Assembly: GCA_947627125.1 (NCBI GenBank) | Contig: CANQUY010000001.1 | Coordinates: forward strand, 1 to 34,259 | From: an uncultured Clostridia bacterium | GTDB lineage: Bacteria; Bacillota; Clostridia; Christensenellales; Borkfalkiaceae | DNA length: 34,259 bases | Direction: 5' to 3' | Shown here: positions 1 through 34,259 of the stretch, in pieces | Numbering within the stretch: the first letter of the stretch is position 1 | Layout: each line of letters starts with the position of its first letter | Made by a program: the position numbers and the translations under genes | The notes under the pieces: model-generated | Seen by the model: the letters and a program-made list of their open reading frames with translations, nothing else | Databases searched by the model: none | Told to the model about the DNA's origin: nothing

Positions 1-330
1 CAAGTCGTGTTAGATAAGAAGACGATTGAAACCTATCTGAAAGAAGCCGTGAAGCAAGAGCCTGAGATGATGGTTGAGTTGCTTGTCGATAAGGTTTACG
101 TCTATGGCGACCACATAGAACTGATCCTTCGATATACGGACGCGCCCCTCAAACCAAAACCGCAGAACGACGAAGAAGATAAGAACCCTGAAGGTGAAAA
201 CCTTCGGGGCTTTCTTATTTATACGGCTATGGTATGGATCGACGAGTATTGGTATAAGGGAATACAAAAAAAAGGACTTGAGCCGAAACTCAAGGGCACC
301 CGAAATATGCTTGTCTATATTGAAATTTAA
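1..330 (+). CDS. 3' fragment of a recombinase-like gene (5' part lies upstream of the window). The tail resembles the DUF4368-type C-terminus of clostridial large serine recombinases.
   Basis: Frame 1 is open from base 1 to the TAA at 328-330. The peptide KTIETYLKEAVKQEPEMMVELLVDKVYVYGDHIELILRY matches my recollection of the conserved C-terminal strand pair of that family. No domain search was possible. Confidence 0.35.
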   Translation, partial: QVVLDKKTIETYLKEAVKQEPEMMVELLVDKVYVYGDHIELILRYTDAPLKPKPQNDEEDKNPEGENLRGFLIYTAMVWIDEYWYKGIQKKGLEPKLKGTRNMLVYIEI

Positions 331-375
331 GGAGAAAAACCGTGGTACTATTGCTTCAAAGGTGTTCTAACGAGG

Positions 376-1395
376 TTAAACAAAGGCATCGCTCCCAATT
401 GTCGTCACACCATCTGGGATCATGATCTGCGTCAATTTGCGACAGTCACGAAAGGCCCCTCTTCCAATCAACCTTACACCGTTCGGGATCGTGATTTGCT
501 CTAAATTAGGACAGTCAGCAGTAAAGGTATTGTCAAAGGCACAGTCCCTAATTTCCGTCACGCCTTCCGGGATTATAACCTGTTTCAAATTGCTACAGTC
601 TTTAAAGGCTCTTTCTCCTATGGCAACAATCACGCCCTGCGGAATTTCGACAATTTCGCGGTTACCCTTGTACTGAAGCAAAACGCCGCCCTGAATGTCG
701 CATTCTGCGCAAAATGCCTTTCGTTTTTCCTCTTCCTCGCGTTTCTTTTGCGCCTCCTCTTCAGCGCGGCGAGCCTCCTCTTCGCGATCGGCGCGGATCT
801 TGTCGATCTCCTCCCGGGAATGCCCGCAACCGCAAGTTTCGTCAAAGGCAGTTGCGTCGATCGACGGATCCGCACCCTGCGGAAGAAGAACTTCCGTCAG
901 CGAATTGCACCCTTGGAATGCGCCCGCATCGATCGCCAGCAAGCTCTTCGGCATGGTAATTTCCATCAGCCGCACACAACCCTTAAAGGCGTTTGCGCCG
1001 ATATCCAATAGCCCCTCGGGCAGAATGACCCTGCGGAGCCTGTCGCACCCCTCGAATGTGCCGTCCGCGATGCCTACCACTTTCTCGGGCACCGTGACCA
1101 CGGGCGCGGTTCTGTCCTTTAATTTTGTGACCGTGTAAGTTCCGTCCGCGTGCTCATCGTATTCAAATACGGAGAGCATTTTCTTCACTTGATTGAGCGC
1201 TTCCTCCCGCTCTTCCCTTTCGATTTGGCGTTGCTTTTCAACTACCGCCGCCCGCGCAAGAGCGTCCAGGCCCTCTACGCTTCCCGAAACTTCGCCTGTG
1301 CTCTCGGTTTGGGTCCTCTCCAAGGGTGTGCCGCATTCGGGACAGATTTTCCATCCCTCGTTTTTGGTTCCGCAATTAGGGCAAAATTTGAACAT
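376..1395 (-). CDS. Cytosolic zinc-ribbon protein with BspA-type leucine-rich repeats
   Basis: 339-aa ORF. The N-terminus has a CPNCG-x10-CPECG zinc ribbon and no signal peptide or TM. Two LRR blocks (IPEGVTEIRDCAF, ITIPNGVRLIGRGAFRDC, IMIPDGVTTIGSDAF, LPEGLLDIGANAFKGC) are separated by a highly charged E/R/K helix. The ATG lies 3 nt after the stop of the upstream ATPase gene, and a GGAGGAA RBS sits inside the last ATPase codons. Confidence 0.75.
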   Translation of the reverse strand: MFKFCPNCGTKNEGWKICPECGTPLERTQTESTGEVSGSVEGLDALARAAVVEKQRQIEREEREEALNQVKKMLSVFEYDEHADGTYTVTKLKDRTAPVVTVPEKVVGIADGTFEGCDRLRRVILPEGLLDIGANAFKGCVRLMEITMPKSLLAIDAGAFQGCNSLTEVLLPQGADPSIDATAFDETCGCGHSREEIDKIRADREEEARRAEEEAQKKREEEEKRKAFCAECDIQGGVLLQYKGNREIVEIPQGVIVAIGERAFKDCSNLKQVIIPEGVTEIRDCAFDNTFTADCPNLEQITIPNGVRLIGRGAFRDCRKLTQIMIPDGVTTIGSDAFV

Positions 1396-1398
1396 ATT

Positions 1399-4300
1399 TT
1401 ATTCCTCCAAAAGTTTTTTATAAAATTCATCTGTATAGTGATAGGGGGTGAAGCATGCCACTTCGCTGTTGTTGCAAAGAAGATTTAGCTTCGGATCCAG
1501 GGGGGATCTGACCAGGGTGTTGCATAGTTCCTTTGCGGTGGTGTTTGCCGCTTCCGTCTGTTCGAGGAAGGAGAGCAGCGAGGCCGAAGAGTAATTCTCT
1601 CCCTCAACCGCAGGGTCGGGCAAGATGACCGCATCCCCGATGATGTCGATCTTGCGGCAGACGTCATTGAGATCCCTCCGAAATTCGTTGAACTGAAGCG
1701 CAAAGAACACGTTGCTGTTCTTCCCCTTGTCGAGAAGATCGGTCAAGCGGTACTCCTCGGCGGAATCCCTTTCGATCTGATCCACGCAGGTGATCATCAC
1801 GATCACGGGACAGATCGACGCCGTATCGTCTTGTTCACGTTCGGATATCAATGCCTCAATGTCGTCGAACGCTTTTTCCCGCTGTGCGGAACTGTAATAC
1901 ACAAACCGTCCGTCCGCATTCAGCATCCATGACTCTCTCTGCTCTTTGACGACCGTGGCACGGCGCGCCCAATTCGGATTTTTATTCAGATCCAGATAAA
2001 ACAACGTGCGTGAAGTTTCTTTGCGGGAAAGATACAGCACATCTTTAATGATCGCCGCCTCGATCTCCTTTGTCGAGAGATATTCTCCGCAGATACAGAG
2101 CAAGTTGTTTTTATAGCTAAACGCATACTCTATCTGCGAACCGGTGAGATATTTGCGGCCGAGCCGAACTTTGCAGACGCCGTTTTCGTCATAATCTCTC
2201 TGCGTATTCGGCGATAAAAACGGGATCTCATTTTGGCTTCCGACCGTTAGCGGTAAGATCTCGCTCGTCAGCCGCATTTTGTATTGGGGATAGCGCGTTT
2301 TAACCGCATTGATATTCCCAATGAGTTCGGCGTCCTTCCCCGCATACGCCAGCCGTGCAAGCGTGGCTTCACTTCCCTTTCCGTAGAAGAAGAGCCCGCT
2401 CATAACTTCCAATTCCATCTCCCTATGCGCAACGCTCGGGATCAAATCTCCGATCGAACTGCCTTTGAATTCAAAGCGGTGCCGAAAAAGCGTCATCGCG
2501 CTGTGGAATTCTATCGGTACGACCTGCGACGCAACGATCAAGCTGATACCGCAGGAGCGGCCCACACGGGCGATCTCCCGCAATTTCTCTTTTGCCTTAT
2601 CATCCACGATCAGGCGTTGATACTCGTCGATAATGATCAAACAGCGGGGAATTTTTTCTTCCTGCGGCACAGAGGCGTTGTACATCGTAATGTCGCCCTT
2701 GCTTCCGATCTTATTCATCCGCTTTTGCATGACGTCCGAGAGATAATCCAAAATATCGTTAGCTCCGACCACATTGTCTGACGTAATGATGGTTTTTAAG
2801 TGCGGAAGGCCGTTTTCGGAATAAATATTGAATTCGGACTTTATAATCGAAATTAAGTTGATTTCTATTTCCTGCGGAGAGTAAAGCATACACGCCGAGA
2901 GAATGATGGTGTTTAAGAGGGAACTCTTGCCTGAGCCCGTCGTTCCGCTGATCATGACGTGCGCGTCATTGGTGGAGTCAAGATCGAGGAAGAGAGGTTT
3001 GGAGCCCGCTTTCCCTATGGGGACGCTGAGAACACGGGAAAAATCTCCCCTGCGTTGCGAAGAATTAAAATCCTCTTGCGGAATGACGGAGAGAAACGGT
3101 ATATTTTCTTTACTTTCGGCGATCTGTCCTCCCAAATCGCGCAATAATTCCGACAGGTCGAGATCGGGGCTCAAAAGATCGGTATCAAAGGCGAAGTCCT
3201 CCAGCCACAGGCTCCCTTTGTCATTCATGCCGGATACGAATTTCCCACACATGCAATCGGAGGGGGAAATCTCGGGCAACTTGCGGTTCGTCCATGTGTC
3301 TTCTCCGCGGAAATCGGAATCCGAAACCAAAATGAAATAAACGCCTGCTTTTTTACCGTTTTTCAACGCTCCTTCCAATGTTTCATAGGCATGGGAATAG
3401 CCATTGGGATAGCCATTCAGCAGTACAAAAATCAGCGGTTGAATGTTGTCGGGATTGTGGGCGTTATATGCAAAAATATCCGCATCGCCGGATCTTCCGA
3501 GCAGCACGATTCGACGGGAGATCGCTTCATTCACGGAAAGCAGCGAGGCGCCGACGTCCGATTCGGACTGTTCGACCACAGAATCGTGGGCATTGAGGAA
3601 AAGTCCTCCCAAAAATTCGCTCAGTCGCCCGGCAAAAGAGATCATTTGTCCGTTCGCAGTTCGGTCGCACAATAATAACCGCTTTGCGATCGCGGGATAA
3701 CAAAAGAGAACATGCAGTAAAATTCCGCTCAAAAAATGATTCAACCCTTTGCTCTGCATGTCGTCTTTGGACACACTGACGCATAAGGCCCCGTGTGCGC
3801 GCAGATCCCATTCGGCATATACAGGGAAAGGCCCTTCCTCTGAGGGAATATCGCATCTTCCCAAAGGAATGGCGATGTTTTCCGCATAGATCGTCGGACA
3901 TTTCATCCGGTTATGGATGACGGCGGAATCCGAAGTCAGCGTATTTGCAGAGCGCAGGGCCGCCATCAGCTCGTCCGACTTTGCTTGCAACATTTTGAGA
4001 TCCTCCCGCGCTTTTTCAAGTTCCGCTCTTTTTTCTTTGAGAACGCGATCCAGATATGCGGTTTCGTAAGTTTCGCGGTGATACACAAACTGCATGATGC
4101 TTTGATGCAGATTCGCTAATTTCTCGCATTGGGAATCGAGATTGTTTTTATTCCGAAGAATATTGTATGCGTCCGCCAAAAAAGTGCGGATATTCTCCCC
4201 CAATTCTTCCGGAGAGCAGGGATCCTGACGGCGGACAAAGCGATTGCGAAAACAGAGGTAGCCGTCGTTCATGGAAAGACGGTCGGGAAACAGATAAAGA

Positions 4301-4479
4301 ATGGCTGTAATAAACTCCGCCCCATTTGTAAACTTGCTCCCTTCCGCGAAAACGCTTTCAAATGCGGCGTGCGCGGTACATTCTTCGCGTGCAATTTCTT
4401 CTTCCAATTTTTTCACACTCGATGCCGCGATTTCCGCCTCTGCTTTGTTTTGAACATATGCTTTCATAAATTCGTTCAT
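1399..4479 (-). CDS. Soluble FtsK/SpoIIIE/EssC-like P-loop ATPase with three tandem FtsK-type domains, of which only the middle one is intact
   Basis: 1026-aa ORF. Walker A is HVMISGTTGSGKSSLLNTI, Walker B is PRCLIIIDEYQRL, and the family motif is IARVGRSCGISLIVASQ. The flanking regions keep the strand pattern but lack the catalytic residues (LLLCDRTANG / LIFVLLNGYP / GVYFILVSDS and NLLCICGEY / CPVIVMITCVDQ / NVFFALQFNE). The N-terminal 190 aa or so are coiled coil. I saw no convincing TM or FHA domain. Confidence 0.75.
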   Translation of the reverse strand: MNEFMKAYVQNKAEAEIAASSVKKLEEEIAREECTAHAAFESVFAEGSKFTNGAEFITAILYLFPDRLSMNDGYLCFRNRFVRRQDPCSPEELGENIRTFLADAYNILRNKNNLDSQCEKLANLHQSIMQFVYHRETYETAYLDRVLKEKRAELEKAREDLKMLQAKSDELMAALRSANTLTSDSAVIHNRMKCPTIYAENIAIPLGRCDIPSEEGPFPVYAEWDLRAHGALCVSVSKDDMQSKGLNHFLSGILLHVLFCYPAIAKRLLLCDRTANGQMISFAGRLSEFLGGLFLNAHDSVVEQSESDVGASLLSVNEAISRRIVLLGRSGDADIFAYNAHNPDNIQPLIFVLLNGYPNGYSHAYETLEGALKNGKKAGVYFILVSDSDFRGEDTWTNRKLPEISPSDCMCGKFVSGMNDKGSLWLEDFAFDTDLLSPDLDLSELLRDLGGQIAESKENIPFLSVIPQEDFNSSQRRGDFSRVLSVPIGKAGSKPLFLDLDSTNDAHVMISGTTGSGKSSLLNTIILSACMLYSPQEIEINLISIIKSEFNIYSENGLPHLKTIITSDNVVGANDILDYLSDVMQKRMNKIGSKGDITMYNASVPQEEKIPRCLIIIDEYQRLIVDDKAKEKLREIARVGRSCGISLIVASQVVPIEFHSAMTLFRHRFEFKGSSIGDLIPSVAHREMELEVMSGLFFYGKGSEATLARLAYAGKDAELIGNINAVKTRYPQYKMRLTSEILPLTVGSQNEIPFLSPNTQRDYDENGVCKVRLGRKYLTGSQIEYAFSYKNNLLCICGEYLSTKEIEAAIIKDVLYLSRKETSRTLFYLDLNKNPNWARRATVVKEQRESWMLNADGRFVYYSSAQREKAFDDIEALISEREQDDTASICPVIVMITCVDQIERDSAEEYRLTDLLDKGKNSNVFFALQFNEFRRDLNDVCRKIDIIGDAVILPDPAVEGENYSSASLLSFLEQTEAANTTAKELCNTLVRSPLDPKLNLLCNNSEVACFTPYHYTDEFYKKLLEE

Positions 4480-4517
4480 AAGACCGCTCCGTCATAATGG
4501 TATAGCAATTCATACTA

Positions 4518-4546
4518 ATTATAGCATATATTTTTTTATTTTTCAA
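4518..4546 (-). promoter_or_regulatory. Near-consensus sigma-70-type promoter for the ATPase/LRR operon
   Basis: The minus strand reads TTGAAA (4546-4541), a 17-nt spacer, then TGc-TATAAT (4523-4518). This lies about 40 nt upstream of the ATG at 4479, and a GGAG RBS sits in between. Confidence 0.55.
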
Positions 4547-4813
4547 CACATAGAGGAGCAAACGTGAGAAATTTCTGAACAAAAACAACGATATTCAGCC
4601 CTAAATTGCGAAGGCAAGGCCGTTCTTTACGGGAAAACGGTGTTCGGATACTTAACATCCGCGTTATCGGCTTCAGTCTTATCAGAATATTTCACAACGT
4701 TCGGTTTGGGCTGATTTTTCTGTTTACGCAAATTATTGTACCAACAAATTTTCGTGAATTTTAACGGGAGATATTTCATGTTTTTATTTTTTGGGGAAAT
4801 TTTTACGAAAAGC

Positions 4814-4842
4814 TTGATATATACTTTTTGAAGTGATATGAT
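4814..4842 (+). promoter_or_regulatory. Sigma-70-type promoter for the protease gene
   Basis: TTGATA (4814-4819), a 17-nt spacer, then TGa-TATGAT (4837-4842). An AAGGA RBS at 4862-4866 precedes the ATG at 4875. Confidence 0.5.
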
Positions 4843-4874
4843 ATACATGTGATTTTTCAATAAGGATATACATC

Positions 4875-5888
4875 ATGAAAAAGCGGATTAGGATTGATTT
4901 ATTTTTATTTCTTTCGATATTATGTTCTCTATTCTTTATCGCGGGCTGTTCTCTGTTCAGCACAAATGACAACAACTATTCGGAAGCAGATCTTACTTAT
5001 AACATTACTTTTGTTTACAACAACGGCAAGGCAGATAATACTATCTCTGTAAAAAAGGGGACTACCGTACCCACGCCGACAGATCCGACAAAATCAAACT
5101 ATTTGTTCACAGGGTGGTATACAGATAAAAATTATAATAATAGATATGATTTCTCTAAGACAGTAACGGAAAGTTTTACACTCTATGCCGCATATGAGTT
5201 GGATGCGGCCAATCTCACAAATGAGATAAGTCTAAAAACGATCCATAGCATTGTTAAAATTTATAATAAAAGCTATAATTCTTTTTTGGGGATAGAAACC
5301 TCGTCGTCTACATCCCAAGGGTCGGGATTTTGTTTTCATGCTCAAGATGGATATTATTATGTTTTAACAAATTGCCATGTGGCAAAGAAAGATTCTTCCT
5401 ATAGTCATCAAAAATTTACCATTGAAGATTATTTGGGTAATAAATATACAGGGTATCTCTATCAAAATCCTCAAAAAGGCTATGACGCGATCTCCGCCTC
5501 CTATGATTTAGCTTGCTTATACTTCAAGCCAACATCTATCAATGTAATTTTGACGATCGATTCCGATCCTAACATTTCTGATGATGTTATTTCTTTGGGG
5601 GCGCCCCAAGGACAACCCAATTTTATTACGTTTGGAACCGTGAATACATATAAAACAGTTAAACTATCAAACACATCAGCTTCTTTAAGCAATGTTAACT
5701 TTGAAGTGATAGAGCATACCGCATGGGTAGACGGTGGTTCAAGCGGCGGTCCTCTTCTCAATTCTAATTTACAAGTGGTCGGGGTCAATTTCGCCGCTTC
5801 AGATAAAACACAAAGCTCCGTTAGCAGATCTTATGCAATTCCCGCAAGCAAAGTGAATGAATTTTTGAAATCATATGTCTATAATTAA
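4875..5888 (+). CDS. Lipoprotein trypsin-like (S1 family) serine protease with an N-terminal Listeria-Bacteroides repeat domain
   Basis: Signal peptide plus lipobox (LFFIAGCS). A Flg_new-type repeat is present (YNITFVYNNG...PTKSNYLFTGWYTDKN...FTLYAAY). The catalytic triad context is VLTNCHV, YDLACLYF and DGGSSGGPLL. The gene is strongly AT-rich compared with its neighbours. Confidence 0.85.
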   Translation: MKKRIRIDLFLFLSILCSLFFIAGCSLFSTNDNNYSEADLTYNITFVYNNGKADNTISVKKGTTVPTPTDPTKSNYLFTGWYTDKNYNNRYDFSKTVTESFTLYAAYELDAANLTNEISLKTIHSIVKIYNKSYNSFLGIETSSSTSQGSGFCFHAQDGYYYVLTNCHVAKKDSSYSHQKFTIEDYLGNKYTGYLYQNPQKGYDAISASYDLACLYFKPTSINVILTIDSDPNISDDVISLGAPQGQPNFITFGTVNTYKTVKLSNTSASLSNVNFEVIEHTAWVDGGSSGGPLLNSNLQVVGVNFAASDKTQSSVSRSYAIPASKVNEFLKSYVYN

Positions 5889-6100
5889 ATAGACGATTTA
5901 GTTCACTTGTTCAAGACCAAGTCCCCTCTCTCACAGCCCCGACTTTTGAACAACGAAATCCCTGTTGCGGACTTGAATTTTTGCTTAAAAAAGTAAAAAT
6001 TTATAAATATTTATTTGTATTTTGCTGACGGAAGGCGCAAAATATGATTTCATTGATGTTGCAGTTCCAAGTGGACGCGATCGCTTATAAGGGAGAATAG

Positions 6101-6460
6101 GTGCGGAAGATGAATTTTGAGAAAAATGAAGAATTTTGGAAAGCGATAGAGGACTTGGTCGATCAATCTGAAATCGTGATAGATAGACCCAAAGGGACGG
6201 CTCATCCGAAATATCCGAACTCTGTTTATCGGGTTGATTATGGATATTTGAAGGGCACGTCCTCCATGGACGGCGCGGGGATCGATGTATGGGTCGGAAG
6301 CGGCGAAACGAAAATCGACGCCATTATGGTTACGGTCGATTTGATGAAACACGATTCGGAAATGAAGATATTGATCGGCTGTACGGAAGAAGAAAAAGAA
6401 ATTGTATATAAAACTCATAATGAAACCGCGTTTATGAAAGGTATCTTGATCCGCCGATAA
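6101..6460 (+). CDS. Small inorganic pyrophosphatase-like protein
   Basis: 119-aa ORF. The motif IDRPKGTAHPKYPNSVYRVDYGYLKGTSSMDGAGIDVWV resembles the short PPase-like family (IDRPxGSxHP...YPxNYGYIxGT..DGdxxD), as far as I recall it. It starts at GTG 6101, 5 nt after GGGAGA. ATG 6110 is an alternative start. Confidence 0.5.
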   Translation: MRKMNFEKNEEFWKAIEDLVDQSEIVIDRPKGTAHPKYPNSVYRVDYGYLKGTSSMDGAGIDVWVGSGETKIDAIMVTVDLMKHDSEMKILIGCTEEEKEIVYKTHNETAFMKGILIRR

Positions 6461-6631
6461 AATCTCCTGTGGCGGCTTGATTTTTCTTTTCGGGGGCAAG
6501 ACGGAAAGAAATTGGCTTTTGAATAAGCCTGCCTCGCCGTTGATTTTTTGGCGTAACTAAGGCGCCATTCATCAAGCGGGAAACCAACAGAACGCTTTCT
6601 AAAGGTCTGCTGGTTTCTTTATATCCAAAAG

Positions 6632-6665
6632 AAAACCCCCAATGGCTGAGCCGTTGAGGGTTTTT
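6632..6665. terminator. Bidirectional intrinsic terminator between convergent genes
   Basis: AAAA-CCCCCAATGGC-tga-GCCGTTGAGGG-TTTTT. The 11-bp stem has one mismatch and one G-U pair, with an A-run on the left and a T-run on the right. Confidence 0.6.
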
Positions 6666-6669
6666 GCAT

Positions 6670-7245
6670 TTATTTTTTGGTCTGTAATTTGATCGCTTTG
6701 CCGCCGGTCAGGAGGATCATTTTCACCGCGTCGACGGAAAACTCGGGCAGTTTTACGGTCAGAGGCTTATTGAGAATGCCGCGCGCGAGTACCTTGACGT
6801 GATTCACCGAATTTCCGATGAGTTTCTTTTCCTTCAGCGATTCCAGCGTGACCGTTTCATTTGCCTCGTAGTTCTCCGAAAGCGTATCAATATTGACGAT
6901 CCCCTTCGGCTTTGACAGAACCGCTTCCTCCGCTTCTTTCACCTCTTCTATGAGGGCGACAGCGACCTCATCTGAGATCAAACTCTGTACTTCCGCCGCG
7001 GAAACCTGCTCGCGTGTTTCAAATTCTGCCGAAACCGAACGGTCTTCCTCCTTCATCTCGCAGGGAGGCTCTGCAGGCTCCTCTTTCGGTTCCGCCGCCT
7101 CCGATATTTCATGCGGCATATCGGTCTTTCGCATACGCGTCAGAAACAGATGCGCCCCTGAAAGAGTACAGATCAATATCAATGCGGCAGTGCATAGATA
7201 CTGTGCCCCAAACTCAGAAAAACTGAGCAATAATGCACTCATCAT
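6670..7245 (-). CDS. Membrane-anchored protein with a C-terminal uL15 (ribosomal protein L15)-like domain
   Basis: 191 aa. An N-terminal TM (YLCTAALILICTLSGAHLFL) is followed by RMRK, then an acidic linker. The C-terminus (IVNIDTLSENYEANETVTLESLKEKKLIGNSVNHVKVLARGILNKPLTVKLPEFSVDAVKMILLTGGKAIKL) aligns by eye with the uL15 C-terminal domain (VVNLDKL..GTEVTPELL...[33 protein letters not shown]). The ATG lies 6 nt after the stop of the giant gene, whose last codons contain AGGAG. Confidence 0.7.
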   Translation of the reverse strand: MMSALLLSFSEFGAQYLCTAALILICTLSGAHLFLTRMRKTDMPHEISEAAEPKEEPAEPPCEMKEEDRSVSAEFETREQVSAAEVQSLISDEVAVALIEEVKEAEEAVLSKPKGIVNIDTLSENYEANETVTLESLKEKKLIGNSVNHVKVLARGILNKPLTVKLPEFSVDAVKMILLTGGKAIKLQTKK

Positions 7246-7251
7246 ATGTCC

Positions 7252-10200
7252 TTACTCCTGCGAATTCTTTTTCTTGACTGCTTTCACGACCAGAGTAACG
7301 ATCAATCCCGCCGCAACGGCGCCGAGGGCGATATTGACGATCATATAGGTCAGAGCGATCTGCTCGCTCTCTTCTTTCAACGCATCATGTTTCCCTTCTA
7401 CCTGTCTTATGCCCGCCCAAAGGGCCTCATCCGCCGCCTTGTAGGCCGAATCAAGTGCGGAAATGCTCTCCGCGAGTGCGCTGTCCTGTGCCTTCAGACC
7501 CGCGATCCCGCTGTCGATGAGTGCGTCCGCCGCCTTGTAAGCGGAATCCAACGCCGAAACCTTTGCCTCGATATCCGTCCCGTTGGCCTTGAGGGCCGCC
7601 TGAAGTTCCGCCACCGCGTTGTCGAGATTGGTCTGGACCTTATCGATCGCCTTCTGCAGAGCGGAATCCGCCGCGTTCGTTGCCTTCTCGAGAGCGGCGA
7701 TCTTGGCCTCCAAATCCTCGTCCGCCGCCGTCATATCCGAGCGGAGAAGGGTGTCCGCCGCCTTGTAGGCCGAATCCAACTTTTGGACTTTTTTCTCGAT
7801 ATCCGTTTCGTTGGCGTCGATCGCCGCCTGAAGATCCTCTACCGCATTGTCGAGATTGGTTTGGACCTTATCGATCGCCTTTTGCAGGGCAGAATCGGCG
7901 TCGTTCATTGCCTGTTCGAGGGCCTCGTCCGCCGCAGCCATGTCAGAGCGGAGAAGGGTGTCCGCCGCCTGATAGGCCGAATCCAACTTTTGGACTTTAT
8001 CCTCGATATCCTTCTCGTTAGCGTCGATCGCCGCCTGAAGGTCCTCTACCGCCCTGTCGAGATTGGTTTGAACCTTATCGATCGCCTTTTGCAAAGCCGC
8101 ATCGGCGTCGTTCATTGCAGTTCCGAGCGCGGCGACGCTGTCCTCGATCGCCTTGTCTGCCGCAGCCATGTCGGAGCGGAGGACCGTATCCGCCGTTTGA
8201 TAGGCCGCATCCAACGCCGAAACTTTATCCTCGATATCCGTTTCGTTGGCCGCGATCGCCGCCTGAAGGGCCGCAACTGCGCTGTCGAGGTTGTCTTGGA
8301 CCTGCCCGATCGCAACTTGCAGGGCATGGTCGGCCGCCTTGTACGAATAGTCGAGCACCGCAAGATTTTTGGCGAATGTGTTATCCCGCTCCTGCAGGTC
8401 GGCAATGTCGCTGTGGATGATCGCGTCCGCCGCCTTGTAGGCATCGCTCATTGCCGAAAGTTCATCCTCGATCTCCGTCCTGTTTTGTCTGAGCGACGAC
8501 TGAAGATCCGCCACCGCGTCGTTGAGATTTTGTTGAACCTTGTCGATCGCGTCCTGCAACTTGTCATTGACATCGTTCATTGCAGAAGTAAGGTCGCTGA
8601 TCGCATCGTCGATCCGCTTGCCGAGCGCAGTGTCGGCGTCATTCATGTCCGAGCGGAGGGCCGCGTCCGCCTGTTGATAGGCAACGCCCATAGCCGCGAG
8701 TTTATCCTCGATATCCTGCTTGTTGTCATTGATGGTCTGTTGAAGGGCCGCCGCCGCACTGTTGAGATTTTGTTGAACCTGATCGATCGCGTCCCGAAGA
8801 TCGTTTTCGGTCTTGTTCATGGCAGAAGTAAGGTCGTTGACCGCCTGTTCGATCTCGTCGCCGAGCTGCCTGTCGGCAGTATTCATATCCGAGCGAAGGG
8901 TCGCGTCCGCGTCTTTGTAGGCAGCGTCCATTGCCGAAACTTTATCCTCGATATCCTTCTCGTTGGCGTCGATCGCCGCGCGAAGGGCCGCCGCCGCATC
9001 GTTGAGGTTTTGTTGAACCTGTTCGATCGCGGCTTGCAATCTCTGATCGGTCGCATCCAGCGTGTCCGTAAGGTCGGAAATGCTCTGCGCAAGCTCGCTG
9101 TCCCTGTTCTGCAATGCCGTGATTTGATTATTGATGATACGGTCTGCCGCCTCGTAAGCCTCTTGCAACTCTGCGAGCGCTTTGTCGAGCTCCCCTCTGT
9201 TGTCGGAAATCGACTTCTCGAGGTCCGCAACTGCCTGTTTGAGATCGGCCTGAAGTTGCTTGATTGCAGCGTCCAAATTCTCATCCACCGCTTTCAGCCT
9301 GGTTTCAAGGGCGTCTATGTTGCTCTGAAGGCCTGTGTCTGCCGCTGCGAAATCTGCACGGAGAGCCGTATCCGCAGCCAAATAATCTGCCTCCAACTGC
9401 GTCAGTGCTTTTTGGAGGTCTGCAATACTCGCCTCATCCCGACTGATCGCTTCCCGAAGGTTTTTGATATCATCTGAGAGGCGGTCATCAAGTGCATCAA
9501 TTGTTTCACCCAATGTCTTTTTAGCCGCATCCAGTTGCGATTGAAGCCCATTGATCATGCCCACCAATTCAGCTTTGAGGCCCTCGTCTGCATCCAATAA
9601 TGCCTGTTTGAGAACTTTGTCCGCCTCTATGTAGGCTTCATTCAGATCTGTAAGTCGTGACGATAATTCCCTCTGATTGCCATCTATCGACGCTTGCAAC
9701 GCCTGTGTCGCACCTTCAAGTTGTGCCTGTACCTCATCCACCGACTTTTCAAGCGTTTCGGGCGTGGGGATCCAGTAGGCATGGAGCGTGAGATCCTGCG
9801 CGGGATTGGTCCAAGGGTCCGAACTGATGGGGAGCATGTTCGCGCCGAAGATCGGATCCCCCTGTCCTTCCTCTTCCGTGAAGTAGCCGCCGAAGGTATA
9901 GCCCTTACGCACGGGAGCCATCACGCCGCTCGTCGGAAGCGCATCTCCGTACTCCACCGAAAGACTTGCACTCCCGCCGCCCGCTTCTTCGCCTGCGGAG
10001 AAACGGATGAGCGTTTTCATCTTTTCCCAGCGTGCATAGAGTTCGATCTCCCCTCCGTTCTCGGCCGTGAGATTCAGAACGCTGTCGCCGTCTTTGAATA
10101 CGACCTCTCCGCCATCCGAAGTCGCCCAGCCGATAAAGTTGTAACCCGTCTTTGTAAACCCATTGATCGCAAGAGCCTCGGGCGTTCCGTAGGAATAGGA

Positions 10201-13200
10201 ACTGCAATCCATCGAGCCGTCTGCGCCCGTCGTGTCATGATAGGAAACCGTGTATGTATTTGCCTCCCAAACCGCGTAGAGAACGGTGTCCTCCTCTTGG
10301 TCCGCACCGAATTCGATTGGATCCTCGGGGCTGTATGTCGCTTCCGCCGCGTCCTTATCTTCCGCCCAGCCTTGGAAGGTATACCCCGTGCGCTCGGGCT
10401 TCTCGGGAGAGATGTTTGCATTGGAACCCGCCGAATACGTCGTTTTATCCGTCGGGGCGTCCTCGCCGCCGTTGGCCGAATAGACCAGCGAAAGTTTGGT
10501 CCCGTCCGCCACAAAAATCGTCGTGTCGCCCTTGACGGTGAAGGTATACTGCCCGCCCTGCTCTTCCGCACGTTCGCCGTTGATATACACCCTCGGCTTT
10601 GTGCCCGTAACGGTGAAGCTGACTTCCGTGCCGAACGGGTAACTGCCCGTTAGCCCGTTGACAGTATATCCTTCCGCAACCTCGGTGGAAACATTGTATT
10701 CCCCGATTTCCCAAACGGCATAGAGAACGGTATCTCCGTCGGGCATGGAGAAGGCCTCCTCTGCATGGTAGACCGTTTCCGCGTCCGTTGCGGTCACTGC
10801 CCAGCCGAGGAACTGATACCCCTCGCGGACGGGTTCCGCCTTCGTGATCGTCACTTCCGTCCCCGCTGCGGGATAGACGGCCGCAATGGTGTTGTGGAAC
10901 TCCCCGCCGTTCGCGCTGTAAGTGAGGGACGGATTGTGTTTCCAAACGGCGTACAGCGTCACGCCCTCTGTGCCCATCGTGAAGGGATCGTCGGGGCGGT
11001 AACTCACGACGTCGGAGTTTGCCAAAAATCCCCAGCCCGCAAAGGTGTAATCATCTCTTTCGGGACCTGCTTGAATGGTCGTCCCCTCTCCCTCGTGCAG
11101 TTGCTCTGCAGCGGGAGCTCCCGAGCCCCCGTTTGCGTCATAGAAGAGCGCATGAATGGGCTTTTCCAGCCATGCCGCATACAGCACCACGACCTCATCC
11201 TGCGTGCCCGCCAAGCCGACCGCGTAGAAAGTATCGGCATAGTACATTGCCCAATTCTGCTCGTCGTACAGGTTCCAGCCGACAAAGTCGAAATTCTTGC
11301 GCGAGAGGCCGTAAGTTTCTTCTTTGGGCAATGTGAGCTCGCCGAATGTGATGCCTTCGAGATCCGCGACGAATACTCCCTCGTTGTAGAGGCGAATGGT
11401 GTAGGTGATCGCTTCCCAATGCGCATAGAGGGTGATACCGCCGACCACTGTGAGCGTTTTGCCCCCATATGCCTGACCGTCCGTGCCGTAGTATTGCACG
11501 CCGCCCGTTCCCCTATCGAAGTAGCCGAGGAACTTATACCCATACCGCTCGGGAACGGTGATGCCGGGGATCTTGCTGTCAAAGGTTGCAGAGAACGAAC
11601 TCGCATTCGTCCCGCCCATCGCATCCAAGGTAATGGTGTACGAATTTGCTTGCCAAACGGCGTAGAGGGTGTACGTACCGTTGGGATCGGACGTCAGATT
11701 CTGTACCGCTTTTTCGTTTTCATAAACGACCGCACCGACCGAGCTCGTCGCCCACCCTTGGAACGTCCAGCCGGTCAGCGTAAAGCCGTTTTTCGGCAGA
11801 GCGATCTCGCCGTCGTCATAGACGCGCGGCGTATCGGGCGTGCTCCCCTGCACATTTGAGCTTGCATTGGCGGGCTTATTTTGATTAAACTTTATTGTAT
11901 AGTGATTTGCGGTCCAATGCGCGTAGAGGGAAATCGCAGAATCAAAATCACAATTTTTTGCGCTCTTCCCCGCTGCATCATAGTATTTTATCCCTGCCCC
12001 GCCGCTTTGCGTGAAATATCCTTGGAAGGTATATCCCGTGCGCGTCGGCGTTTCGATTGCAGGCATGGCTGCGTCAAATGTCGCCGTAGTGCTCTCGGTT
12101 CCGCCCGTTCCGCTCTCTTTATAGAAAGTGACACCGCTTTGTTTTGGAACGCCCGCCGCGGTGATGACGATATCGTCCGTGATCTTGGAGCCGTAGATCG
12201 TGATCGCGCCCGTCCGAGAATTGTATGTAAAATCGTTGTTCACCGCAAGCGTACCGCCGCCCACTTTGACGGTGATGGAATTCGGCAGGTTATAGCCGTG
12301 CGCCGCCGACAAGGTTGCCGTATAGTTGGTATTGTACGTCGCCTTCCCTCCGCCCGAAAAAGTCAGATGCGTCAGACTTGAAGAAACGCCCATTTTCCTG
12401 TAATACTGCAAGGTCGGGGCTGAAGAATAGGAGCCGCCGTTGACAGTGGTGGTATTGCCCGCCTCGTCTTTGACGGACAGTCCCGAAACGTTGGAGAATT
12501 TTATTTCGCCGTTTTGGTTGACGTCGGGCAAGGTGAATGTGTAACAGACCTTGCTCTTGCCGCTTTCGGTGATGAGTTCGGCGTTATTTGAAGTAGCAAA
12601 AGTGCTTCCGTCTAACGTGATAGTCGCCGTGCCTTTGTTGGTAATGCTGCTTATCTTTTCGTTGAATTCTACGCTATATTTTACCGTGTTGCCCGCAACA
12701 GCAATGCCCTTGTTGCTGTCCACAACCAAAGATTTATCTAACGAAATCCCCGAAACTGAGGGGGCGGTTCTATCGTATAAATAACAGGAAGGGTCTGCTA
12801 TATACGGCCTTGAGGCCAAACTGCCGTAATTAGAAAACCAGACCTGTATCGAACAAGTCTGATTCGGGACAGATTTCTCGCTAAGATACACACCGAATTG
12901 TGTACGATCCCCGGTATGATACTTCTGGTAATATTCATGCTCCTCACCTATCCGTGAGTTTTGGGAATTATAAAACTCGACGCGAACGGAAATGTCATGA
13001 GTCGAAGCTGACTGTGTCCAGTTCAGAGATGAGGCGCTGATTTTAAGTTGCCCCGCATTGGCTTTCACCTTGTCCGCTTCCGAAAGCGTGAGCGTATAAT
13101 AAACGCCGCCCGTACAGTTACTTCCGCCAAGGTCTTTCCAATCGCCATTGGATTTGATGACATATTTGCCTATGTTTTTTTCGTAAACAGTATTTGCCTC

Positions 13201-13518
13201 AACGCTTGTGTTGCCGTCTGAACTTACTTTCCAACCCTGAGAAGCAATTGTGCCATCCTTAAGTGTGGGGATGAGATTGGGTGTTTGTTGTGAACCCGTC
13301 CATTCGCCGTCGGTATTCGTTCCGTTTGAGTCGCGACTCGCATACACCGTATCCACCGTTTTATTCGGCATACTAAACAAAACGCCCGTCAATAAACTTA
13401 CGAGCGCAAGGACTATGAGGAAAAGTGAAACTTTTTTCTTTTTTGTTGTCACAAAGGGACCCCCTTCCTTCTCTTTCGGAGTGATTTCCGTTATTTTTTT
13501 ACAATTCGATTGTATCAT
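7252..13518 (-). CDS. Giant (2088 aa) tail-anchored cell-surface protein with an N-terminal globular region, nine Listeria-Bacteroides repeats, a long coiled-coil stalk and a C-terminal TM
   Basis: N-terminal signal/TM is VSLFLIVLALVSLLTGVLF. Nine repeats of the type GY-x-F-x-GW/Y...LYA-x-W are encoded at roughly 9760-12100. About 800 aa of A/D/L/Q-rich heptad repeats are encoded at roughly 7370-9760. The C-terminal TM is MIVNIALGAVAAGLIVTLVV, followed by KAVKKKNSQE. Confidence 0.9.
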   Translation of the reverse strand: MIQSNCKKITEITPKEKEGGPFVTTKKKKVSLFLIVLALVSLLTGVLFSMPNKTVDTVYASRDSNGTNTDGEWTGSQQTPNLIPTLKDGTIASQGWKVSSDGNTSVEANTVYEKNIGKYVIKSNGDWKDLGGSNCTGGVYYTLTLSEADKVKANAGQLKISASSLNWTQSASTHDISVRVEFYNSQNSRIGEEHEYYQKYHTGDRTQFGVYLSEKSVPNQTCSIQVWFSNYGSLASRPYIADPSCYLYDRTAPSVSGISLDKSLVVDSNKGIAVAGNTVKYSVEFNEKISSITNKGTATITLDGSTFATSNNAELITESGKSKVCYTFTLPDVNQNGEIKFSNVSGLSVKDEAGNTTTVNGGSYSSAPTLQYYRKMGVSSSLTHLTFSGGGKATYNTNYTATLSAAHGYNLPNSITVKVGGGTLAVNNDFTYNSRTGAITIYGSKITDDIVITAAGVPKQSGVTFYKESGTGGTESTTATFDAAMPAIETPTRTGYTFQGYFTQSGGAGIKYYDAAGKSAKNCDFDSAISLYAHWTANHYTIKFNQNKPANASSNVQGSTPDTPRVYDDGEIALPKNGFTLTGWTFQGWATSSVGAVVYENEKAVQNLTSDPNGTYTLYAVWQANSYTITLDAMGGTNASSFSATFDSKIPGITVPERYGYKFLGYFDRGTGGVQYYGTDGQAYGGKTLTVVGGITLYAHWEAITYTIRLYNEGVFVADLEGITFGELTLPKEETYGLSRKNFDFVGWNLYDEQNWAMYYADTFYAVGLAGTQDEVVVLYAAWLEKPIHALFYDANGGSGAPAAEQLHEGEGTTIQAGPERDDYTFAGWGFLANSDVVSYRPDDPFTMGTEGVTLYAVWKHNPSLTYSANGGEFHNTIAAVYPAAGTEVTITKAEPVREGYQFLGWAVTATDAETVYHAEEAFSMPDGDTVLYAVWEIGEYNVSTEVAEGYTVNGLTGSYPFGTEVSFTVTGTKPRVYINGERAEEQGGQYTFTVKGDTTIFVADGTKLSLVYSANGGEDAPTDKTTYSAGSNANISPEKPERTGYTFQGWAEDKDAAEATYSPEDPIEFGADQEEDTVLYAVWEANTYTVSYHDTTGADGSMDCSSYSYGTPEALAINGFTKTGYNFIGWATSDGGEVVFKDGDSVLNLTAENGGEIELYARWEKMKTLIRFSAGEEAGGGSASLSVEYGDALPTSGVMAPVRKGYTFGGYFTEEEGQGDPIFGANMLPISSDPWTNPAQDLTLHAYWIPTPETLEKSVDEVQAQLEGATQALQASIDGNQRELSSRLTDLNEAYIEADKVLKQALLDADEGLKAELVGMINGLQSQLDAAKKTLGETIDALDDRLSDDIKNLREAISRDEASIADLQKALTQLEADYLAADTALRADFAAADTGLQSNIDALETRLKAVDENLDAAIKQLQADLKQAVADLEKSISDNRGELDKALAELQEAYEAADRIINNQITALQNRDSELAQSISDLTDTLDATDQRLQAAIEQVQQNLNDAAAALRAAIDANEKDIEDKVSAMDAAYKDADATLRSDMNTADRQLGDEIEQAVNDLTSAMNKTENDLRDAIDQVQQNLNSAAAALQQTINDNKQDIEDKLAAMGVAYQQADAALRSDMNDADTALGKRIDDAISDLTSAMNDVNDKLQDAIDKVQQNLNDAVADLQSSLRQNRTEIEDELSAMSDAYKAADAIIHSDIADLQERDNTFAKNLAVLDYSYKAADHALQVAIGQVQDNLDSAVAALQAAIAANETDIEDKVSALDAAYQTADTVLRSDMAAADKAIEDSVAALGTAMNDADAALQKAIDKVQTNLDRAVEDLQAAIDANEKDIEDKVQKLDSAYQAADTLLRSDMAAADEALEQAMNDADSALQKAIDKVQTNLDNAVEDLQAAIDANETDIEKKVQKLDSAYKAADTLLRSDMTAADEDLEAKIAALEKATNAADSALQKAIDKVQTNLDNAVAELQAALKANGTDIEAKVSALDSAYKAADALIDSGIAGLKAQDSALAESISALDSAYKAADEALWAGIRQVEGKHDALKEESEQIALTYMIVNIALGAVAAGLIVTLVVKAVKKKNSQE
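7370..9760 (-). repeat. In-frame tandem coding repeats (about 205-230 nt period, about 11 units) encoding the coiled-coil stalk
   Basis: The peptide unit ALQKAIDKVQTNLDxAVEDLQAAIDANExDIExKVQKLDSAYxAADTLLRSDMxAAD recurs. Near-identical DNA blocks occur, for example GTCGAGATTGGT(C/T)TGGACCTTATCGATCGCCTT at 7620, 7849 and 8056. Confidence 0.85.
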
Positions 13519-13609
13519 ATTTTCATTTCCCTGAAAAGCCCAAATCGCCCCAAAATCTCAGTCTTAACAATTCTTCACACTTTCCCCCGCCCCTTTTCCC
13601 CTCCCCCTC

Positions 13610-13638
13610 TTGCATGATTCTTCTTTATTTGTTATAAT
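13610..13638 (+). promoter_or_regulatory. Near-consensus extended -10 promoter pointing into repeat array 1 and the GIY-YIG gene
   Basis: TTGCAT (13610-13615), exactly 17 nt of spacer, then TGt-TATAAT (13630-13638). The first repeat fragment begins about 17 nt downstream. Confidence 0.55.
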
Positions 13639-13654
13639 TACTCTGGCGGGGTGT

Positions 13655-14216
13655 GGCGGCGTCATTCAACGCGGGGGACGCAGCGGCGTCATGCTGAGAA
13701 CACGGGCTGTACGCAGTCTACGGCGGTTGGGGCGGCGTCATGCTGAGAACGTGAGCTGTACGCAGTCTACGGAATCTAACCCGAAGCATCTCGCCGCACA
13801 CTCCCGTTTACTTCCCCCGCGAGATTCTTCGGTTCAAGTCCTCGGACTTCGTTCCTATTCCGTTTCTCAGAATGACGCGGGGGCGCGCGGCGGCGTCATT
13901 CAACGCGGGCGGCGTCATGCTGAGAACGTGAGCTGTACGCAGTCTACGGAATCTAACCCGAAGCATCTCGCCGCACACTTTACGGACTTCCCCCGCGAGA
14001 TTCTTCGGTTCAAGTCCTCGGACTTCGTTCCTATTCCGTTTCTCAGAATGACGCGGGGGGCGCGGCGGCGTCATGCTGAGAACGTGAGCTGTACGCAGTC
14101 TACGGAAACTAACCCGAAGCATCTCGCCGCATAGTCCCGTTTACTTCCCCCGCGAGATTCTTCGGTTCAAGTCGTCAGACTTCGTTCCTATTCCGTTTCT
14201 CAGAATGACGCGGGGG
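13655..14216. repeat. Hairpin-repeat array 1, in the order A+ B- A+ B- A+ B- plus truncated A fragments. This is the only array with this polarity.
   Basis: A units lie at 13732-13797, 13909-13974 and 14065-14130 (GCGGCGTCATGCTGAGAA...CCGAAGCATCTCGCCGC). B units in reverse orientation lie at 13814-13883, 13990-14060 and 14147-14216 (CCCCGCGAGATTCTTCGG...TTCTCAGAATGACGCGGGG). Truncated A copies lie at 13655-13727 and 13889-13908. Confidence 0.92.
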
Positions 14217-14253
14217 ACATCTCTCCGCAAAAAAACACTCCAAAAATAAGCCA

Positions 14254-14544
14254 ATGAAGAATTTTTACACATATATCATCACAAATTCAAAACACAGGCC
14301 ATTTTACGTCGGGGTGACAAACGATATCGCAAGACGAATGTATGAGCATAAGCATGAACTCTACGATGGATTCAGCAAACGCTATCATTTGCATCTCCTC
14401 ATGTATGTGGAACATCACGACAACGAACGTGCGGCAATCGAGCGCGAAAAGGCATTAAAGGGCAAGACGAGGGACAAAAAAATCGCTTTGATCGAGAGTA
14501 TCAACCCAAAGTGGGAAGATCTTTCTCCCGAAGAATCGTTTTGA
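14254..14544 (+). CDS. GIY-YIG nuclease superfamily protein (COG2827/UPF0213-type, YhbQ/YazA-like)
   Basis: 96 aa. The sequence FYTYIITNSKHRPFYVGVTNDIARRMYEHK...RYHLHLLMYVEHHDNERAAIEREKALKGKTRDKKIALI follows the canonical small GIY-YIG pattern. Confidence 0.9.
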   Translation: MKNFYTYIITNSKHRPFYVGVTNDIARRMYEHKHELYDGFSKRYHLHLLMYVEHHDNERAAIEREKALKGKTRDKKIALIESINPKWEDLSPEESF

Positions 14545-14566
14545 CAAGGTCGGCCCCCCGTGAGTG

Positions 14567-14864
14567 CCCCCGCGTCATTCTGAGAACGCGAGAAAGAACG
14601 CAGTCCGACGAATTAACCCGAAGAATCTCGCGGGGCGTATCGAATACCATGCGGCGAGATGCTTCGGTACGGCTCTCATTAACTTCGTTCCCACTCCCCT
14701 TCTCAGCATGACGCCGCAACAGCCCCCGTTGACTTCGTTCCCACTCCCCTTCTCAGCATGACGCCGCAACCCCCGCGTCATTCTGAGAACATGAGAAAGA
14801 ACGCAGTCCGATGAACTAACCCGAAGAATCTCGCGGGAACAAACACCATGCGGCATGACGCCGC
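14567..14864. repeat. Hairpin-repeat array 2, in the order B+ A- (partial A-) B+ (collapsed A)
   Basis: B+ units lie at 14567-14635 and 14770-14837. An A- unit lies at 14651-14717. An A- copy lacking its 5' arm lies at 14718-14767, and a collapsed arm pair GCGGCATGACGCCGC lies at 14850-14864. Confidence 0.9.
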
Positions 14865-14890
14865 ACCAACAACTATAAAGAGAAACGACT

Positions 14891-15571
14891 ATGAATTACA
14901 CCGTTTGTGAAAGAAAACTTCTATTCATCGAGGATGATGAAAACTTATTGAGGGAAATGGTTGAATACTTTTCCCACGATAATTCCGTGTTTACGGCATG
15001 CGACGTGGATGAGGCCGTCGGGGTTCTGACCGAAATAGGCAACTTCGACGCAGTCATCTTGGACCTCATCCTCAAAAACAGCATGGGGCTGGAGCTCTTC
15101 GGCGCATTCCCCGAGCTCCCGCCCGTCATCATTCTGTCCTCTTTGGACGGCGAGGACACCATTCTCTCGGGCCTCACCTCGGGGGCGGCAGATTATGTGG
15201 TGAAGCCCTGTTCCATGCGGCTTTTAGAAACGCATATCGCCATGCGCCTCCTGCCCAAGGCGGACGCGGTGGTCACCTTTGGGGCTTTTTCGGTGGACGC
15301 CAACAAGCGCACCGTAAAATACAAAGGCATGGCCATTTCGCTGACGCCGTCCGAGTTCAATATCCTCTTCTTTTTGGTGAAAAACTGCGGAGAGTATTTC
15401 ACCGCAGATGAGATATATGAAAAGATCTGGTGTGCGCCGAGCCTGCGAACGACGACGGTGCGGGCGCATCTCTCGTCCCTCCGCCGAAAGCTGAAAGCGG
15501 CCATGCCCTCGTGCGACGTCATCCGCACGGAATTCAGCAGGGGCTACTGTTTTACGGGAGAAGTGTTATGA
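14891..15571 (+). CDS. OmpR-family response regulator (receiver plus winged-helix DNA-binding domain)
   Basis: Receiver motifs are LLFIEDDENL, DAVILDLIL and VVKP. The C-terminal winged helix reads LTPSEFNILFFLVKNCGEYFTADEIYEKIW...VRAHLSSLRRKL...RGYCF. Confidence 0.9.
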   Translation: MNYTVCERKLLFIEDDENLLREMVEYFSHDNSVFTACDVDEAVGVLTEIGNFDAVILDLILKNSMGLELFGAFPELPPVIILSSLDGEDTILSGLTSGAADYVVKPCSMRLLETHIAMRLLPKADAVVTFGAFSVDANKRTVKYKGMAISLTPSEFNILFFLVKNCGEYFTADEIYEKIWCAPSLRTTTVRAHLSSLRRKLKAAMPSCDVIRTEFSRGYCFTGEVL

Positions 15572-17580
15572 AAAGGAACAATGTGAACGTGCTCATCCTG
15601 ATCGGCGTGTTTGTTCTCTCGTTGACGTTTTCGCTCATTCTCTTGTTTACAAGGCAAAACGCCACGGCGGAGGCGCCCATACGGAAAAAAGATATCTCGG
15701 GCGTTTCGGTGAACGCCGTTTCGATATTCGACGTGAAGGGCGTGATGGAGCTGACGGCGGTGAACTATCTTCCCAATGAATTTGCGGAGCTCAACGCTGT
15801 CGTTTCGGGCGAAAATGACGGCGAAGAGCCTGCAAAGCGGGGGACATACCGATTCTATATCGACACTCTGACAGAGGAAGAATGGGAAAATAAGGCTGAA
15901 TTGGACGGGCTCCTGAAACCTGACGGAAACTGGCATCTCACCATGTATCTCCCGCCCGTCTTTTCCGCATGCAGCGTGTATGTTCAGTACAACAATATTG
16001 ATTACGTCGGCACGATCGACAGGTACAATATCGACTACTATGCCACTTTTGCGGCTTCCTCCGAATTTGACGACGCCGTTTTGCACCAGACGGCGACAAA
16101 GCCCATGTTCATTGATATTCCCATTTCTTCGGATGGGAAATATTCCAAGGAATGCAAAGTCACCATCCATTACGAGGCGGATAACGACAACTTTGTGGGA
16201 TTTTTGGGGCCCGTTCTGATCGGCGAGGACGGGGCGATCCGCCGTGTCGTCAACGGGAACCGCTCGGCCCTCTTGCTCGGCGCGATCCTCGCGGCGGTGA
16301 CGCTCTTATTGTTCCTTCTCATCTGTATTCTGAAACGGTCCTTCTTCTTCATCCCGCAGCTTTTATTCGCCGTCGGGATCTTCTCGGCGCTGTGTTCAAC
16401 ATTCGCGTTCTTCGGGTACACGACCGTACCCTACTTTTTGCGCGGCATCCGACGGTTTTCATTGGGATTCATGCTCTTTGCCTCTGCCATGTATCTTCCC
16501 AAAAAGATCGGGAAAGTCCCCGTTCTCTATCCGATCTGTGCCGTCACCGTCGCCGCAACGGTGCTTGCGTTCCTGTCCCTCTTCTGCACGAGCGTCGCCG
16601 CCTATTTAGCCGTCTGCTCCGCCTACATCGTTTTGGCGGCCATCAGCATCCTTGTCGGCTATGGATGCACCATCCGCGACGTCTACAAAAATAAGCCGCT
16701 GGGACTTCGCCTCAACACGATGATCATCGGCGTTTCGACCATCATGGCCCTGTTTGCCGAATATCCCATCCCCTTCATCACCCTTTCTCCTGCGTTTTGG
16801 CTGTATCTCGTGGAGATCGGCATCACGTTTGTGCTCGGACTGCGCGAATTCGTTTCCGCGGAAGTGCACAACAGGTACCTCACGACCAATCTGGAGCAGG
16901 AAGTTCAGAAACAGACGCAGAGTTTGCAGAACGTCCTCGCCGAACGGGACAAAATTTTGCTGTATGTCAGCCATGACATGAAGAGGACGGTCGTCGGGAT
17001 GAACGATTCTTTGACGGACCTGAGGCAGCATCTTTCGGACCCTGCGCTGGTTCCCAAAGTGGAGTCGCTCTTGCAAAAGAATGCGGAGCTCAAAAAGGAC
17101 TTTGCCGAGATCGGAAAGTACGGCAGGCAAAACTACGTCGCGGAGCAGTCCGAAGAGGTGAACTTAAGTGAAATTGTGCTAAGCGTTACGAACGATCTGC
17201 GCCCCGACTGCGAGGCAAACGGAATTATTTTGACGGTTACAATTCCGGAAATCTTGAACATATACGCCAAAAAAGTGGCTTTGGAGAGCGTGATCCTCAA
17301 TTTAGTTTTAAACGCGATCGAGCACTCGTTCTGTTCCCATCTGACCGTGACCGCCGTCAAGCGCAGGGGCATGTGCCGCCTCGACGTGATCGACGACGGG
17401 CAGGGAATTACGACCGACAAGGACGTCTTTGCGCCGTTTGTTTCGGACCATTTCTCCGAAAACAATTCGGGCCTCGGCCTGTTTTTGGCCAGAAACGCGA
17501 TTGAAACCATGCACGGCGAATTGACCTATGAGCGCAGGGACAATCTCACCATCTTCTCCGCCACCCTCCCGCTTGCTTAA
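15568..17580 (+). CDS. Sensor histidine kinase with an extracytoplasmic domain and seven TM helices (7TMR-DISM-like architecture)
   Basis: The start was chosen at ATG 15568 (MKRNNVNVLILIGVFVL), which overlaps the regulator stop as ATGA. An N-terminal TM is followed by about 240 aa outside the membrane and then seven hydrophobic helices. The H-box is LLYVSHDMKRT, and the ATPase G-box is NNSGLGLFLARNAIETMHGEL. Confidence 0.85.
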   Translation: MKRNNVNVLILIGVFVLSLTFSLILLFTRQNATAEAPIRKKDISGVSVNAVSIFDVKGVMELTAVNYLPNEFAELNAVVSGENDGEEPAKRGTYRFYIDTLTEEEWENKAELDGLLKPDGNWHLTMYLPPVFSACSVYVQYNNIDYVGTIDRYNIDYYATFAASSEFDDAVLHQTATKPMFIDIPISSDGKYSKECKVTIHYEADNDNFVGFLGPVLIGEDGAIRRVVNGNRSALLLGAILAAVTLLLFLLICILKRSFFFIPQLLFAVGIFSALCSTFAFFGYTTVPYFLRGIRRFSLGFMLFASAMYLPKKIGKVPVLYPICAVTVAATVLAFLSLFCTSVAAYLAVCSAYIVLAAISILVGYGCTIRDVYKNKPLGLRLNTMIIGVSTIMALFAEYPIPFITLSPAFWLYLVEIGITFVLGLREFVSAEVHNRYLTTNLEQEVQKQTQSLQNVLAERDKILLYVSHDMKRTVVGMNDSLTDLRQHLSDPALVPKVESLLQKNAELKKDFAEIGKYGRQNYVAEQSEEVNLSEIVLSVTNDLRPDCEANGIILTVTIPEILNIYAKKVALESVILNLVLNAIEHSFCSHLTVTAVKRRGMCRLDVIDDGQGITTDKDVFAPFVSDHFSENNSGLGLFLARNAIETMHGELTYERRDNLTIFSATLPLA

Positions 17581-17617
17581 CGCTTTTGCTCTGATTGGCC
17601 CCTGACGGAAAACAGCT

Positions 17618-18309
17618 CCCGCGTCATTCTGAGAACGCGAGAAAGAACGCAGTCCGACGAATTAACCCGAAGAATCTCGCGGGGGACATAACAATGCGGC
17701 CCCGCGTCATTCTGAGAACGTGAGCAGGACAAGAAAACGGGACTTAACCCGAAGAATCTCGCGGGGGCATAACAGTGCGGCGAGATGCTTCGGTACAGCC
17801 CCCGTTGACTTTGTTGCACTCCCCTTCTCAGCATGACGCCGCTATGGGCTTCCGTACTCAGTGCGGCCCCGCGTCATTCTGAGAACACGAGAAAGAACGT
17901 AGTCCGATGACCTAACCCGAAGAATCTCGCGGGGCTTGTACGGACACTTTGCGGCGAGATGCTTCGGTTCAGCTCCCGTTAACTACGTTTCCACTCCCCT
18001 TCTCAGCATGACGCCGCTATGCGACCCGTACTCAGTGCGGCCCCGCATCATTCTGAGAACGTGAGAAAGAACGCAGTCCGACGACCTAACCCGAAGAATC
18101 TCGCGGGGGGCATAACAGTGCGGCGAGATGCTTCGGTACAGCCCCCGTTGACTTCGTTTATGCTCCCCTTCTCAGCATGACGCCGCTATGGGCTTCCGTA
18201 CTCAGCGCGGCGAGATGCTTCGGTTCAGCCCTCGTTGACTGCGTTCCCACTCCCCTTCTCAGCATGATGCCGCTATGCGACCCGTACTCAGTGCGGCGAG
18301 ATGCTTCGG
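17618..18309. repeat. Hairpin-repeat array 3, in the order B+ B+ A- B+ A- B+ A- A- (partial A-), with a roughly 174-nt composite period
   Basis: B+ units lie at 17618-17685, 17701-17767, 17867-17934 and 18041-18110. A- units lie at 17777-17842, 17951-18017, 18120-18186 and 18207-18273. A lone A- 5' arm lies at 18293-18309. The linkers are conserved (CATAACAGT and TATGGGCTTCCGTACTCAGT). Confidence 0.92.
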
Positions 18310-18319
18310 AACGGCAGGG

Positions 18320-18348
18320 TTGCGCGGGGGCGGAGAATGTGATATAAT
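18320..18348 (+). promoter_or_regulatory. Extended -10 promoter for tag. It is placed so that ATG 18355 would be at or next to the transcript 5' end.
   Basis: TTGCGC (18320-18325), a 17-nt spacer, then TGa-TATAAT (18340-18348). The ATG at 18355 lies 7 nt after the -10 element, and no SD sequence is present. Confidence 0.5.
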
Positions 18349-18354
18349 CAAATT

Positions 18355-18574
18355 ATGGAAAAGAAACGGTGTGATTTCAGCTATTGGACAAAAAATCAGG
18401 TGTCCGAAAAGGTCCTTCTCTATCACGATACGCGCTGGTGCAAGCCCGAACACCGCCTCCGCCGCGGAAACGCATGCGGAAAAGAAGCGGTGCAATTTCG
18501 GGTTCGGGGCGGAACGTCTTTCCTCAAAGTCCGTACTCTACCACGATACGCGGTGGTGCAAGCCCGAACACCGC
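18355..18574 (+). repeat. Tandem duplication (119-nt offset) of the 5' end of tag
   Basis: Copy 1 (18355-18456) encodes MEKKRCDFSYWTKNQVSEKVLLYHDTRWCKPEHR. Copy 2 (18474-18574) encodes (A)EKKRCNFGFGAERLSSKSVLYHDTRWCKPEHR in a different frame. The last 36 nt of the two copies differ at only 2 positions. Confidence 0.85.
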
Positions 18575-19042
18575 GACGGGGAGCTCTTTGCCATGCTCGT
18601 TCTGGAGGGAATGCAGGCAGGTGTCAGCTGGAGTTTGATTTTGGACAAGGAAGAGAACTTCCGAAAAGCGTTCGACGGGTTCGACCCAAGCATTGTGGCG
18701 GCCTATGGCGAGGACAAAATCAAAGCGCTCATGCAAGACAGAGGCATCATCCGCAACCGCAGCAAAATCTGGGCGGCAGTATCGAATGCGCGGGCGTTTC
18801 TCGCGGTACAGGAGGAATTCGGCAGTTTCGACGCCTTTATCTGGAGCTTCACGGGCGGAAATGTGATCGACCATCACCTTTCGGACGGGGCGGAGATGCC
18901 CGCAAGGGACGCGCTTTCGGAAAGGGTCAGTGCGGAGCTCAAGCGGCGCGGGTTCAAATTCGTCGGTCCGACGATTATTTACTCCTATTTACAGGGCATC
19001 GGCGTCATCAACGACCATACGGACGACTGCGATTTCAGGTAG
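18371..19042 (+). CDS. tag: DNA-3-methyladenine glycosylase I
   Basis: YHDTRWCKPEHRDGELFAMLVLEGMQAGVSWSLILDKEENFRKAF...IIRNRSKI...FVGPTIIYSYLQGIGVINDH is the typical Tag signature. The start is uncertain. The conserved region begins near 18479, and the in-frame options are GTG 18371 or ATG 18275 (inside a repeat). The stop is at 19040-19042. Confidence 0.8.
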   Translation: MISAIGQKIRCPKRSFSITIRAGASPNTASAAETHAEKKRCNFGFGAERLSSKSVLYHDTRWCKPEHRDGELFAMLVLEGMQAGVSWSLILDKEENFRKAFDGFDPSIVAAYGEDKIKALMQDRGIIRNRSKIWAAVSNARAFLAVQEEFGSFDAFIWSFTGGNVIDHHLSDGAEMPARDALSERVSAELKRRGFKFVGPTIIYSYLQGIGVINDHTDDCDFR

Positions 19043-19142
19043 GAAAATGCGGCTGGACGGGAGTCGTGGGGGGCCCCTGTCCTCATTCCGAGCCCCGCAA
19101 GGGGCGAGAGAATCCCGCTTTAAGAACGGAAGTCCGTCGGTC

Positions 19143-19487
19143 TATGGGATCCGCTCGCTTCGCTCGGGATGAGGGCTGTAGGGCGTCATGGTGAGCAGCC
19201 CCGCGTCATTCTGAGAACACGAGAAAGAACGAAGTCCGATGACCTAACCCGAAGAATCTCGCGGGGCGTATCGGATACTATGCGGCGAGATGCTTCGGTA
19301 CAGCCCCCGTTAACTGCGTTTATACTCCCCTTCTCAGCATGACGCCGCTATGGGCTTCCGTACTCAGTGCGGCGAGATGAGTTCAGCCCCCGTGGACTTC
19401 GTTCATGCTCCCGTTCTCAGCATGACGCCGCTAGGAGCCGCCGTGCGTTTTATGGGATCCTTCGCTGCGCTCAGGATGAGCGCGGGG
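19143..19487. repeat. Repeat array 4, in the order C+ (degenerate arm) B+ A- A- C+
   Basis: Type-C units (TATGGGATCC-n-TCGCT-n-CGCTC-r-GGATGAG) lie at 19143-19176 and 19451-19487. A B+ unit lies at 19199-19266. A- units lie at 19282-19348 and 19369-19431; the latter has a 5-nt deletion in its 5' arm. Confidence 0.88.
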
Positions 19488-19576
19488 AGCAGGATGAGAG
19501 CGGGAGGCAGGATGAGAGGGAGGCAGGATGAGAGGGAGGCAGGATGAGAGGGAGGCAGGATGAGCGCGCGGGGAGG
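19472..19576 (+). repeat. 16-18-nt microsatellite (CAGGATGAGAGGGAGG-like, six copies) growing out of the 3' end of a type-C repeat
   Basis: CAGGATGAG starts at 19472, 19490, 19508, 19524, 19540 and 19556. Confidence 0.9.
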
Positions 19577-19610
19577 ACAAGGGCTTTTCTCATGAAAAAG
19601 GCATAGAGAA

Positions 19611-19646
19611 ATCCCTCGGCAAAGGAATTTGCCGAGGGATTTTTTT
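19611..19646. terminator. Intrinsic terminator hairpin (strong on the plus strand; also lies 9 nt beyond the GH3 stop on the minus strand)
   Basis: ATCCCTCGGCAAA-ggaa-TTTGCCGAGGGAT forms a 13-bp perfect stem followed by TTTTTT. Confidence 0.7.
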
Positions 19647-19654
19647 GGCGCTTT

Positions 19655-22600
19655 TTACTCTTCCTTGCCCACTTGCGTCAGGGTCGCGTTGGTCAGGAGT
19701 TCAAAGTAGTCCATGTTGCTGCTGGTCGCCTTGTTGTTGTCCTCGATGACTATGGTGTTCGTGCCCTCCTGCAGATGAATGGTCACGATCATCACGCTCT
19801 CCCAGTTGAAGTAGTTGAACGTGCTGTCCGCCTGTTCAAAGACGACGCTGTCGCTCACGGAAACTGCCTGTCCGTTGACGGTGAGTTTGCAAATGCCGTT
19901 GAAAGTGAGTTTTCTGTCGTTGCGGCAGCCGAATCCGATATAGAAGATGGCCTCCGTCGCACGGTCGGAATTCACCGTGAGAGTGAGCGAATAGTCCTTG
20001 CCCGAGATGCCGCCGATGTAATAGCCGCCGCTGGGGTTGTTGGAACCGCCCTCTCTCGCGCTGTGGGCGTCGCCCGTGACGATCATGCTCTCGCATTCAA
20101 AGCGCTGCAACGTTGTTTCACCCTCTGTGGGATACAGGAGAGAATCAAAGGAAAACTTCTGTCCCTGGAATTCGTACTCCCATGCGGTTTCGCCGAAGGA
20201 CGTCGCCGTGGCCTCCTTCTTCACGACCTTTCTGTAGCCTGCGTCCTCGGAGATCTTGGGGATCTTGGTTTCCTTGTACGAACGGCAAGTGGTGCAGTAG
20301 CTGCCCACAACGCCGCCGCTCTCGAGGGTGGGCTCGGTGACGATCTCCCACTGCCCGTAGGAGTGCTTGCTTCCCTCTTCCTTGCCGAATTCGCTCGTCC
20401 AGTCGAGGTGCGCGGCAGAGGCGAGCTTGAGGGCGTCGAAGTTGAGTCCGTTTTTGGCCTTGGAGAGGACGATGACGTTCTCGCCCTTCTTCAGATGGAT
20501 CATGCAGATCTCGTTGTCCTGCCAATCAAAGTACTTCACGCTGCCCGAACGCATGACGGGGAAGGTGTAGTCGATCCCCTCGACCTTCGTGCCGTTGACG
20601 GTGAGGGTGAACATATCCTCCCACGCGTAGGCATTTTCGCGGTGGCCCATGCGGAGGATGAGAACTGCATCCGCGTCGCTGTCCGAGGTAATCTCGAACG
20701 TGCAGGTGGCGCTGCTGACCTTGGACATGTTCTCAATGAACTGTCCGCCGCTGGGGTTGCCGCCCGTCGTGGGACGGCAGGTTTCGGGAGCGTTCGTATT
20801 GAGCGCGGCGCATTCCGCCTCAAAGTTCCATGTGACATAGCCTGCGGGGAGCGAATCGACAAGGTGTCCGGGGCACTTCTGCGCACAGGCGGCGTTGTCG
20901 CAATCGGGATCCTTGCAGAGGCCGCAGACCTCGCAGACGTGGGTGCAGACGTGGCTTTCCGTCCCGAGGCCCTCCCCGGGTTTCTGTTGATAATCCTCTC
21001 CCGCAAAGATGCTCTGCACGAGGGGAACGACCACGAGGGTGATGACGAGGATGATGGCGAGGACGACGGCGCCGAGTGAGGTCGCGAGCACTGTATAGCG
21101 GACCTTGTTGCTCTTGACTTCGCCGTTCGGTTTGAGCCGCTGCCCCTTCTCGTTCATCTTGCCTTCGGCAATGTAGACTTCCCGCCGCTTCCCTGCGAGC
21201 ACGAAGCTGAGAACGAGCATGATGATGCTGATCCCGCTGAGGACGCCGAAGCACGCCATCATGGCGATGAGGGCATGCTGCCACCAGTTGACCACGGGGA
21301 AGATGCGCATGCCGGGCGTGTAGCCCTCCATGGCAAAGCTGTTGGCGAGGACGTAGAGCACGCGGTGGGTGGAACGGCGGATGAGCTGTGCCACCGTTGC
21401 GTTGGTTTCCGCATCGCGGTAGGCCGCAAGGTTGGTAGATTCGTAGAGAATGTTGTCGTTTCCGCCGACGAGGCCGTCCACGACGCCCATGTAGTTGCGC
21501 CATGCGCAGTCGGAGATGACGAAGCCGTCGAAGCCCCATTCATTCCTCAAAACTTCCGTCGTCAGGCCGTAGTGCGCGCCGCTCCACGTCGTGCCGAAAC
21601 GGGTGAAGGAGGACATCATGCCCGTTGCGTGGGCCTCTTCCACCACAGGCTGGAAGGCGAGAAGGTAGATCTCGCGGATGGCCTGTTCGTTGCACCAAAT
21701 GTTGACGCCGTGGCGGTTGGCCTCCTGATCGTTGAGGGCGAAGTGCTTGAGATTCACATAGCCGCCCTTCTCCTGAATGCCCTTGACTTCCTGCGCACAC
21801 ATGATGCCGGAGAGGAAGCCGTCCTCCGAATAATACTCATACGCGCGGCCGCCCCAGATGGTGCGGTGCAGGTTGACGCCCGTGCCGTAGAGGCCCGCAA
21901 CGCCCGTGTGGATCATATCTTCGCCCTTCAGCTGCCCCAAGCGGAGCGCGAGCGCGTCGTTATAGCTCGCGGAGAGCAGGGGCGTGCAGGGGAAGGACAT
22001 GTTGTAGTTATCGGCAGGGCTGGCGTTCTCGTCCGTCAGATAGATTTGGCGGACGCCGAGCGGCCCGTCGAGGCAGGTTTCGCCCATGTAGGTGATGGAA
22101 TCGACGGCGGGCGTCCCGTGATATGCCTTGCCGAGGAAATTGATCTGCTCGTCGAGGGTCATCTGATCGAGAAGGGTTTCCCATGCGGGGTCGTCGAATT
22201 CCTTGCCGCGGAGGTCGATGATGTCAAAGACATGATCTGCGCCGTAAGTGGGCATCTTATCGGACGGGTTGGCCGCGACGGGCTTATCCCAGTCGAGATC
22301 TTTCACCATGGCCTCGTTCAAAGTGAGCGAAAGAGGCTTGGGCCATGTCGTCTGCCAATTGTTTCTCGAGAGATAGACGACGGTGCCGTCCGTCTTGTTT
22401 TGATATTTGTTCCAATCGGTATCTTCAAATTGATTGACGATGTCGTAGCCCGTGGAGGACTTTGCGAACGTCGTCGTGTCCAAAGATTTGTTCTCCCACT
22501 CCCACACGAGGCCGCTGTTGCCTGCGGCGTCCATGCGGTTTGCCGTGCCCGCGGGGGAATATCCCTTCTTCGCGAGAATGTTGTTCACGGCGTCGTGGGC

Positions 22601-24151
22601 GTTCTCGGCGGCCGTGAGATAGTACTTGCCCGCTTCGCGGATATATGTGTTGTAGCCGTCGTCATCGTATGTTTTAAAGGCGTCGCGGGAAACCGTGATC
22701 TCCACCGCCGCGCTCTCGCCGGGGCCGAGCTCCTGTGTCTTTGCGTAGCCGCAGAGGTTGACCGCCGCCTGTTCCAGCCCATGCTGTACGTCGTAATCGG
22801 TGTACGGCTTCTGCGCATAGATCTGAACGGCGTCCATGCCCTTTTCCTCTCCCGTGTTGGTGACGCTGAGTTTGACGAGGTAGTCCCCGTCGTCCTTGAC
22901 GGTCACGGAGAAGTTGTCATAGCGGAATTGCGTATAGGAAACGCCGTAGCCGAAGGGGAACGCGACTTCCTCGGCATAGTTCCAGCCCGACTTGGAATTC
23001 TTGGCTCCCGCTGCGGAATTTGCCATGCCGCGGTCCATGACGGCGTCCTCGTAGCGGGTTTCGTAATACTTATAGCCGACGTAGATATTTTCGGCATAGA
23101 TCATGTAGTTGGCCTGAAACTGCATATCCCTCAACCCCGCATCGTTGGCGTTGGTGTAGGTCGAGAAATCTGCATTGACGGCCGCGGGGGCGGACTGATG
23201 GTCGTAGGCGAAGGTGTCCACGAGGTGCCCCGAGGGATAGCTCTGCCCCGCAAAGATGCGCCCGATCTCGTTGATGCCCTCCCAACCGGGCTGGCAGACC
23301 CAGATACAGCAGTCGATATCGGGACGGAATTCGGCAATGTTGCGGAAGTTGATCCCCATCGCCGTGTTGAGCATGAGGATGACCTTGTCGAGCTTGCCCG
23401 CCTTCTTCGCGGCGACCATGCCCGCAAGGGTATCTTTTTCCTGTCTGGAAATTTCAAAGTAATCCTTATTTAAGGTGTCGGCGGTGATCATCGTGGAGTC
23501 CGTTTCGCCGTTTTCGCCCGCGCGGCGGGAGAGAACGAACACGCCCGTCGTCCCGTTGAAGCTGTTTTCGCATTCTCCGTTGACGAGGTCCCACGGCACT
23601 TCGTTGACGCCGCTGTAGGCATTGCGGTTGTACTTATCCGCACTGCCCGTGCCCTTCTTGTAGAAATTCCAGAGGGTTTCGTTGACCGCAAGGCCCGCGT
23701 TCTCGAACGCTTTCTTGAGGTCGGAGGACTTTCTCGTGATGGAGTTGCCCGAGCCCATGCCCGAATAGACAAAGTCCACGGAGGAATGGCTGAAGAAGCT
23801 GACCTTTGTTCCCGCGGCGAGGGGGAGCCCCCGCTTGCCCGCGCTGTCTGCATTCCACAGAATGGTCGTGCCCTCCCGCTGGACTTGGTCGGCCACGCGG
23901 ACGTCCTCGTTCCAGAGGGCGGCGTCATCATAGCTGCCGTCCGCTTTCTCGAACTCGGAGGAATAGTGAAGAAGCTCAGCGTTTTCGTCCACCTCTTTGC
24001 CGTAATTCTCGAGCTCCAAAAAGTCGTTGATGGTCTTTTTGTTCTCCAAGGCGATGGAATTTCCCACGATGGAAACGACGAGGAGCAGGACAAAGACGAC
24101 GGAAAGGATAGACCATAACAGTCGGCTGAGTGATTTTAAAAATATTTTCAT
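19655..24151 (-). CDS. Membrane-anchored glycoside hydrolase family 3 enzyme (permuted domain order) fused through a TM hairpin to a Cys-rich region and CBM-like modules
   Basis: 1498 aa. The N-terminal TM is LWSILSVVFVLLLVVSIVG. A GH3 C-terminal-type domain comes first (CIWVCQPGWEGINEIGRIFAGQSYPSGHLVDTFAY), followed by an Fn3-like domain (FPFGYGVSYTQF...DAVQIYAQKP). The GH3 barrel follows (KHFALNDQEANR...GFDGFVISDCAW). Next come two TM helices (ALIAMMACFGVLSGISIIMLVLSFVLAG and VLATSLGAVVLAIILVITLVVVPLV), a CxxC-rich stretch, and two beta-sandwich-like modules ending in MDYFELL. Confidence 0.85.
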   Translation of the reverse strand: MKIFLKSLSRLLWSILSVVFVLLLVVSIVGNSIALENKKTINDFLELENYGKEVDENAELLHYSSEFEKADGSYDDAALWNEDVRVADQVQREGTTILWNADSAGKRGLPLAAGTKVSFFSHSSVDFVYSGMGSGNSITRKSSDLKKAFENAGLAVNETLWNFYKKGTGSADKYNRNAYSGVNEVPWDLVNGECENSFNGTTGVFVLSRRAGENGETDSTMITADTLNKDYFEISRQEKDTLAGMVAAKKAGKLDKVILMLNTAMGINFRNIAEFRPDIDCCIWVCQPGWEGINEIGRIFAGQSYPSGHLVDTFAYDHQSAPAAVNADFSTYTNANDAGLRDMQFQANYMIYAENIYVGYKYYETRYEDAVMDRGMANSAAGAKNSKSGWNYAEEVAFPFGYGVSYTQFRYDNFSVTVKDDGDYLVKLSVTNTGEEKGMDAVQIYAQKPYTDYDVQHGLEQAAVNLCGYAKTQELGPGESAAVEITVSRDAFKTYDDDGYNTYIREAGKYYLTAAENAHDAVNNILAKKGYSPAGTANRMDAAGNSGLVWEWENKSLDTTTFAKSSTGYDIVNQFEDTDWNKYQNKTDGTVVYLSRNNWQTTWPKPLSLTLNEAMVKDLDWDKPVAANPSDKMPTYGADHVFDIIDLRGKEFDDPAWETLLDQMTLDEQINFLGKAYHGTPAVDSITYMGETCLDGPLGVRQIYLTDENASPADNYNMSFPCTPLLSASYNDALALRLGQLKGEDMIHTGVAGLYGTGVNLHRTIWGGRAYEYYSEDGFLSGIMCAQEVKGIQEKGGYVNLKHFALNDQEANRHGVNIWCNEQAIREIYLLAFQPVVEEAHATGMMSSFTRFGTTWSGAHYGLTTEVLRNEWGFDGFVISDCAWRNYMGVVDGLVGGNDNILYESTNLAAYRDAETNATVAQLIRRSTHRVLYVLANSFAMEGYTPGMRIFPVVNWWQHALIAMMACFGVLSGISIIMLVLSFVLAGKRREVYIAEGKMNEKGQRLKPNGEVKSNKVRYTVLATSLGAVVLAIILVITLVVVPLVQSIFAGEDYQQKPGEGLGTESHVCTHVCEVCGLCKDPDCDNAACAQKCPGHLVDSLPAGYVTWNFEAECAALNTNAPETCRPTTGGNPSGGQFIENMSKVSSATCTFEITSDSDADAVLILRMGHRENAYAWEDMFTLTVNGTKVEGIDYTFPVMRSGSVKYFDWQDNEICMIHLKKGENVIVLSKAKNGLNFDALKLASAAHLDWTSEFGKEEGSKHSYGQWEIVTEPTLESGGVVGSYCTTCRSYKETKIPKISEDAGYRKVVKKEATATSFGETAWEYEFQGQKFSFDSLLYPTEGETTLQRFECESMIVTGDAHSAREGGSNNPSGGYYIGGISGKDYSLTLTVNSDRATEAIFYIGFGCRNDRKLTFNGICKLTVNGQAVSVSDSVVFEQADSTFNYFNWESVMIVTIHLQEGTNTIVIEDNNKATSSNMDYFELLTNATLTQVGKEE

Positions 24152-24177
24152 GAATGATCCTCTCTGATAAAAATTTT

Positions 24178-24205
24178 GGGCGCCCCTCCCCTCGGAGGGG
24201 CGCCC
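24178..24205 (-). terminator. GC-rich hairpin between the two large minus-strand genes (possible terminator or attenuator)
   Basis: GGGCGCCCCTCC-cctc-GGAGGGGCGCCC forms a 12-bp perfect stem. The U-tract is weak on either strand. Confidence 0.4.
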
Positions 24206-24218
24206 GTTTGGGGGGATA

Positions 24219-27200
24219 TTATTCTGCCGTCACTGCGGTAATGGTCGCCGCAGAGAGAAGTTTGATATGGGTGAGCCGCGTGAATGCGCCGCCGAAGTTG
24301 CTGAGCGTGATGGTATTCTCGCCTGCCTCGACTTCAAATTCCGCAACGACCACGTCGTCCCATGCGTTCCAATTCTTGCCGCGAGGGTCGGTATCTTTCA
24401 CGCACTTCGTGATCTTGGCATTCCAGATCATGGGGATCCGATTGCCGTTGAGGTCAAGACGGAGGATCCATGCGGGATAGAGGTCGCCCTTTTCGATCGC
24501 GCCTGCGCGGATGACGAATTTCACCGTCGCCTTCTGATCGGCGTTGAACTTGAGCGTCATGCTTACGCCCTTGTTATTGATGTCGAGATAGTCAACATTG
24601 GCAACGTCATCTTTCCCCGTGGCGAAGTCATCGTAGAGTGTGCTGTCGATATTCTCTACTGTAAGCTGGCTGAATGCATAGGAATTCTCAGTCATCTCCT
24701 TGGTGGGAGCTCCGTTCGTCGCGATGAGCTCCATGCCGTTGTAGGTGTACGTCTTGGTGCCGCGCACATACTCCGTGGCCTCCGTTTCCACAACGGGCAG
24801 CTGGCTGAATTCGCTGTAAGGAATGGAAAGTTCCTCGCGGGTCATGCAGTCGGGGCAGTAGCGGTAAGCGAGCGCAACGTTCCCGAGCACGGCCTCCTGA
24901 TAGAGATTCCAATCGGTGAAGTGATGCCCGTCCTTACAGGTTGTGGGAACGAGGGTCGCTTCGGAGTAGAGGGCAACATAGTCGAAGTTGACGCGGCTAT
25001 TGCCGATCGTGAGCACGAAGGTGTTGTCGCCGGGCTGCAGGGTGACGATCGCAGCCGTATCGGATTCCTTCCAACCGAAATATTTACTTCCGGTCTGCGG
25101 GGTCACTTTCACGTTTTCGGTGGAAATTTCCGCACCGTTGAGCGTGATCTTGCTGAATGCATCGTGAAGGCTCATCGACTGCCCGAAGTTGAATATGAGT
25201 TCCGCCGTGACATTGCTCTCGGAGGCATTGTAGACGTGGAAGGTATAGGTCCCCTTTTGAGGACGTGCCGCATAGCCCATGCCGCTCGGAACAAAGTCAA
25301 CGTTGTACTCGTACTCGCGGCGCAGATCGTCCGTTCCGCTCGCTTCAAAGGCCTCCGCCTCGAAGATATTGCGGGTGAGAATGGTGATCTCAAACGTCGC
25401 AGTGACGTTGGAGAAGGAAACGGTGACGGTCGCCTTGCCGTTTTCGGTCTTGCCGACCTCAACCTGATAGTCCTCTTCGCCGAGCACACGCGAGCCGTTC
25501 TCGTAGTAGGCCGTGACGACCATGCCCGTGCGGTCGATCTCTTCGCCCTCGCGATAGGTCAGCTTCTGCGGCGGCTGGACTTTGAGTTCGGTGGGATCGC
25601 CCGTGACTTCCTTTACAGTGACGGTGATTGTGGAAACGGTCTTGCCCTCCGCCTCGATAGTGATCTGCGCTTCGCCCTTCTCAAGTTCGCCTGCGGGCGA
25701 GTAGGTGAAGGTCGTAAGCGGACGCTTGCTGCCGTCTTTGAGGGTCGCTTCAAGCTCAATGCCCTTGGGATCGAAGCGTTCGCCCTGATAGTATTCCGTC
25801 TTTTCGGGACCCGAAGTCATCTGAACATCGGTGATGACCTTGTCTGCGCTCGTTGCGAGTTCGGTCGCCGCCTGCAAGCGGATATCGTCCACGTTGGTGA
25901 AGGGGGAACCGAGCACTTCCACGACGATAACGTTTTCCCCTTCCTTGAGGTCGAACGTGCCGCAGACGATATAGATCCAATCCTTCCAATTCGAGCCGTT
26001 GCTCGCCCAGCCCTCTGTTTCCTTGGCGTACGCCTCGGCGGTGCTGTTGTGCTTTCCGTCCTGCGTGCCGCAGTGCATGGTGGGATCGAGCGGAACGGGC
26101 TTGCCGTTGACGCTGATGCGGAAGTTGAACGCCGCATTCAGGACACGGGTGTTGTTTCTTGCGACGTGCACGCCGAAGTTCGCCGTCGCCGCGAGGCCTG
26201 CATAGACTTTGAAAGTGAATCTGCCGCCGCCGTTGTCGCCGCCGCCGCCGACGTTGAACTTATGCGCGCCCTTGCCCTTTGCATTGACTGAATTGTCCAT
26301 GCCGGGGATGGGAATACCCATCTTGGCGTTGAAAGTTTCGTCGAATTCGGCATCCTCGAGGTCAAACACGTTGTTTGCCTTGTTGCCCTTGGCCTGTTCG
26401 GTGACGATCGTAAACGTCTTGCCGTCGTAGGTATAGGTCTGCGTGCCCGCAAGGTAGGTCGTCGCCTCTCTCGATTCTCCCTTGGTGTAATTTTCCCCGT
26501 TGAGATTTGCGGGAAGCGTTACGACTTCACGGGAGAAGCAGGTCGGGCAATAGCGGTACATTTCGCCCGCCTTCTCCGCCGTGGGAACGGTGGTGACGAG
26601 CCATTCCGACCAGCTGTGCCCGCTGTCCTTCTCGGCAGTGAGCGTGACTTCCGAGGAGGAACGGATGGCGATATAGTCCACGTTGACCGCTTTCAACGTA
26701 TAGTTGAATTTGATGACGTTGTTGCCCTGTTTCAGATCGACATTGCGCACTGCGACGAGTTCCTTCATATCGAAGTGGGGAGATACGAGGAGGCTGCTGC
26801 TGTAGGCGCTGTGTTCATCGACGGCAATTTCCGCGCCGTTGATCTCAAGCAGAGTGAGAATGGACGAAAGCGGAATGCTCTGGCCCGCCGTCAAGAGGTC
26901 GGGACGCGCGGCGACACGGAACAGGATCGTCGCCTTGCCCGCCGTAGCGGCGGTCACATTGAGCACGAATGCGTTGACGTCCACATCGGAATAGGCAGCG
27001 TTGAGGAACCCTGTCCCGCTGACCATGTTCCAGTTGACATTTTCGGGAAGTGCGCTTGCGATCGACTTCACGTTGCCGTATTCCATTCCGCGGCTGATCG
27101 CGAGCTTGGTCGTATCCGCCCCCTCGGGGACTTCAAACTCCACCGCTTCCGCCTCGAAGATGTACTTGGGCAGAATGGTGATATTGATGGAAGCCGTTTG

Positions 27201-28223
27201 ATCCTCATAGCGGACGGTGACGGAAGTACTGTCCTCCGTGAGGGCCTTTGCTTCGTCGTCGATCGTCCAGCCGTCGATGACGCGGGCGTCGGTCGTCGTA
27301 TTGTTGTATTCGGCATAGACGACAAGGCCCGATCTATCGAATTTGTCGCCTGCGCTGTATTCGGTGTTATAGGGCTGCTGCTCTACGCGGATGCCGCTGA
27401 GGACGAGCTCCTTGACCGTGATGGTGACGGAAGCAGACTTCTTGACCCCTTCTGCCTCATAGGAGATCTCAACGGAGGTGTCCGCCGCGGCGAGTTCCTT
27501 ATCCTCATAGGTGTACTCGTCCGCCTTGAGGACCTTCTGCGTGTTGTTCTCGAATTTTGCCGTGACTTCCATACCGGTGGGATCGAACTTCTCGCCGATA
27601 TTGTAGAGCGTCCATCGGGGCTGGGCGGTGATCTCGAGGGAAGAGAGCGCGGGCACATTTACCGTGACGGTGAATTTTGCCGTCATGCCGCCGTAAGTCA
27701 CAACGATCTCCTTCTCCCCCGCTTCCTCGAGCTTTGTCACGTTGAGGAAGTAATCGGTGACGACTTCGCTCGTGCCGTCGTCATAATAGGCCGTGACCTC
27801 CATGCCCTCCTTATCGAATTCGTCCCCGACGAAATAAGTCAGTTTGGCGGGCTTCTTGGTCACTTCGATCTTGGTTACCTCCGCTTCGGGAGGGTCGGAA
27901 ACGGTGATCGTCTGCGTCGCTGTCTTTTCCTGATAGGTCACAGTGATCTTTGTGTCCGTCTTTTGAAGAGCGCCGCTCGGGGCATAGGTGTAGTCGGTGA
28001 CGGCTTCCATGCTGTTGTCGCTGTACTTCGCCTGCACCACCATTCCCTTGGGCTCGAACTTCTCGCCGACAAGATAATTCGTCTTATCGGGCGCTTGGGT
28101 GATCGCGATCCCCGTGAGTTCCTTCTCGTCCCCCGTTTCATCGCCGCCGCACGCGACCATGCCGCACACGGCAAAGGCAAGACAGGCAAGAACCATCAGG
28201 ATCAACCATACTTTCCTTCTCAT
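24219..28223 (-). CDS. Surface lipoprotein with multiple Big_3-type Ig-like domains and CBM-like modules
   Basis: 1334 aa. Signal peptide plus lipobox (LAFAVCGMVACGG), with a strong AGGAGG RBS upstream. Repeats of the type I-x-V/I-T-x-x-P-x-K-T/L-x-Y-x-x-G-E-x-F/I-D-x-x-G-M-x-V-x-A-x-Y occur at least eight times. Three lectin-like modules end in VDYIAIRS, FDYVALYS and THIKLLS. Confidence 0.8.
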   Translation of the reverse strand: MRRKVWLILMVLACLAFAVCGMVACGGDETGDEKELTGIAITQAPDKTNYLVGEKFEPKGMVVQAKYSDNSMEAVTDYTYAPSGALQKTDTKITVTYQEKTATQTITVSDPPEAEVTKIEVTKKPAKLTYFVGDEFDKEGMEVTAYYDDGTSEVVTDYFLNVTKLEEAGEKEIVVTYGGMTAKFTVTVNVPALSSLEITAQPRWTLYNIGEKFDPTGMEVTAKFENNTQKVLKADEYTYEDKELAAADTSVEISYEAEGVKKSASVTITVKELVLSGIRVEQQPYNTEYSAGDKFDRSGLVVYAEYNNTTTDARVIDGWTIDDEAKALTEDSTSVTVRYEDQTASINITILPKYIFEAEAVEFEVPEGADTTKLAISRGMEYGNVKSIASALPENVNWNMVSGTGFLNAAYSDVDVNAFVLNVTAATAGKATILFRVAARPDLLTAGQSIPLSSILTLLEINGAEIAVDEHSAYSSSLLVSPHFDMKELVAVRNVDLKQGNNVIKFNYTLKAVNVDYIAIRSSSEVTLTAEKDSGHSWSEWLVTTVPTAEKAGEMYRYCPTCFSREVVTLPANLNGENYTKGESREATTYLAGTQTYTYDGKTFTIVTEQAKGNKANNVFDLEDAEFDETFNAKMGIPIPGMDNSVNAKGKGAHKFNVGGGGDNGGGRFTFKVYAGLAATANFGVHVARNNTRVLNAAFNFRISVNGKPVPLDPTMHCGTQDGKHNSTAEAYAKETEGWASNGSNWKDWIYIVCGTFDLKEGENVIVVEVLGSPFTNVDDIRLQAATELATSADKVITDVQMTSGPEKTEYYQGERFDPKGIELEATLKDGSKRPLTTFTYSPAGELEKGEAQITIEAEGKTVSTITVTVKEVTGDPTELKVQPPQKLTYREGEEIDRTGMVVTAYYENGSRVLGEEDYQVEVGKTENGKATVTVSFSNVTATFEITILTRNIFEAEAFEASGTDDLRREYEYNVDFVPSGMGYAARPQKGTYTFHVYNASESNVTAELIFNFGQSMSLHDAFSKITLNGAEISTENVKVTPQTGSKYFGWKESDTAAIVTLQPGDNTFVLTIGNSRVNFDYVALYSEATLVPTTCKDGHHFTDWNLYQEAVLGNVALAYRYCPDCMTREELSIPYSEFSQLPVVETEATEYVRGTKTYTYNGMELIATNGAPTKEMTENSYAFSQLTVENIDSTLYDDFATGKDDVANVDYLDINNKGVSMTLKFNADQKATVKFVIRAGAIEKGDLYPAWILRLDLNGNRIPMIWNAKITKCVKDTDPRGKNWNAWDDVVVAEFEVEAGENTITLSNFGGAFTRLTHIKLLSAATITAVTAE

Positions 28224-28342
28224 AAGCTACTTTTTTCCTCCTATCCTTTTTATATCTGATTTTACAGATACTTCCGAAGTTTCCCCCTTTTGAGAACACC
28301 GAAAAATTTTTTGTGAAATTTTTTCCTTGATACCATTTTTTT

Positions 28343-28379
28343 GTTTGTTATTTCATAACAAACTGCCCCCATGGGGGCA
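28343..28379. promoter_or_regulatory. Two adjacent perfect palindromes upstream of the lipoprotein gene (candidate operator plus GC hairpin)
   Basis: GTTTGTTAT-ttc-ATAACAAAC lies at 28343-28363, followed directly by TGCCCCC-at-GGGGGCA at 28364-28379. Confidence 0.4.
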
Positions 28380-28449
28380 CGGACCGCTGCATATTCTTGA
28401 TGAAAGCACATTCACTTTATCACTATTTTTTCATTATGTCAAGCGGTTT

Positions 28450-28560
28450 TTGAAATAATTTTCAATTTTTCGATAATTTTTGACTTTTTATACCTGAAAA
28501 TTTGTGAACTTTCTTGATAAAATCGGACAAAAAGTGAATTTTTGAAAATTAAATTTTCAA
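28450..28560. promoter_or_regulatory. Pair of TTGAAA...TTTCAA palindromes about 92 bp apart in the AT-rich divergent control region
   Basis: TTGAAA-taat-TTTCAA lies at 28450-28465, and TTGAAAATT-a-AATTTTCAA lies at 28542-28560. Confidence 0.4.
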
Positions 28561-28610
28561 TTTTTTGTTATATGATAAAAATGAACAATAAATTTGTCAT
28601 TTCCGCTTTG

Positions 28611-29111
28611 CCGCCCGCTCCGCCCTCATCCCGAACGAAGCGGCCCCGCGTCATTCTGAGAAACGGACGTTGAACGAAGTCCGACGAACTAACCCGAAGA
28701 ATCTCGCGGGGGGCGTATCAGACACTTTGCGGCGAGATACTTCGGTTCAGCTCCCGTTGACTTCGTTTATGCTCCCCTTCTCAGCATGACGCCGCCACCC
28801 AGCCCCGCGTCATTCTGAGAAACGGACGTTGAACGAAGTCCGACGAACTAACCCGAAGAATCTCGCGGGGGCGTGTACGGACACTTTGCGGCGAGATGCT
28901 TCGGTTCAGCTCCCGTTGACTTCGTTTATGCTCCCCTTCTCAGCATGACGCCGCCACCCAGCCCCGCGTCATTCTGAGAAACGGACGTTGAACGAAGTCC
29001 GACAAACTAACCCGAAGAATCTCGCGGGGCGGGTACGGACACTTTGCGGCGAGATGCTTCGGTTCAGCTCCTGTTGACTTTGTTATACTACCCTTCTCAG
29101 CATGACGCCGC
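28611..29111. repeat. Repeat array 5, in the order C- then (B+ A-) x3 as three nearly perfect 159-nt tandem units
   Basis: A C- unit lies at 28611-28643. B+ units lie at 28644-28713, 28803-28871 and 28962-29029. A- units lie at 28729-28795, 28888-28954 and 29046-29111. The conserved linkers are CG(T/G)GTACGGACACTTT and CACCCAG. Confidence 0.93.
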
Positions 29112-29194
29112 CCGACCCTCGCCCCATCCGCTCTGAATGCGTCGTTTTCACAGAAATCTCAGCGTTGTAACAGGAATTTGTGACGGCGAAAACG

Positions 29195-29223
29195 TTTCAC
29201 TTTGCTTTTTTCCGTGTTATAAT
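29195..29223 (+). promoter_or_regulatory. Extended -10 promoter for the ABC transporter operon
   Basis: TGt-TATAAT lies at 29215-29223, with a weak -35 (TTTCAC at 29195-29200, 17-nt spacer). A GGAGAG RBS lies at 29230-29235, before the ATG at 29241. Confidence 0.4.
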
Positions 29224-29240
29224 AATGATGGAGAGCGGTC

Positions 29241-29942
29241 ATGAGCTATTTGGAACTTGAAAACGTCAGCAAGGAATATCACACGGGGAGCGTCACGGTC
29301 AACGCCCTCGTCGGGGCCTCTTTTACCCTCGAGGACGGCGAATTTGCCGTCGTGCTCGGCTCGAGCGGGGCGGGAAAGACCACCCTTTTGAATCTCCTCG
29401 GCGGCATGGACACCGCCACAAGCGGAAAGATCGTGCTCGACGGCAAGGAAGTCACTTCGCTCAACAAGCGGGGGCTCACCGAGTACCGCCGCTATGACGT
29501 CGGCTTTGTGTTTCAGTTCTACAATCTCATGCCCAACCTCACCGCGCTCGAGAATGTGGAGATCGCCACAGAGATCTGTAAGAATGCCCTCGACCCTGCC
29601 ACGGTCCTAAAGGAAGTGGGCCTCGGCGAACGGCTCATGAACTTCCCCGCCCAGCTCTCGGGGGGAGAACAGCAGCGGGTTTCCATTGCGCGGGCGATCG
29701 CCAAGAATCCCAAGCTCCTCCTCTGCGACGAGCCCACGGGCGCGCTCGATTATGAAACGGGCAAAAGGATCCTGAAACTCCTCTATGAAACCTCAAAGAA
29801 GCAGAAAAAACCCGTCGTCGTCGTGACGCACAATGCGGCGATCGCGCAGATGGCGGATAAAGTCATCCATATCCGCAGCGGACGCATCGAGAGCGTCCAT
29901 GACAACCCTGCCCCCCTTCCCGTGGACGAAATCGAGTGGTGA
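29241..29942 (+). CDS. ABC transporter ATP-binding protein (MacB/LolD/FtsE-like)
   Basis: Walker A is [12 protein letters not shown], the Q-loop is present, the signature is [14 protein letters not shown], Walker B is [12 protein letters not shown], and the H-loop is VVTHN. Confidence 0.92.
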
Positions 29943-29943
29943 A

Positions 29944-31800
29944 ATGAAGACATATTTCAAGACATTTTTCAAGATGTTCAAGCGGCATCTGACGCGGCTG
30001 GTTTCCGTCTTTTTGATGGTGCTCGTCAGCGTCGGGTTCACCGCGGGCATCGGTATGTCCACAGAGAAGATGGGCTTCTCCCTCGACGAGTACTACCGCG
30101 CGACGAACGCGAGCGCTCTCATCGTCAAGAACACGACGGAGAACGGCTTTTCGGACGGGGATATTTCCTATTTCAAGGAGCGTTACGGGGCGGAGAACGT
30201 GCTCGTTGGGACCTCGCTCGAGATCAAGGGCGGCGAAACGGAGAACTCCCTCCCCCTTGAAGGTTTGGGCGAGGGGATCACCCGCCTCTATTTCTTTTCG
30301 GAGGAAGGCCCCGCGTCACTCAAGATCAACCGTCCCGCCGTGCAAAACAACGGCGCAAAGCCGACGGGCAACTTTGAATATTCCGCCTACGAAGAGCGCG
30401 AAACGGAGCAGCTCATCCCCTTTGAAGGGGACCGCATCACCATGCCCGTGAACTTGGGCGGGCTCCTCTCCTTTCACTATGATTTCGTCCTCATGGGGAC
30501 GCTCACAAATCCCCTTCACTTTGCGAAGATGGACGACGTGAGCATGCAGTTTGAGGGGGAGGAGCTTTCGCATATCCTCTACATTTTCAACTGCGCGCCG
30601 CTCGCCGCTCTTCTGCCGAAAAATGACATATATGTCACGATTTCCGACCTTGACGCCCCCCTCTTTTCGGGCGGATACATGGAAAAAGTCAATGCCGAAA
30701 AGGCAGAAATAGAGGAGGCGTTCGACGACGTTGCCGTCCTCACGCTGAAGGAAAATTTCTCCTTCTCCTCCTTCAACGCCTATGGGGAAAAGATCGACGC
30801 CATCGGCTATGTGCTCATGGTGGTCTTTCTCCTCGTGACCTTGCTCGTCGTGCTGTCCACAATGACGCGGCTCCTCGAGGAGGAACGGGCGCAGATCGCG
30901 TGTATGCAGACGCTCGGCTATTCCCCCTTCATGATCTTGAGCAAGTACCTTCTCTTTGCGTTTGTGGGGACGCTCATCGGCGGCTTCGGGGCATACTTCG
31001 CGGGGGAAGGGCTCTCCTATATCATCTACATCAACTTCGATTGGTGCTATGCGCTGCCGCCCTATTCCGCAAAGCCCGCCCCCATCTTCTTCCTCATCTC
31101 GGCGGCCGTGATCGTGTTCTCCACCCTCATTGCGACCTTTGCGGCGGGCATGCACAAGACGCGGGAAGCTCCCGCCGTTCTCCTCCGCCCCCGCACGCCC
31201 AAGGCGGGCAGAAAGGTCATTTTAGAGCGCATTCCCCTGCTCTGGAACCGTCTTTCCTTCAAATATAAGTCCACCATGCGCAACGTCTTGCGCTTCCGCA
31301 TGCGCTTTGCTATGACCGTCGTCGCCGTCATGGCCTCAACGGGGCTCGTCCTCGCGGGGCTGGCCGTCCTCGACTGCTGCCTATTTCAGAATATCGGCAC
31401 AACGGCTATGATCGGCGTTGCCGTCATCGTGCTCATCTTTGCGGCGCTACTGAACGCCGTGGTCATCTATACGCTCACGAATATCAACATCTCCGAGCGG
31501 AACCGCGAGCTCGCGACGCTCATGGTGCTCGGCTATCAGACGCACGAGGTGGACCTCTATATCTACCGCGAGATCTATATCACGAGTGCGATCGGGATCG
31601 CGGCGGGGCTGCCGTTCGGGTGCCTTCTGTGCCTCTTCATCTTCAATCTGCTCGAATTCGGCTCCGTGGCGGGTATCCATTGGTTCATCTGGATCGCCGC
31701 GGCCGCGCTTTCGCTGGTATTTACCTTTATCGTGACGCTCATGCTGAAGCCCAAGATCCAAAAGATCGACATGAACGAATCCCTCAAGGCGATCGAATAG
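29944..31800 (+). CDS. FtsX-family ABC transporter permease (duplicated FtsX module)
   Basis: The start was chosen at ATG 29944 (MKTYFKTFFKMFKRHLTRLVSVFLMVLVSVGF), 1 nt after the ATPase stop. An N-terminal TM is followed by a large extracytoplasmic loop and then multiple TM helices. The sequence ERNRELATLMVLGYQTHEV is typical of FtsX domains. Confidence 0.85.
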   Translation: MKTYFKTFFKMFKRHLTRLVSVFLMVLVSVGFTAGIGMSTEKMGFSLDEYYRATNASALIVKNTTENGFSDGDISYFKERYGAENVLVGTSLEIKGGETENSLPLEGLGEGITRLYFFSEEGPASLKINRPAVQNNGAKPTGNFEYSAYEERETEQLIPFEGDRITMPVNLGGLLSFHYDFVLMGTLTNPLHFAKMDDVSMQFEGEELSHILYIFNCAPLAALLPKNDIYVTISDLDAPLFSGGYMEKVNAEKAEIEEAFDDVAVLTLKENFSFSSFNAYGEKIDAIGYVLMVVFLLVTLLVVLSTMTRLLEEERAQIACMQTLGYSPFMILSKYLLFAFVGTLIGGFGAYFAGEGLSYIIYINFDWCYALPPYSAKPAPIFFLISAAVIVFSTLIATFAAGMHKTREAPAVLLRPRTPKAGRKVILERIPLLWNRLSFKYKSTMRNVLRFRMRFAMTVVAVMASTGLVLAGLAVLDCCLFQNIGTTAMIGVAVIVLIFAALLNAVVIYTLTNINISERNRELATLMVLGYQTHEVDLYIYREIYITSAIGIAAGLPFGCLLCLFIFNLLEFGSVAGIHWFIWIAAAALSLVFTFIVTLMLKPKIQKIDMNESLKAIE

Positions 31801-31829
31801 GGAAGGGTCGATCCCCGCCCCTACCCCCT

Positions 31830-32053
31830 CCCCGCGTCATTCTGAGAAATAGAGTGAGATGAGAGAACGGGAACTAACCCGAAGAATCTCGCGGTGGCAT
31901 ATACGGACGACTGTGCGGCGAGATGAGTACAGCCCTCGCAGACTGCGTTGTACTCCCCTTCTCAGCATGACGCCACGCAAACAGGCTTCCGTGCGTTTTA
32001 TGGGATCCTTCGCTACGCTCAGGATGAGCGCGGGGGCAGGATGAGCGCGGGGG
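31830..32053. repeat. Repeat array 6, in the order B+ A- C+ plus a duplicated C tail
   Basis: A B+ unit lies at 31830-31894 (3' arm degenerate). An A- unit lies at 31915-31974. A C+ unit lies at 31999-32036, followed by a second CAGGATGAGCGCGGGGG at 32037-32053. Confidence 0.88.
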
Positions 32054-32083
32054 CGAATCAATCAAATACGAAAGGAGCAAACT

Positions 32084-33121
32084 ATGGGCATGAATATTGC
32101 ATTTTTCGACGCCAAGGACTATGACATTCCCGCCTTTGAGCGGTACGGAAAGGAAAACGGCATTTCCTTTAAATTTTACGAAACAAAGCTCGACGCCGAC
32201 ACAACGGAACTCGCCCGCGGCTTCGATGGGGTCTGCGTCTTTGTCAACGATACCGTTTCCGCGCCCGTCATCGACAAACTGTACGACATGGGCGTGAAAT
32301 ATATCGCCCTGCGCTGTGCAGGCTACAACAATGTGGACCTCAAACACTGCTTTCAAAAGCTCCACGTCGTCCGCGTCCCCGCCTATTCCCCCTATGCCGT
32401 CGCCGAACACACGATGGCAATGCTCCTCACCTCCGTCCGCCGCATTCACAAGGCGTACAACAGGACGAGGGAATTCAACTTCTCACTGAACGGCCTCACG
32501 GGCTTCGACCTCCACGGCAAGACGGTCGGCGTCGTCGGAACGGGTAAGATCGGCTCCATCTTCATTGATATCTGCAGGGGATTCGGCATGAATATCCTCG
32601 CCTATGACAAATTCCCGCGGCAGGACGCCGATTTCCCCTACGTTTCTCTCGACGAGATCTTTGAAAGGAGCGATATCATCTCCCTGCATCTTCCCCTCTT
32701 CGAGGACACCTATCACCTCATCGACCGCGAGGCCCTCAAAAAGCTCAAGAAAGGGGTCATCATTCTGAATACCTCGCGCGGGGCGCTCATCGATTCGGAG
32801 GCGCTGCTCGAGGGCATCAAACAGCGGATCATCGGCGCGGCCTGCCTCGACGTCTATGAGGAGGAATCGGAGCTCTTTTTCGAGGATTTTTCGGGCCATA
32901 TCATCGCGGACGACACCCTCGCGCGGCTTCTCTCGATGCCCAACGTCATTGTCACGTCCCACCAGGCCTTTCTGACCGAGGAGGCCCTCTCGAACATTGC
33001 CGAAACGACGGTGGAGAACCTCACAGAGCTCCGCGACGGGAAGGTCTGCCGCAACGAACTCTGCTACGACTGCGGCAACATGGAAGAGTGTAAGAAAAAG
33101 AGAAAGGAACGGTGCTTCTGA
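32084..33121 (+). CDS. ldhA: D-isomer-specific 2-hydroxyacid dehydrogenase, probably D-lactate dehydrogenase, with a short Cys-rich C-terminal tail
   Basis: An AAAGGAG RBS lies at 32070-32076. Motifs include VVRVPAYSPYAVAEH, the NAD fold GVVGTGKIGSIF, the catalytic region NTSRGALID, and VIVTSHQAFLT. The tail reads CRNELCYDCGNMEECKKKRKERCF. Confidence 0.8.
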   Translation: MGMNIAFFDAKDYDIPAFERYGKENGISFKFYETKLDADTTELARGFDGVCVFVNDTVSAPVIDKLYDMGVKYIALRCAGYNNVDLKHCFQKLHVVRVPAYSPYAVAEHTMAMLLTSVRRIHKAYNRTREFNFSLNGLTGFDLHGKTVGVVGTGKIGSIFIDICRGFGMNILAYDKFPRQDADFPYVSLDEIFERSDIISLHLPLFEDTYHLIDREALKKLKKGVIILNTSRGALIDSEALLEGIKQRIIGAACLDVYEEESELFFEDFSGHIIADDTLARLLSMPNVIVTSHQAFLTEEALSNIAETTVENLTELRDGKVCRNELCYDCGNMEECKKKRKERCF

Positions 33122-33159
33122 CCGTTCCCCGACAAACTCAAAACATAAAATTTTTGATC

Positions 33160-33187
33160 AAAAGGCGCCCCGAAAGGCGCCTTTTTT
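33160..33187. terminator. Bidirectional intrinsic terminator between the convergent ldhA-like and uL15-like genes
   Basis: AAAAGGCGCC-ccgaaa-GGCGCCTTTTTT. A-runs and T-runs flank both sides. Confidence 0.75.
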
Positions 33188-33213
33188 GCAACATATGTGC
33201 GAAATTTTTGATT

Positions 33214-33930
33214 TTATTTGGAGCGGGTGCGGATGACCTTGCCGCCCGTGAGAAGGATCATCTTGACGGCCTCGATGGAGTAGTCGTCCGCCTCGACGGT
33301 GAGTTTCTTATCGAGGGTGCCGCGGGCCAAAACCTTGATATATGTGACCTTTTTGTAGCCTTGAATGCGCTTTTTGATCTCATCGAGGGTGACCGTTTCG
33401 CCGTCGTTGAAGTACTGCTCGAGAATGTCAACATTGATGATGCCCGTCTTGGTCCTATCGGCAATGCGTGTGGATTCCTCCACCATCGTCGCCGCGATCT
33501 CGTCCTCGAGGATCTTATCGACCTCCGCCGCCTTGACGCTCTGCCGCGTTTCGATATGGATATCTTCCTTCTTGGGCTTGGGTTTGGGCGCGGGAACGAC
33601 TACGGGCTTCGGTTCGGGCTTGGGCTGAGGCTTGGGTTCAGGCTTCGGCTGAGGTTTCGGCTGAGGTTTGGGCTCGGGTTTCGGCTGAGGCTTGGGTTCG
33701 GGCTTGGGCTGAGGCTTGGGTTCGGGTTTCGGCTGAGGCTTGGGTTCAGGCTTCGGCTGAGGAGCAGGCTTCGCTGCGGGGGCGGGTTGTTGGGCTCCCT
33801 TTTTATTGCGCAGGGCAAGATAGAGCAACACGCCCGCCGTGACGATCAAGAGGCCTGTCACCACGCAAATCGCGATCGTCCCGCCGGGGACAAGACCCGC
33901 CAATATGCCAAAAACAAAGCTGTTTGCCAT
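33214..33930 (-). CDS. Second membrane-anchored uL15-like domain protein, with a PKPEPKPQ repeat linker
   Basis: 238 aa. An N-terminal hydrophobic segment (FVFGILAGLVPGGTIAICVVTGLLIVTAGVLLYLAL) is followed by RNKK, then about 100 aa of P/K/E/Q repeats. The C-terminus (IINVDILEQYFNDGETVTLDEIKKRIQGYKKVTYIKVLARGTLDKKLTVEADDYSIEAVKMILLTGGKVI) is paralogous to the 6670-7245 product. Confidence 0.7.
   Translation of the reverse strand: MANSFVFGILAGLVPGGTIAICVVTGLLIVTAGVLLYLALRNKKGAQQPAPAAKPAPQPKPEPKPQPKPEPKPQPKPEPKPQPKPEPKPQPKPQPKPEPKPQPKPEPKPVVVPAPKPKPKKEDIHIETRQSVKAAEVDKILEDEIAATMVEESTRIADRTKTGIINVDILEQYFNDGETVTLDEIKKRIQGYKKVTYIKVLARGTLDKKLTVEADDYSIEAVKMILLTGGKVIRTRSK
33571..33790 (-). repeat. 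In-frame 24-nt tandem repeat encoding (PKPEPKPQ)n
   Basis: GGCTGAGGCTTGGGTTC(A/G)GGCTT(C/G)-type units are reiterated about 8 times on the plus strand. Confidence 0.85.
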
Positions 33931-34096
33931 AATTTTTCCTCCTCAAAGAGTTCTTCTTCGGCTCCATTACAGGGCTATTTCAGTTTCATTTATTTTACCA
34001 CAAAATAGCGCGCGTTGTCAATCGTTTTTTAAAAATTCTTGAGGATGATAGAAATTGGTCTTTCCCCCGCCCCCAAAGCGGAACAGAGTGACGCAG

Positions 34097-34247
34097 CCCC
34101 GCGTCATTCTGAGAAACGGAGAAGGACGAGAGAACGGGGGCTGACCCGAAGAATCTCGCGGGGCGTATGCGGTTTTCTTCGCGGCGAGATGCTTCGGTAG
34201 AGCCCTCGCAGACTTCGTTCATGCTCTCGTTCTCAGCATGACGCCGC
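34097..34247. repeat. Repeat array 7, in the order B+ A- (the array may continue beyond the window end)
   Basis: A B+ unit lies at 34097-34163 and an A- unit at 34181-34247. Confidence 0.88.
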
Positions 34248-34259
34248 CACCCACGGAAA

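What the first reader, a model, noticed from the sequence alone, without database searches (positions are those of the whole stretch)
376..4546. Two-gene operon of a soluble triple-FtsK-domain (EssC-like) ATPase and a cytosolic zinc-ribbon LRR protein, a candidate conflict or defence module
The 1026-aa protein has three tandem FtsK/SpoIIIE-type P-loop domains, and only the central one keeps its Walker A and B motifs. EssC/EccC secretion ATPases share that layout. This protein, however, lacks the FHA domains and TM helices of EssC, and no other T7SS or conjugation gene is nearby. It is translationally coupled to the next gene: the stop and start are 3 nt apart, and the RBS lies inside the ATPase coding sequence. 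The partner protein has a zinc ribbon, a charged coiled coil and BspA-type LRRs but no export signal. BspA-type LRRs are normally extracellular, so an intracellular copy next to an oligomeric NTPase recalls NTPase-plus-LRR sensor logic (as in NLRs), here split over two polypeptides. The operon has its own near-consensus promoter. It sits between a recombinase-bearing element and an AT-rich island, which is typical accessory-genome context.
Basis: partly seen in the sequence, partly recalled or inferred. Interest (0 to 1): 0.6.

Follow-up and report, generated by a model that had tools for sequence, protein, structure and literature searches.

The report
Membrane-less EssC-like ATPase with zinc-ribbon LRR partner
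The two genes are real and truly linked, but they are the front end of a larger conserved gene cluster of gut Clostridia that joins a membrane-anchor-less relative of the type VII secretion ATPase to families of signal-less zinc-ribbon LRR proteins and a WXG100 module, a combination that has not been described and whose job (export or intracellular sensing) is still open.

Summary
Observation confirmed. ORF 1399-4479(-) encodes a soluble 1026-aa protein: an N-terminal helical region, then three EccC/EssC-like P-loop domains. Only the middle domain keeps its Walker A and B motifs. ORF 376-1395(-) follows after 3 nt and encodes a signal-less zinc-ribbon + BspA-LRR protein.

New here:
1. The pairing is conserved. 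In six related loci from gut Clostridia MAGs, arrays of 2-12 zinc-ribbon/LRR paralogues flank the ATPase, and these genes are almost confined to its contig.
2. All six loci end in a five-gene module: small helical proteins, a WXG100 protein, and a ~340-aa hairpin protein. The window's genome carries that module on another short contig. "No T7SS gene nearby" is therefore an effect of the contig ending 375 nt after the LRR gene.
3. No cluster protein has a predicted membrane segment, and no EssB or YukD was found.
4. The LRR gene here lacks its C-terminal cap. It stops 46 nt from a converging ORF that resembles a serine-recombinase tail.
5. The ATPase clade was not found in 36 same-genus genomes or 400 same-order genomes.

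The ATPase architecture itself was described in 2024, beside CoCoNuT defence operons. The LRR arrays and the stand-alone cluster appear new. Export and intracellular sensing cannot yet be told apart. The scan had not reported this cluster on other DNA.

The parts
4518..4546 (-). Sigma-70-type promoter-like site: TTGAAA, 17-nt spacer, TG-extended TATAAT, about 40 nt upstream of the ATPase start codon
   Evidence: 11 of 12 matches with the TG extension, the best site in 1-5000. Sequence read.
1399..4479 (-). Soluble EssC/EccC-like ATPase, 1026 aa (P0001)
3910..4479 (-). N-terminal helical / coiled-coil region (aa 1-190). It takes the place of the FHA and TM segments of EssC and is poorly conserved.
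   Evidence: AF2 secondary structure. There are few invariant columns before aa 224. No TM.
3112..3909 (-). Domain D1 (aa ~191-456): P-loop fold without Walker A or B
   Evidence: Aligns to EccC D1 within 4nh0. No GxxGxGK[ST] or hhhhDE motif. Its residues are conserved in the clade.
2260..3111 (-). Domain D2 (aa ~457-740): the only catalytically equipped FtsK-type domain. Walker A GTTGSGKS is at 2923-2946 and Walker B CLIIIDE at 2623-2643.
   Evidence: Pfam FtsK_SpoIIIE 489-652, E 3.5e-19. Motifs. FtsK motor match Z 30.6, rmsd 2.4 A.
1402..2259 (-). Domain D3 (aa ~741-1026): degenerate P-loop (GEYLSTKE), collinear with the substrate-receptor domain D3 of EccC/EssC
   Evidence: 4n1a and 4lya alignments run to residue 1016/1017. 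G798, Y800, T803 and K804 are invariant in the clade.
1404..1408 (-). GGAGG ribosome-binding site for the LRR gene, inside the last ATPase codons. The stop TAA (1399-1401) is followed by AAT and then ATG.
376..1395 (-). Zinc-ribbon + BspA-type LRR protein, 339 aa (P0002), with no signal peptide or TM. It lacks the C-terminal cap.
1333..1383 (-). N-terminal C4 zinc ribbon (CPNC...CPEC, aa 5-21)
   Evidence: Pfam Zn_ribbon_3 and Zn_Ribbon_1, just under the cut-off. The same N-terminal motif heads the paralogues in relatives.
379..1143 (-). Two LRR_5 blocks (aa ~85-185 and ~232-339), each preceded by a highly charged helix (aa 43-75 and 195-228)
   Evidence: Pfam LRR_5, 135 bits, two stretches. 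Sequence.
277..294 (-). Terminator-like hairpin followed by a T-run, about 80 nt after the LRR stop codon
   Evidence: This is a consensus scan only.
1..330 (+). 5'-open converging ORF (109 aa). It resembles the C-terminal tail of ~500-aa large serine recombinases and ends 46 nt from the LRR stop codon.
   Evidence: matches to the C-termini of 490-510-aa frames; one such frame has Resolvase, Recombinase and Zn_ribbon_recom domains. The fragment itself has no Pfam hit.

Best explanation
The pair is the promoter-proximal part of a larger conserved cluster that relates to type VII secretion but lacks a membrane anchor.

**Cluster layout.** It contains a soluble EssC/EccC-like ATPase, one to a dozen signal-less proteins with an N-terminal zinc ribbon and BspA-type LRRs, and a five-gene module. 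The module is a small helical protein, a WXG100 protein, another small helical protein, a ~340-aa long-hairpin protein with a conserved small C-terminal domain, and a ~96-aa protein.

**Shown.** The architecture, the conserved linkage, and the absence of predicted membrane segments or signal peptides in all cluster proteins.

**Inferred mechanism.**
- The ATPase forms an FtsK-type hexamer driven only by D2.
- The degenerate but conserved D1 and D3 domains and the N-terminal helical region act as docking and regulatory surfaces. D3 is the substrate receptor in EccC.
- The constant N-terminal zinc ribbon is the common handle by which interchangeable LRR proteins are presented to the motor.
- WXG100-type helical proteins gate or accompany the motor, as EsxB does for EccC.

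**Committed reading of the output.** These are client-handling ATPases that deliver the LRR proteins and hairpin proteins to the cell surface by a Sec-independent route, using a membrane conduit encoded elsewhere. I hold this only slightly above the intracellular-sensor reading.

**State in this genome.** The cluster is a horizontally acquired copy and is damaged. The LRR gene has lost its C-terminal cap, next to a fragment resembling a serine-recombinase tail. The WXG100 module lies on a separate short contig.
For: **Architecture.**
- The AF2 model has pLDDT 86.9 and three NBDs collinear with EccC D1-D3 up to the C-terminus.
- It has a single Walker A and B pair.
- The best NCBIfam hits are EssC and EccC models.

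**Linkage to LRR genes.**
- Six loci with full-length relatives (33-36% identity to P0001, 41-76% among themselves apart from one 99% pair) all have an LRR_5 gene directly after the ATPase and 2-12 zinc-ribbon/LRR paralogues around it.
- The zinc-ribbon start motif falls on the ATPase contig in 18 of 25 genome-wide hits, with 0 control hits.
- In this genome P0002 is the only complete zinc-ribbon/LRR gene found. Most of the other LRR_5 genes (at least 11) carry a signal peptide with a lipoprotein-type cysteine.
- L127 and L128 show a separate link between an ATPase, two small helical proteins and a TPR-LRR_5 protein.

**Link to type VII secretion.**
- In 5 of 5 relatives' genomes, the only WXG100 gene above the cut-off lies 6-12 kb downstream of the ATPase on the same strand.
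- The full five-gene module is present in all six loci.
- It is also on contig C160 of this genome, just after an LRR paralogue.
- No EssC-sized second ATPase was detected.
- Among 73 loci of the wider soluble, single-Walker-A family, 28-38 have WXG100-type neighbours.

**Towards export.**
- Most of this genome's other LRR_5 proteins carry signal peptides with a lipoprotein-type cysteine, which marks them as exported.
- Some array members carry DUF6273 C-terminal domains.
- A constant N-terminus with a variable remainder is the usual layout of secreted polymorphic families (established knowledge, not tested here).
Against: - No cluster protein has a predicted TM helix or signal peptide. No conserved membrane protein lies in the six loci.
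- EssB/YukC and YukD were not found in this genome or in five relatives' genomes.
- All published T7SS subtypes a-j have membrane-bound ATPases (PMC11217815).
- D1, the essential motor domain of EccC/EssC, is dead here.
- A zinc-bound N-terminal domain is typical of cytoplasmic proteins.
- Other members of the soluble clade sit in vWA/PP2C/kinase and CoCoNuT defence operons.
- LRR_5 also occurs fused to the intracellular domains TIR, SEFIR, BRCT and Ank.
- The hairpin protein m4 gave no significant PDB match, and its LXG hit is weak (E 0.017).
- Physical contiguity of C1 and C160 is not shown.
Confidence: 0.4

Rival explanations
1. An intracellular conflict or defence system built on a secretion-ATPase chassis. 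The zinc-ribbon/LRR paralogues are cytoplasmic sensors for invader proteins. They dock through the zinc ribbon onto the soluble hexameric ATPase. The WXG100 and hairpin proteins are regulators or effectors released or activated on ATP hydrolysis.
For: - Every component is predicted soluble.
- The same ATPase architecture (coiled coil, only D2 active, WXG100 pair) was described inside Type III-A CoCoNuT defence operons between vWA genes. Those authors judged that classical secretion was unlikely because TM helices are absent (PMC11090510).
- My survey recovers those vWA/PP2C/kinase contexts.
- Relatives of LRR_5 proteins include TIR and SEFIR fusions.
- The cluster is accessory: 0 of 36 same-genus genomes and 0 of 400 same-order genomes. 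It lies next to a recombinase-like fragment and an AT-rich island.
- Earlier scan notes (not checked here) report signal-less zinc-ribbon LRR_5 genes beside AAA+/MoxR/vWA modules in other gut bacteria.
Against: - No recognisable effector (nuclease, TIR, protease or pore former) is in the cluster.
- PADLOC matches only the P-loop, locally.
- No known defence genes are adjacent in the window.
- In four relatives the cluster is flanked by the same apparently housekeeping-type genes, a serine dehydratase and a ClpP/TepA-like gene by its sequence. That suggests a stable chromosomal locus, not a defence hotspot.
- No relatives were found in phage or plasmid collections.
Confidence: 0.33
2. A cytoplasmic assembly or chaperone ATPase for a helical-protein complex with no role in conflict or export. 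Alternatively, a decaying remnant in this genome whose two genes are no longer functional.
For: - The LRR gene is truncated compared with its 85%- and 66%-identical orthologues.
- The rest of the cluster is not on this contig.
- m4 and m5 are conserved rather than polymorphic. This fits structural core parts better than a toxin-immunity pair.
Against: - The ATPase ORF is intact, with all clade-invariant residues and a near-consensus promoter.
- Homologues at 99%, 82% and 71% identity exist elsewhere, so the gene is under selection.
- Arrays of diversified paralogues argue for a recognition or interaction function.
Confidence: 0.15
3. A DNA-handling FtsK/TcpA-like translocase of a mobile element, used for conjugation or segregation, with the LRR gene as unrelated cargo.
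For: - D2 matches FtsK motor domains (Z ~30) and the TcpA coupling protein (Z ~27) as well as it matches EccC domains.
- A fragment resembling a serine-recombinase tail is adjacent.
Against: - The three-domain layout with two dead domains is specific to EccC/EssC.
- There is no FtsK gamma domain, no TM, and no relaxase or other conjugation gene in the window or in relatives.
- The LRR linkage is conserved in 7 of 7 loci.
- No close relatives are on plasmids or phages.
Confidence: 0.04

Closest known systems
Soluble EssC-like ATPases of extended Type III-A CoCoNuT operons (Bell, Makarova, Wolf, Koonin, eLife 2024; PMC11090510)
   Same: Both have an N-terminal coiled coil in place of FHA domains and TM helices. 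Both have three FtsK-type domains with only the central one predicted active. Both are accompanied by WXG100-type small proteins (one with and one without the WxG motif in the paper). My survey places the vWA/PP2C/kinase-linked loci in the same wider family.
   Different: Here there are no vWA genes, no McrBC/CoCoNuT core, no coiled-coil nuclease and no DNA-mimic protein. Instead the cluster stands alone, with arrays of zinc-ribbon/BspA-LRR proteins and a conserved five-gene module. Identity to those loci is only about 25-30% over D1-D2.
EssC/EccC (TsxC) ATPases of type VII secretion systems T7SSa-j
   Same: The three-NBD cassette is collinear up to the C-terminal D3 substrate-receptor domain: 4nh0, 4n1a (Z 30) and 4lya (Z 28.7). 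The best NCBIfam hits are these families. WXG100 and LXG-like genes lie in the cluster.
   Different: There are no TM helices, no FHA and no DUF/stalk region. D1 is dead and D2 is active, the opposite of EccC. The score is 83 bits against a 778-bit equivalog cut-off. EssB, YukD and other membrane parts were not found.
LXG effector cassettes of T7SSb (small Lap/WXG100-like partners, an LXG protein, an immunity protein)
   Same: The gene order and sizes of m1-m5 match: ~90, 95 (WXG100), 106, ~340 (a long helical hairpin followed by a C-terminal domain) and ~96 aa.
   Different: m4 is not polymorphic; its C-terminal domain is conserved across all seven copies. The LXG Pfam hit is weak (E 0.017). 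There is no PDB match and no toxin domain was recognised.
NLR/STAND-type NTPase + LRR immune sensors
   Same: An oligomeric P-loop NTPase is genetically tied to diversified LRR proteins that lack export signals.
   Different: The NTPase belongs to the FtsK/HerA class, not STAND. The sensor and the NTPase are separate polypeptides. Many LRR paralogues share one NTPase. No effector domain was identified.
FtsK/SpoIIIE DNA translocases and the TcpA-type coupling protein
   Same: The fold and motifs of D2 match (Z 27-31).
   Different: It has no 4TM or gamma domain and carries two extra degenerate domains. The housekeeping FtsK of the genus is a different, 4-TM protein.

Membership tests
EssC/EccC type VII secretion ATPase | Three tandem FtsK/SpoIIIE-type nucleotide-binding domains ending at the C-terminus | tested here: met
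   The AF2 model aligned to 4nh0 (737 residues, model 189-1017) and to 4n1a (Z 30, 497 residues).
EssC/EccC type VII secretion ATPase | N-terminal transmembrane helices that anchor the ATPase in the membrane (plus FHA domains in T7SSb) | tested here: not met
   No segment has a Kyte-Doolittle value of 1.8 or more. The N-terminus is a soluble helical region. No FHA hit.
EssC/EccC type VII secretion ATPase | A catalytically competent first domain (D1) | tested here: not met
   D1 (aa ~191-456) has no Walker A or B. The only motifs are in D2.
EssC/EccC type VII secretion ATPase | A score above the NCBIfam equivalog cut-off (TIGR03928 or TIGR03924) | tested here: not met
   82.8 bits against 778.4, and 73.6 against 509.
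EssC/EccC type VII secretion ATPase | A WXG100 gene in the same cluster | tested here: inconclusive
   Met in 6 of 6 related loci. In this genome the WXG100 pair is on contig C160 after an LRR paralogue, and contiguity with the window is not shown.
EssC/EccC type VII secretion ATPase | Membrane partners (EssB/YukC, EsaA, EssA) and the ubiquitin-like YukD/EsaB | tested here: not met
   PF10140 gave no match in this genome or in G187-G191. PF08817 gave no match in G187-G191. EsaA and EssA were not searched. The MAGs are incomplete.
CoCoNuT-associated soluble EssC-like ATPase (PMC11090510) | An N-terminal coiled coil, three ATPase domains with only D2 active, and no TM | tested here: met
   compared with the text read.
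CoCoNuT-associated soluble EssC-like ATPase (PMC11090510) | A position between vWA genes of a Type III-A CoCoNuT (McrBC-type) operon, with a coiled-coil nuclease | tested here: not met
   No vWA, McrB/C or nuclease was found in the window or in L019-L024. Such contexts occur only in distant relatives.
BspA-type LRR (Pfam LRR_5) proteins | LRR_5 repeats above the Pfam gathering score | tested here: met
   135 bits against 27.7, in two stretches.
BspA-type LRR (Pfam LRR_5) proteins | An export signal or surface anchor, as in the classical BspA-like surface proteins | tested here: not met
   P0002 and 40 paralogues in relatives have no signal peptide or TM. Most of this genome's other LRR_5 genes do carry signal peptides with a lipoprotein-type cysteine.
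Known anti-phage defence systems (PADLOC-DB 2.0) | A full-length match to a system component, with its partner genes | tested here: not met
   Only local P-loop matches to SspH, mad8 and HerA. The LRR and module proteins have no hits, apart from one marginal LmuB hit (E 0.00087) for m4.
STAND/NLR NTPases | A NACHT or NB-ARC type STAND NTPase domain | tested here: not met
   Only sub-threshold nSTAND hits on the Walker A region (20.6 bits against 27.2). The fold is FtsK/HerA class.

The most novel reading that the evidence does not exclude
The cluster is a new kind of bacterial immune or recognition machine. In it, a secretion-type (EssC-like) hexameric ATPase has lost its membrane anchor and serves as the common hub for a battery of interchangeable cytoplasmic LRR sensors. 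Each sensor plugs in through an N-terminal zinc ribbon, and WXG100/hairpin proteins are the output. This would be a split, many-sensors-one-motor counterpart of NLR networks. An equally novel alternative is that the zinc ribbon is a previously unknown N-terminal targeting domain for a Sec-independent, membrane-partner-unknown export route for LRR adhesins.
Probability: 0.3. Interest if true: 0.8.

Novelty: new variant of a known kind. Interest (0 to 1): 0.58.

Why it matters
WXG100 proteins and EssC-type ATPases are treated as hallmarks of type VII secretion, and every catalogued subtype (a-j) has a membrane-bound ATPase. Here a whole conserved cluster in gut Clostridia has the ATPase and WXG100 proteins but no predicted membrane component. 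Its dominant cargo or partner genes are signal-less zinc-ribbon LRR proteins, a protein type that recurs in gut-bacterial genomes without an assigned role.

Two outcomes are possible, and both are new:
- If the LRR proteins are exported, this defines a new targeting domain and route for surface LRR proteins in abundant gut commensals.
- If they stay inside, it is a new NTPase-LRR recognition system and gives a function to the "soluble EssC" clade noted next to CoCoNuT defence operons.

The cluster is compact, made only of soluble proteins, and has clear point-mutant controls, so the question can be tested directly.

Tried and rejected
- I could not read the contexts of the closest ATPase homologues (82% and 71% identity, short Logan contigs) or of the 85%-identical LRR orthologue P0167, which sits on a 34.8-kb contig.
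- **P0017 is not a genus-conserved paralogue.** I first took the FtsK-domain hits in 36 same-genus genomes for P0017-like paralogues. Inspection showed they are the housekeeping 4-TM FtsK. Both soluble ATPases are therefore accessory, and the housekeeping FtsK is missing from this 92%-complete MAG.
- **Alignment A1** was too divergent for the search for related loci. A2 worked.
- **Mobile-element collections.** Searches of phages, plasmids and IMG/VR found no relatives beyond the P-loop domain.
- **The left-edge ORF** has no Pfam or NCBIfam hit and no phage or plasmid match. Only weak similarity to serine-recombinase C-termini was found.
- **Protein m4.** Foldseek against the PDB gave only generic helical hairpins (E 0.02 or worse). 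The ESM Atlas gave nothing for its C-terminal domain. The "LXG toxin" reading is therefore not established, and the conserved C-terminus argues against a polymorphic toxin.
- **The missing 3' end of P0002.** C160's LRR fragment is not that end. It is only 60% identical to the orthologue's C-terminus, against 85% for P0002 itself, and shares no nucleotide overlap with the window.
- **Rfam** found nothing in the window.
- **Complex prediction.** I considered folding an ATPase-LRR read-through fusion as a stand-in for a complex. I dropped the idea because the fusion exceeds the size limit and no paired alignment exists.

Full report
**1. What is in the window**

The window is the whole of contig C1 of a fragmented MAG. 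The assembly has 206 contigs, 1.77 Mb, 92% completeness and GC 0.55.

- Two minus-strand ORFs fill the finding: 1399..4479 (P0001, 1026 aa) and 376..1395 (P0002, 339 aa).
- They are separated by TAA-AAT-ATG. GGAGG lies 8 nt before the ATG, inside the last ATPase codons.
- The best promoter-like site of the first 5 kb lies about 40 nt upstream of the ATPase start: TTGAAA-17-TG-TATAAT, 11 of 12 matches, at 4546-4518.
- GC is about 0.50 over the operon and drops to 0.37-0.39 at 4-6 kb, where a divergent trypsin-like gene lies.

**2. The ATPase**

- Pfam sees one FtsK_SpoIIIE domain (489-652, E 3.5e-19). NCBIfam's best hits are EssC and EccC models, far below their cut-offs.
- A 31-sequence alignment gave an AF2 model with pLDDT 86.9. 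It has a helical N-terminal region (1-~190) and three alpha/beta P-loop domains.
- Foldseek's top hit is the three-ATPase cytoplasmic part of T. curvata EccC (4nh0, E 2e-30).
- VIA-align places model 189-1017 on EccC 428-1315 (737 residues).
- It places model 457-1017 on EccC D2-D3 (4n1a, Z 30, rmsd 3.6 A, 497 residues) and on Geobacillus EssC D2-D3 (4lya, Z 28.7).
- There is one Walker A (GTTGSGKS, 512) and one Walker B (CLIIIDE, 613), both in the middle domain.
- D1 has neither motif. D3 has a degenerate but clade-invariant GxYxxTKE.
- There is no TM segment and no FHA domain.

**3. The partner**

P0002 has a C4 zinc ribbon at the extreme N-terminus, two LRR_5 (BspA-type) blocks (135 bits), and a highly charged helix before each block. 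It has no signal peptide or TM.

A new point is that its orthologues P0167 (85% identical, 364 aa) and P0168 (66%, 419 aa) continue into a C-terminal cap, LTIxCxAxSKPxxWxxxWNPxNRPVxWGCK. P0002 lacks this cap and stops at ...IGSDAFV in mid-repeat.

The stop lies 46 nt from the end of a converging, 5'-open ORF (1-330). That ORF's relatives are the C-terminal tails of ~500-aa frames, and one of these has Resolvase, Recombinase and Zn_ribbon_recom domains. This agrees with a separate first-reader note on this window. The copy here is probably damaged by a serine-recombinase element. The evidence for the recombinase is weak.

**4. Is the pairing conserved?**

Close homologues of the ATPase are rare. 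An exhaustive profile search found about 100 representative clusters at E < 1e-30, including full-length relatives at 39-53% identity.

A scan of species-representative genomes gave six loci (L019-L024) with full-length relatives. All come from gut Clostridia/Eubacteriales MAGs from faeces, water-deer rectum and goat caecum. They are 33-36% identical to P0001 and 41-76% identical among themselves, apart from one near-identical pair.

- In all six, an LRR_5 gene directly follows the ATPase. The spacing is a 4-nt or 11-nt overlap, or an 11-nt gap, in three of them.
- In all six, the ATPase is embedded in arrays of 2-12 paralogous genes. Most of these begin MKxCPxC... (one or two zinc ribbons) and continue into LRR_5, some with a C-terminal DUF6273. 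None has a predicted TM helix or signal peptide.
- A DNA pattern for the zinc-ribbon start gives 25 hits in five of these genomes, 18 of them on the ATPase contig, with 0 control hits.
- In the window's genome, P0002 is the only complete zinc-ribbon/LRR gene found. Most of the other LRR_5 genes (at least 11) carry a signal peptide with a lipoprotein-type cysteine.
- A more distant ATPase (L127/L128) is followed by two small helical proteins and a TPR-LRR_5 protein.

The functional link between the ATPase and signal-less LRR proteins is well supported.

**5. The rest of the cluster**

All six loci end with the same five genes:
- m1 (~90 aa);
- m2 (95 aa; Pfam WXG100, E 6e-8);
- m3 (106 aa);
- m4 (~340 aa);
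- m5 (~96 aa).

In five of five genomes tested, the only WXG100 gene above the cut-off is this one. It lies 6-12 kb downstream of the ATPase on the same strand.

The AF2 model of m4 (pLDDT 82) is a ~200-residue helical hairpin, a proline-rich loop, a disordered linker and a small alpha/beta C-terminal domain. That domain's motif is conserved in all seven copies. The Pfam LXG hit is weak (E 0.017), and no PDB or Atlas match was found.

The window's genome has the same module on contig C160: a WXG100 pair, m4 (E 3e-9) and m5 (E 2e-10). C160 begins inside an LRR paralogue that has an intact C-cap.

"No T7SS gene nearby" therefore reflects the contig ending 375 nt after P0002.

**6. What is missing**

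- No cluster protein has a predicted membrane segment.
- YukC/EssB and YukD were not found in this genome or in the five relatives' genomes.
- No EssC-sized second ATPase was detected.
- The FtsK-domain proteins of 36 same-genus genomes are ordinary 4-TM FtsK proteins.
- A query specific to D3 found nothing in 400 genomes of the same order.
- No relatives are on plasmids, phages or IMG/VR contigs.
- PADLOC gives only local P-loop similarity to SspH, mad8 and HerA.

The genome also carries a second soluble paralogue, P0017 on C16. It is 28% identical over D1-D2 and sits with small helical proteins and multi-TM proteins downstream.

**7. Literature**

- Bell et al. 2024 (PMC11090510) describe exactly this ATPase architecture in extended Type III-A CoCoNuT operons. 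It has an N-terminal coiled coil instead of FHA and TM, three ATPase domains with only D2 active, and two WXG100 genes. The authors note that missing TM helices make a classical secretion mechanism unlikely.
- Garrett et al. 2024 (PMC11217815) catalogue T7SSa-j, all with membrane-bound ATPases.
- My survey of 101 loci of the wider family agrees with both papers. Nearly every one of these ATPases has exactly one strict Walker A motif; a few have none. WXG100-type genes are the commonest neighbours, in 28-38 of 73 soluble loci. One subset sits with vWA, PP2C and kinase genes.
- I found no description of the link to zinc-ribbon/LRR arrays or of the stand-alone cluster.

**8. Interpretation**

*Shown:* the architecture, the conserved cluster, and the soluble nature of all its parts.

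*Inferred:* the ATPase is a hexameric motor powered by D2 alone. D1, D3 and the N-terminal helices are client or regulator surfaces. The constant zinc ribbon is the handle of interchangeable LRR proteins, and WXG100-type proteins act as gates or co-clients.

Two readings of the output remain close:
- **Export** (0.40) is favoured by the EssC/WXG100/LXG-like gene set, the usual surface location of LRR_5 proteins in this genome, and the layout of a constant N-terminus with a variable remainder.
- **Intracellular sensing or defence** (0.33) is favoured by the total lack of membrane parts, the zinc ribbon, the dead D1, the defence-operon context of sister clades, and TIR/SEFIR-LRR_5 fusions among homologues.

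**9. Verdict**

This is a new variant of a recently noted kind (the soluble EssC-like ATPase with WXG100) with a new partner class, and it is moderately to highly interesting.

In this genome the cluster is horizontally acquired, split over several contigs, and probably damaged at the LRR gene.

Noticed in passing
window 331-399 and 1-330: P0002 stops in mid-repeat and lacks the C-terminal cap carried by its 85%- and 66%-identical orthologues. The stop lies 46 nt from the end of a converging ORF that resembles the tail of large serine recombinases. Window 313-399 also recurs at the ends of contigs C137 (93% identity) and C80 (97%).
   Followed up: partly
G000 contig C16 (L017) 8844-12470(-) and downstream to about 1500: A second soluble EssC-like ATPase (P0017, 1208 aa, one Walker A). 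It is followed by three ~90-105-aa proteins, two paralogous coiled-coil proteins (468 and 399 aa), a 97-aa protein, a 580-aa protein with 3 TM and a weak Hint hit, and a 6-TM protein. This may be a sister system that does have membrane parts.
   Followed up: partly
whole genome G000: The only two FtsK_SpoIIIE hits are the soluble ATPases. The 4-TM housekeeping FtsK found in same-genus genomes is missing from this 92%-complete assembly.
   Followed up: partly
window 4875-5888(+): An AT-rich gene (GC ~0.38) for a trypsin-like protease with a Listeria-Bacteroides repeat. PADLOC matches its protease part to RT-Protease_XI models (E 1.8e-13).
   Followed up: no
window 6670-7245(-): A 191-aa ORF whose C-terminal 70 residues match ribosomal protein L15/L27A (Pfam E 8e-13), behind an unexplained 115-residue N-terminal extension.
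   Followed up: no
window 7252-13518(-), 19655-24151(-), 24219-28223(-): Three giant predicted surface proteins of 2088, 1498 and 1334 aa. Respectively they carry Listeria-Bacteroides repeats plus long coiled coils, GH3 domains in permuted order, and Big_3 repeats.
   Followed up: no
L019 5130-6401 and L020 3840-5120; L019 18055-18759, L137-L139: In relatives, a serine dehydratase alpha-chain gene sits inside the LRR array. A conserved ClpP/TepA-like gene converges on the end of the WXG100 module. This points to a fixed chromosomal site in that lineage.
   Followed up: partly
L019 657-2051 and other array members (c46/c50 type): A subset of array proteins combine a double zinc ribbon, LRR_5 and a C-terminal DUF6273 domain (E 3e-31) that ends in GVRPAxWI.
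   Followed up: no

Follow-up and report, generated by a model that had tools for sequence, protein, structure and literature searches.

A probable Ssn-family GIY-YIG nuclease gene between arrays of long CGTC-tagged hairpin repeats in a gut Clostridia lineage

The window, i.e. the whole stretch of DNA analysed, comprises 34,259 nucleotides from an uncultured Clostridia bacterium. It contains ssn, a gene for a small GIY-YIG nuclease, and seven arrays composed of two hairpin subtypes, A and B. The gene was assigned by Pfam, SsnA homology and conserved columns. The features are listed below in window coordinates.

13610 to 13638, + strand: promoter-like site read from the sequence (TTGCAT, 17-nt spacer, TATAAT after TG as an extended -10)
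13640 to 14219, both strands: array 1, inverted polarity; remnants, a 5'-half B unit, then three doublets (each unit 74-86 bits)
13645 to 13680: remnants of array 1
13685 to 13726: 5'-half B unit of array 1
13727 to 13800, 13904 to 13977 and 14060 to 14133, + strand: B units of array 1 (covariance model)
13813 to 13886, 13989 to 14062 and 14146 to 14219, - strand: A units of array 1 (covariance model)
14146 to 14219, - strand: the subtype A hairpin directly upstream of ssn (81.9 bits)
14254 to 14544, + strand: ssn, 96-aa single-domain GIY-YIG nuclease of the Ssn family
14564 to 14637, + strand: the subtype A hairpin directly downstream of ssn (85.4 bits)
14564 to 14864, both strands: array 2, standard polarity (covariance model)
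14564 to 14637 and 14767 to 14840, + strand: A units of array 2
14648 to 14722, - strand: B unit of array 2; 14723 to 14772, - strand: truncated B unit
14848 to 14864: B remnant of array 2 with the inner hairpin deleted
17613 to 18310, both strands: array 3, standard polarity, 9 units, between a histidine kinase gene and the tag (3-methyladenine glycosylase) gene
19195 to 19436, both strands: array 4, standard polarity; A, B and a degenerate B
28640 to 29116, both strands: array 5, standard polarity; three A-B doublets with a 159-nt period and 95% identity
31826 to 31981, both strands: array 6, standard polarity; A (69.7 bits) and a degenerate B (40.7 bits)
34093 to 34252, both strands: array 7, standard polarity; a single A-B doublet at the window edge

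The ssn product matches Pfam family GIY-YIG (PF01541, E 2.5e-14) with residues 4-76 and has no second domain. Its homologues are mostly 92-106 aa long. In BLASTP, it aligns with the SsnA orthologue of Neisseria gonorrhoeae over 85 aa without a gap (39% identity, E 1e-23), and profile comparison with SsnA by hhalign yielded a probability of 99.9%. A tblastn search of a 7.3-Gb database recovered the N. gonorrhoeae ssnA locus (NZ_CP119140.1) at E 3e-14, which is below the value of E<1e-10 used by Chenal et al. to define SsnA homology. This locus comprises a 94-aa ORF with Y6, Y17 and E64 and 16 NTS repeats around it. Y7, Y18 and E65 of the 96-aa protein are in register with these catalytic residues of SsnA and at least 90% conserved among 28 aligned homologues; they are the predicted catalytic residues. 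Judged by its sequence, the gene product is an Ssn-family GIY-YIG nuclease and a clear homologue of SsnA. The search in NCBIfam, which holds no model particular to the Ssn family, returned no specific family. In the PDB, the single protein as query found no structure at E<=0.01, and the family profile found only two UPF0213 structures, 1zg2 and 1ywl (E 6.5e-8 and 6.8e-6). Proteins of this UPF0213/YhbQ type and SLX1 share the GIY-YIG core and a similar size with the ssn product, but the former are a distinct subfamily, and we know of no cognate hairpin repeat for them.

Comparison with its relatives shows that ssn is under strong purifying selection: dN amounts to 0.04-0.2 and synonymous sites are saturated, i.e. 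dN is far below dS. Therefore, a long-maintained host-compatible gene fits better than a decaying selfish gene. Close homologues are found in at least three genomic contexts, gyrB-ssn-gyrA at the related loci L015, L016 and L018 and others at L017, L019 and in the window. From the promoter-like site upstream of array 1 we infer that, if it is real, transcription would run via array 1 into ssn. A promoter and terminator scan of 13300-15000 found nothing above the shuffled expectation; the site was not listed because its -35 hexamer matches at 3/6 positions. Three other ORFs are present in 13610-14864 (13610-14134 on the + strand, 13808-14122 and 14575-14856 on the - strand). All are located within the repeats and are repeat artefacts; between arrays 1 and 2, ssn is, as the initial annotation had stated, the only ORF. 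Such long spurious ORFs yielded by the arrays are an annotation problem in their own right.

The hairpin unit is about 74 nt long. With the covariance model, 30 matches at E<1e-8 were obtained in the 34-kb window, all of them inside the seven arrays. A unit scores about 85 bits on the right strand vs about 11 bits on the wrong one. Similarly, a generic scan for CGTC-tagged hairpins detected 31 in the window vs 1.8 in shuffled sequence. Altogether, the arrays occupy 2.6 kb or 7.6% of the window. Alignment of 23 units revealed that (C)GTCAT, CTGAGAA, CCGAAG and ATCTCGC are invariant or nearly so. They form the conserved base of the hairpin, GCGTCAT-N-CTGAGAA ... CCGAAG-N'-ATCTCGC, which encloses a variable loop of about 35 nt. 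CGTCAT ... ATC is present in 21 of the 23 units and CATCAT in the other two, with 53-55 nt from GTC to ATC. In the consensus fold, a TC/CT internal loop separates the 6-bp outer stem from a 5-bp AT.CT/AG.AT stem, whose pairs 14-64 (A-U) and 15-63 (U-A) do not vary. Pairing in the extra outer stem includes the CG of the tag. Three base pairs covary and are fully switched between subtypes A and B (11-12 sequences each). The units A and B of the initial annotation are real, but they do not represent separate repeats: when reverse-complemented, B is a sister subtype of A and has the same architecture. Two stem subtypes with compensatory changes were also observed around the Neisseria ssnA gene.

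An isolated A-B doublet is predicted to fold into one long hairpin of -30.6 and -35.1 kcal/mol compared to about -25 kcal/mol for two unit hairpins. Such a long hairpin would, in this folding model, bury the recognition structure. The A/B differences may favour unit hairpins over the long A-B hairpin: the compensatory pattern agrees with this, but the predicted energies still favour the long form.

All seven arrays are intergenic, outside supported genes, and the orientation of A and B alternates strictly in each of them. In arrays 2-7, all A units are on the + strand and all B units on the - strand. Array 1 alone is inverted, a peculiarity that had been noticed before and that the unit strands assigned by the covariance model confirm. 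GC skew provided no usable replication-strand signal to account for the array polarity. Array 1 repeats itself in tandem every 157-176 nt with 92-95% identity. The two A units next to ssn direct their 5' tag ends towards the gene: the CGTC end of the upstream unit is 35 nt away from the ssn start, and that of the downstream unit 20 nt from the stop codon. The initial annotation had described arrays 1 and 2 as mirror images. Their unit orders are indeed reverse complements, but the arms differ in length (580 vs 301 nt) and are no more than 82-84% complementary across stretches of 69-76 nt.

CGTC/AT hairpins accumulate near ssn homologues. Their density is 2.53 per kb within 500 bp of the homologues vs 0.19 per kb elsewhere, i.e. 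13-fold higher. At least one hairpin is located within 500 bp at 15 of 22 homologue loci from many phyla, and none at the other seven. In related genomes, short canonical 25-nt hairpins flank the homologues, and the close Clostridia relatives of ssn are likewise hairpin-flanked. These sequence data support a cognate pair of nuclease and hairpin repeats that recurs across phyla. The pairing postulated at the outset is supported by the enrichment and by SsnA homology. The inverted layout, in contrast, is not kept in close relatives. At the closest, L015, L016 and L017 (73-79% identity), the flanking hairpins are mostly on the gene strand on both sides, and mirror-image flanks had to be abandoned as the defining feature. 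The flanking hairpins of close relatives differ in type and orientation, and there is no conserved cassette beyond the ORF, since homology ends at the ORF boundaries.

Ssn proteins (cd10448 GIY-YIG) are site-specific ssDNA nucleases that bind and cleave CGTC-tagged hairpins (Chenal et al., 2025, Nat Commun; PMC11893778). They are small and monomeric, and SsnA corresponds to NMV_0044/NMB0047 of N. meningitidis. SsnA has no activity on dsDNA and does not bind RNA, and mutants of Y6, Y17 and E64 have been reported. Tagged hairpins flank 71% of the Ssn homologues, and the authors compared the 'NTS-ssnA-NTS' layout with IS200/IS605, RAYT, REP and BIME (all PMC11893778). This publication overtakes the assumption of the initial annotation that a system of GIY-YIG nuclease and hairpin repeats was new. 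A literature search found no follow-up work on Ssn.

The locus shares with the published system a single-domain GIY-YIG protein of 94-96 aa whose catalytic Tyr, Tyr and Glu are aligned, hairpins on both sides of the gene that combine a 5' CGTC tag with an AT...AT palindrome and a C behind it, nearest flanking hairpins whose tag ends face the gene, and further hairpins dispersed as intergenic clusters in both orientations. It differs in the following respects. The host is an uncultured rabbit-gut Clostridia bacterium, whereas the described homologues are mostly from Gram-negatives. The stem reads TCTGAG/CGAAGA with a tandem G-A mismatch instead of CCCGCG/CGCGGG. The loop has about 35 nt instead of 3 nt (3-5 nt in the described forms). 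Finally, there is an extra 6-bp outer stem, in which this CG of the CGTC tag is base-paired. The features that SsnA reads are retained in the units, namely the 5' (C)GTC tag, a stem with AT at both ends and a C after the stem. SsnA cuts upstream of the tag, in a segment that shows conservation among the A and B units but varies in Neisseria.

The published SRM motif, HGTCWYN(0-2)YYVSBRHN(0-5)WNVSBRGN(0-2)RNCYNB, has no match in the window or at L015-L019, whereas the controls yielded 9 sites at the Neisseria locus and 3 at a Rickettsiales locus. This motif is a search heuristic derived from 29 genomes rather than a mechanistic definition. It misses the A and B units because of their TGAG/CGAA stem, the loop of about 35 nt and the extra outer stem. 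It was replaced by a generic scan for tag, AT stem and C, complemented by the covariance model. When JGI metagenomes were scanned for the long unit, one locus was found, which consists of tandem short-type hairpins without an ssn gene. Hence, the long unit has not been traced beyond the Clostridia lineage of the window.

Taken together, we consider it very probable that the locus is an Ssn/SRM system, in which the Ssn nuclease has the A and B units as cognate CGTC-tagged REP-type sites. It is a gut Clostridia example of the published Ssn system with unusually long hairpins and no new type of system. Against this reading stand the missing SRM matches, the loop length, the paired CG of the tag, the conserved segment upstream of it and the predicted long A-B hairpin. 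By analogy to SsnA, the 96-aa protein would bind the folded unit hairpin on single-stranded DNA only. Recognition would involve the stem together with its immediate neighbours, C on the 3' side and the GTC tag on the 5' side, and the nick would be placed a few nucleotides upstream of the tag. A and B form heterodimers of opposite orientation, which are piled up in arrays in the manner of BIMEs or NIMEs. As A and B are on opposite strands, each array offers a site on both strands. As SsnA cleaves a hairpin supplied as two half-oligos (PMC11893778), the long loop should be tolerated, if the family behaves uniformly. Hairpin-bearing ssDNA arising from replication, uptake or transfer would, as suggested by the same analogy, be cut by Ssn. 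Such cutting would modulate recombination around the array-flanked genes. To our knowledge, a role of Ssn in natural transformation has been described for Neisseria only.

Among repeat families, the CGTC-tagged REPs are closely similar. They have been found in five phyla, which do not include Firmicutes or Clostridia, and their stems comprise 8-9 bp and their loops 4-5 nt (Di Nocera, 2013; PMC3733652). In common with the units of the window, they have CGTC at one end, A-T and T-A as the first two stem pairs and a short tail. They form intergenic dimers of opposite orientation, often heterodimers, without an associated transposase. However, the described element is 20-40 bp long, whereas the window units have a loop of about 35 nt and their dimers are stacked to up to nine units. 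The NIMEs (dRS3/NTS) are likewise intergenic arrays of tagged hairpins in alternating orientation that bracket short variable segments; further points of likeness are that they cluster beside surface-protein genes and that ssnA itself is located within such an array. NIME hairpins, however, have 20-28 nt with RS segments of 50-150 nt between them, while here the hairpin loop contains the variable segment and there is hardly any space between units. RAYT/REP/BIME systems (REPtron, REPIN) resemble the locus in a nuclease gene of single-copy type flanked by inverted hairpins recognized as ssDNA, in intergenic inverted doublets and mosaic arrays, and in two alternating subtypes comparable to the Y and Z REPs of E. 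coli. In addition, an A-B doublet is predicted to be able to fold as one long REPIN-like hairpin. They rely on an HUH/Y1 transposase and a GTAG tag instead of a hydrolytic GIY-YIG enzyme and CGTC. The likeness concerns the layout and the ssDNA-hairpin logic, not family membership.

It is possible, if unlikely, that array 1, ssn and array 2 constitute an autonomous IS-like or REPtron-like selfish element, whose nuclease mobilises A/B units or doublets. Nicks at unit edges might, for example, lead to copy-in by repair, template switching or gene conversion. This is compatible with the Ssn/SRM reading and would add a causal role of the nuclease in the spread of the repeats. That two inverted A units enclose ssn with their tag-bearing ends towards it, an arrangement also seen in N. 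gonorrhoeae, and that its close homologues occur in various genomic contexts would agree with it. So would the absence of a dedicated transposase for CGTC REPs (PMC3733652), and the same hypothesis was raised by Chenal et al. (PMC11893778). The chemistry speaks against it. HUH/Y1 transposases form a covalent 5'-phosphotyrosine and perform strand transfer. GIY-YIG enzymes, in contrast, hydrolyse DNA, and we know of no covalent intermediate or strand-transfer chemistry reported for them. Further counterarguments are the strong purifying selection on ssn, the end of homology at the ORF boundaries and the different types and orientations of the relatives' hairpins. The ssn locus also lacks the matched terminal inverted repeats and target-site duplications of insertion sequences and MITEs, and neither a target-site duplication nor a common insertion target was seen at the edges of the window arrays.

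The arrays themselves bear on the question from both sides. Units are more similar within arrays (identity 0.89-0.91) than between arrays (0.79). Arrays 2, 3 and 4, however, share nearest-neighbour units at 93-96% identity, as an element that spreads units would predict. Arrays 1 and 2 flanking ssn are no matched pair; they are not mutual closest relatives, and their units are closer to those of other arrays. Array length differs between samples: in independent assemblies of four other samples, array 2 is about 330 nt longer and has a full B in place of the remnant. Such variation in length would fit a selfish element. The same applies to several truncated units that directly precede a complete unit starting at its 5' outer-stem edge, which by analogy is near the expected cleavage zone. 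On the other hand, local tandem duplication is consistent with most of the similarity patterns, as is microhomology slippage with the deletions. Arrays grow mainly by local duplication with some exchange between arrays.

In a wider proposal, which we regard as unlikely, the CGTC-tagged REP superfamily would owe its propagation to Ssn as the enzyme missing so far. Where folded units on ssDNA are nicked by it at their 5' edge, repair or template switching would copy in units or A-B doublets and thereby assemble and rearrange the arrays. Heterodimers with long loops and outer stems might then be tuned to provide cleavable units without perfect long palindromes. The array differences between samples, the relatives in other arrays and the truncated units abutting the 5' edge of a complete unit are compatible with this proposal.

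We consider it improbable that the arrays act mainly as RNA hairpins that stabilize, terminate or insulate transcripts in 3' UTRs or leaders, a function suggested for REP and BIME elements, with the nuclease incidental to their upkeep. The intergenic location of all arrays would suit such a role. In arrays 2, 3 and 6, which fill the three gaps with + strand genes on either side, subtype A is on the sense strand, the promoter-like site would make array 1 the leader of ssn, and many REPs were considered transcribed by Di Nocera et al. (PMC3733652). The compensatory pairs are equally compatible with RNA folding. However, scans of the window with Rfam (gathering thresholds) and for tRNA and tmRNA yielded no match, and the folding z-scores of single units are modest. 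No unit is followed by a T-run, and the sole terminator-like match in the arrays is the deleted B remnant. Both orientations occur in each array, so that the sense of a transcript is not unique. Moreover, the most conserved nucleotides are the unpaired ones of tag and tail, which SsnA recognizes on ssDNA, and SsnA does not bind RNA (PMC11893778).

That the hairpins were spread by an enzyme encoded elsewhere (a RAYT, an IS200/IS605 TnpA or another transposase) or by host recombination, with the GIY-YIG protein as a bystander, is still less probable. In its favour, the analysis covers only 34 kb of the genome, many unrelated genes of the window have arrays beside them, and 7/22 homologue loci have no hairpin within 500 bp. 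Against it speaks the 13-fold enrichment of hairpins beside homologues from distant phyla. So do the published figure of 71% flanked homologues and four Ssn homologues that cut their own flanking hairpins (PMC11893778). In addition, the tags are CGTC, whereas RAYTs use GTAG, and CGTC repeats were never found beside transposase genes (PMC3733652). A free-standing GIY-YIG homing endonuclease that acts on double-stranded DNA with the repeats as homing sites is hardly credible: beyond the weak match of residues 7-39 with an NCBIfam family of group I intron endonucleases (E 2.3e-4), which reflects the shared GIY-YIG motif only, the model fails on domain architecture, since the 96-aa protein has neither the linker nor the C-terminal DNA-binding domain of I-TevI-type enzymes, and it is also at odds with a TIGR01453 score of 21.3 bits vs a cut-off of 56, the inactivity of SsnA on dsDNA (PMC11893778) and the lack of an intron or intein context.

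The general discovery that small GIY-YIG proteins of the Ssn clade are paired with tagged hairpin repeats had already been made. The locus described here extends this pairing to an uncultured Gram-positive gut lineage, and at very high density, with 30 units and arrays that make up 7.6% of 34 kb. It indicates that the base of the hairpin is the conserved part, whereas the loop can grow tenfold. As the SRM motif misses such long-loop variants, the reported share of flanked Ssn genes is probably an underestimate. Two subtypes with three compensated pairs and apparently one nuclease gene provide a natural pair for specificity tests. If the wider proposal is true, Ssn would be the propagating enzyme for CGTC-tagged REPs, an idea that is already in print (PMC11893778).

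The window comprises 34,259 bases with 53% G+C, and its nearest relatives are uncultured Clostridia MAGs from rabbit gut. A 96-codon ORF at 14254-14544 (+), ssn, is the sole credible gene in 13610-14864; the remaining ORFs lie inside repeats. Its product matches the Pfam GIY-YIG domain (E 2.5e-14) and no further domain. The gene is under strong purifying selection, as dN is 0.04-0.2 with synonymous sites saturated. The hairpin arrays create spurious ORFs of 174, 104 and 93 aa (13610-14134 (+), 13808-14122 (-) and 14575-14856 (-)), which gene callers may label hypothetical proteins. The final codons of ssn (SPEESF, CCCGAAGAATCG; 14521-14532) resemble the 3' arm of the A hairpin unit, and this C-terminus is kept in close relatives. 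At one of these loci (L017, 10270-10300), the stop codon of the homologue falls within the 5' arm of a CGTCATTCTGAG hairpin. In some distant homologues, an extended C-terminus runs on into repeat sequence (…PRNDK, …SSQRSSE).

The pairing of nuclease and repeat noticed in the initial annotation is real, but not novel, as the central idea has already been published (Chenal et al., 2025; PMC11893778). The nuclease of that study, Neisseria meningitidis SsnA, belongs to the cd10448 group and consists of a single GIY-YIG domain (94 aa). Of the NTS hairpin repeat CGTCATTCCCGCGMAVGCGGGAATCYRG, it binds only the single-stranded DNA form, and the cut falls a few nucleotides upstream of the hairpin. Cutting depends most on three nucleotides 5' of the palindrome, binding on the C directly 3' of it. 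Three more homologues cut their own hairpins, and a survey across bacteria found SRM hairpins in the flanks of 71% of homologues. In their discussion, the authors explicitly compared 'NTS-ssnA-NTS' with IS200/IS605, RAYT, REP and BIME (PMC11893778). Such repeats had earlier been classed as the CGTC-tagged REP superfamily, with stems that begin A-T, T-A, an arrangement in dimers, often heterodimers, and 'no dedicated transposase' (Di Nocera et al., 2013; PMC3733652).

The window locus belongs to this Ssn/CGTC-REP kind. Using tblastn against a plasmid collection, the window protein matched N. gonorrhoeae at E 3e-14 (NZ_CP119140.1, PLSDB; locus L037), in a 2.17-Mb "plasmid" entry that is evidently a chromosome. 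The matched locus contains a 94-aa ORF with Y6, Y17 and E64, the same residues that Chenal et al. mutated. Pairwise alignment (85 residues, gapless, 39% identity, E 1e-23) places Y7, Y18 and E65 of the window protein in register with them, and a 28-homologue profile matched the ORF with 99.9% probability. Around it lie 16 NTS copies, some in each orientation, whose stems form two covarying subtypes, a parallel to the A/B heterodimers of the window. These subtypes are CCCGCG/CGCGGG and CCCACG/CGTGGG (L037, 600-2190), and all six CCCACG-type copies lie on the minus strand. The literal SRM search pattern yielded no site in the window and in close relatives, versus nine in the Neisseria control locus, owing to the different stem sequence and long loop of the window units. 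Since a hairpin supplied as two half-oligos is still cleaved (Chenal et al., 2025; PMC11893778), the long loop should be compatible with recognition. Compared to known systems, the window form is unusual in its long loop, outer stem, heterodimer arrays and Gram-positive gut lineage.

Repeat units were extracted and aligned in one common orientation. A and B of the initial annotation are two subtypes of one element on opposite strands. The unit is ~74 nt long.

Consensus fold of the hairpin unit
Outer stem, 6 bp: CCCGCG/CGCGGG in A, GCGGCG/CGCCGC in B
Internal loop TC/CT: between outer and inner stem
Inner stem, 5 bp, ATNCT/AGN'AT: N:N' = T:A (A) or G:C (B)
Tandem G-A mismatch with a closing G-C pair: between inner stem and loop
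Loop, ~35 nt, poorly conserved: unit centre

What is invariant in the units coincides exactly with the tag, the stem that begins with AT and the C after it. The complete A/B switch at three base pairs (11-12 sequences per subtype) is a compensatory change, although this covariation may represent one single A/B split. With a covariance model trained on 23 units, 30 copies were detected in the window (E<1e-8), each within one of seven intergenic arrays; a unit scores ~85 bits on the correct strand versus ~11 on the wrong one. Together, the arrays amount to 2.6 kb or 7.6% of the window. For an A-B doublet on its own, folding predictions favour a single long hairpin of REPIN-like form (-30.6 and -35.1 kcal/mol) over two separate unit hairpins (~-25 kcal/mol in total). 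The changes that distinguish the subtypes compensate each other solely within units; between units they generate mismatches. This pattern would fit selection that favours the unit hairpin and disfavours perfect long palindromes. A second, short hairpin family adjoins arrays 4 and 6 (19134-19180, 19441-19577, 31989-32054). On the minus strand it reads CTCATCCTGAGCGCAGCGAAGGATCC, the canonical 25-nt form with the tag CTCAT instead of GTCAT, and is followed by tandem 16-17-nt repeats (CAGGATGAGAGGGAGG, 5.6 copies) that re-duplicate the hairpin 5' arm.

Two arrays flank ssn.

Arrays around ssn
13640-14219, array 1: truncated units, then three B(+)/A(-) doublets
14564-14864, array 2: A(+), B(-), truncated B, A(+), B remnant

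Their unit orders are, as claimed, reverse complements of each other, and the covariance-model scan confirmed that array 1 alone has inverted polarity, with A on the plus strand throughout arrays 2-7. The proposed inverted-repeat structure centred on ssn holds for unit order, but its arms differ in length, with 580 and 301 nt, and are only 82-84% complementary. The nearest relatives of array 1 units are other array 1 units, those of array 2 units are in arrays 3 and 4, and units of arrays 1 and 2 are not each other's closest kin. At three close-relative loci (L015, L016, L017), most hairpins on either side share the strand of the gene, so the mirror-image layout is not conserved. Tag ends of the nearest hairpins facing the gene are common to the window, N. 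gonorrhoeae and one Saccharibacteria locus and absent in most others.

Unit identity is 0.89-0.91 within arrays versus 0.79 between arrays, arrays 1 and 5 consist of near-perfect tandem copies of the A-B doublet, and arrays 2, 3 and 4 share nearest-neighbour units at 93-96% identity. This suggests that arrays grow predominantly by local duplication with some exchange or dispersal. Array 2 differs between samples: four independent assemblies from other rabbit samples, encoding a protein identical to that of the window, carry ~330 nt more. In place of the remnant seen in the window, whose inner hairpin was lost between 2-nt microhomologies, they have a complete B unit. Repeats in short metagenome contigs are open to misassembly, but as the four assemblies agree, the difference is likely a real polymorphism.

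Five Clostridia MAGs from rabbit gut contain the closest homologues (73-79% identity). Three of these have the gene between gyrB and gyrA; the other two and the window have different contexts. At these gyrB-gyrA loci (L015 8807-9097, L016 268-555, L018 10001-10291), where the hairpins too lie in the intergenic region, hairpin type and number vary by species, though flanking genes are 85-95% identical. DNA homology among close relatives ends at the start and stop codons. CGTC/AT hairpins adjoin the gene in all five MAGs; their length varies from 25 nt in the canonical form (GTCATCCTGAGCGCAGCGAAGGATC) up to 54-60 nt in forms with a long loop. In its exact form, the window unit is specific to its lineage; units of the relatives reach no more than 15-40 bits under the window model, and a JGI metagenome scan for the window unit found no true copy. 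Across 22 homologue loci from many phyla, hairpin density in the 500 bp next to the gene is 2.53 per kb versus 0.19 per kb elsewhere, and 15 of the loci have at least one such hairpin.

Further repeats occur elsewhere in the window. A predicted surface protein of 2,088 aa (7252-13518 (-)) comprises eight Listeria-Bacteroides repeat domains and a coiled-coil-like region encoded by 207-240-nt tandem repeats of 60-90% identity (7505-9124). Two ORFs outside ribosomal operon context, 6670-7245 (-) with 191 aa and 33214-33930 (-) with 238 aa, each have a C-terminal ribosomal L15 domain (PF00828) behind a long N-terminal extension; the latter contains ~13 copies of a 12-nt tandem repeat (33569-33788). 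At 38-45% G+C, the segment ~4000-7000 is markedly below the 53% of the whole window and may have been separately acquired; it contains small ORFs and encodes a trypsin-like protease that bears a Listeria-Bacteroides repeat.

That nicking also drives repeat spread, as the initial annotation proposed by analogy to RAYT/REP and as Chenal et al. left open as a hypothesis (PMC11893778), is rather unlikely. Additional RNA-level roles of the arrays are possible, but nothing specific speaks for them. By homology, the window protein would be a site-specific ssDNA nuclease. Its sites would be the bases of A and B hairpins on whichever strand bears the CGTC tag; as this strand differs between A and B, every array would offer sites on both strands. 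In Neisseria, SsnA nicking restricts integration of repeat-bearing transforming DNA. In the window's host, nicks immediately 5' of a unit would arise when replication, DNA uptake or transfer exposes single-stranded DNA.

Follow-up and report, generated by a model that had tools for sequence, protein, structure and literature searches.

A GIY-YIG nuclease gene flanked by arrays of long-looped hairpin repeats in an uncultured gut Clostridia genome

Results

The window, a stretch of 34,259 nucleotides from an uncultured Clostridia bacterium of the Borkfalkiaceae, carries seven intergenic arrays of a short repeat and, exactly between the first two, a small GIY-YIG nuclease gene (Table 1). A whole-window nhmmer search with a profile built from the units found 30 near-full units of 67-70 nt and about five partial copies. 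All copies are confined to seven intergenic blocks between 13656 and 34247, and nothing to the left of 13656 matched even at E<10. The original prediction had also placed seven arrays in intergenic DNA, with none left of 13.6 kb, and its block coordinates agree with the search within a few bases. It had counted about 15 units of each of two types, A and B, and alignment of the 30 units gives exactly 15 of each, with a mean column identity of 77%. With their linkers the arrays make up about 2.8 kb, or 8% of the window, as had been estimated. The head motif GTCATKCTGAGAA occurs 32 times in the window with at most one mismatch, compared to 0.11 +/- 0.31 expected from 100 dinucleotide-preserving shuffles.

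Table 1. Coordinates and composition of the repeat arrays and the nuclease gene.
Feature	Coordinates	Strand	Description
Array 1	13656..14216		Head fragments, then three A(+)/B(-) dimers, periods 177 and 156 nt
ssn-like gene	14254..14544	+	96-aa single-domain GIY-YIG nuclease; Pfam PF01541, E=2.5e-14, residues 4-76
Array 2	14567..14866		B(+), A(-), partial A(-), B(+), terminal fragment
Array 3	17617..18312		B+ B+ A- B+ A- B+ A- A-, plus a partial copy
Array 4	19134..19577		Degenerate short-form hairpin 19134-19180 (-), then B+ 19199, A- 19281, A- 19368; short-form hairpin 19441-19487 (-), then a 16-nt fragment 5.6 times in tandem, 19472-19564
Array 5	28611..29112		Partial short form, then three near-identical 159-nt B(+)/A(-) dimers
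Array 6	31830..32054		B(+), A(-), short-form hairpin 31989-32035 (-), 17-nt tandem fragment
Array 7	34097..34247		Single B(+)/A(-) dimer

Conserved linkers join the units head-to-head and tail-to-tail, and within one array the units diverge by several percent. The B(+)/A(-) pairing that had been described is correct for arrays 2-7, but array 1 is its mirror image, A(+)/B(-), and there are a few direct neighbors (B+B+ at 17617/17700; A-A- at 18119/18205 and 19281/19368). Composite periods of 176, 157, 174, and 159 nt were found with Tandem Repeats Finder, in agreement with the 156-177 nt given earlier. The same program reported 3.0 copies with 95% identity in array 5, which had been called three nearly perfect copies.

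Array 2 mirrors array 1 across the nuclease gene. The last unit of array 1, a B(-), ends 38 nt before the start codon, and a B(+) begins array 2 at 24 nt past the stop codon; the near-full units of array 2 span 14569-14838, and a fragment continues to about 14866 (nhmmer). Array 3 is located between a histidine kinase gene and tag, and has periods of 174, 83, and 87 nt (Tandem Repeats Finder). Array 4 follows the tag stop codon and precedes a terminator hairpin at 19604-19647. Its full-unit block is 19199-19432 (nhmmer), and its 16-nt tandem fragment bears the CTCATCCTG head. Array 5 (full-unit block 28644-29111, nhmmer) separates two divergent genes and is upstream of both their start codons. 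In array 6 (full-unit block 31830-31974) the 3' arm of the A(-) unit has a deletion of 4 nt, and array 7 ends 12 nt short of the contig end.

The gene between arrays 1 and 2 was overlooked in the original prediction. Pfam found no second domain beside PF01541 in its 96-aa product. Residues Y7, Y18, R28, H32, and E65 are conserved in 30 homologues, with Y7, Y18, and E65 invariant or nearly so. The spacing of these three (11 and 47 residues) is that of Y6, Y17, and E64 in Neisseria meningitidis SsnA, a match in spacing and not an alignment to SsnA. Comparison with homologues of 75-79% identity gave pN of 0.15-0.17 and pS of about 0.94, a sign of strong purifying selection. Among solved structures, UPF0213 proteins are the closest in sequence. 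No NCBIfam model is specific to the protein, the PADLOC defense library gave no match, and the PHROGs matches were to generic GIY-YIG endonucleases only. An identical protein with the same flanking units is present in five independent ENA assemblies (L001-L005); most contigs bearing it are shorter than 2 kb. The number of units in array 2 differs in L001-L004, all of which encode the same protein. For arrays 5-7, looking up the exact proteins of neighboring genes found no record in other strains, probably owing to different start-codon calls.

A typical unit is 67-68 nt long, with 53-55 nt from GTC to C. A units have an ATGCT arm and a GCGGCG outer stem, and B units have an ATTCT arm and a CCCCGCG outer stem. 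Two sets of columns are invariant in the alignment of 30 units: TCAT, at the junction of head and palindrome, and ATCTCGC, 3' of the 3' arm. The G of the GTC head is kept in 28 of the 30 units and the other two have ATC; CGTC followed by AT is found in 28 of 30, and the tail is CTC. Short-form copies have GCTC as the head, and the long-loop units contain a conserved GAACGNAGTC core. The peptide scraps LRMTRG and SQNDA, mentioned in the original prediction, can be read directly from the arms (CTC AGA ATG ACG CGG GG and TCT CAG AAT GAC GCG).

In the fold model, an outer helix of 6-7 bp encloses head and tail and is followed by a 2x2 TC/CT internal loop and an inner 5-bp helix. In the inner helix AT(T/G)CT pairs with AG(A/C)AT; a tandem G.A mismatch and a G-C pair extend it, and it closes a loop of about 35 nt. 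Pairing is found in 95.5% of cells in the proposed structure, compared to 29-58% with one strand slid. Three base pairs switch between A and B with full compensation (GC/CG, CG/GC, UA/GC), while the GTC head, the AT that starts the palindrome, and the C right after the palindrome are nearly invariant. The proposal of two homologous subfamilies alternating in inverted orientation, like the Y and Z REPs of BIMEs, describes a real and covarying pattern. Single-unit folds barely beat shuffled sequences on either strand (z -0.9 to -2.0). The array 5 dimer folded as ssDNA has -33.4 kcal/mol and z=-3.7.

Rfam gave no matches in the whole window at gathering thresholds, and at E<10 in 13600-19700 it gave chance-level matches only, none of them on the unit as such. 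No tRNA or tmRNA was found in the window. The units have no T-tracts and so are not intrinsic terminators. A CRISPR was rejected on inspection, as there are no unique spacers and no cas genes. A hammerhead-like reading of CUGAGAA...GAA, made by eye, was dropped; Rfam gave nothing, and its core appears not to match the hammerhead consensus CUGAnGA. In JGI metagenomes the exact 67-nt pattern had no matches. A relaxed pattern found 60 loci, but just two of these match the unit profile, at about 25 bits compared to 53-67 bits for the full units of the window (nhmmer), so they are not close relatives. The long-loop unit appears to be restricted to the present lineage. Orphan heads and orphan tails were counted as a possible footprint of cleavage; a first version was too noisy, and the stricter version gave 93 and 91, with no asymmetry.

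Similar hairpins accompany homologous genes in many phyla. A set of 80 homologous loci was compiled from Clostridia, Chloroflexota, Cyanobacteria, Bacteroidota, CPR, Acidobacteriota, Proteobacteria, and others. At least one hairpin of the form GTC, 5-nt arm, complementary arm, C lies within 300 nt of the gene in 75 of the 80, which bears out the suggestion that the family is widespread. Across these loci there are 6.2 hairpins per kb near the gene and 0.88 farther away, a sevenfold difference. For the narrower motif CAT-N-CTGA...GAAG-N'-AT, 149 of 225 matches are within 300 nt of the gene. The published search string for Ssn-related motifs (SRM) matches near the gene in just three loci. In three homologues with 46-49% identity (L080 from Dyella, L089, and L049) the flanking hairpins match this string and nearly match NTS, which indirectly supports placing the protein of the window in the Ssn family. 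Arm pairs of ATTCT with ATGCT or ATCCT recur at other loci. Inverted neighbors have different arm types in 86 cases and the same type in 40, and direct neighbors have the same type in 35 and different types in five. Long-loop forms of 45-67 nt are also present in Nitrospina, Dehalococcoidia, Ignavibacteria, and Hormoscilla loci. Half of the loci (40 of 80) have the layout SRM(+)-ssn-SRM(-), or "+-", more than any other; the "-+" layout of the window, in which the heads of the nearest units face the gene, occurs in five. In relatives the gene and its repeats form a cassette in the contexts gyrB-gyrA and hsdM-hsdS, and the context in the window is another one.

Discussion

The gene and its repeats resemble the recently described Ssn/SRM system. 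Ssn proteins (cd10448) include the 94-aa SsnA of N. meningitidis, whose NTS hairpin is CGTCATTCCCGCGMAVGCGGGAATCYRG (Chenal et al. 2025, PMC11893778). Four Ssn homologues bind only ssDNA and cleave it beside their own hairpins; SRMs flank 71% of Ssn homologues, proteins above 150 aa were excluded from the family, and membership calls for hairpin repeats in both the 5' and the 3' 500 bp of the gene, for cd10448 as the best CDD match, and for a blastp match to SsnA (CAX49033.1) with E<1e-10 over 75% or more of its length (PMC11893778). Within an SRM, function depends on the palindrome itself, the three nucleotides GTC ahead of it, and the C directly behind it (PMC11893778). The window has a single-domain GIY-YIG protein of about the same size, 96 aa, with catalytic Tyr/Tyr/Glu residues equivalent by spacing to those of SsnA. 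Oriented hairpin repeats lie in both 500-bp flanks, and what makes them SRM-like is the head, arm, and tail, not a match to the published string. In both systems a (C)GTC head leads into a palindrome whose first bases are AT, a C directly follows the palindrome, and many copies cluster in intergenic DNA around particular genes. There are also differences. The published SRM string, HGTCWYN(0-2)YYVSBRHN(0-5)WNVSBRGN(0-2)RNCYNB, has no match in the window on either strand, while the canonical NTS, used as a control, matches. SRMs are simple hairpins of 20-50 nt, and the units are longer than this. NTS has the arms ATTCCCGC and a loop of 3-5 nt, whereas the units have ATTCT/ATGCT arms followed by tandem G.A, a loop of about 35 nt, an added outer helix, and two strictly alternating arm types. 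The host is a rabbit-gut Clostridia MAG.

The units also share features with the CGTC-tagged REPs (families CGTC-1 to -4, including Neisseria dRS3 and Rickettsia RPE-4/-6), which were reported without a dedicated enzyme (Di Nocera et al. 2013, PMC3733652). In both, a CGTC (or TGTC/CCTC) tag precedes a stem with AT at its start, and the 3' tail is short, 3 nt, reading CTC here and CCA in the family consensus. Inverted dimers, frequent heterodimers, and an intergenic location are common to both. CGTC REPs have perfect stems of 8-9 bp and loops of 4-5 nt, and their clusters were called rare (PMC3733652); in contrast, the units have an interrupted stem (five Watson-Crick pairs, G.A/A.G, G-C) with the long loop, and form long arrays. 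The original prediction had taken the family to be unnamed. This does not hold, since the units bear the head, arm, and tail of CGTC REPs (PMC3733652) and of NTS/SRM (PMC11893778), and a match to an already named family with known function, which it had listed as grounds for refutation, has largely been found.

The units are most likely ssDNA hairpin sites that are bound and cut by the encoded Ssn-type nuclease. From the sequence comparisons we consider it probable that the arrays are lineage-specific, long-looped SRMs/CGTC REPs and the cognate sites of the 14254-14544 nuclease. Based on homology to SsnA, the nuclease would bind the folded forward strand when the DNA is single-stranded, as in incoming transforming or conjugative DNA or in replication and repair intermediates. 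It would cut a few nucleotides 5' of the head, as does N. meningitidis SsnA (PMC11893778), which would place the cut either on the 5' strand within the outer helix or within the linker that joins two heads. The length of the loop is expected to be no obstacle, since the identity of the loop is dispensable and longer loops were accepted in vitro (PMC11893778). As A and B alternate in inverted orientation, both strands would expose a cuttable unit about every 160 nt. Single-stranded DNA crossing the arrays would then be fragmented, and recombination of flanking genes may be modulated. The use of two arm types for inverted neighbors may avoid long perfect palindromes. The number of units in an array differs between strains, which suggests, partly speculatively, that arrays change by unequal recombination or slippage.

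Some observations do not fit well with the units being cognate sites. In the fold model the predicted cleavage site would be hidden by the outer helix. The "-+" layout is rare, the SRM string misses the units, and their size is outside the published range. In N. meningitidis, altering the palindrome sequence while keeping the hairpin abolishes activity (PMC11893778), so recognition in this lineage must have co-evolved with the units, and one enzyme may not serve both A and B arms.

A further possibility, which we regard as doubtful, is that ssn and its hairpin dimers are a self-propagating GIY-YIG counterpart of RAYT/REPIN. Nicks made by Ssn in ssDNA would start the copying of A/B heterodimers to further intergenic positions and let arrays grow, and Ssn would be the dedicated enzyme missing from CGTC REPs (PMC3733652). 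The long-loop, double-helix units would be derived forms carrying an extra internal module, the conserved core. The varied cassette contexts, the strain-variable unit numbers, and the inverted arrangement around ssn in half of the loci are consistent with this idea, an IS-like version of which was already raised as a hypothesis by the authors of PMC11893778. In REPINs, too, one small nuclease-type gene lies between its own inverted repeats, and dimers form long hairpins. For RAYTs, movement of the repeats by the enzyme is established or strongly argued; for Ssn it is not.

Other origins for the arrays are much less probable. Classical REPs and BIMEs, moved by a RAYT (an IS200/IS605-type tyrosine transposase) in E. 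coli and Pseudomonas, also consist of two related palindromic units alternating in orientation in intergenic arrays (PMC2817692, PMC3116915), and the dimer here folds into a long, REPIN-like hairpin. The likeness to E. coli BIMEs seen in the original prediction is sound for organization only, as the GTAG tag and the RAYT transposase are missing from the window. The head is CGTC, no Y1 (HUH) transposase domain was found in the large ORFs of the window, the gene embedded in the arrays encodes a GIY-YIG nuclease, and Di Nocera et al. found no RAYT flanked by CGTC repeats (PMC3733652); movement by a RAYT is therefore highly improbable. Much the same can be said of miniature inverted-repeat elements that descend from a conventional DDE insertion sequence elsewhere in the genome and depend on it for movement. 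The units are short, repeated, and intergenic, with inverted termini (CCCCGCG...CGCGGGG), but neither target-site duplications nor an IS-like transposase was seen in the window. Regular packing with conserved linkers is unlike scattered single insertions, and SRMs beside ssn genes in many phyla have the same conserved head, arm, and tail.

The units might instead act mainly as structured RNA, for example as an mRNA-stabilizing or terminating 3' hairpin, a small RNA, or a ribozyme, with the link to the nuclease secondary. The stem covaries, array 4 is probably transcribed because it precedes the tag terminator, and REPs are known to influence mRNA stability. RNA roles of REPs have also been discussed (PMC3733652). 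We consider this unlikely, since no Rfam family matched in the window and no credible weaker match was found at E<10 in 13600-19700, single-unit folds are marginal, T-tracts are absent, and SsnA did not bind RNA (PMC11893778). Moreover, every array contains units of both orientations, which leaves no one sense linked to transcription, and array 5 precedes the start codons of two divergent genes. An artifact of short-read metagenome assembly, with collapsed or chimeric repeats, is extremely unlikely. The contig does stop just past array 7, and the short contigs carrying the identical protein indicate that the repeats break assemblies, so that the exact unit number per array may be unreliable. 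However, the same junctions between unique sequence and units in five independent assemblies argue against a single-assembly artifact, units within an array are not identical, and analogous arrays are present on contigs of 0.6 Mb (L054) and 3.4 Mb (L027).

Conclusions

The probable Ssn/SRM pairing brings a Gram-positive gut Clostridia lineage into the recently described system. What is new here is the loop insert of about 35 nt, the extra outer helix of 6-7 bp, the Clostridia host, and the invisibility of the units to the SRM string. An SRM repeat can thus reach twice the published size. Because the string misses both the long form and the common short CTGAG/CGAAG arm class, SRM censuses likely undercount both. 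Peptide tails of the LRMT, SQND, and AQDD types in hypothetical-protein annotations are translated SRM arms. The general regularities, namely GTC-head/C-tail hairpins beside most homologues, SRM(+)-ssn-SRM(-) as the commonest layout, and inverted neighbors that differ in arm, bear on the co-evolution of Ssn enzymes with their sites and on which new enzyme/site pairs might be chosen for ssDNA tools.

Repeat units and arrays

The window contains two homologous subfamilies of a hairpin repeat. A profile search of the window found 30 near-full units, 67-70 nt long, together with about five partial copies, all within seven intergenic blocks (arrays 1-7, numbered from left to right) between 13656 and 34247, and no units left of 13656. 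When oriented and aligned, the 30 units divide into 15 of type A (GCGGCG-TC-ATGCT-GAGAA...CCGA-AGCAT-CT-CGCCGC) and 15 of type B (CCCCGCG-TC-ATTCT-GAGAA...CCGA-AGAAT-CT-CGCGGGG), with a mean column identity of 77%. The 13-nt head GTCATKCTGAGAA occurs 32 times in the window, compared with 0.11 expected from shuffles. The arrangement is B(+)/A(-) in arrays 2-7 and its mirror image in array 1. Tandem Repeats Finder gave composite periods of 157-176 nt; in array 5 a 159-nt period is present three times with 95% identity. Together with their linkers, the arrays occupy about 8% of the window. The repeats are thus as described in the original prediction, and a repeat finder, Tandem Repeats Finder and the profile search agree on them.

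Shorter forms are also present. Three short-form hairpins have a CTC head, and head fragments of 16-17 nt form two tandems (Table). On the opposite strand both tandems are repeated CTCATCCTG head-plus-arm pieces of the short-form hairpin. Comparable head-fragment stutters come before complete hairpins in other phyla, for example at the homologous loci L031, L032, and L089. Overall, orphan heads are as frequent as orphan tails (93 versus 91).

Table. Coordinates of features in the window and in homologous loci
Feature	Location	Sequence	Details
ssn-like gene	14254-14544 (+)	window	96-aa ORF
Short-form hairpins	19134-19180, 19441-19487, 31989-32035	window	CTC head
Tandem head fragments	19472-19564	window	CAGGATGAGAGGGAGG x5.6
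Tandem head fragments	32020-32054	window	CAGGATGAGCGCGGGGG x2.1
tag 5' end, apparent tandem duplication	18355-18600	window	offset 118 nt
tag 5'-end copies	18403-18456 and 18521-18574	window	
Surface-type protein	7252-13518 (-)	window	2088 aa
Internal repeats of surface-type protein	7505-9124	window	207-240-nt coding tandem repeats
Paralogous ORFs	6670-7245 (-) and 33214-33930 (-)	window	PF00828
PKPEPKPQ linker repeat	33569-33788	window	12-nt tandem repeat
AT-rich region	28260-28600	window	~340 nt
Cassette (ssn + hairpins) within conserved gene pair	8455-9416	L006	
Cassette (ssn + hairpins) within conserved gene pair	9393-10326	L011	
Cassette (ssn + hairpins) within conserved gene pair	9883-10487	L015	
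Alternating hairpin array with ssn homologue	~4750-5460	L022	Ruminococcaceae MAG CADBCV010000026

The units share a structure that shows covariation. Each has a potential outer helix of 6-7 bp, a 2x2 internal loop (TC/CT), an inner helix of 5 bp lengthened by tandem G.A/A.G and a G-C pair, and a loop of about 35 nt with the conserved core GAACGNAGTC. In the 30-unit alignment 95.5% of cells pair in this structure, compared with 29-58% when one strand is slid. A and B switch completely at three pairs (GC/CG, CG/GC, and UA/GC), and all three switches are compensated, although on the A/B split each amounts in effect to a single event. All 30 units have TCAT where the head meets the palindrome and ATCTCGC behind the 3' arm, and 28 of them keep the G of GTC in the head. 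On either strand, the folds of single units are just slightly better than those of shuffled sequence. A B(+)/A(-) dimer, folded as ssDNA, gives a long hairpin (-33.4 kcal/mol, z=-3.7). The units are neither intrinsic terminators nor tRNA-related.

The ssn-like gene and its homologues

An ORF between arrays 1 and 2, overlooked in the original prediction, encodes a single-domain GIY-YIG nuclease (PF01541, E=2.5e-14) like those of the Ssn (single-strand DNA nuclease) family. The gene is flanked by B units on both sides: B(-) stops 38 nt short of the start codon, and B(+) starts 24 nt past the stop codon. The catalytic Tyr, Tyr, Arg, His, and Glu are conserved in the protein and its homologues, and the gene is under purifying selection (pN 0.10-0.17, pS 0.82-0.95).

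Many homologues of about 90-100 aa were found, the majority on very short contigs, as would result from repeats interrupting the assembly near the gene. Those with 75-79% identity are in rabbit-gut Clostridia MAGs, where the gene lies between gyrB and gyrA and is embedded in related hairpins such as GCGTCATCCTGAACGCAGTGAAGGATCC. A homologue with 57% identity is located in the hsdM-hsdS interval, with 26-nt hairpins (GTCATCCTGAGCnACAGCGAAGGATCT) on either side; further copies of these hairpins are dispersed throughout the locus. The position of the cassette inside otherwise conserved gene pairs suggests that gene and hairpins insert into intergenic spacers as a whole. The contexts seen are gyrB-gyrA in two rabbit-gut Clostridia MAGs and hsdM-hsdS in another lineage.

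Hairpins are associated with ssn-like genes across many phyla. A scan with one genome per species gave 80 loci from Clostridia, Chloroflexota, Cyanobacteria, Bacteroidota, CPR, Acidobacteriota, Nitrospinota, Proteobacteria, and others. The motif CAT-N-CT[GC]A...[GT]AAG-N'-AT occurs 225 times, 149 of them no more than 300 nt from the gene; these 149 are spread over 43 of the loci. Under a more general definition (GTC and a 5-nt arm, then the complementary arm and C), one or more hairpins lie no farther than 300 nt from the gene at 75 of the 80 loci, and the density is 6.2/kb near the gene versus 0.88/kb elsewhere. The arm types are ATTCT (83), ATCCT (54), ATTGC (41), ATTCC (25), ATCCC (20), and ATGCT (17). 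The commonest layout is hairpin(+)-gene-hairpin(-), found at 40 of 80 loci, while the (-)/(+) layout of the window is rarer (5 of 80).

The alternation of A and B is a general habit of this hairpin repeat family, since inverted neighbors more often have different arm types (86) than the same one (40), while direct neighbors usually have the same type (35 versus 5). In L022 an ssn homologue lies inside a regular alternating array of 23-nt (+) and 28-nt (-) hairpins with ATCCT and ATTCT arms, with at least nine units within 300 nt. This array is a short-unit counterpart of the A/B arrays of the window.

Comparison with published systems

Two published repeat classes resemble the units. The original prediction was right about the organization of the units but wrong in suggesting that the family may be unnamed. 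CGTC REPs have a CGTC (or TGTC/CCTC) tag, AT-initial stems, and a 3-nt tail; they form inverted dimers, often heterodimers, lack a dedicated transposase, and include Neisseria dRS3 and Rickettsia RPE-4/-6 (Di Nocera et al. 2013, PMC3733652). SsnA of N. meningitidis, a 94-aa GIY-YIG protein, binds its hairpin repeat NTS (CGTCATTCCCGCGMAVGCGGGAATCYRG) as ssDNA only and cleaves the DNA a few nucleotides upstream of this repeat (Chenal et al. 2025, PMC11893778). The three bases preceding the palindrome govern cleavage, binding depends most on the C that follows the palindrome, and the loop tolerates extensions, its identity being dispensable. The Ssn system lowers transformation by NTS-bearing DNA, and Ssn-related motifs (SRMs) of 20-50 nt flank 71% of Ssn homologues (PMC11893778). 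Chenal et al. likened NTS-ssnA-NTS to IS elements and RAYT/REP/BIME.

The window units bear exactly the critical features of NTS (GTC head, palindrome, and trailing C), and the window protein is equal to SsnA in size and catalytic-residue spacing. In contrast to the published SRM, the units have ATTCT/ATGCT arms followed by tandem G.A, a loop of about 35 nt, and an added outer helix around head and tail. The published search string has no matches in the window and matches near the gene in only three of the 80 loci, which have NTS-like CGTCATTCC...GGAATCCA hairpins. The distance from GTC to the post-palindrome C is 53-55 nt in the window and peaks at 25-26 and 31-37 nt in other loci; long-loop forms of 45-67 nt occur in a few other lineages (Nitrospina, Dehalococcoidia, Ignavibacteria, and Hormoscilla). 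The window's own unit was not found in JGI metagenomes.

Other features of the window

The copy of the tag (3-methyladenine glycosylase I) 5' end that has an ATG (MEKKRCDF...LYHDTRWCKPEHR) is out of frame relative to the remaining gene, and the second copy (EKKRCNF...LYHDTRWCKPEHRDGELF...) is in frame without an obvious ATG. The gene may be disrupted or have an alternative start, or the assembly may be wrong here. The two paralogous ORFs have a C-terminal uL15/L27A-like domain. In the translated right-hand ORF, an N-terminal hydrophobic segment and a long low-complexity linker accompany this domain, an odd architecture for a ribosomal-protein domain. The surface-type protein has eight Listeria-Bacteroides (Flg_new) repeats, and its internal repeats score as apolipoprotein-like helical repeats. 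The strongly AT-rich region, with many T/A runs, lies between the Big_3 gene and array 5, in sharp contrast to the adjoining GC-rich repeats, and is probably a divergent promoter region.

Proposed function

The window likely encodes an Ssn-type nuclease together with its hairpin sites. Other explanations have little probability. A primary function of the units at the RNA level is unlikely, and the units match no Rfam family. It is very improbable that the units are REP/BIME elements of the RAYT type, and just as improbable that they are MITEs derived from a DDE insertion sequence. The other large ORFs of the window (LRR protein, FtsK-like ATPase, 2088-aa surface protein, two-component system, Tag glycosylase, GH3 enzyme, Big_3 protein, ABC/FtsX transporter, and 2-hydroxyacid dehydrogenase) all lack a transposase domain. 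Least probable of all is an assembly artefact. Five independent assemblies carry this gene with matching flanking units, so the arrays are not an accident of one assembly. Exact unit counts call for caution, being derived from short reads. Unit number varies at the strain level.

The downstream biology of this Ssn-type system is proposed with less confidence than its identity, and binding, cleavage position, and biological effect are extrapolated from SsnA (PMC11893778). The units would be ssDNA hairpin sites of the encoded nuclease. Where the DNA is single-stranded, the enzyme would bind a folded forward-strand unit and cut immediately 5' of the head. With A and B in alternating orientation, each strand would offer a cutting site about every 160 nt, and recombination of ssDNA spanning these intergenic regions may thus be reduced or reshaped. 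Different arm types in inverted neighbors would leave fewer perfect long palindromes. Spread of the units by Ssn is a speculative possibility.

The main value of these results is that they broaden the range of forms and hosts known for SRMs, expose a gap in what the published search string detects, and account for recurrent junk peptide tails in annotations.
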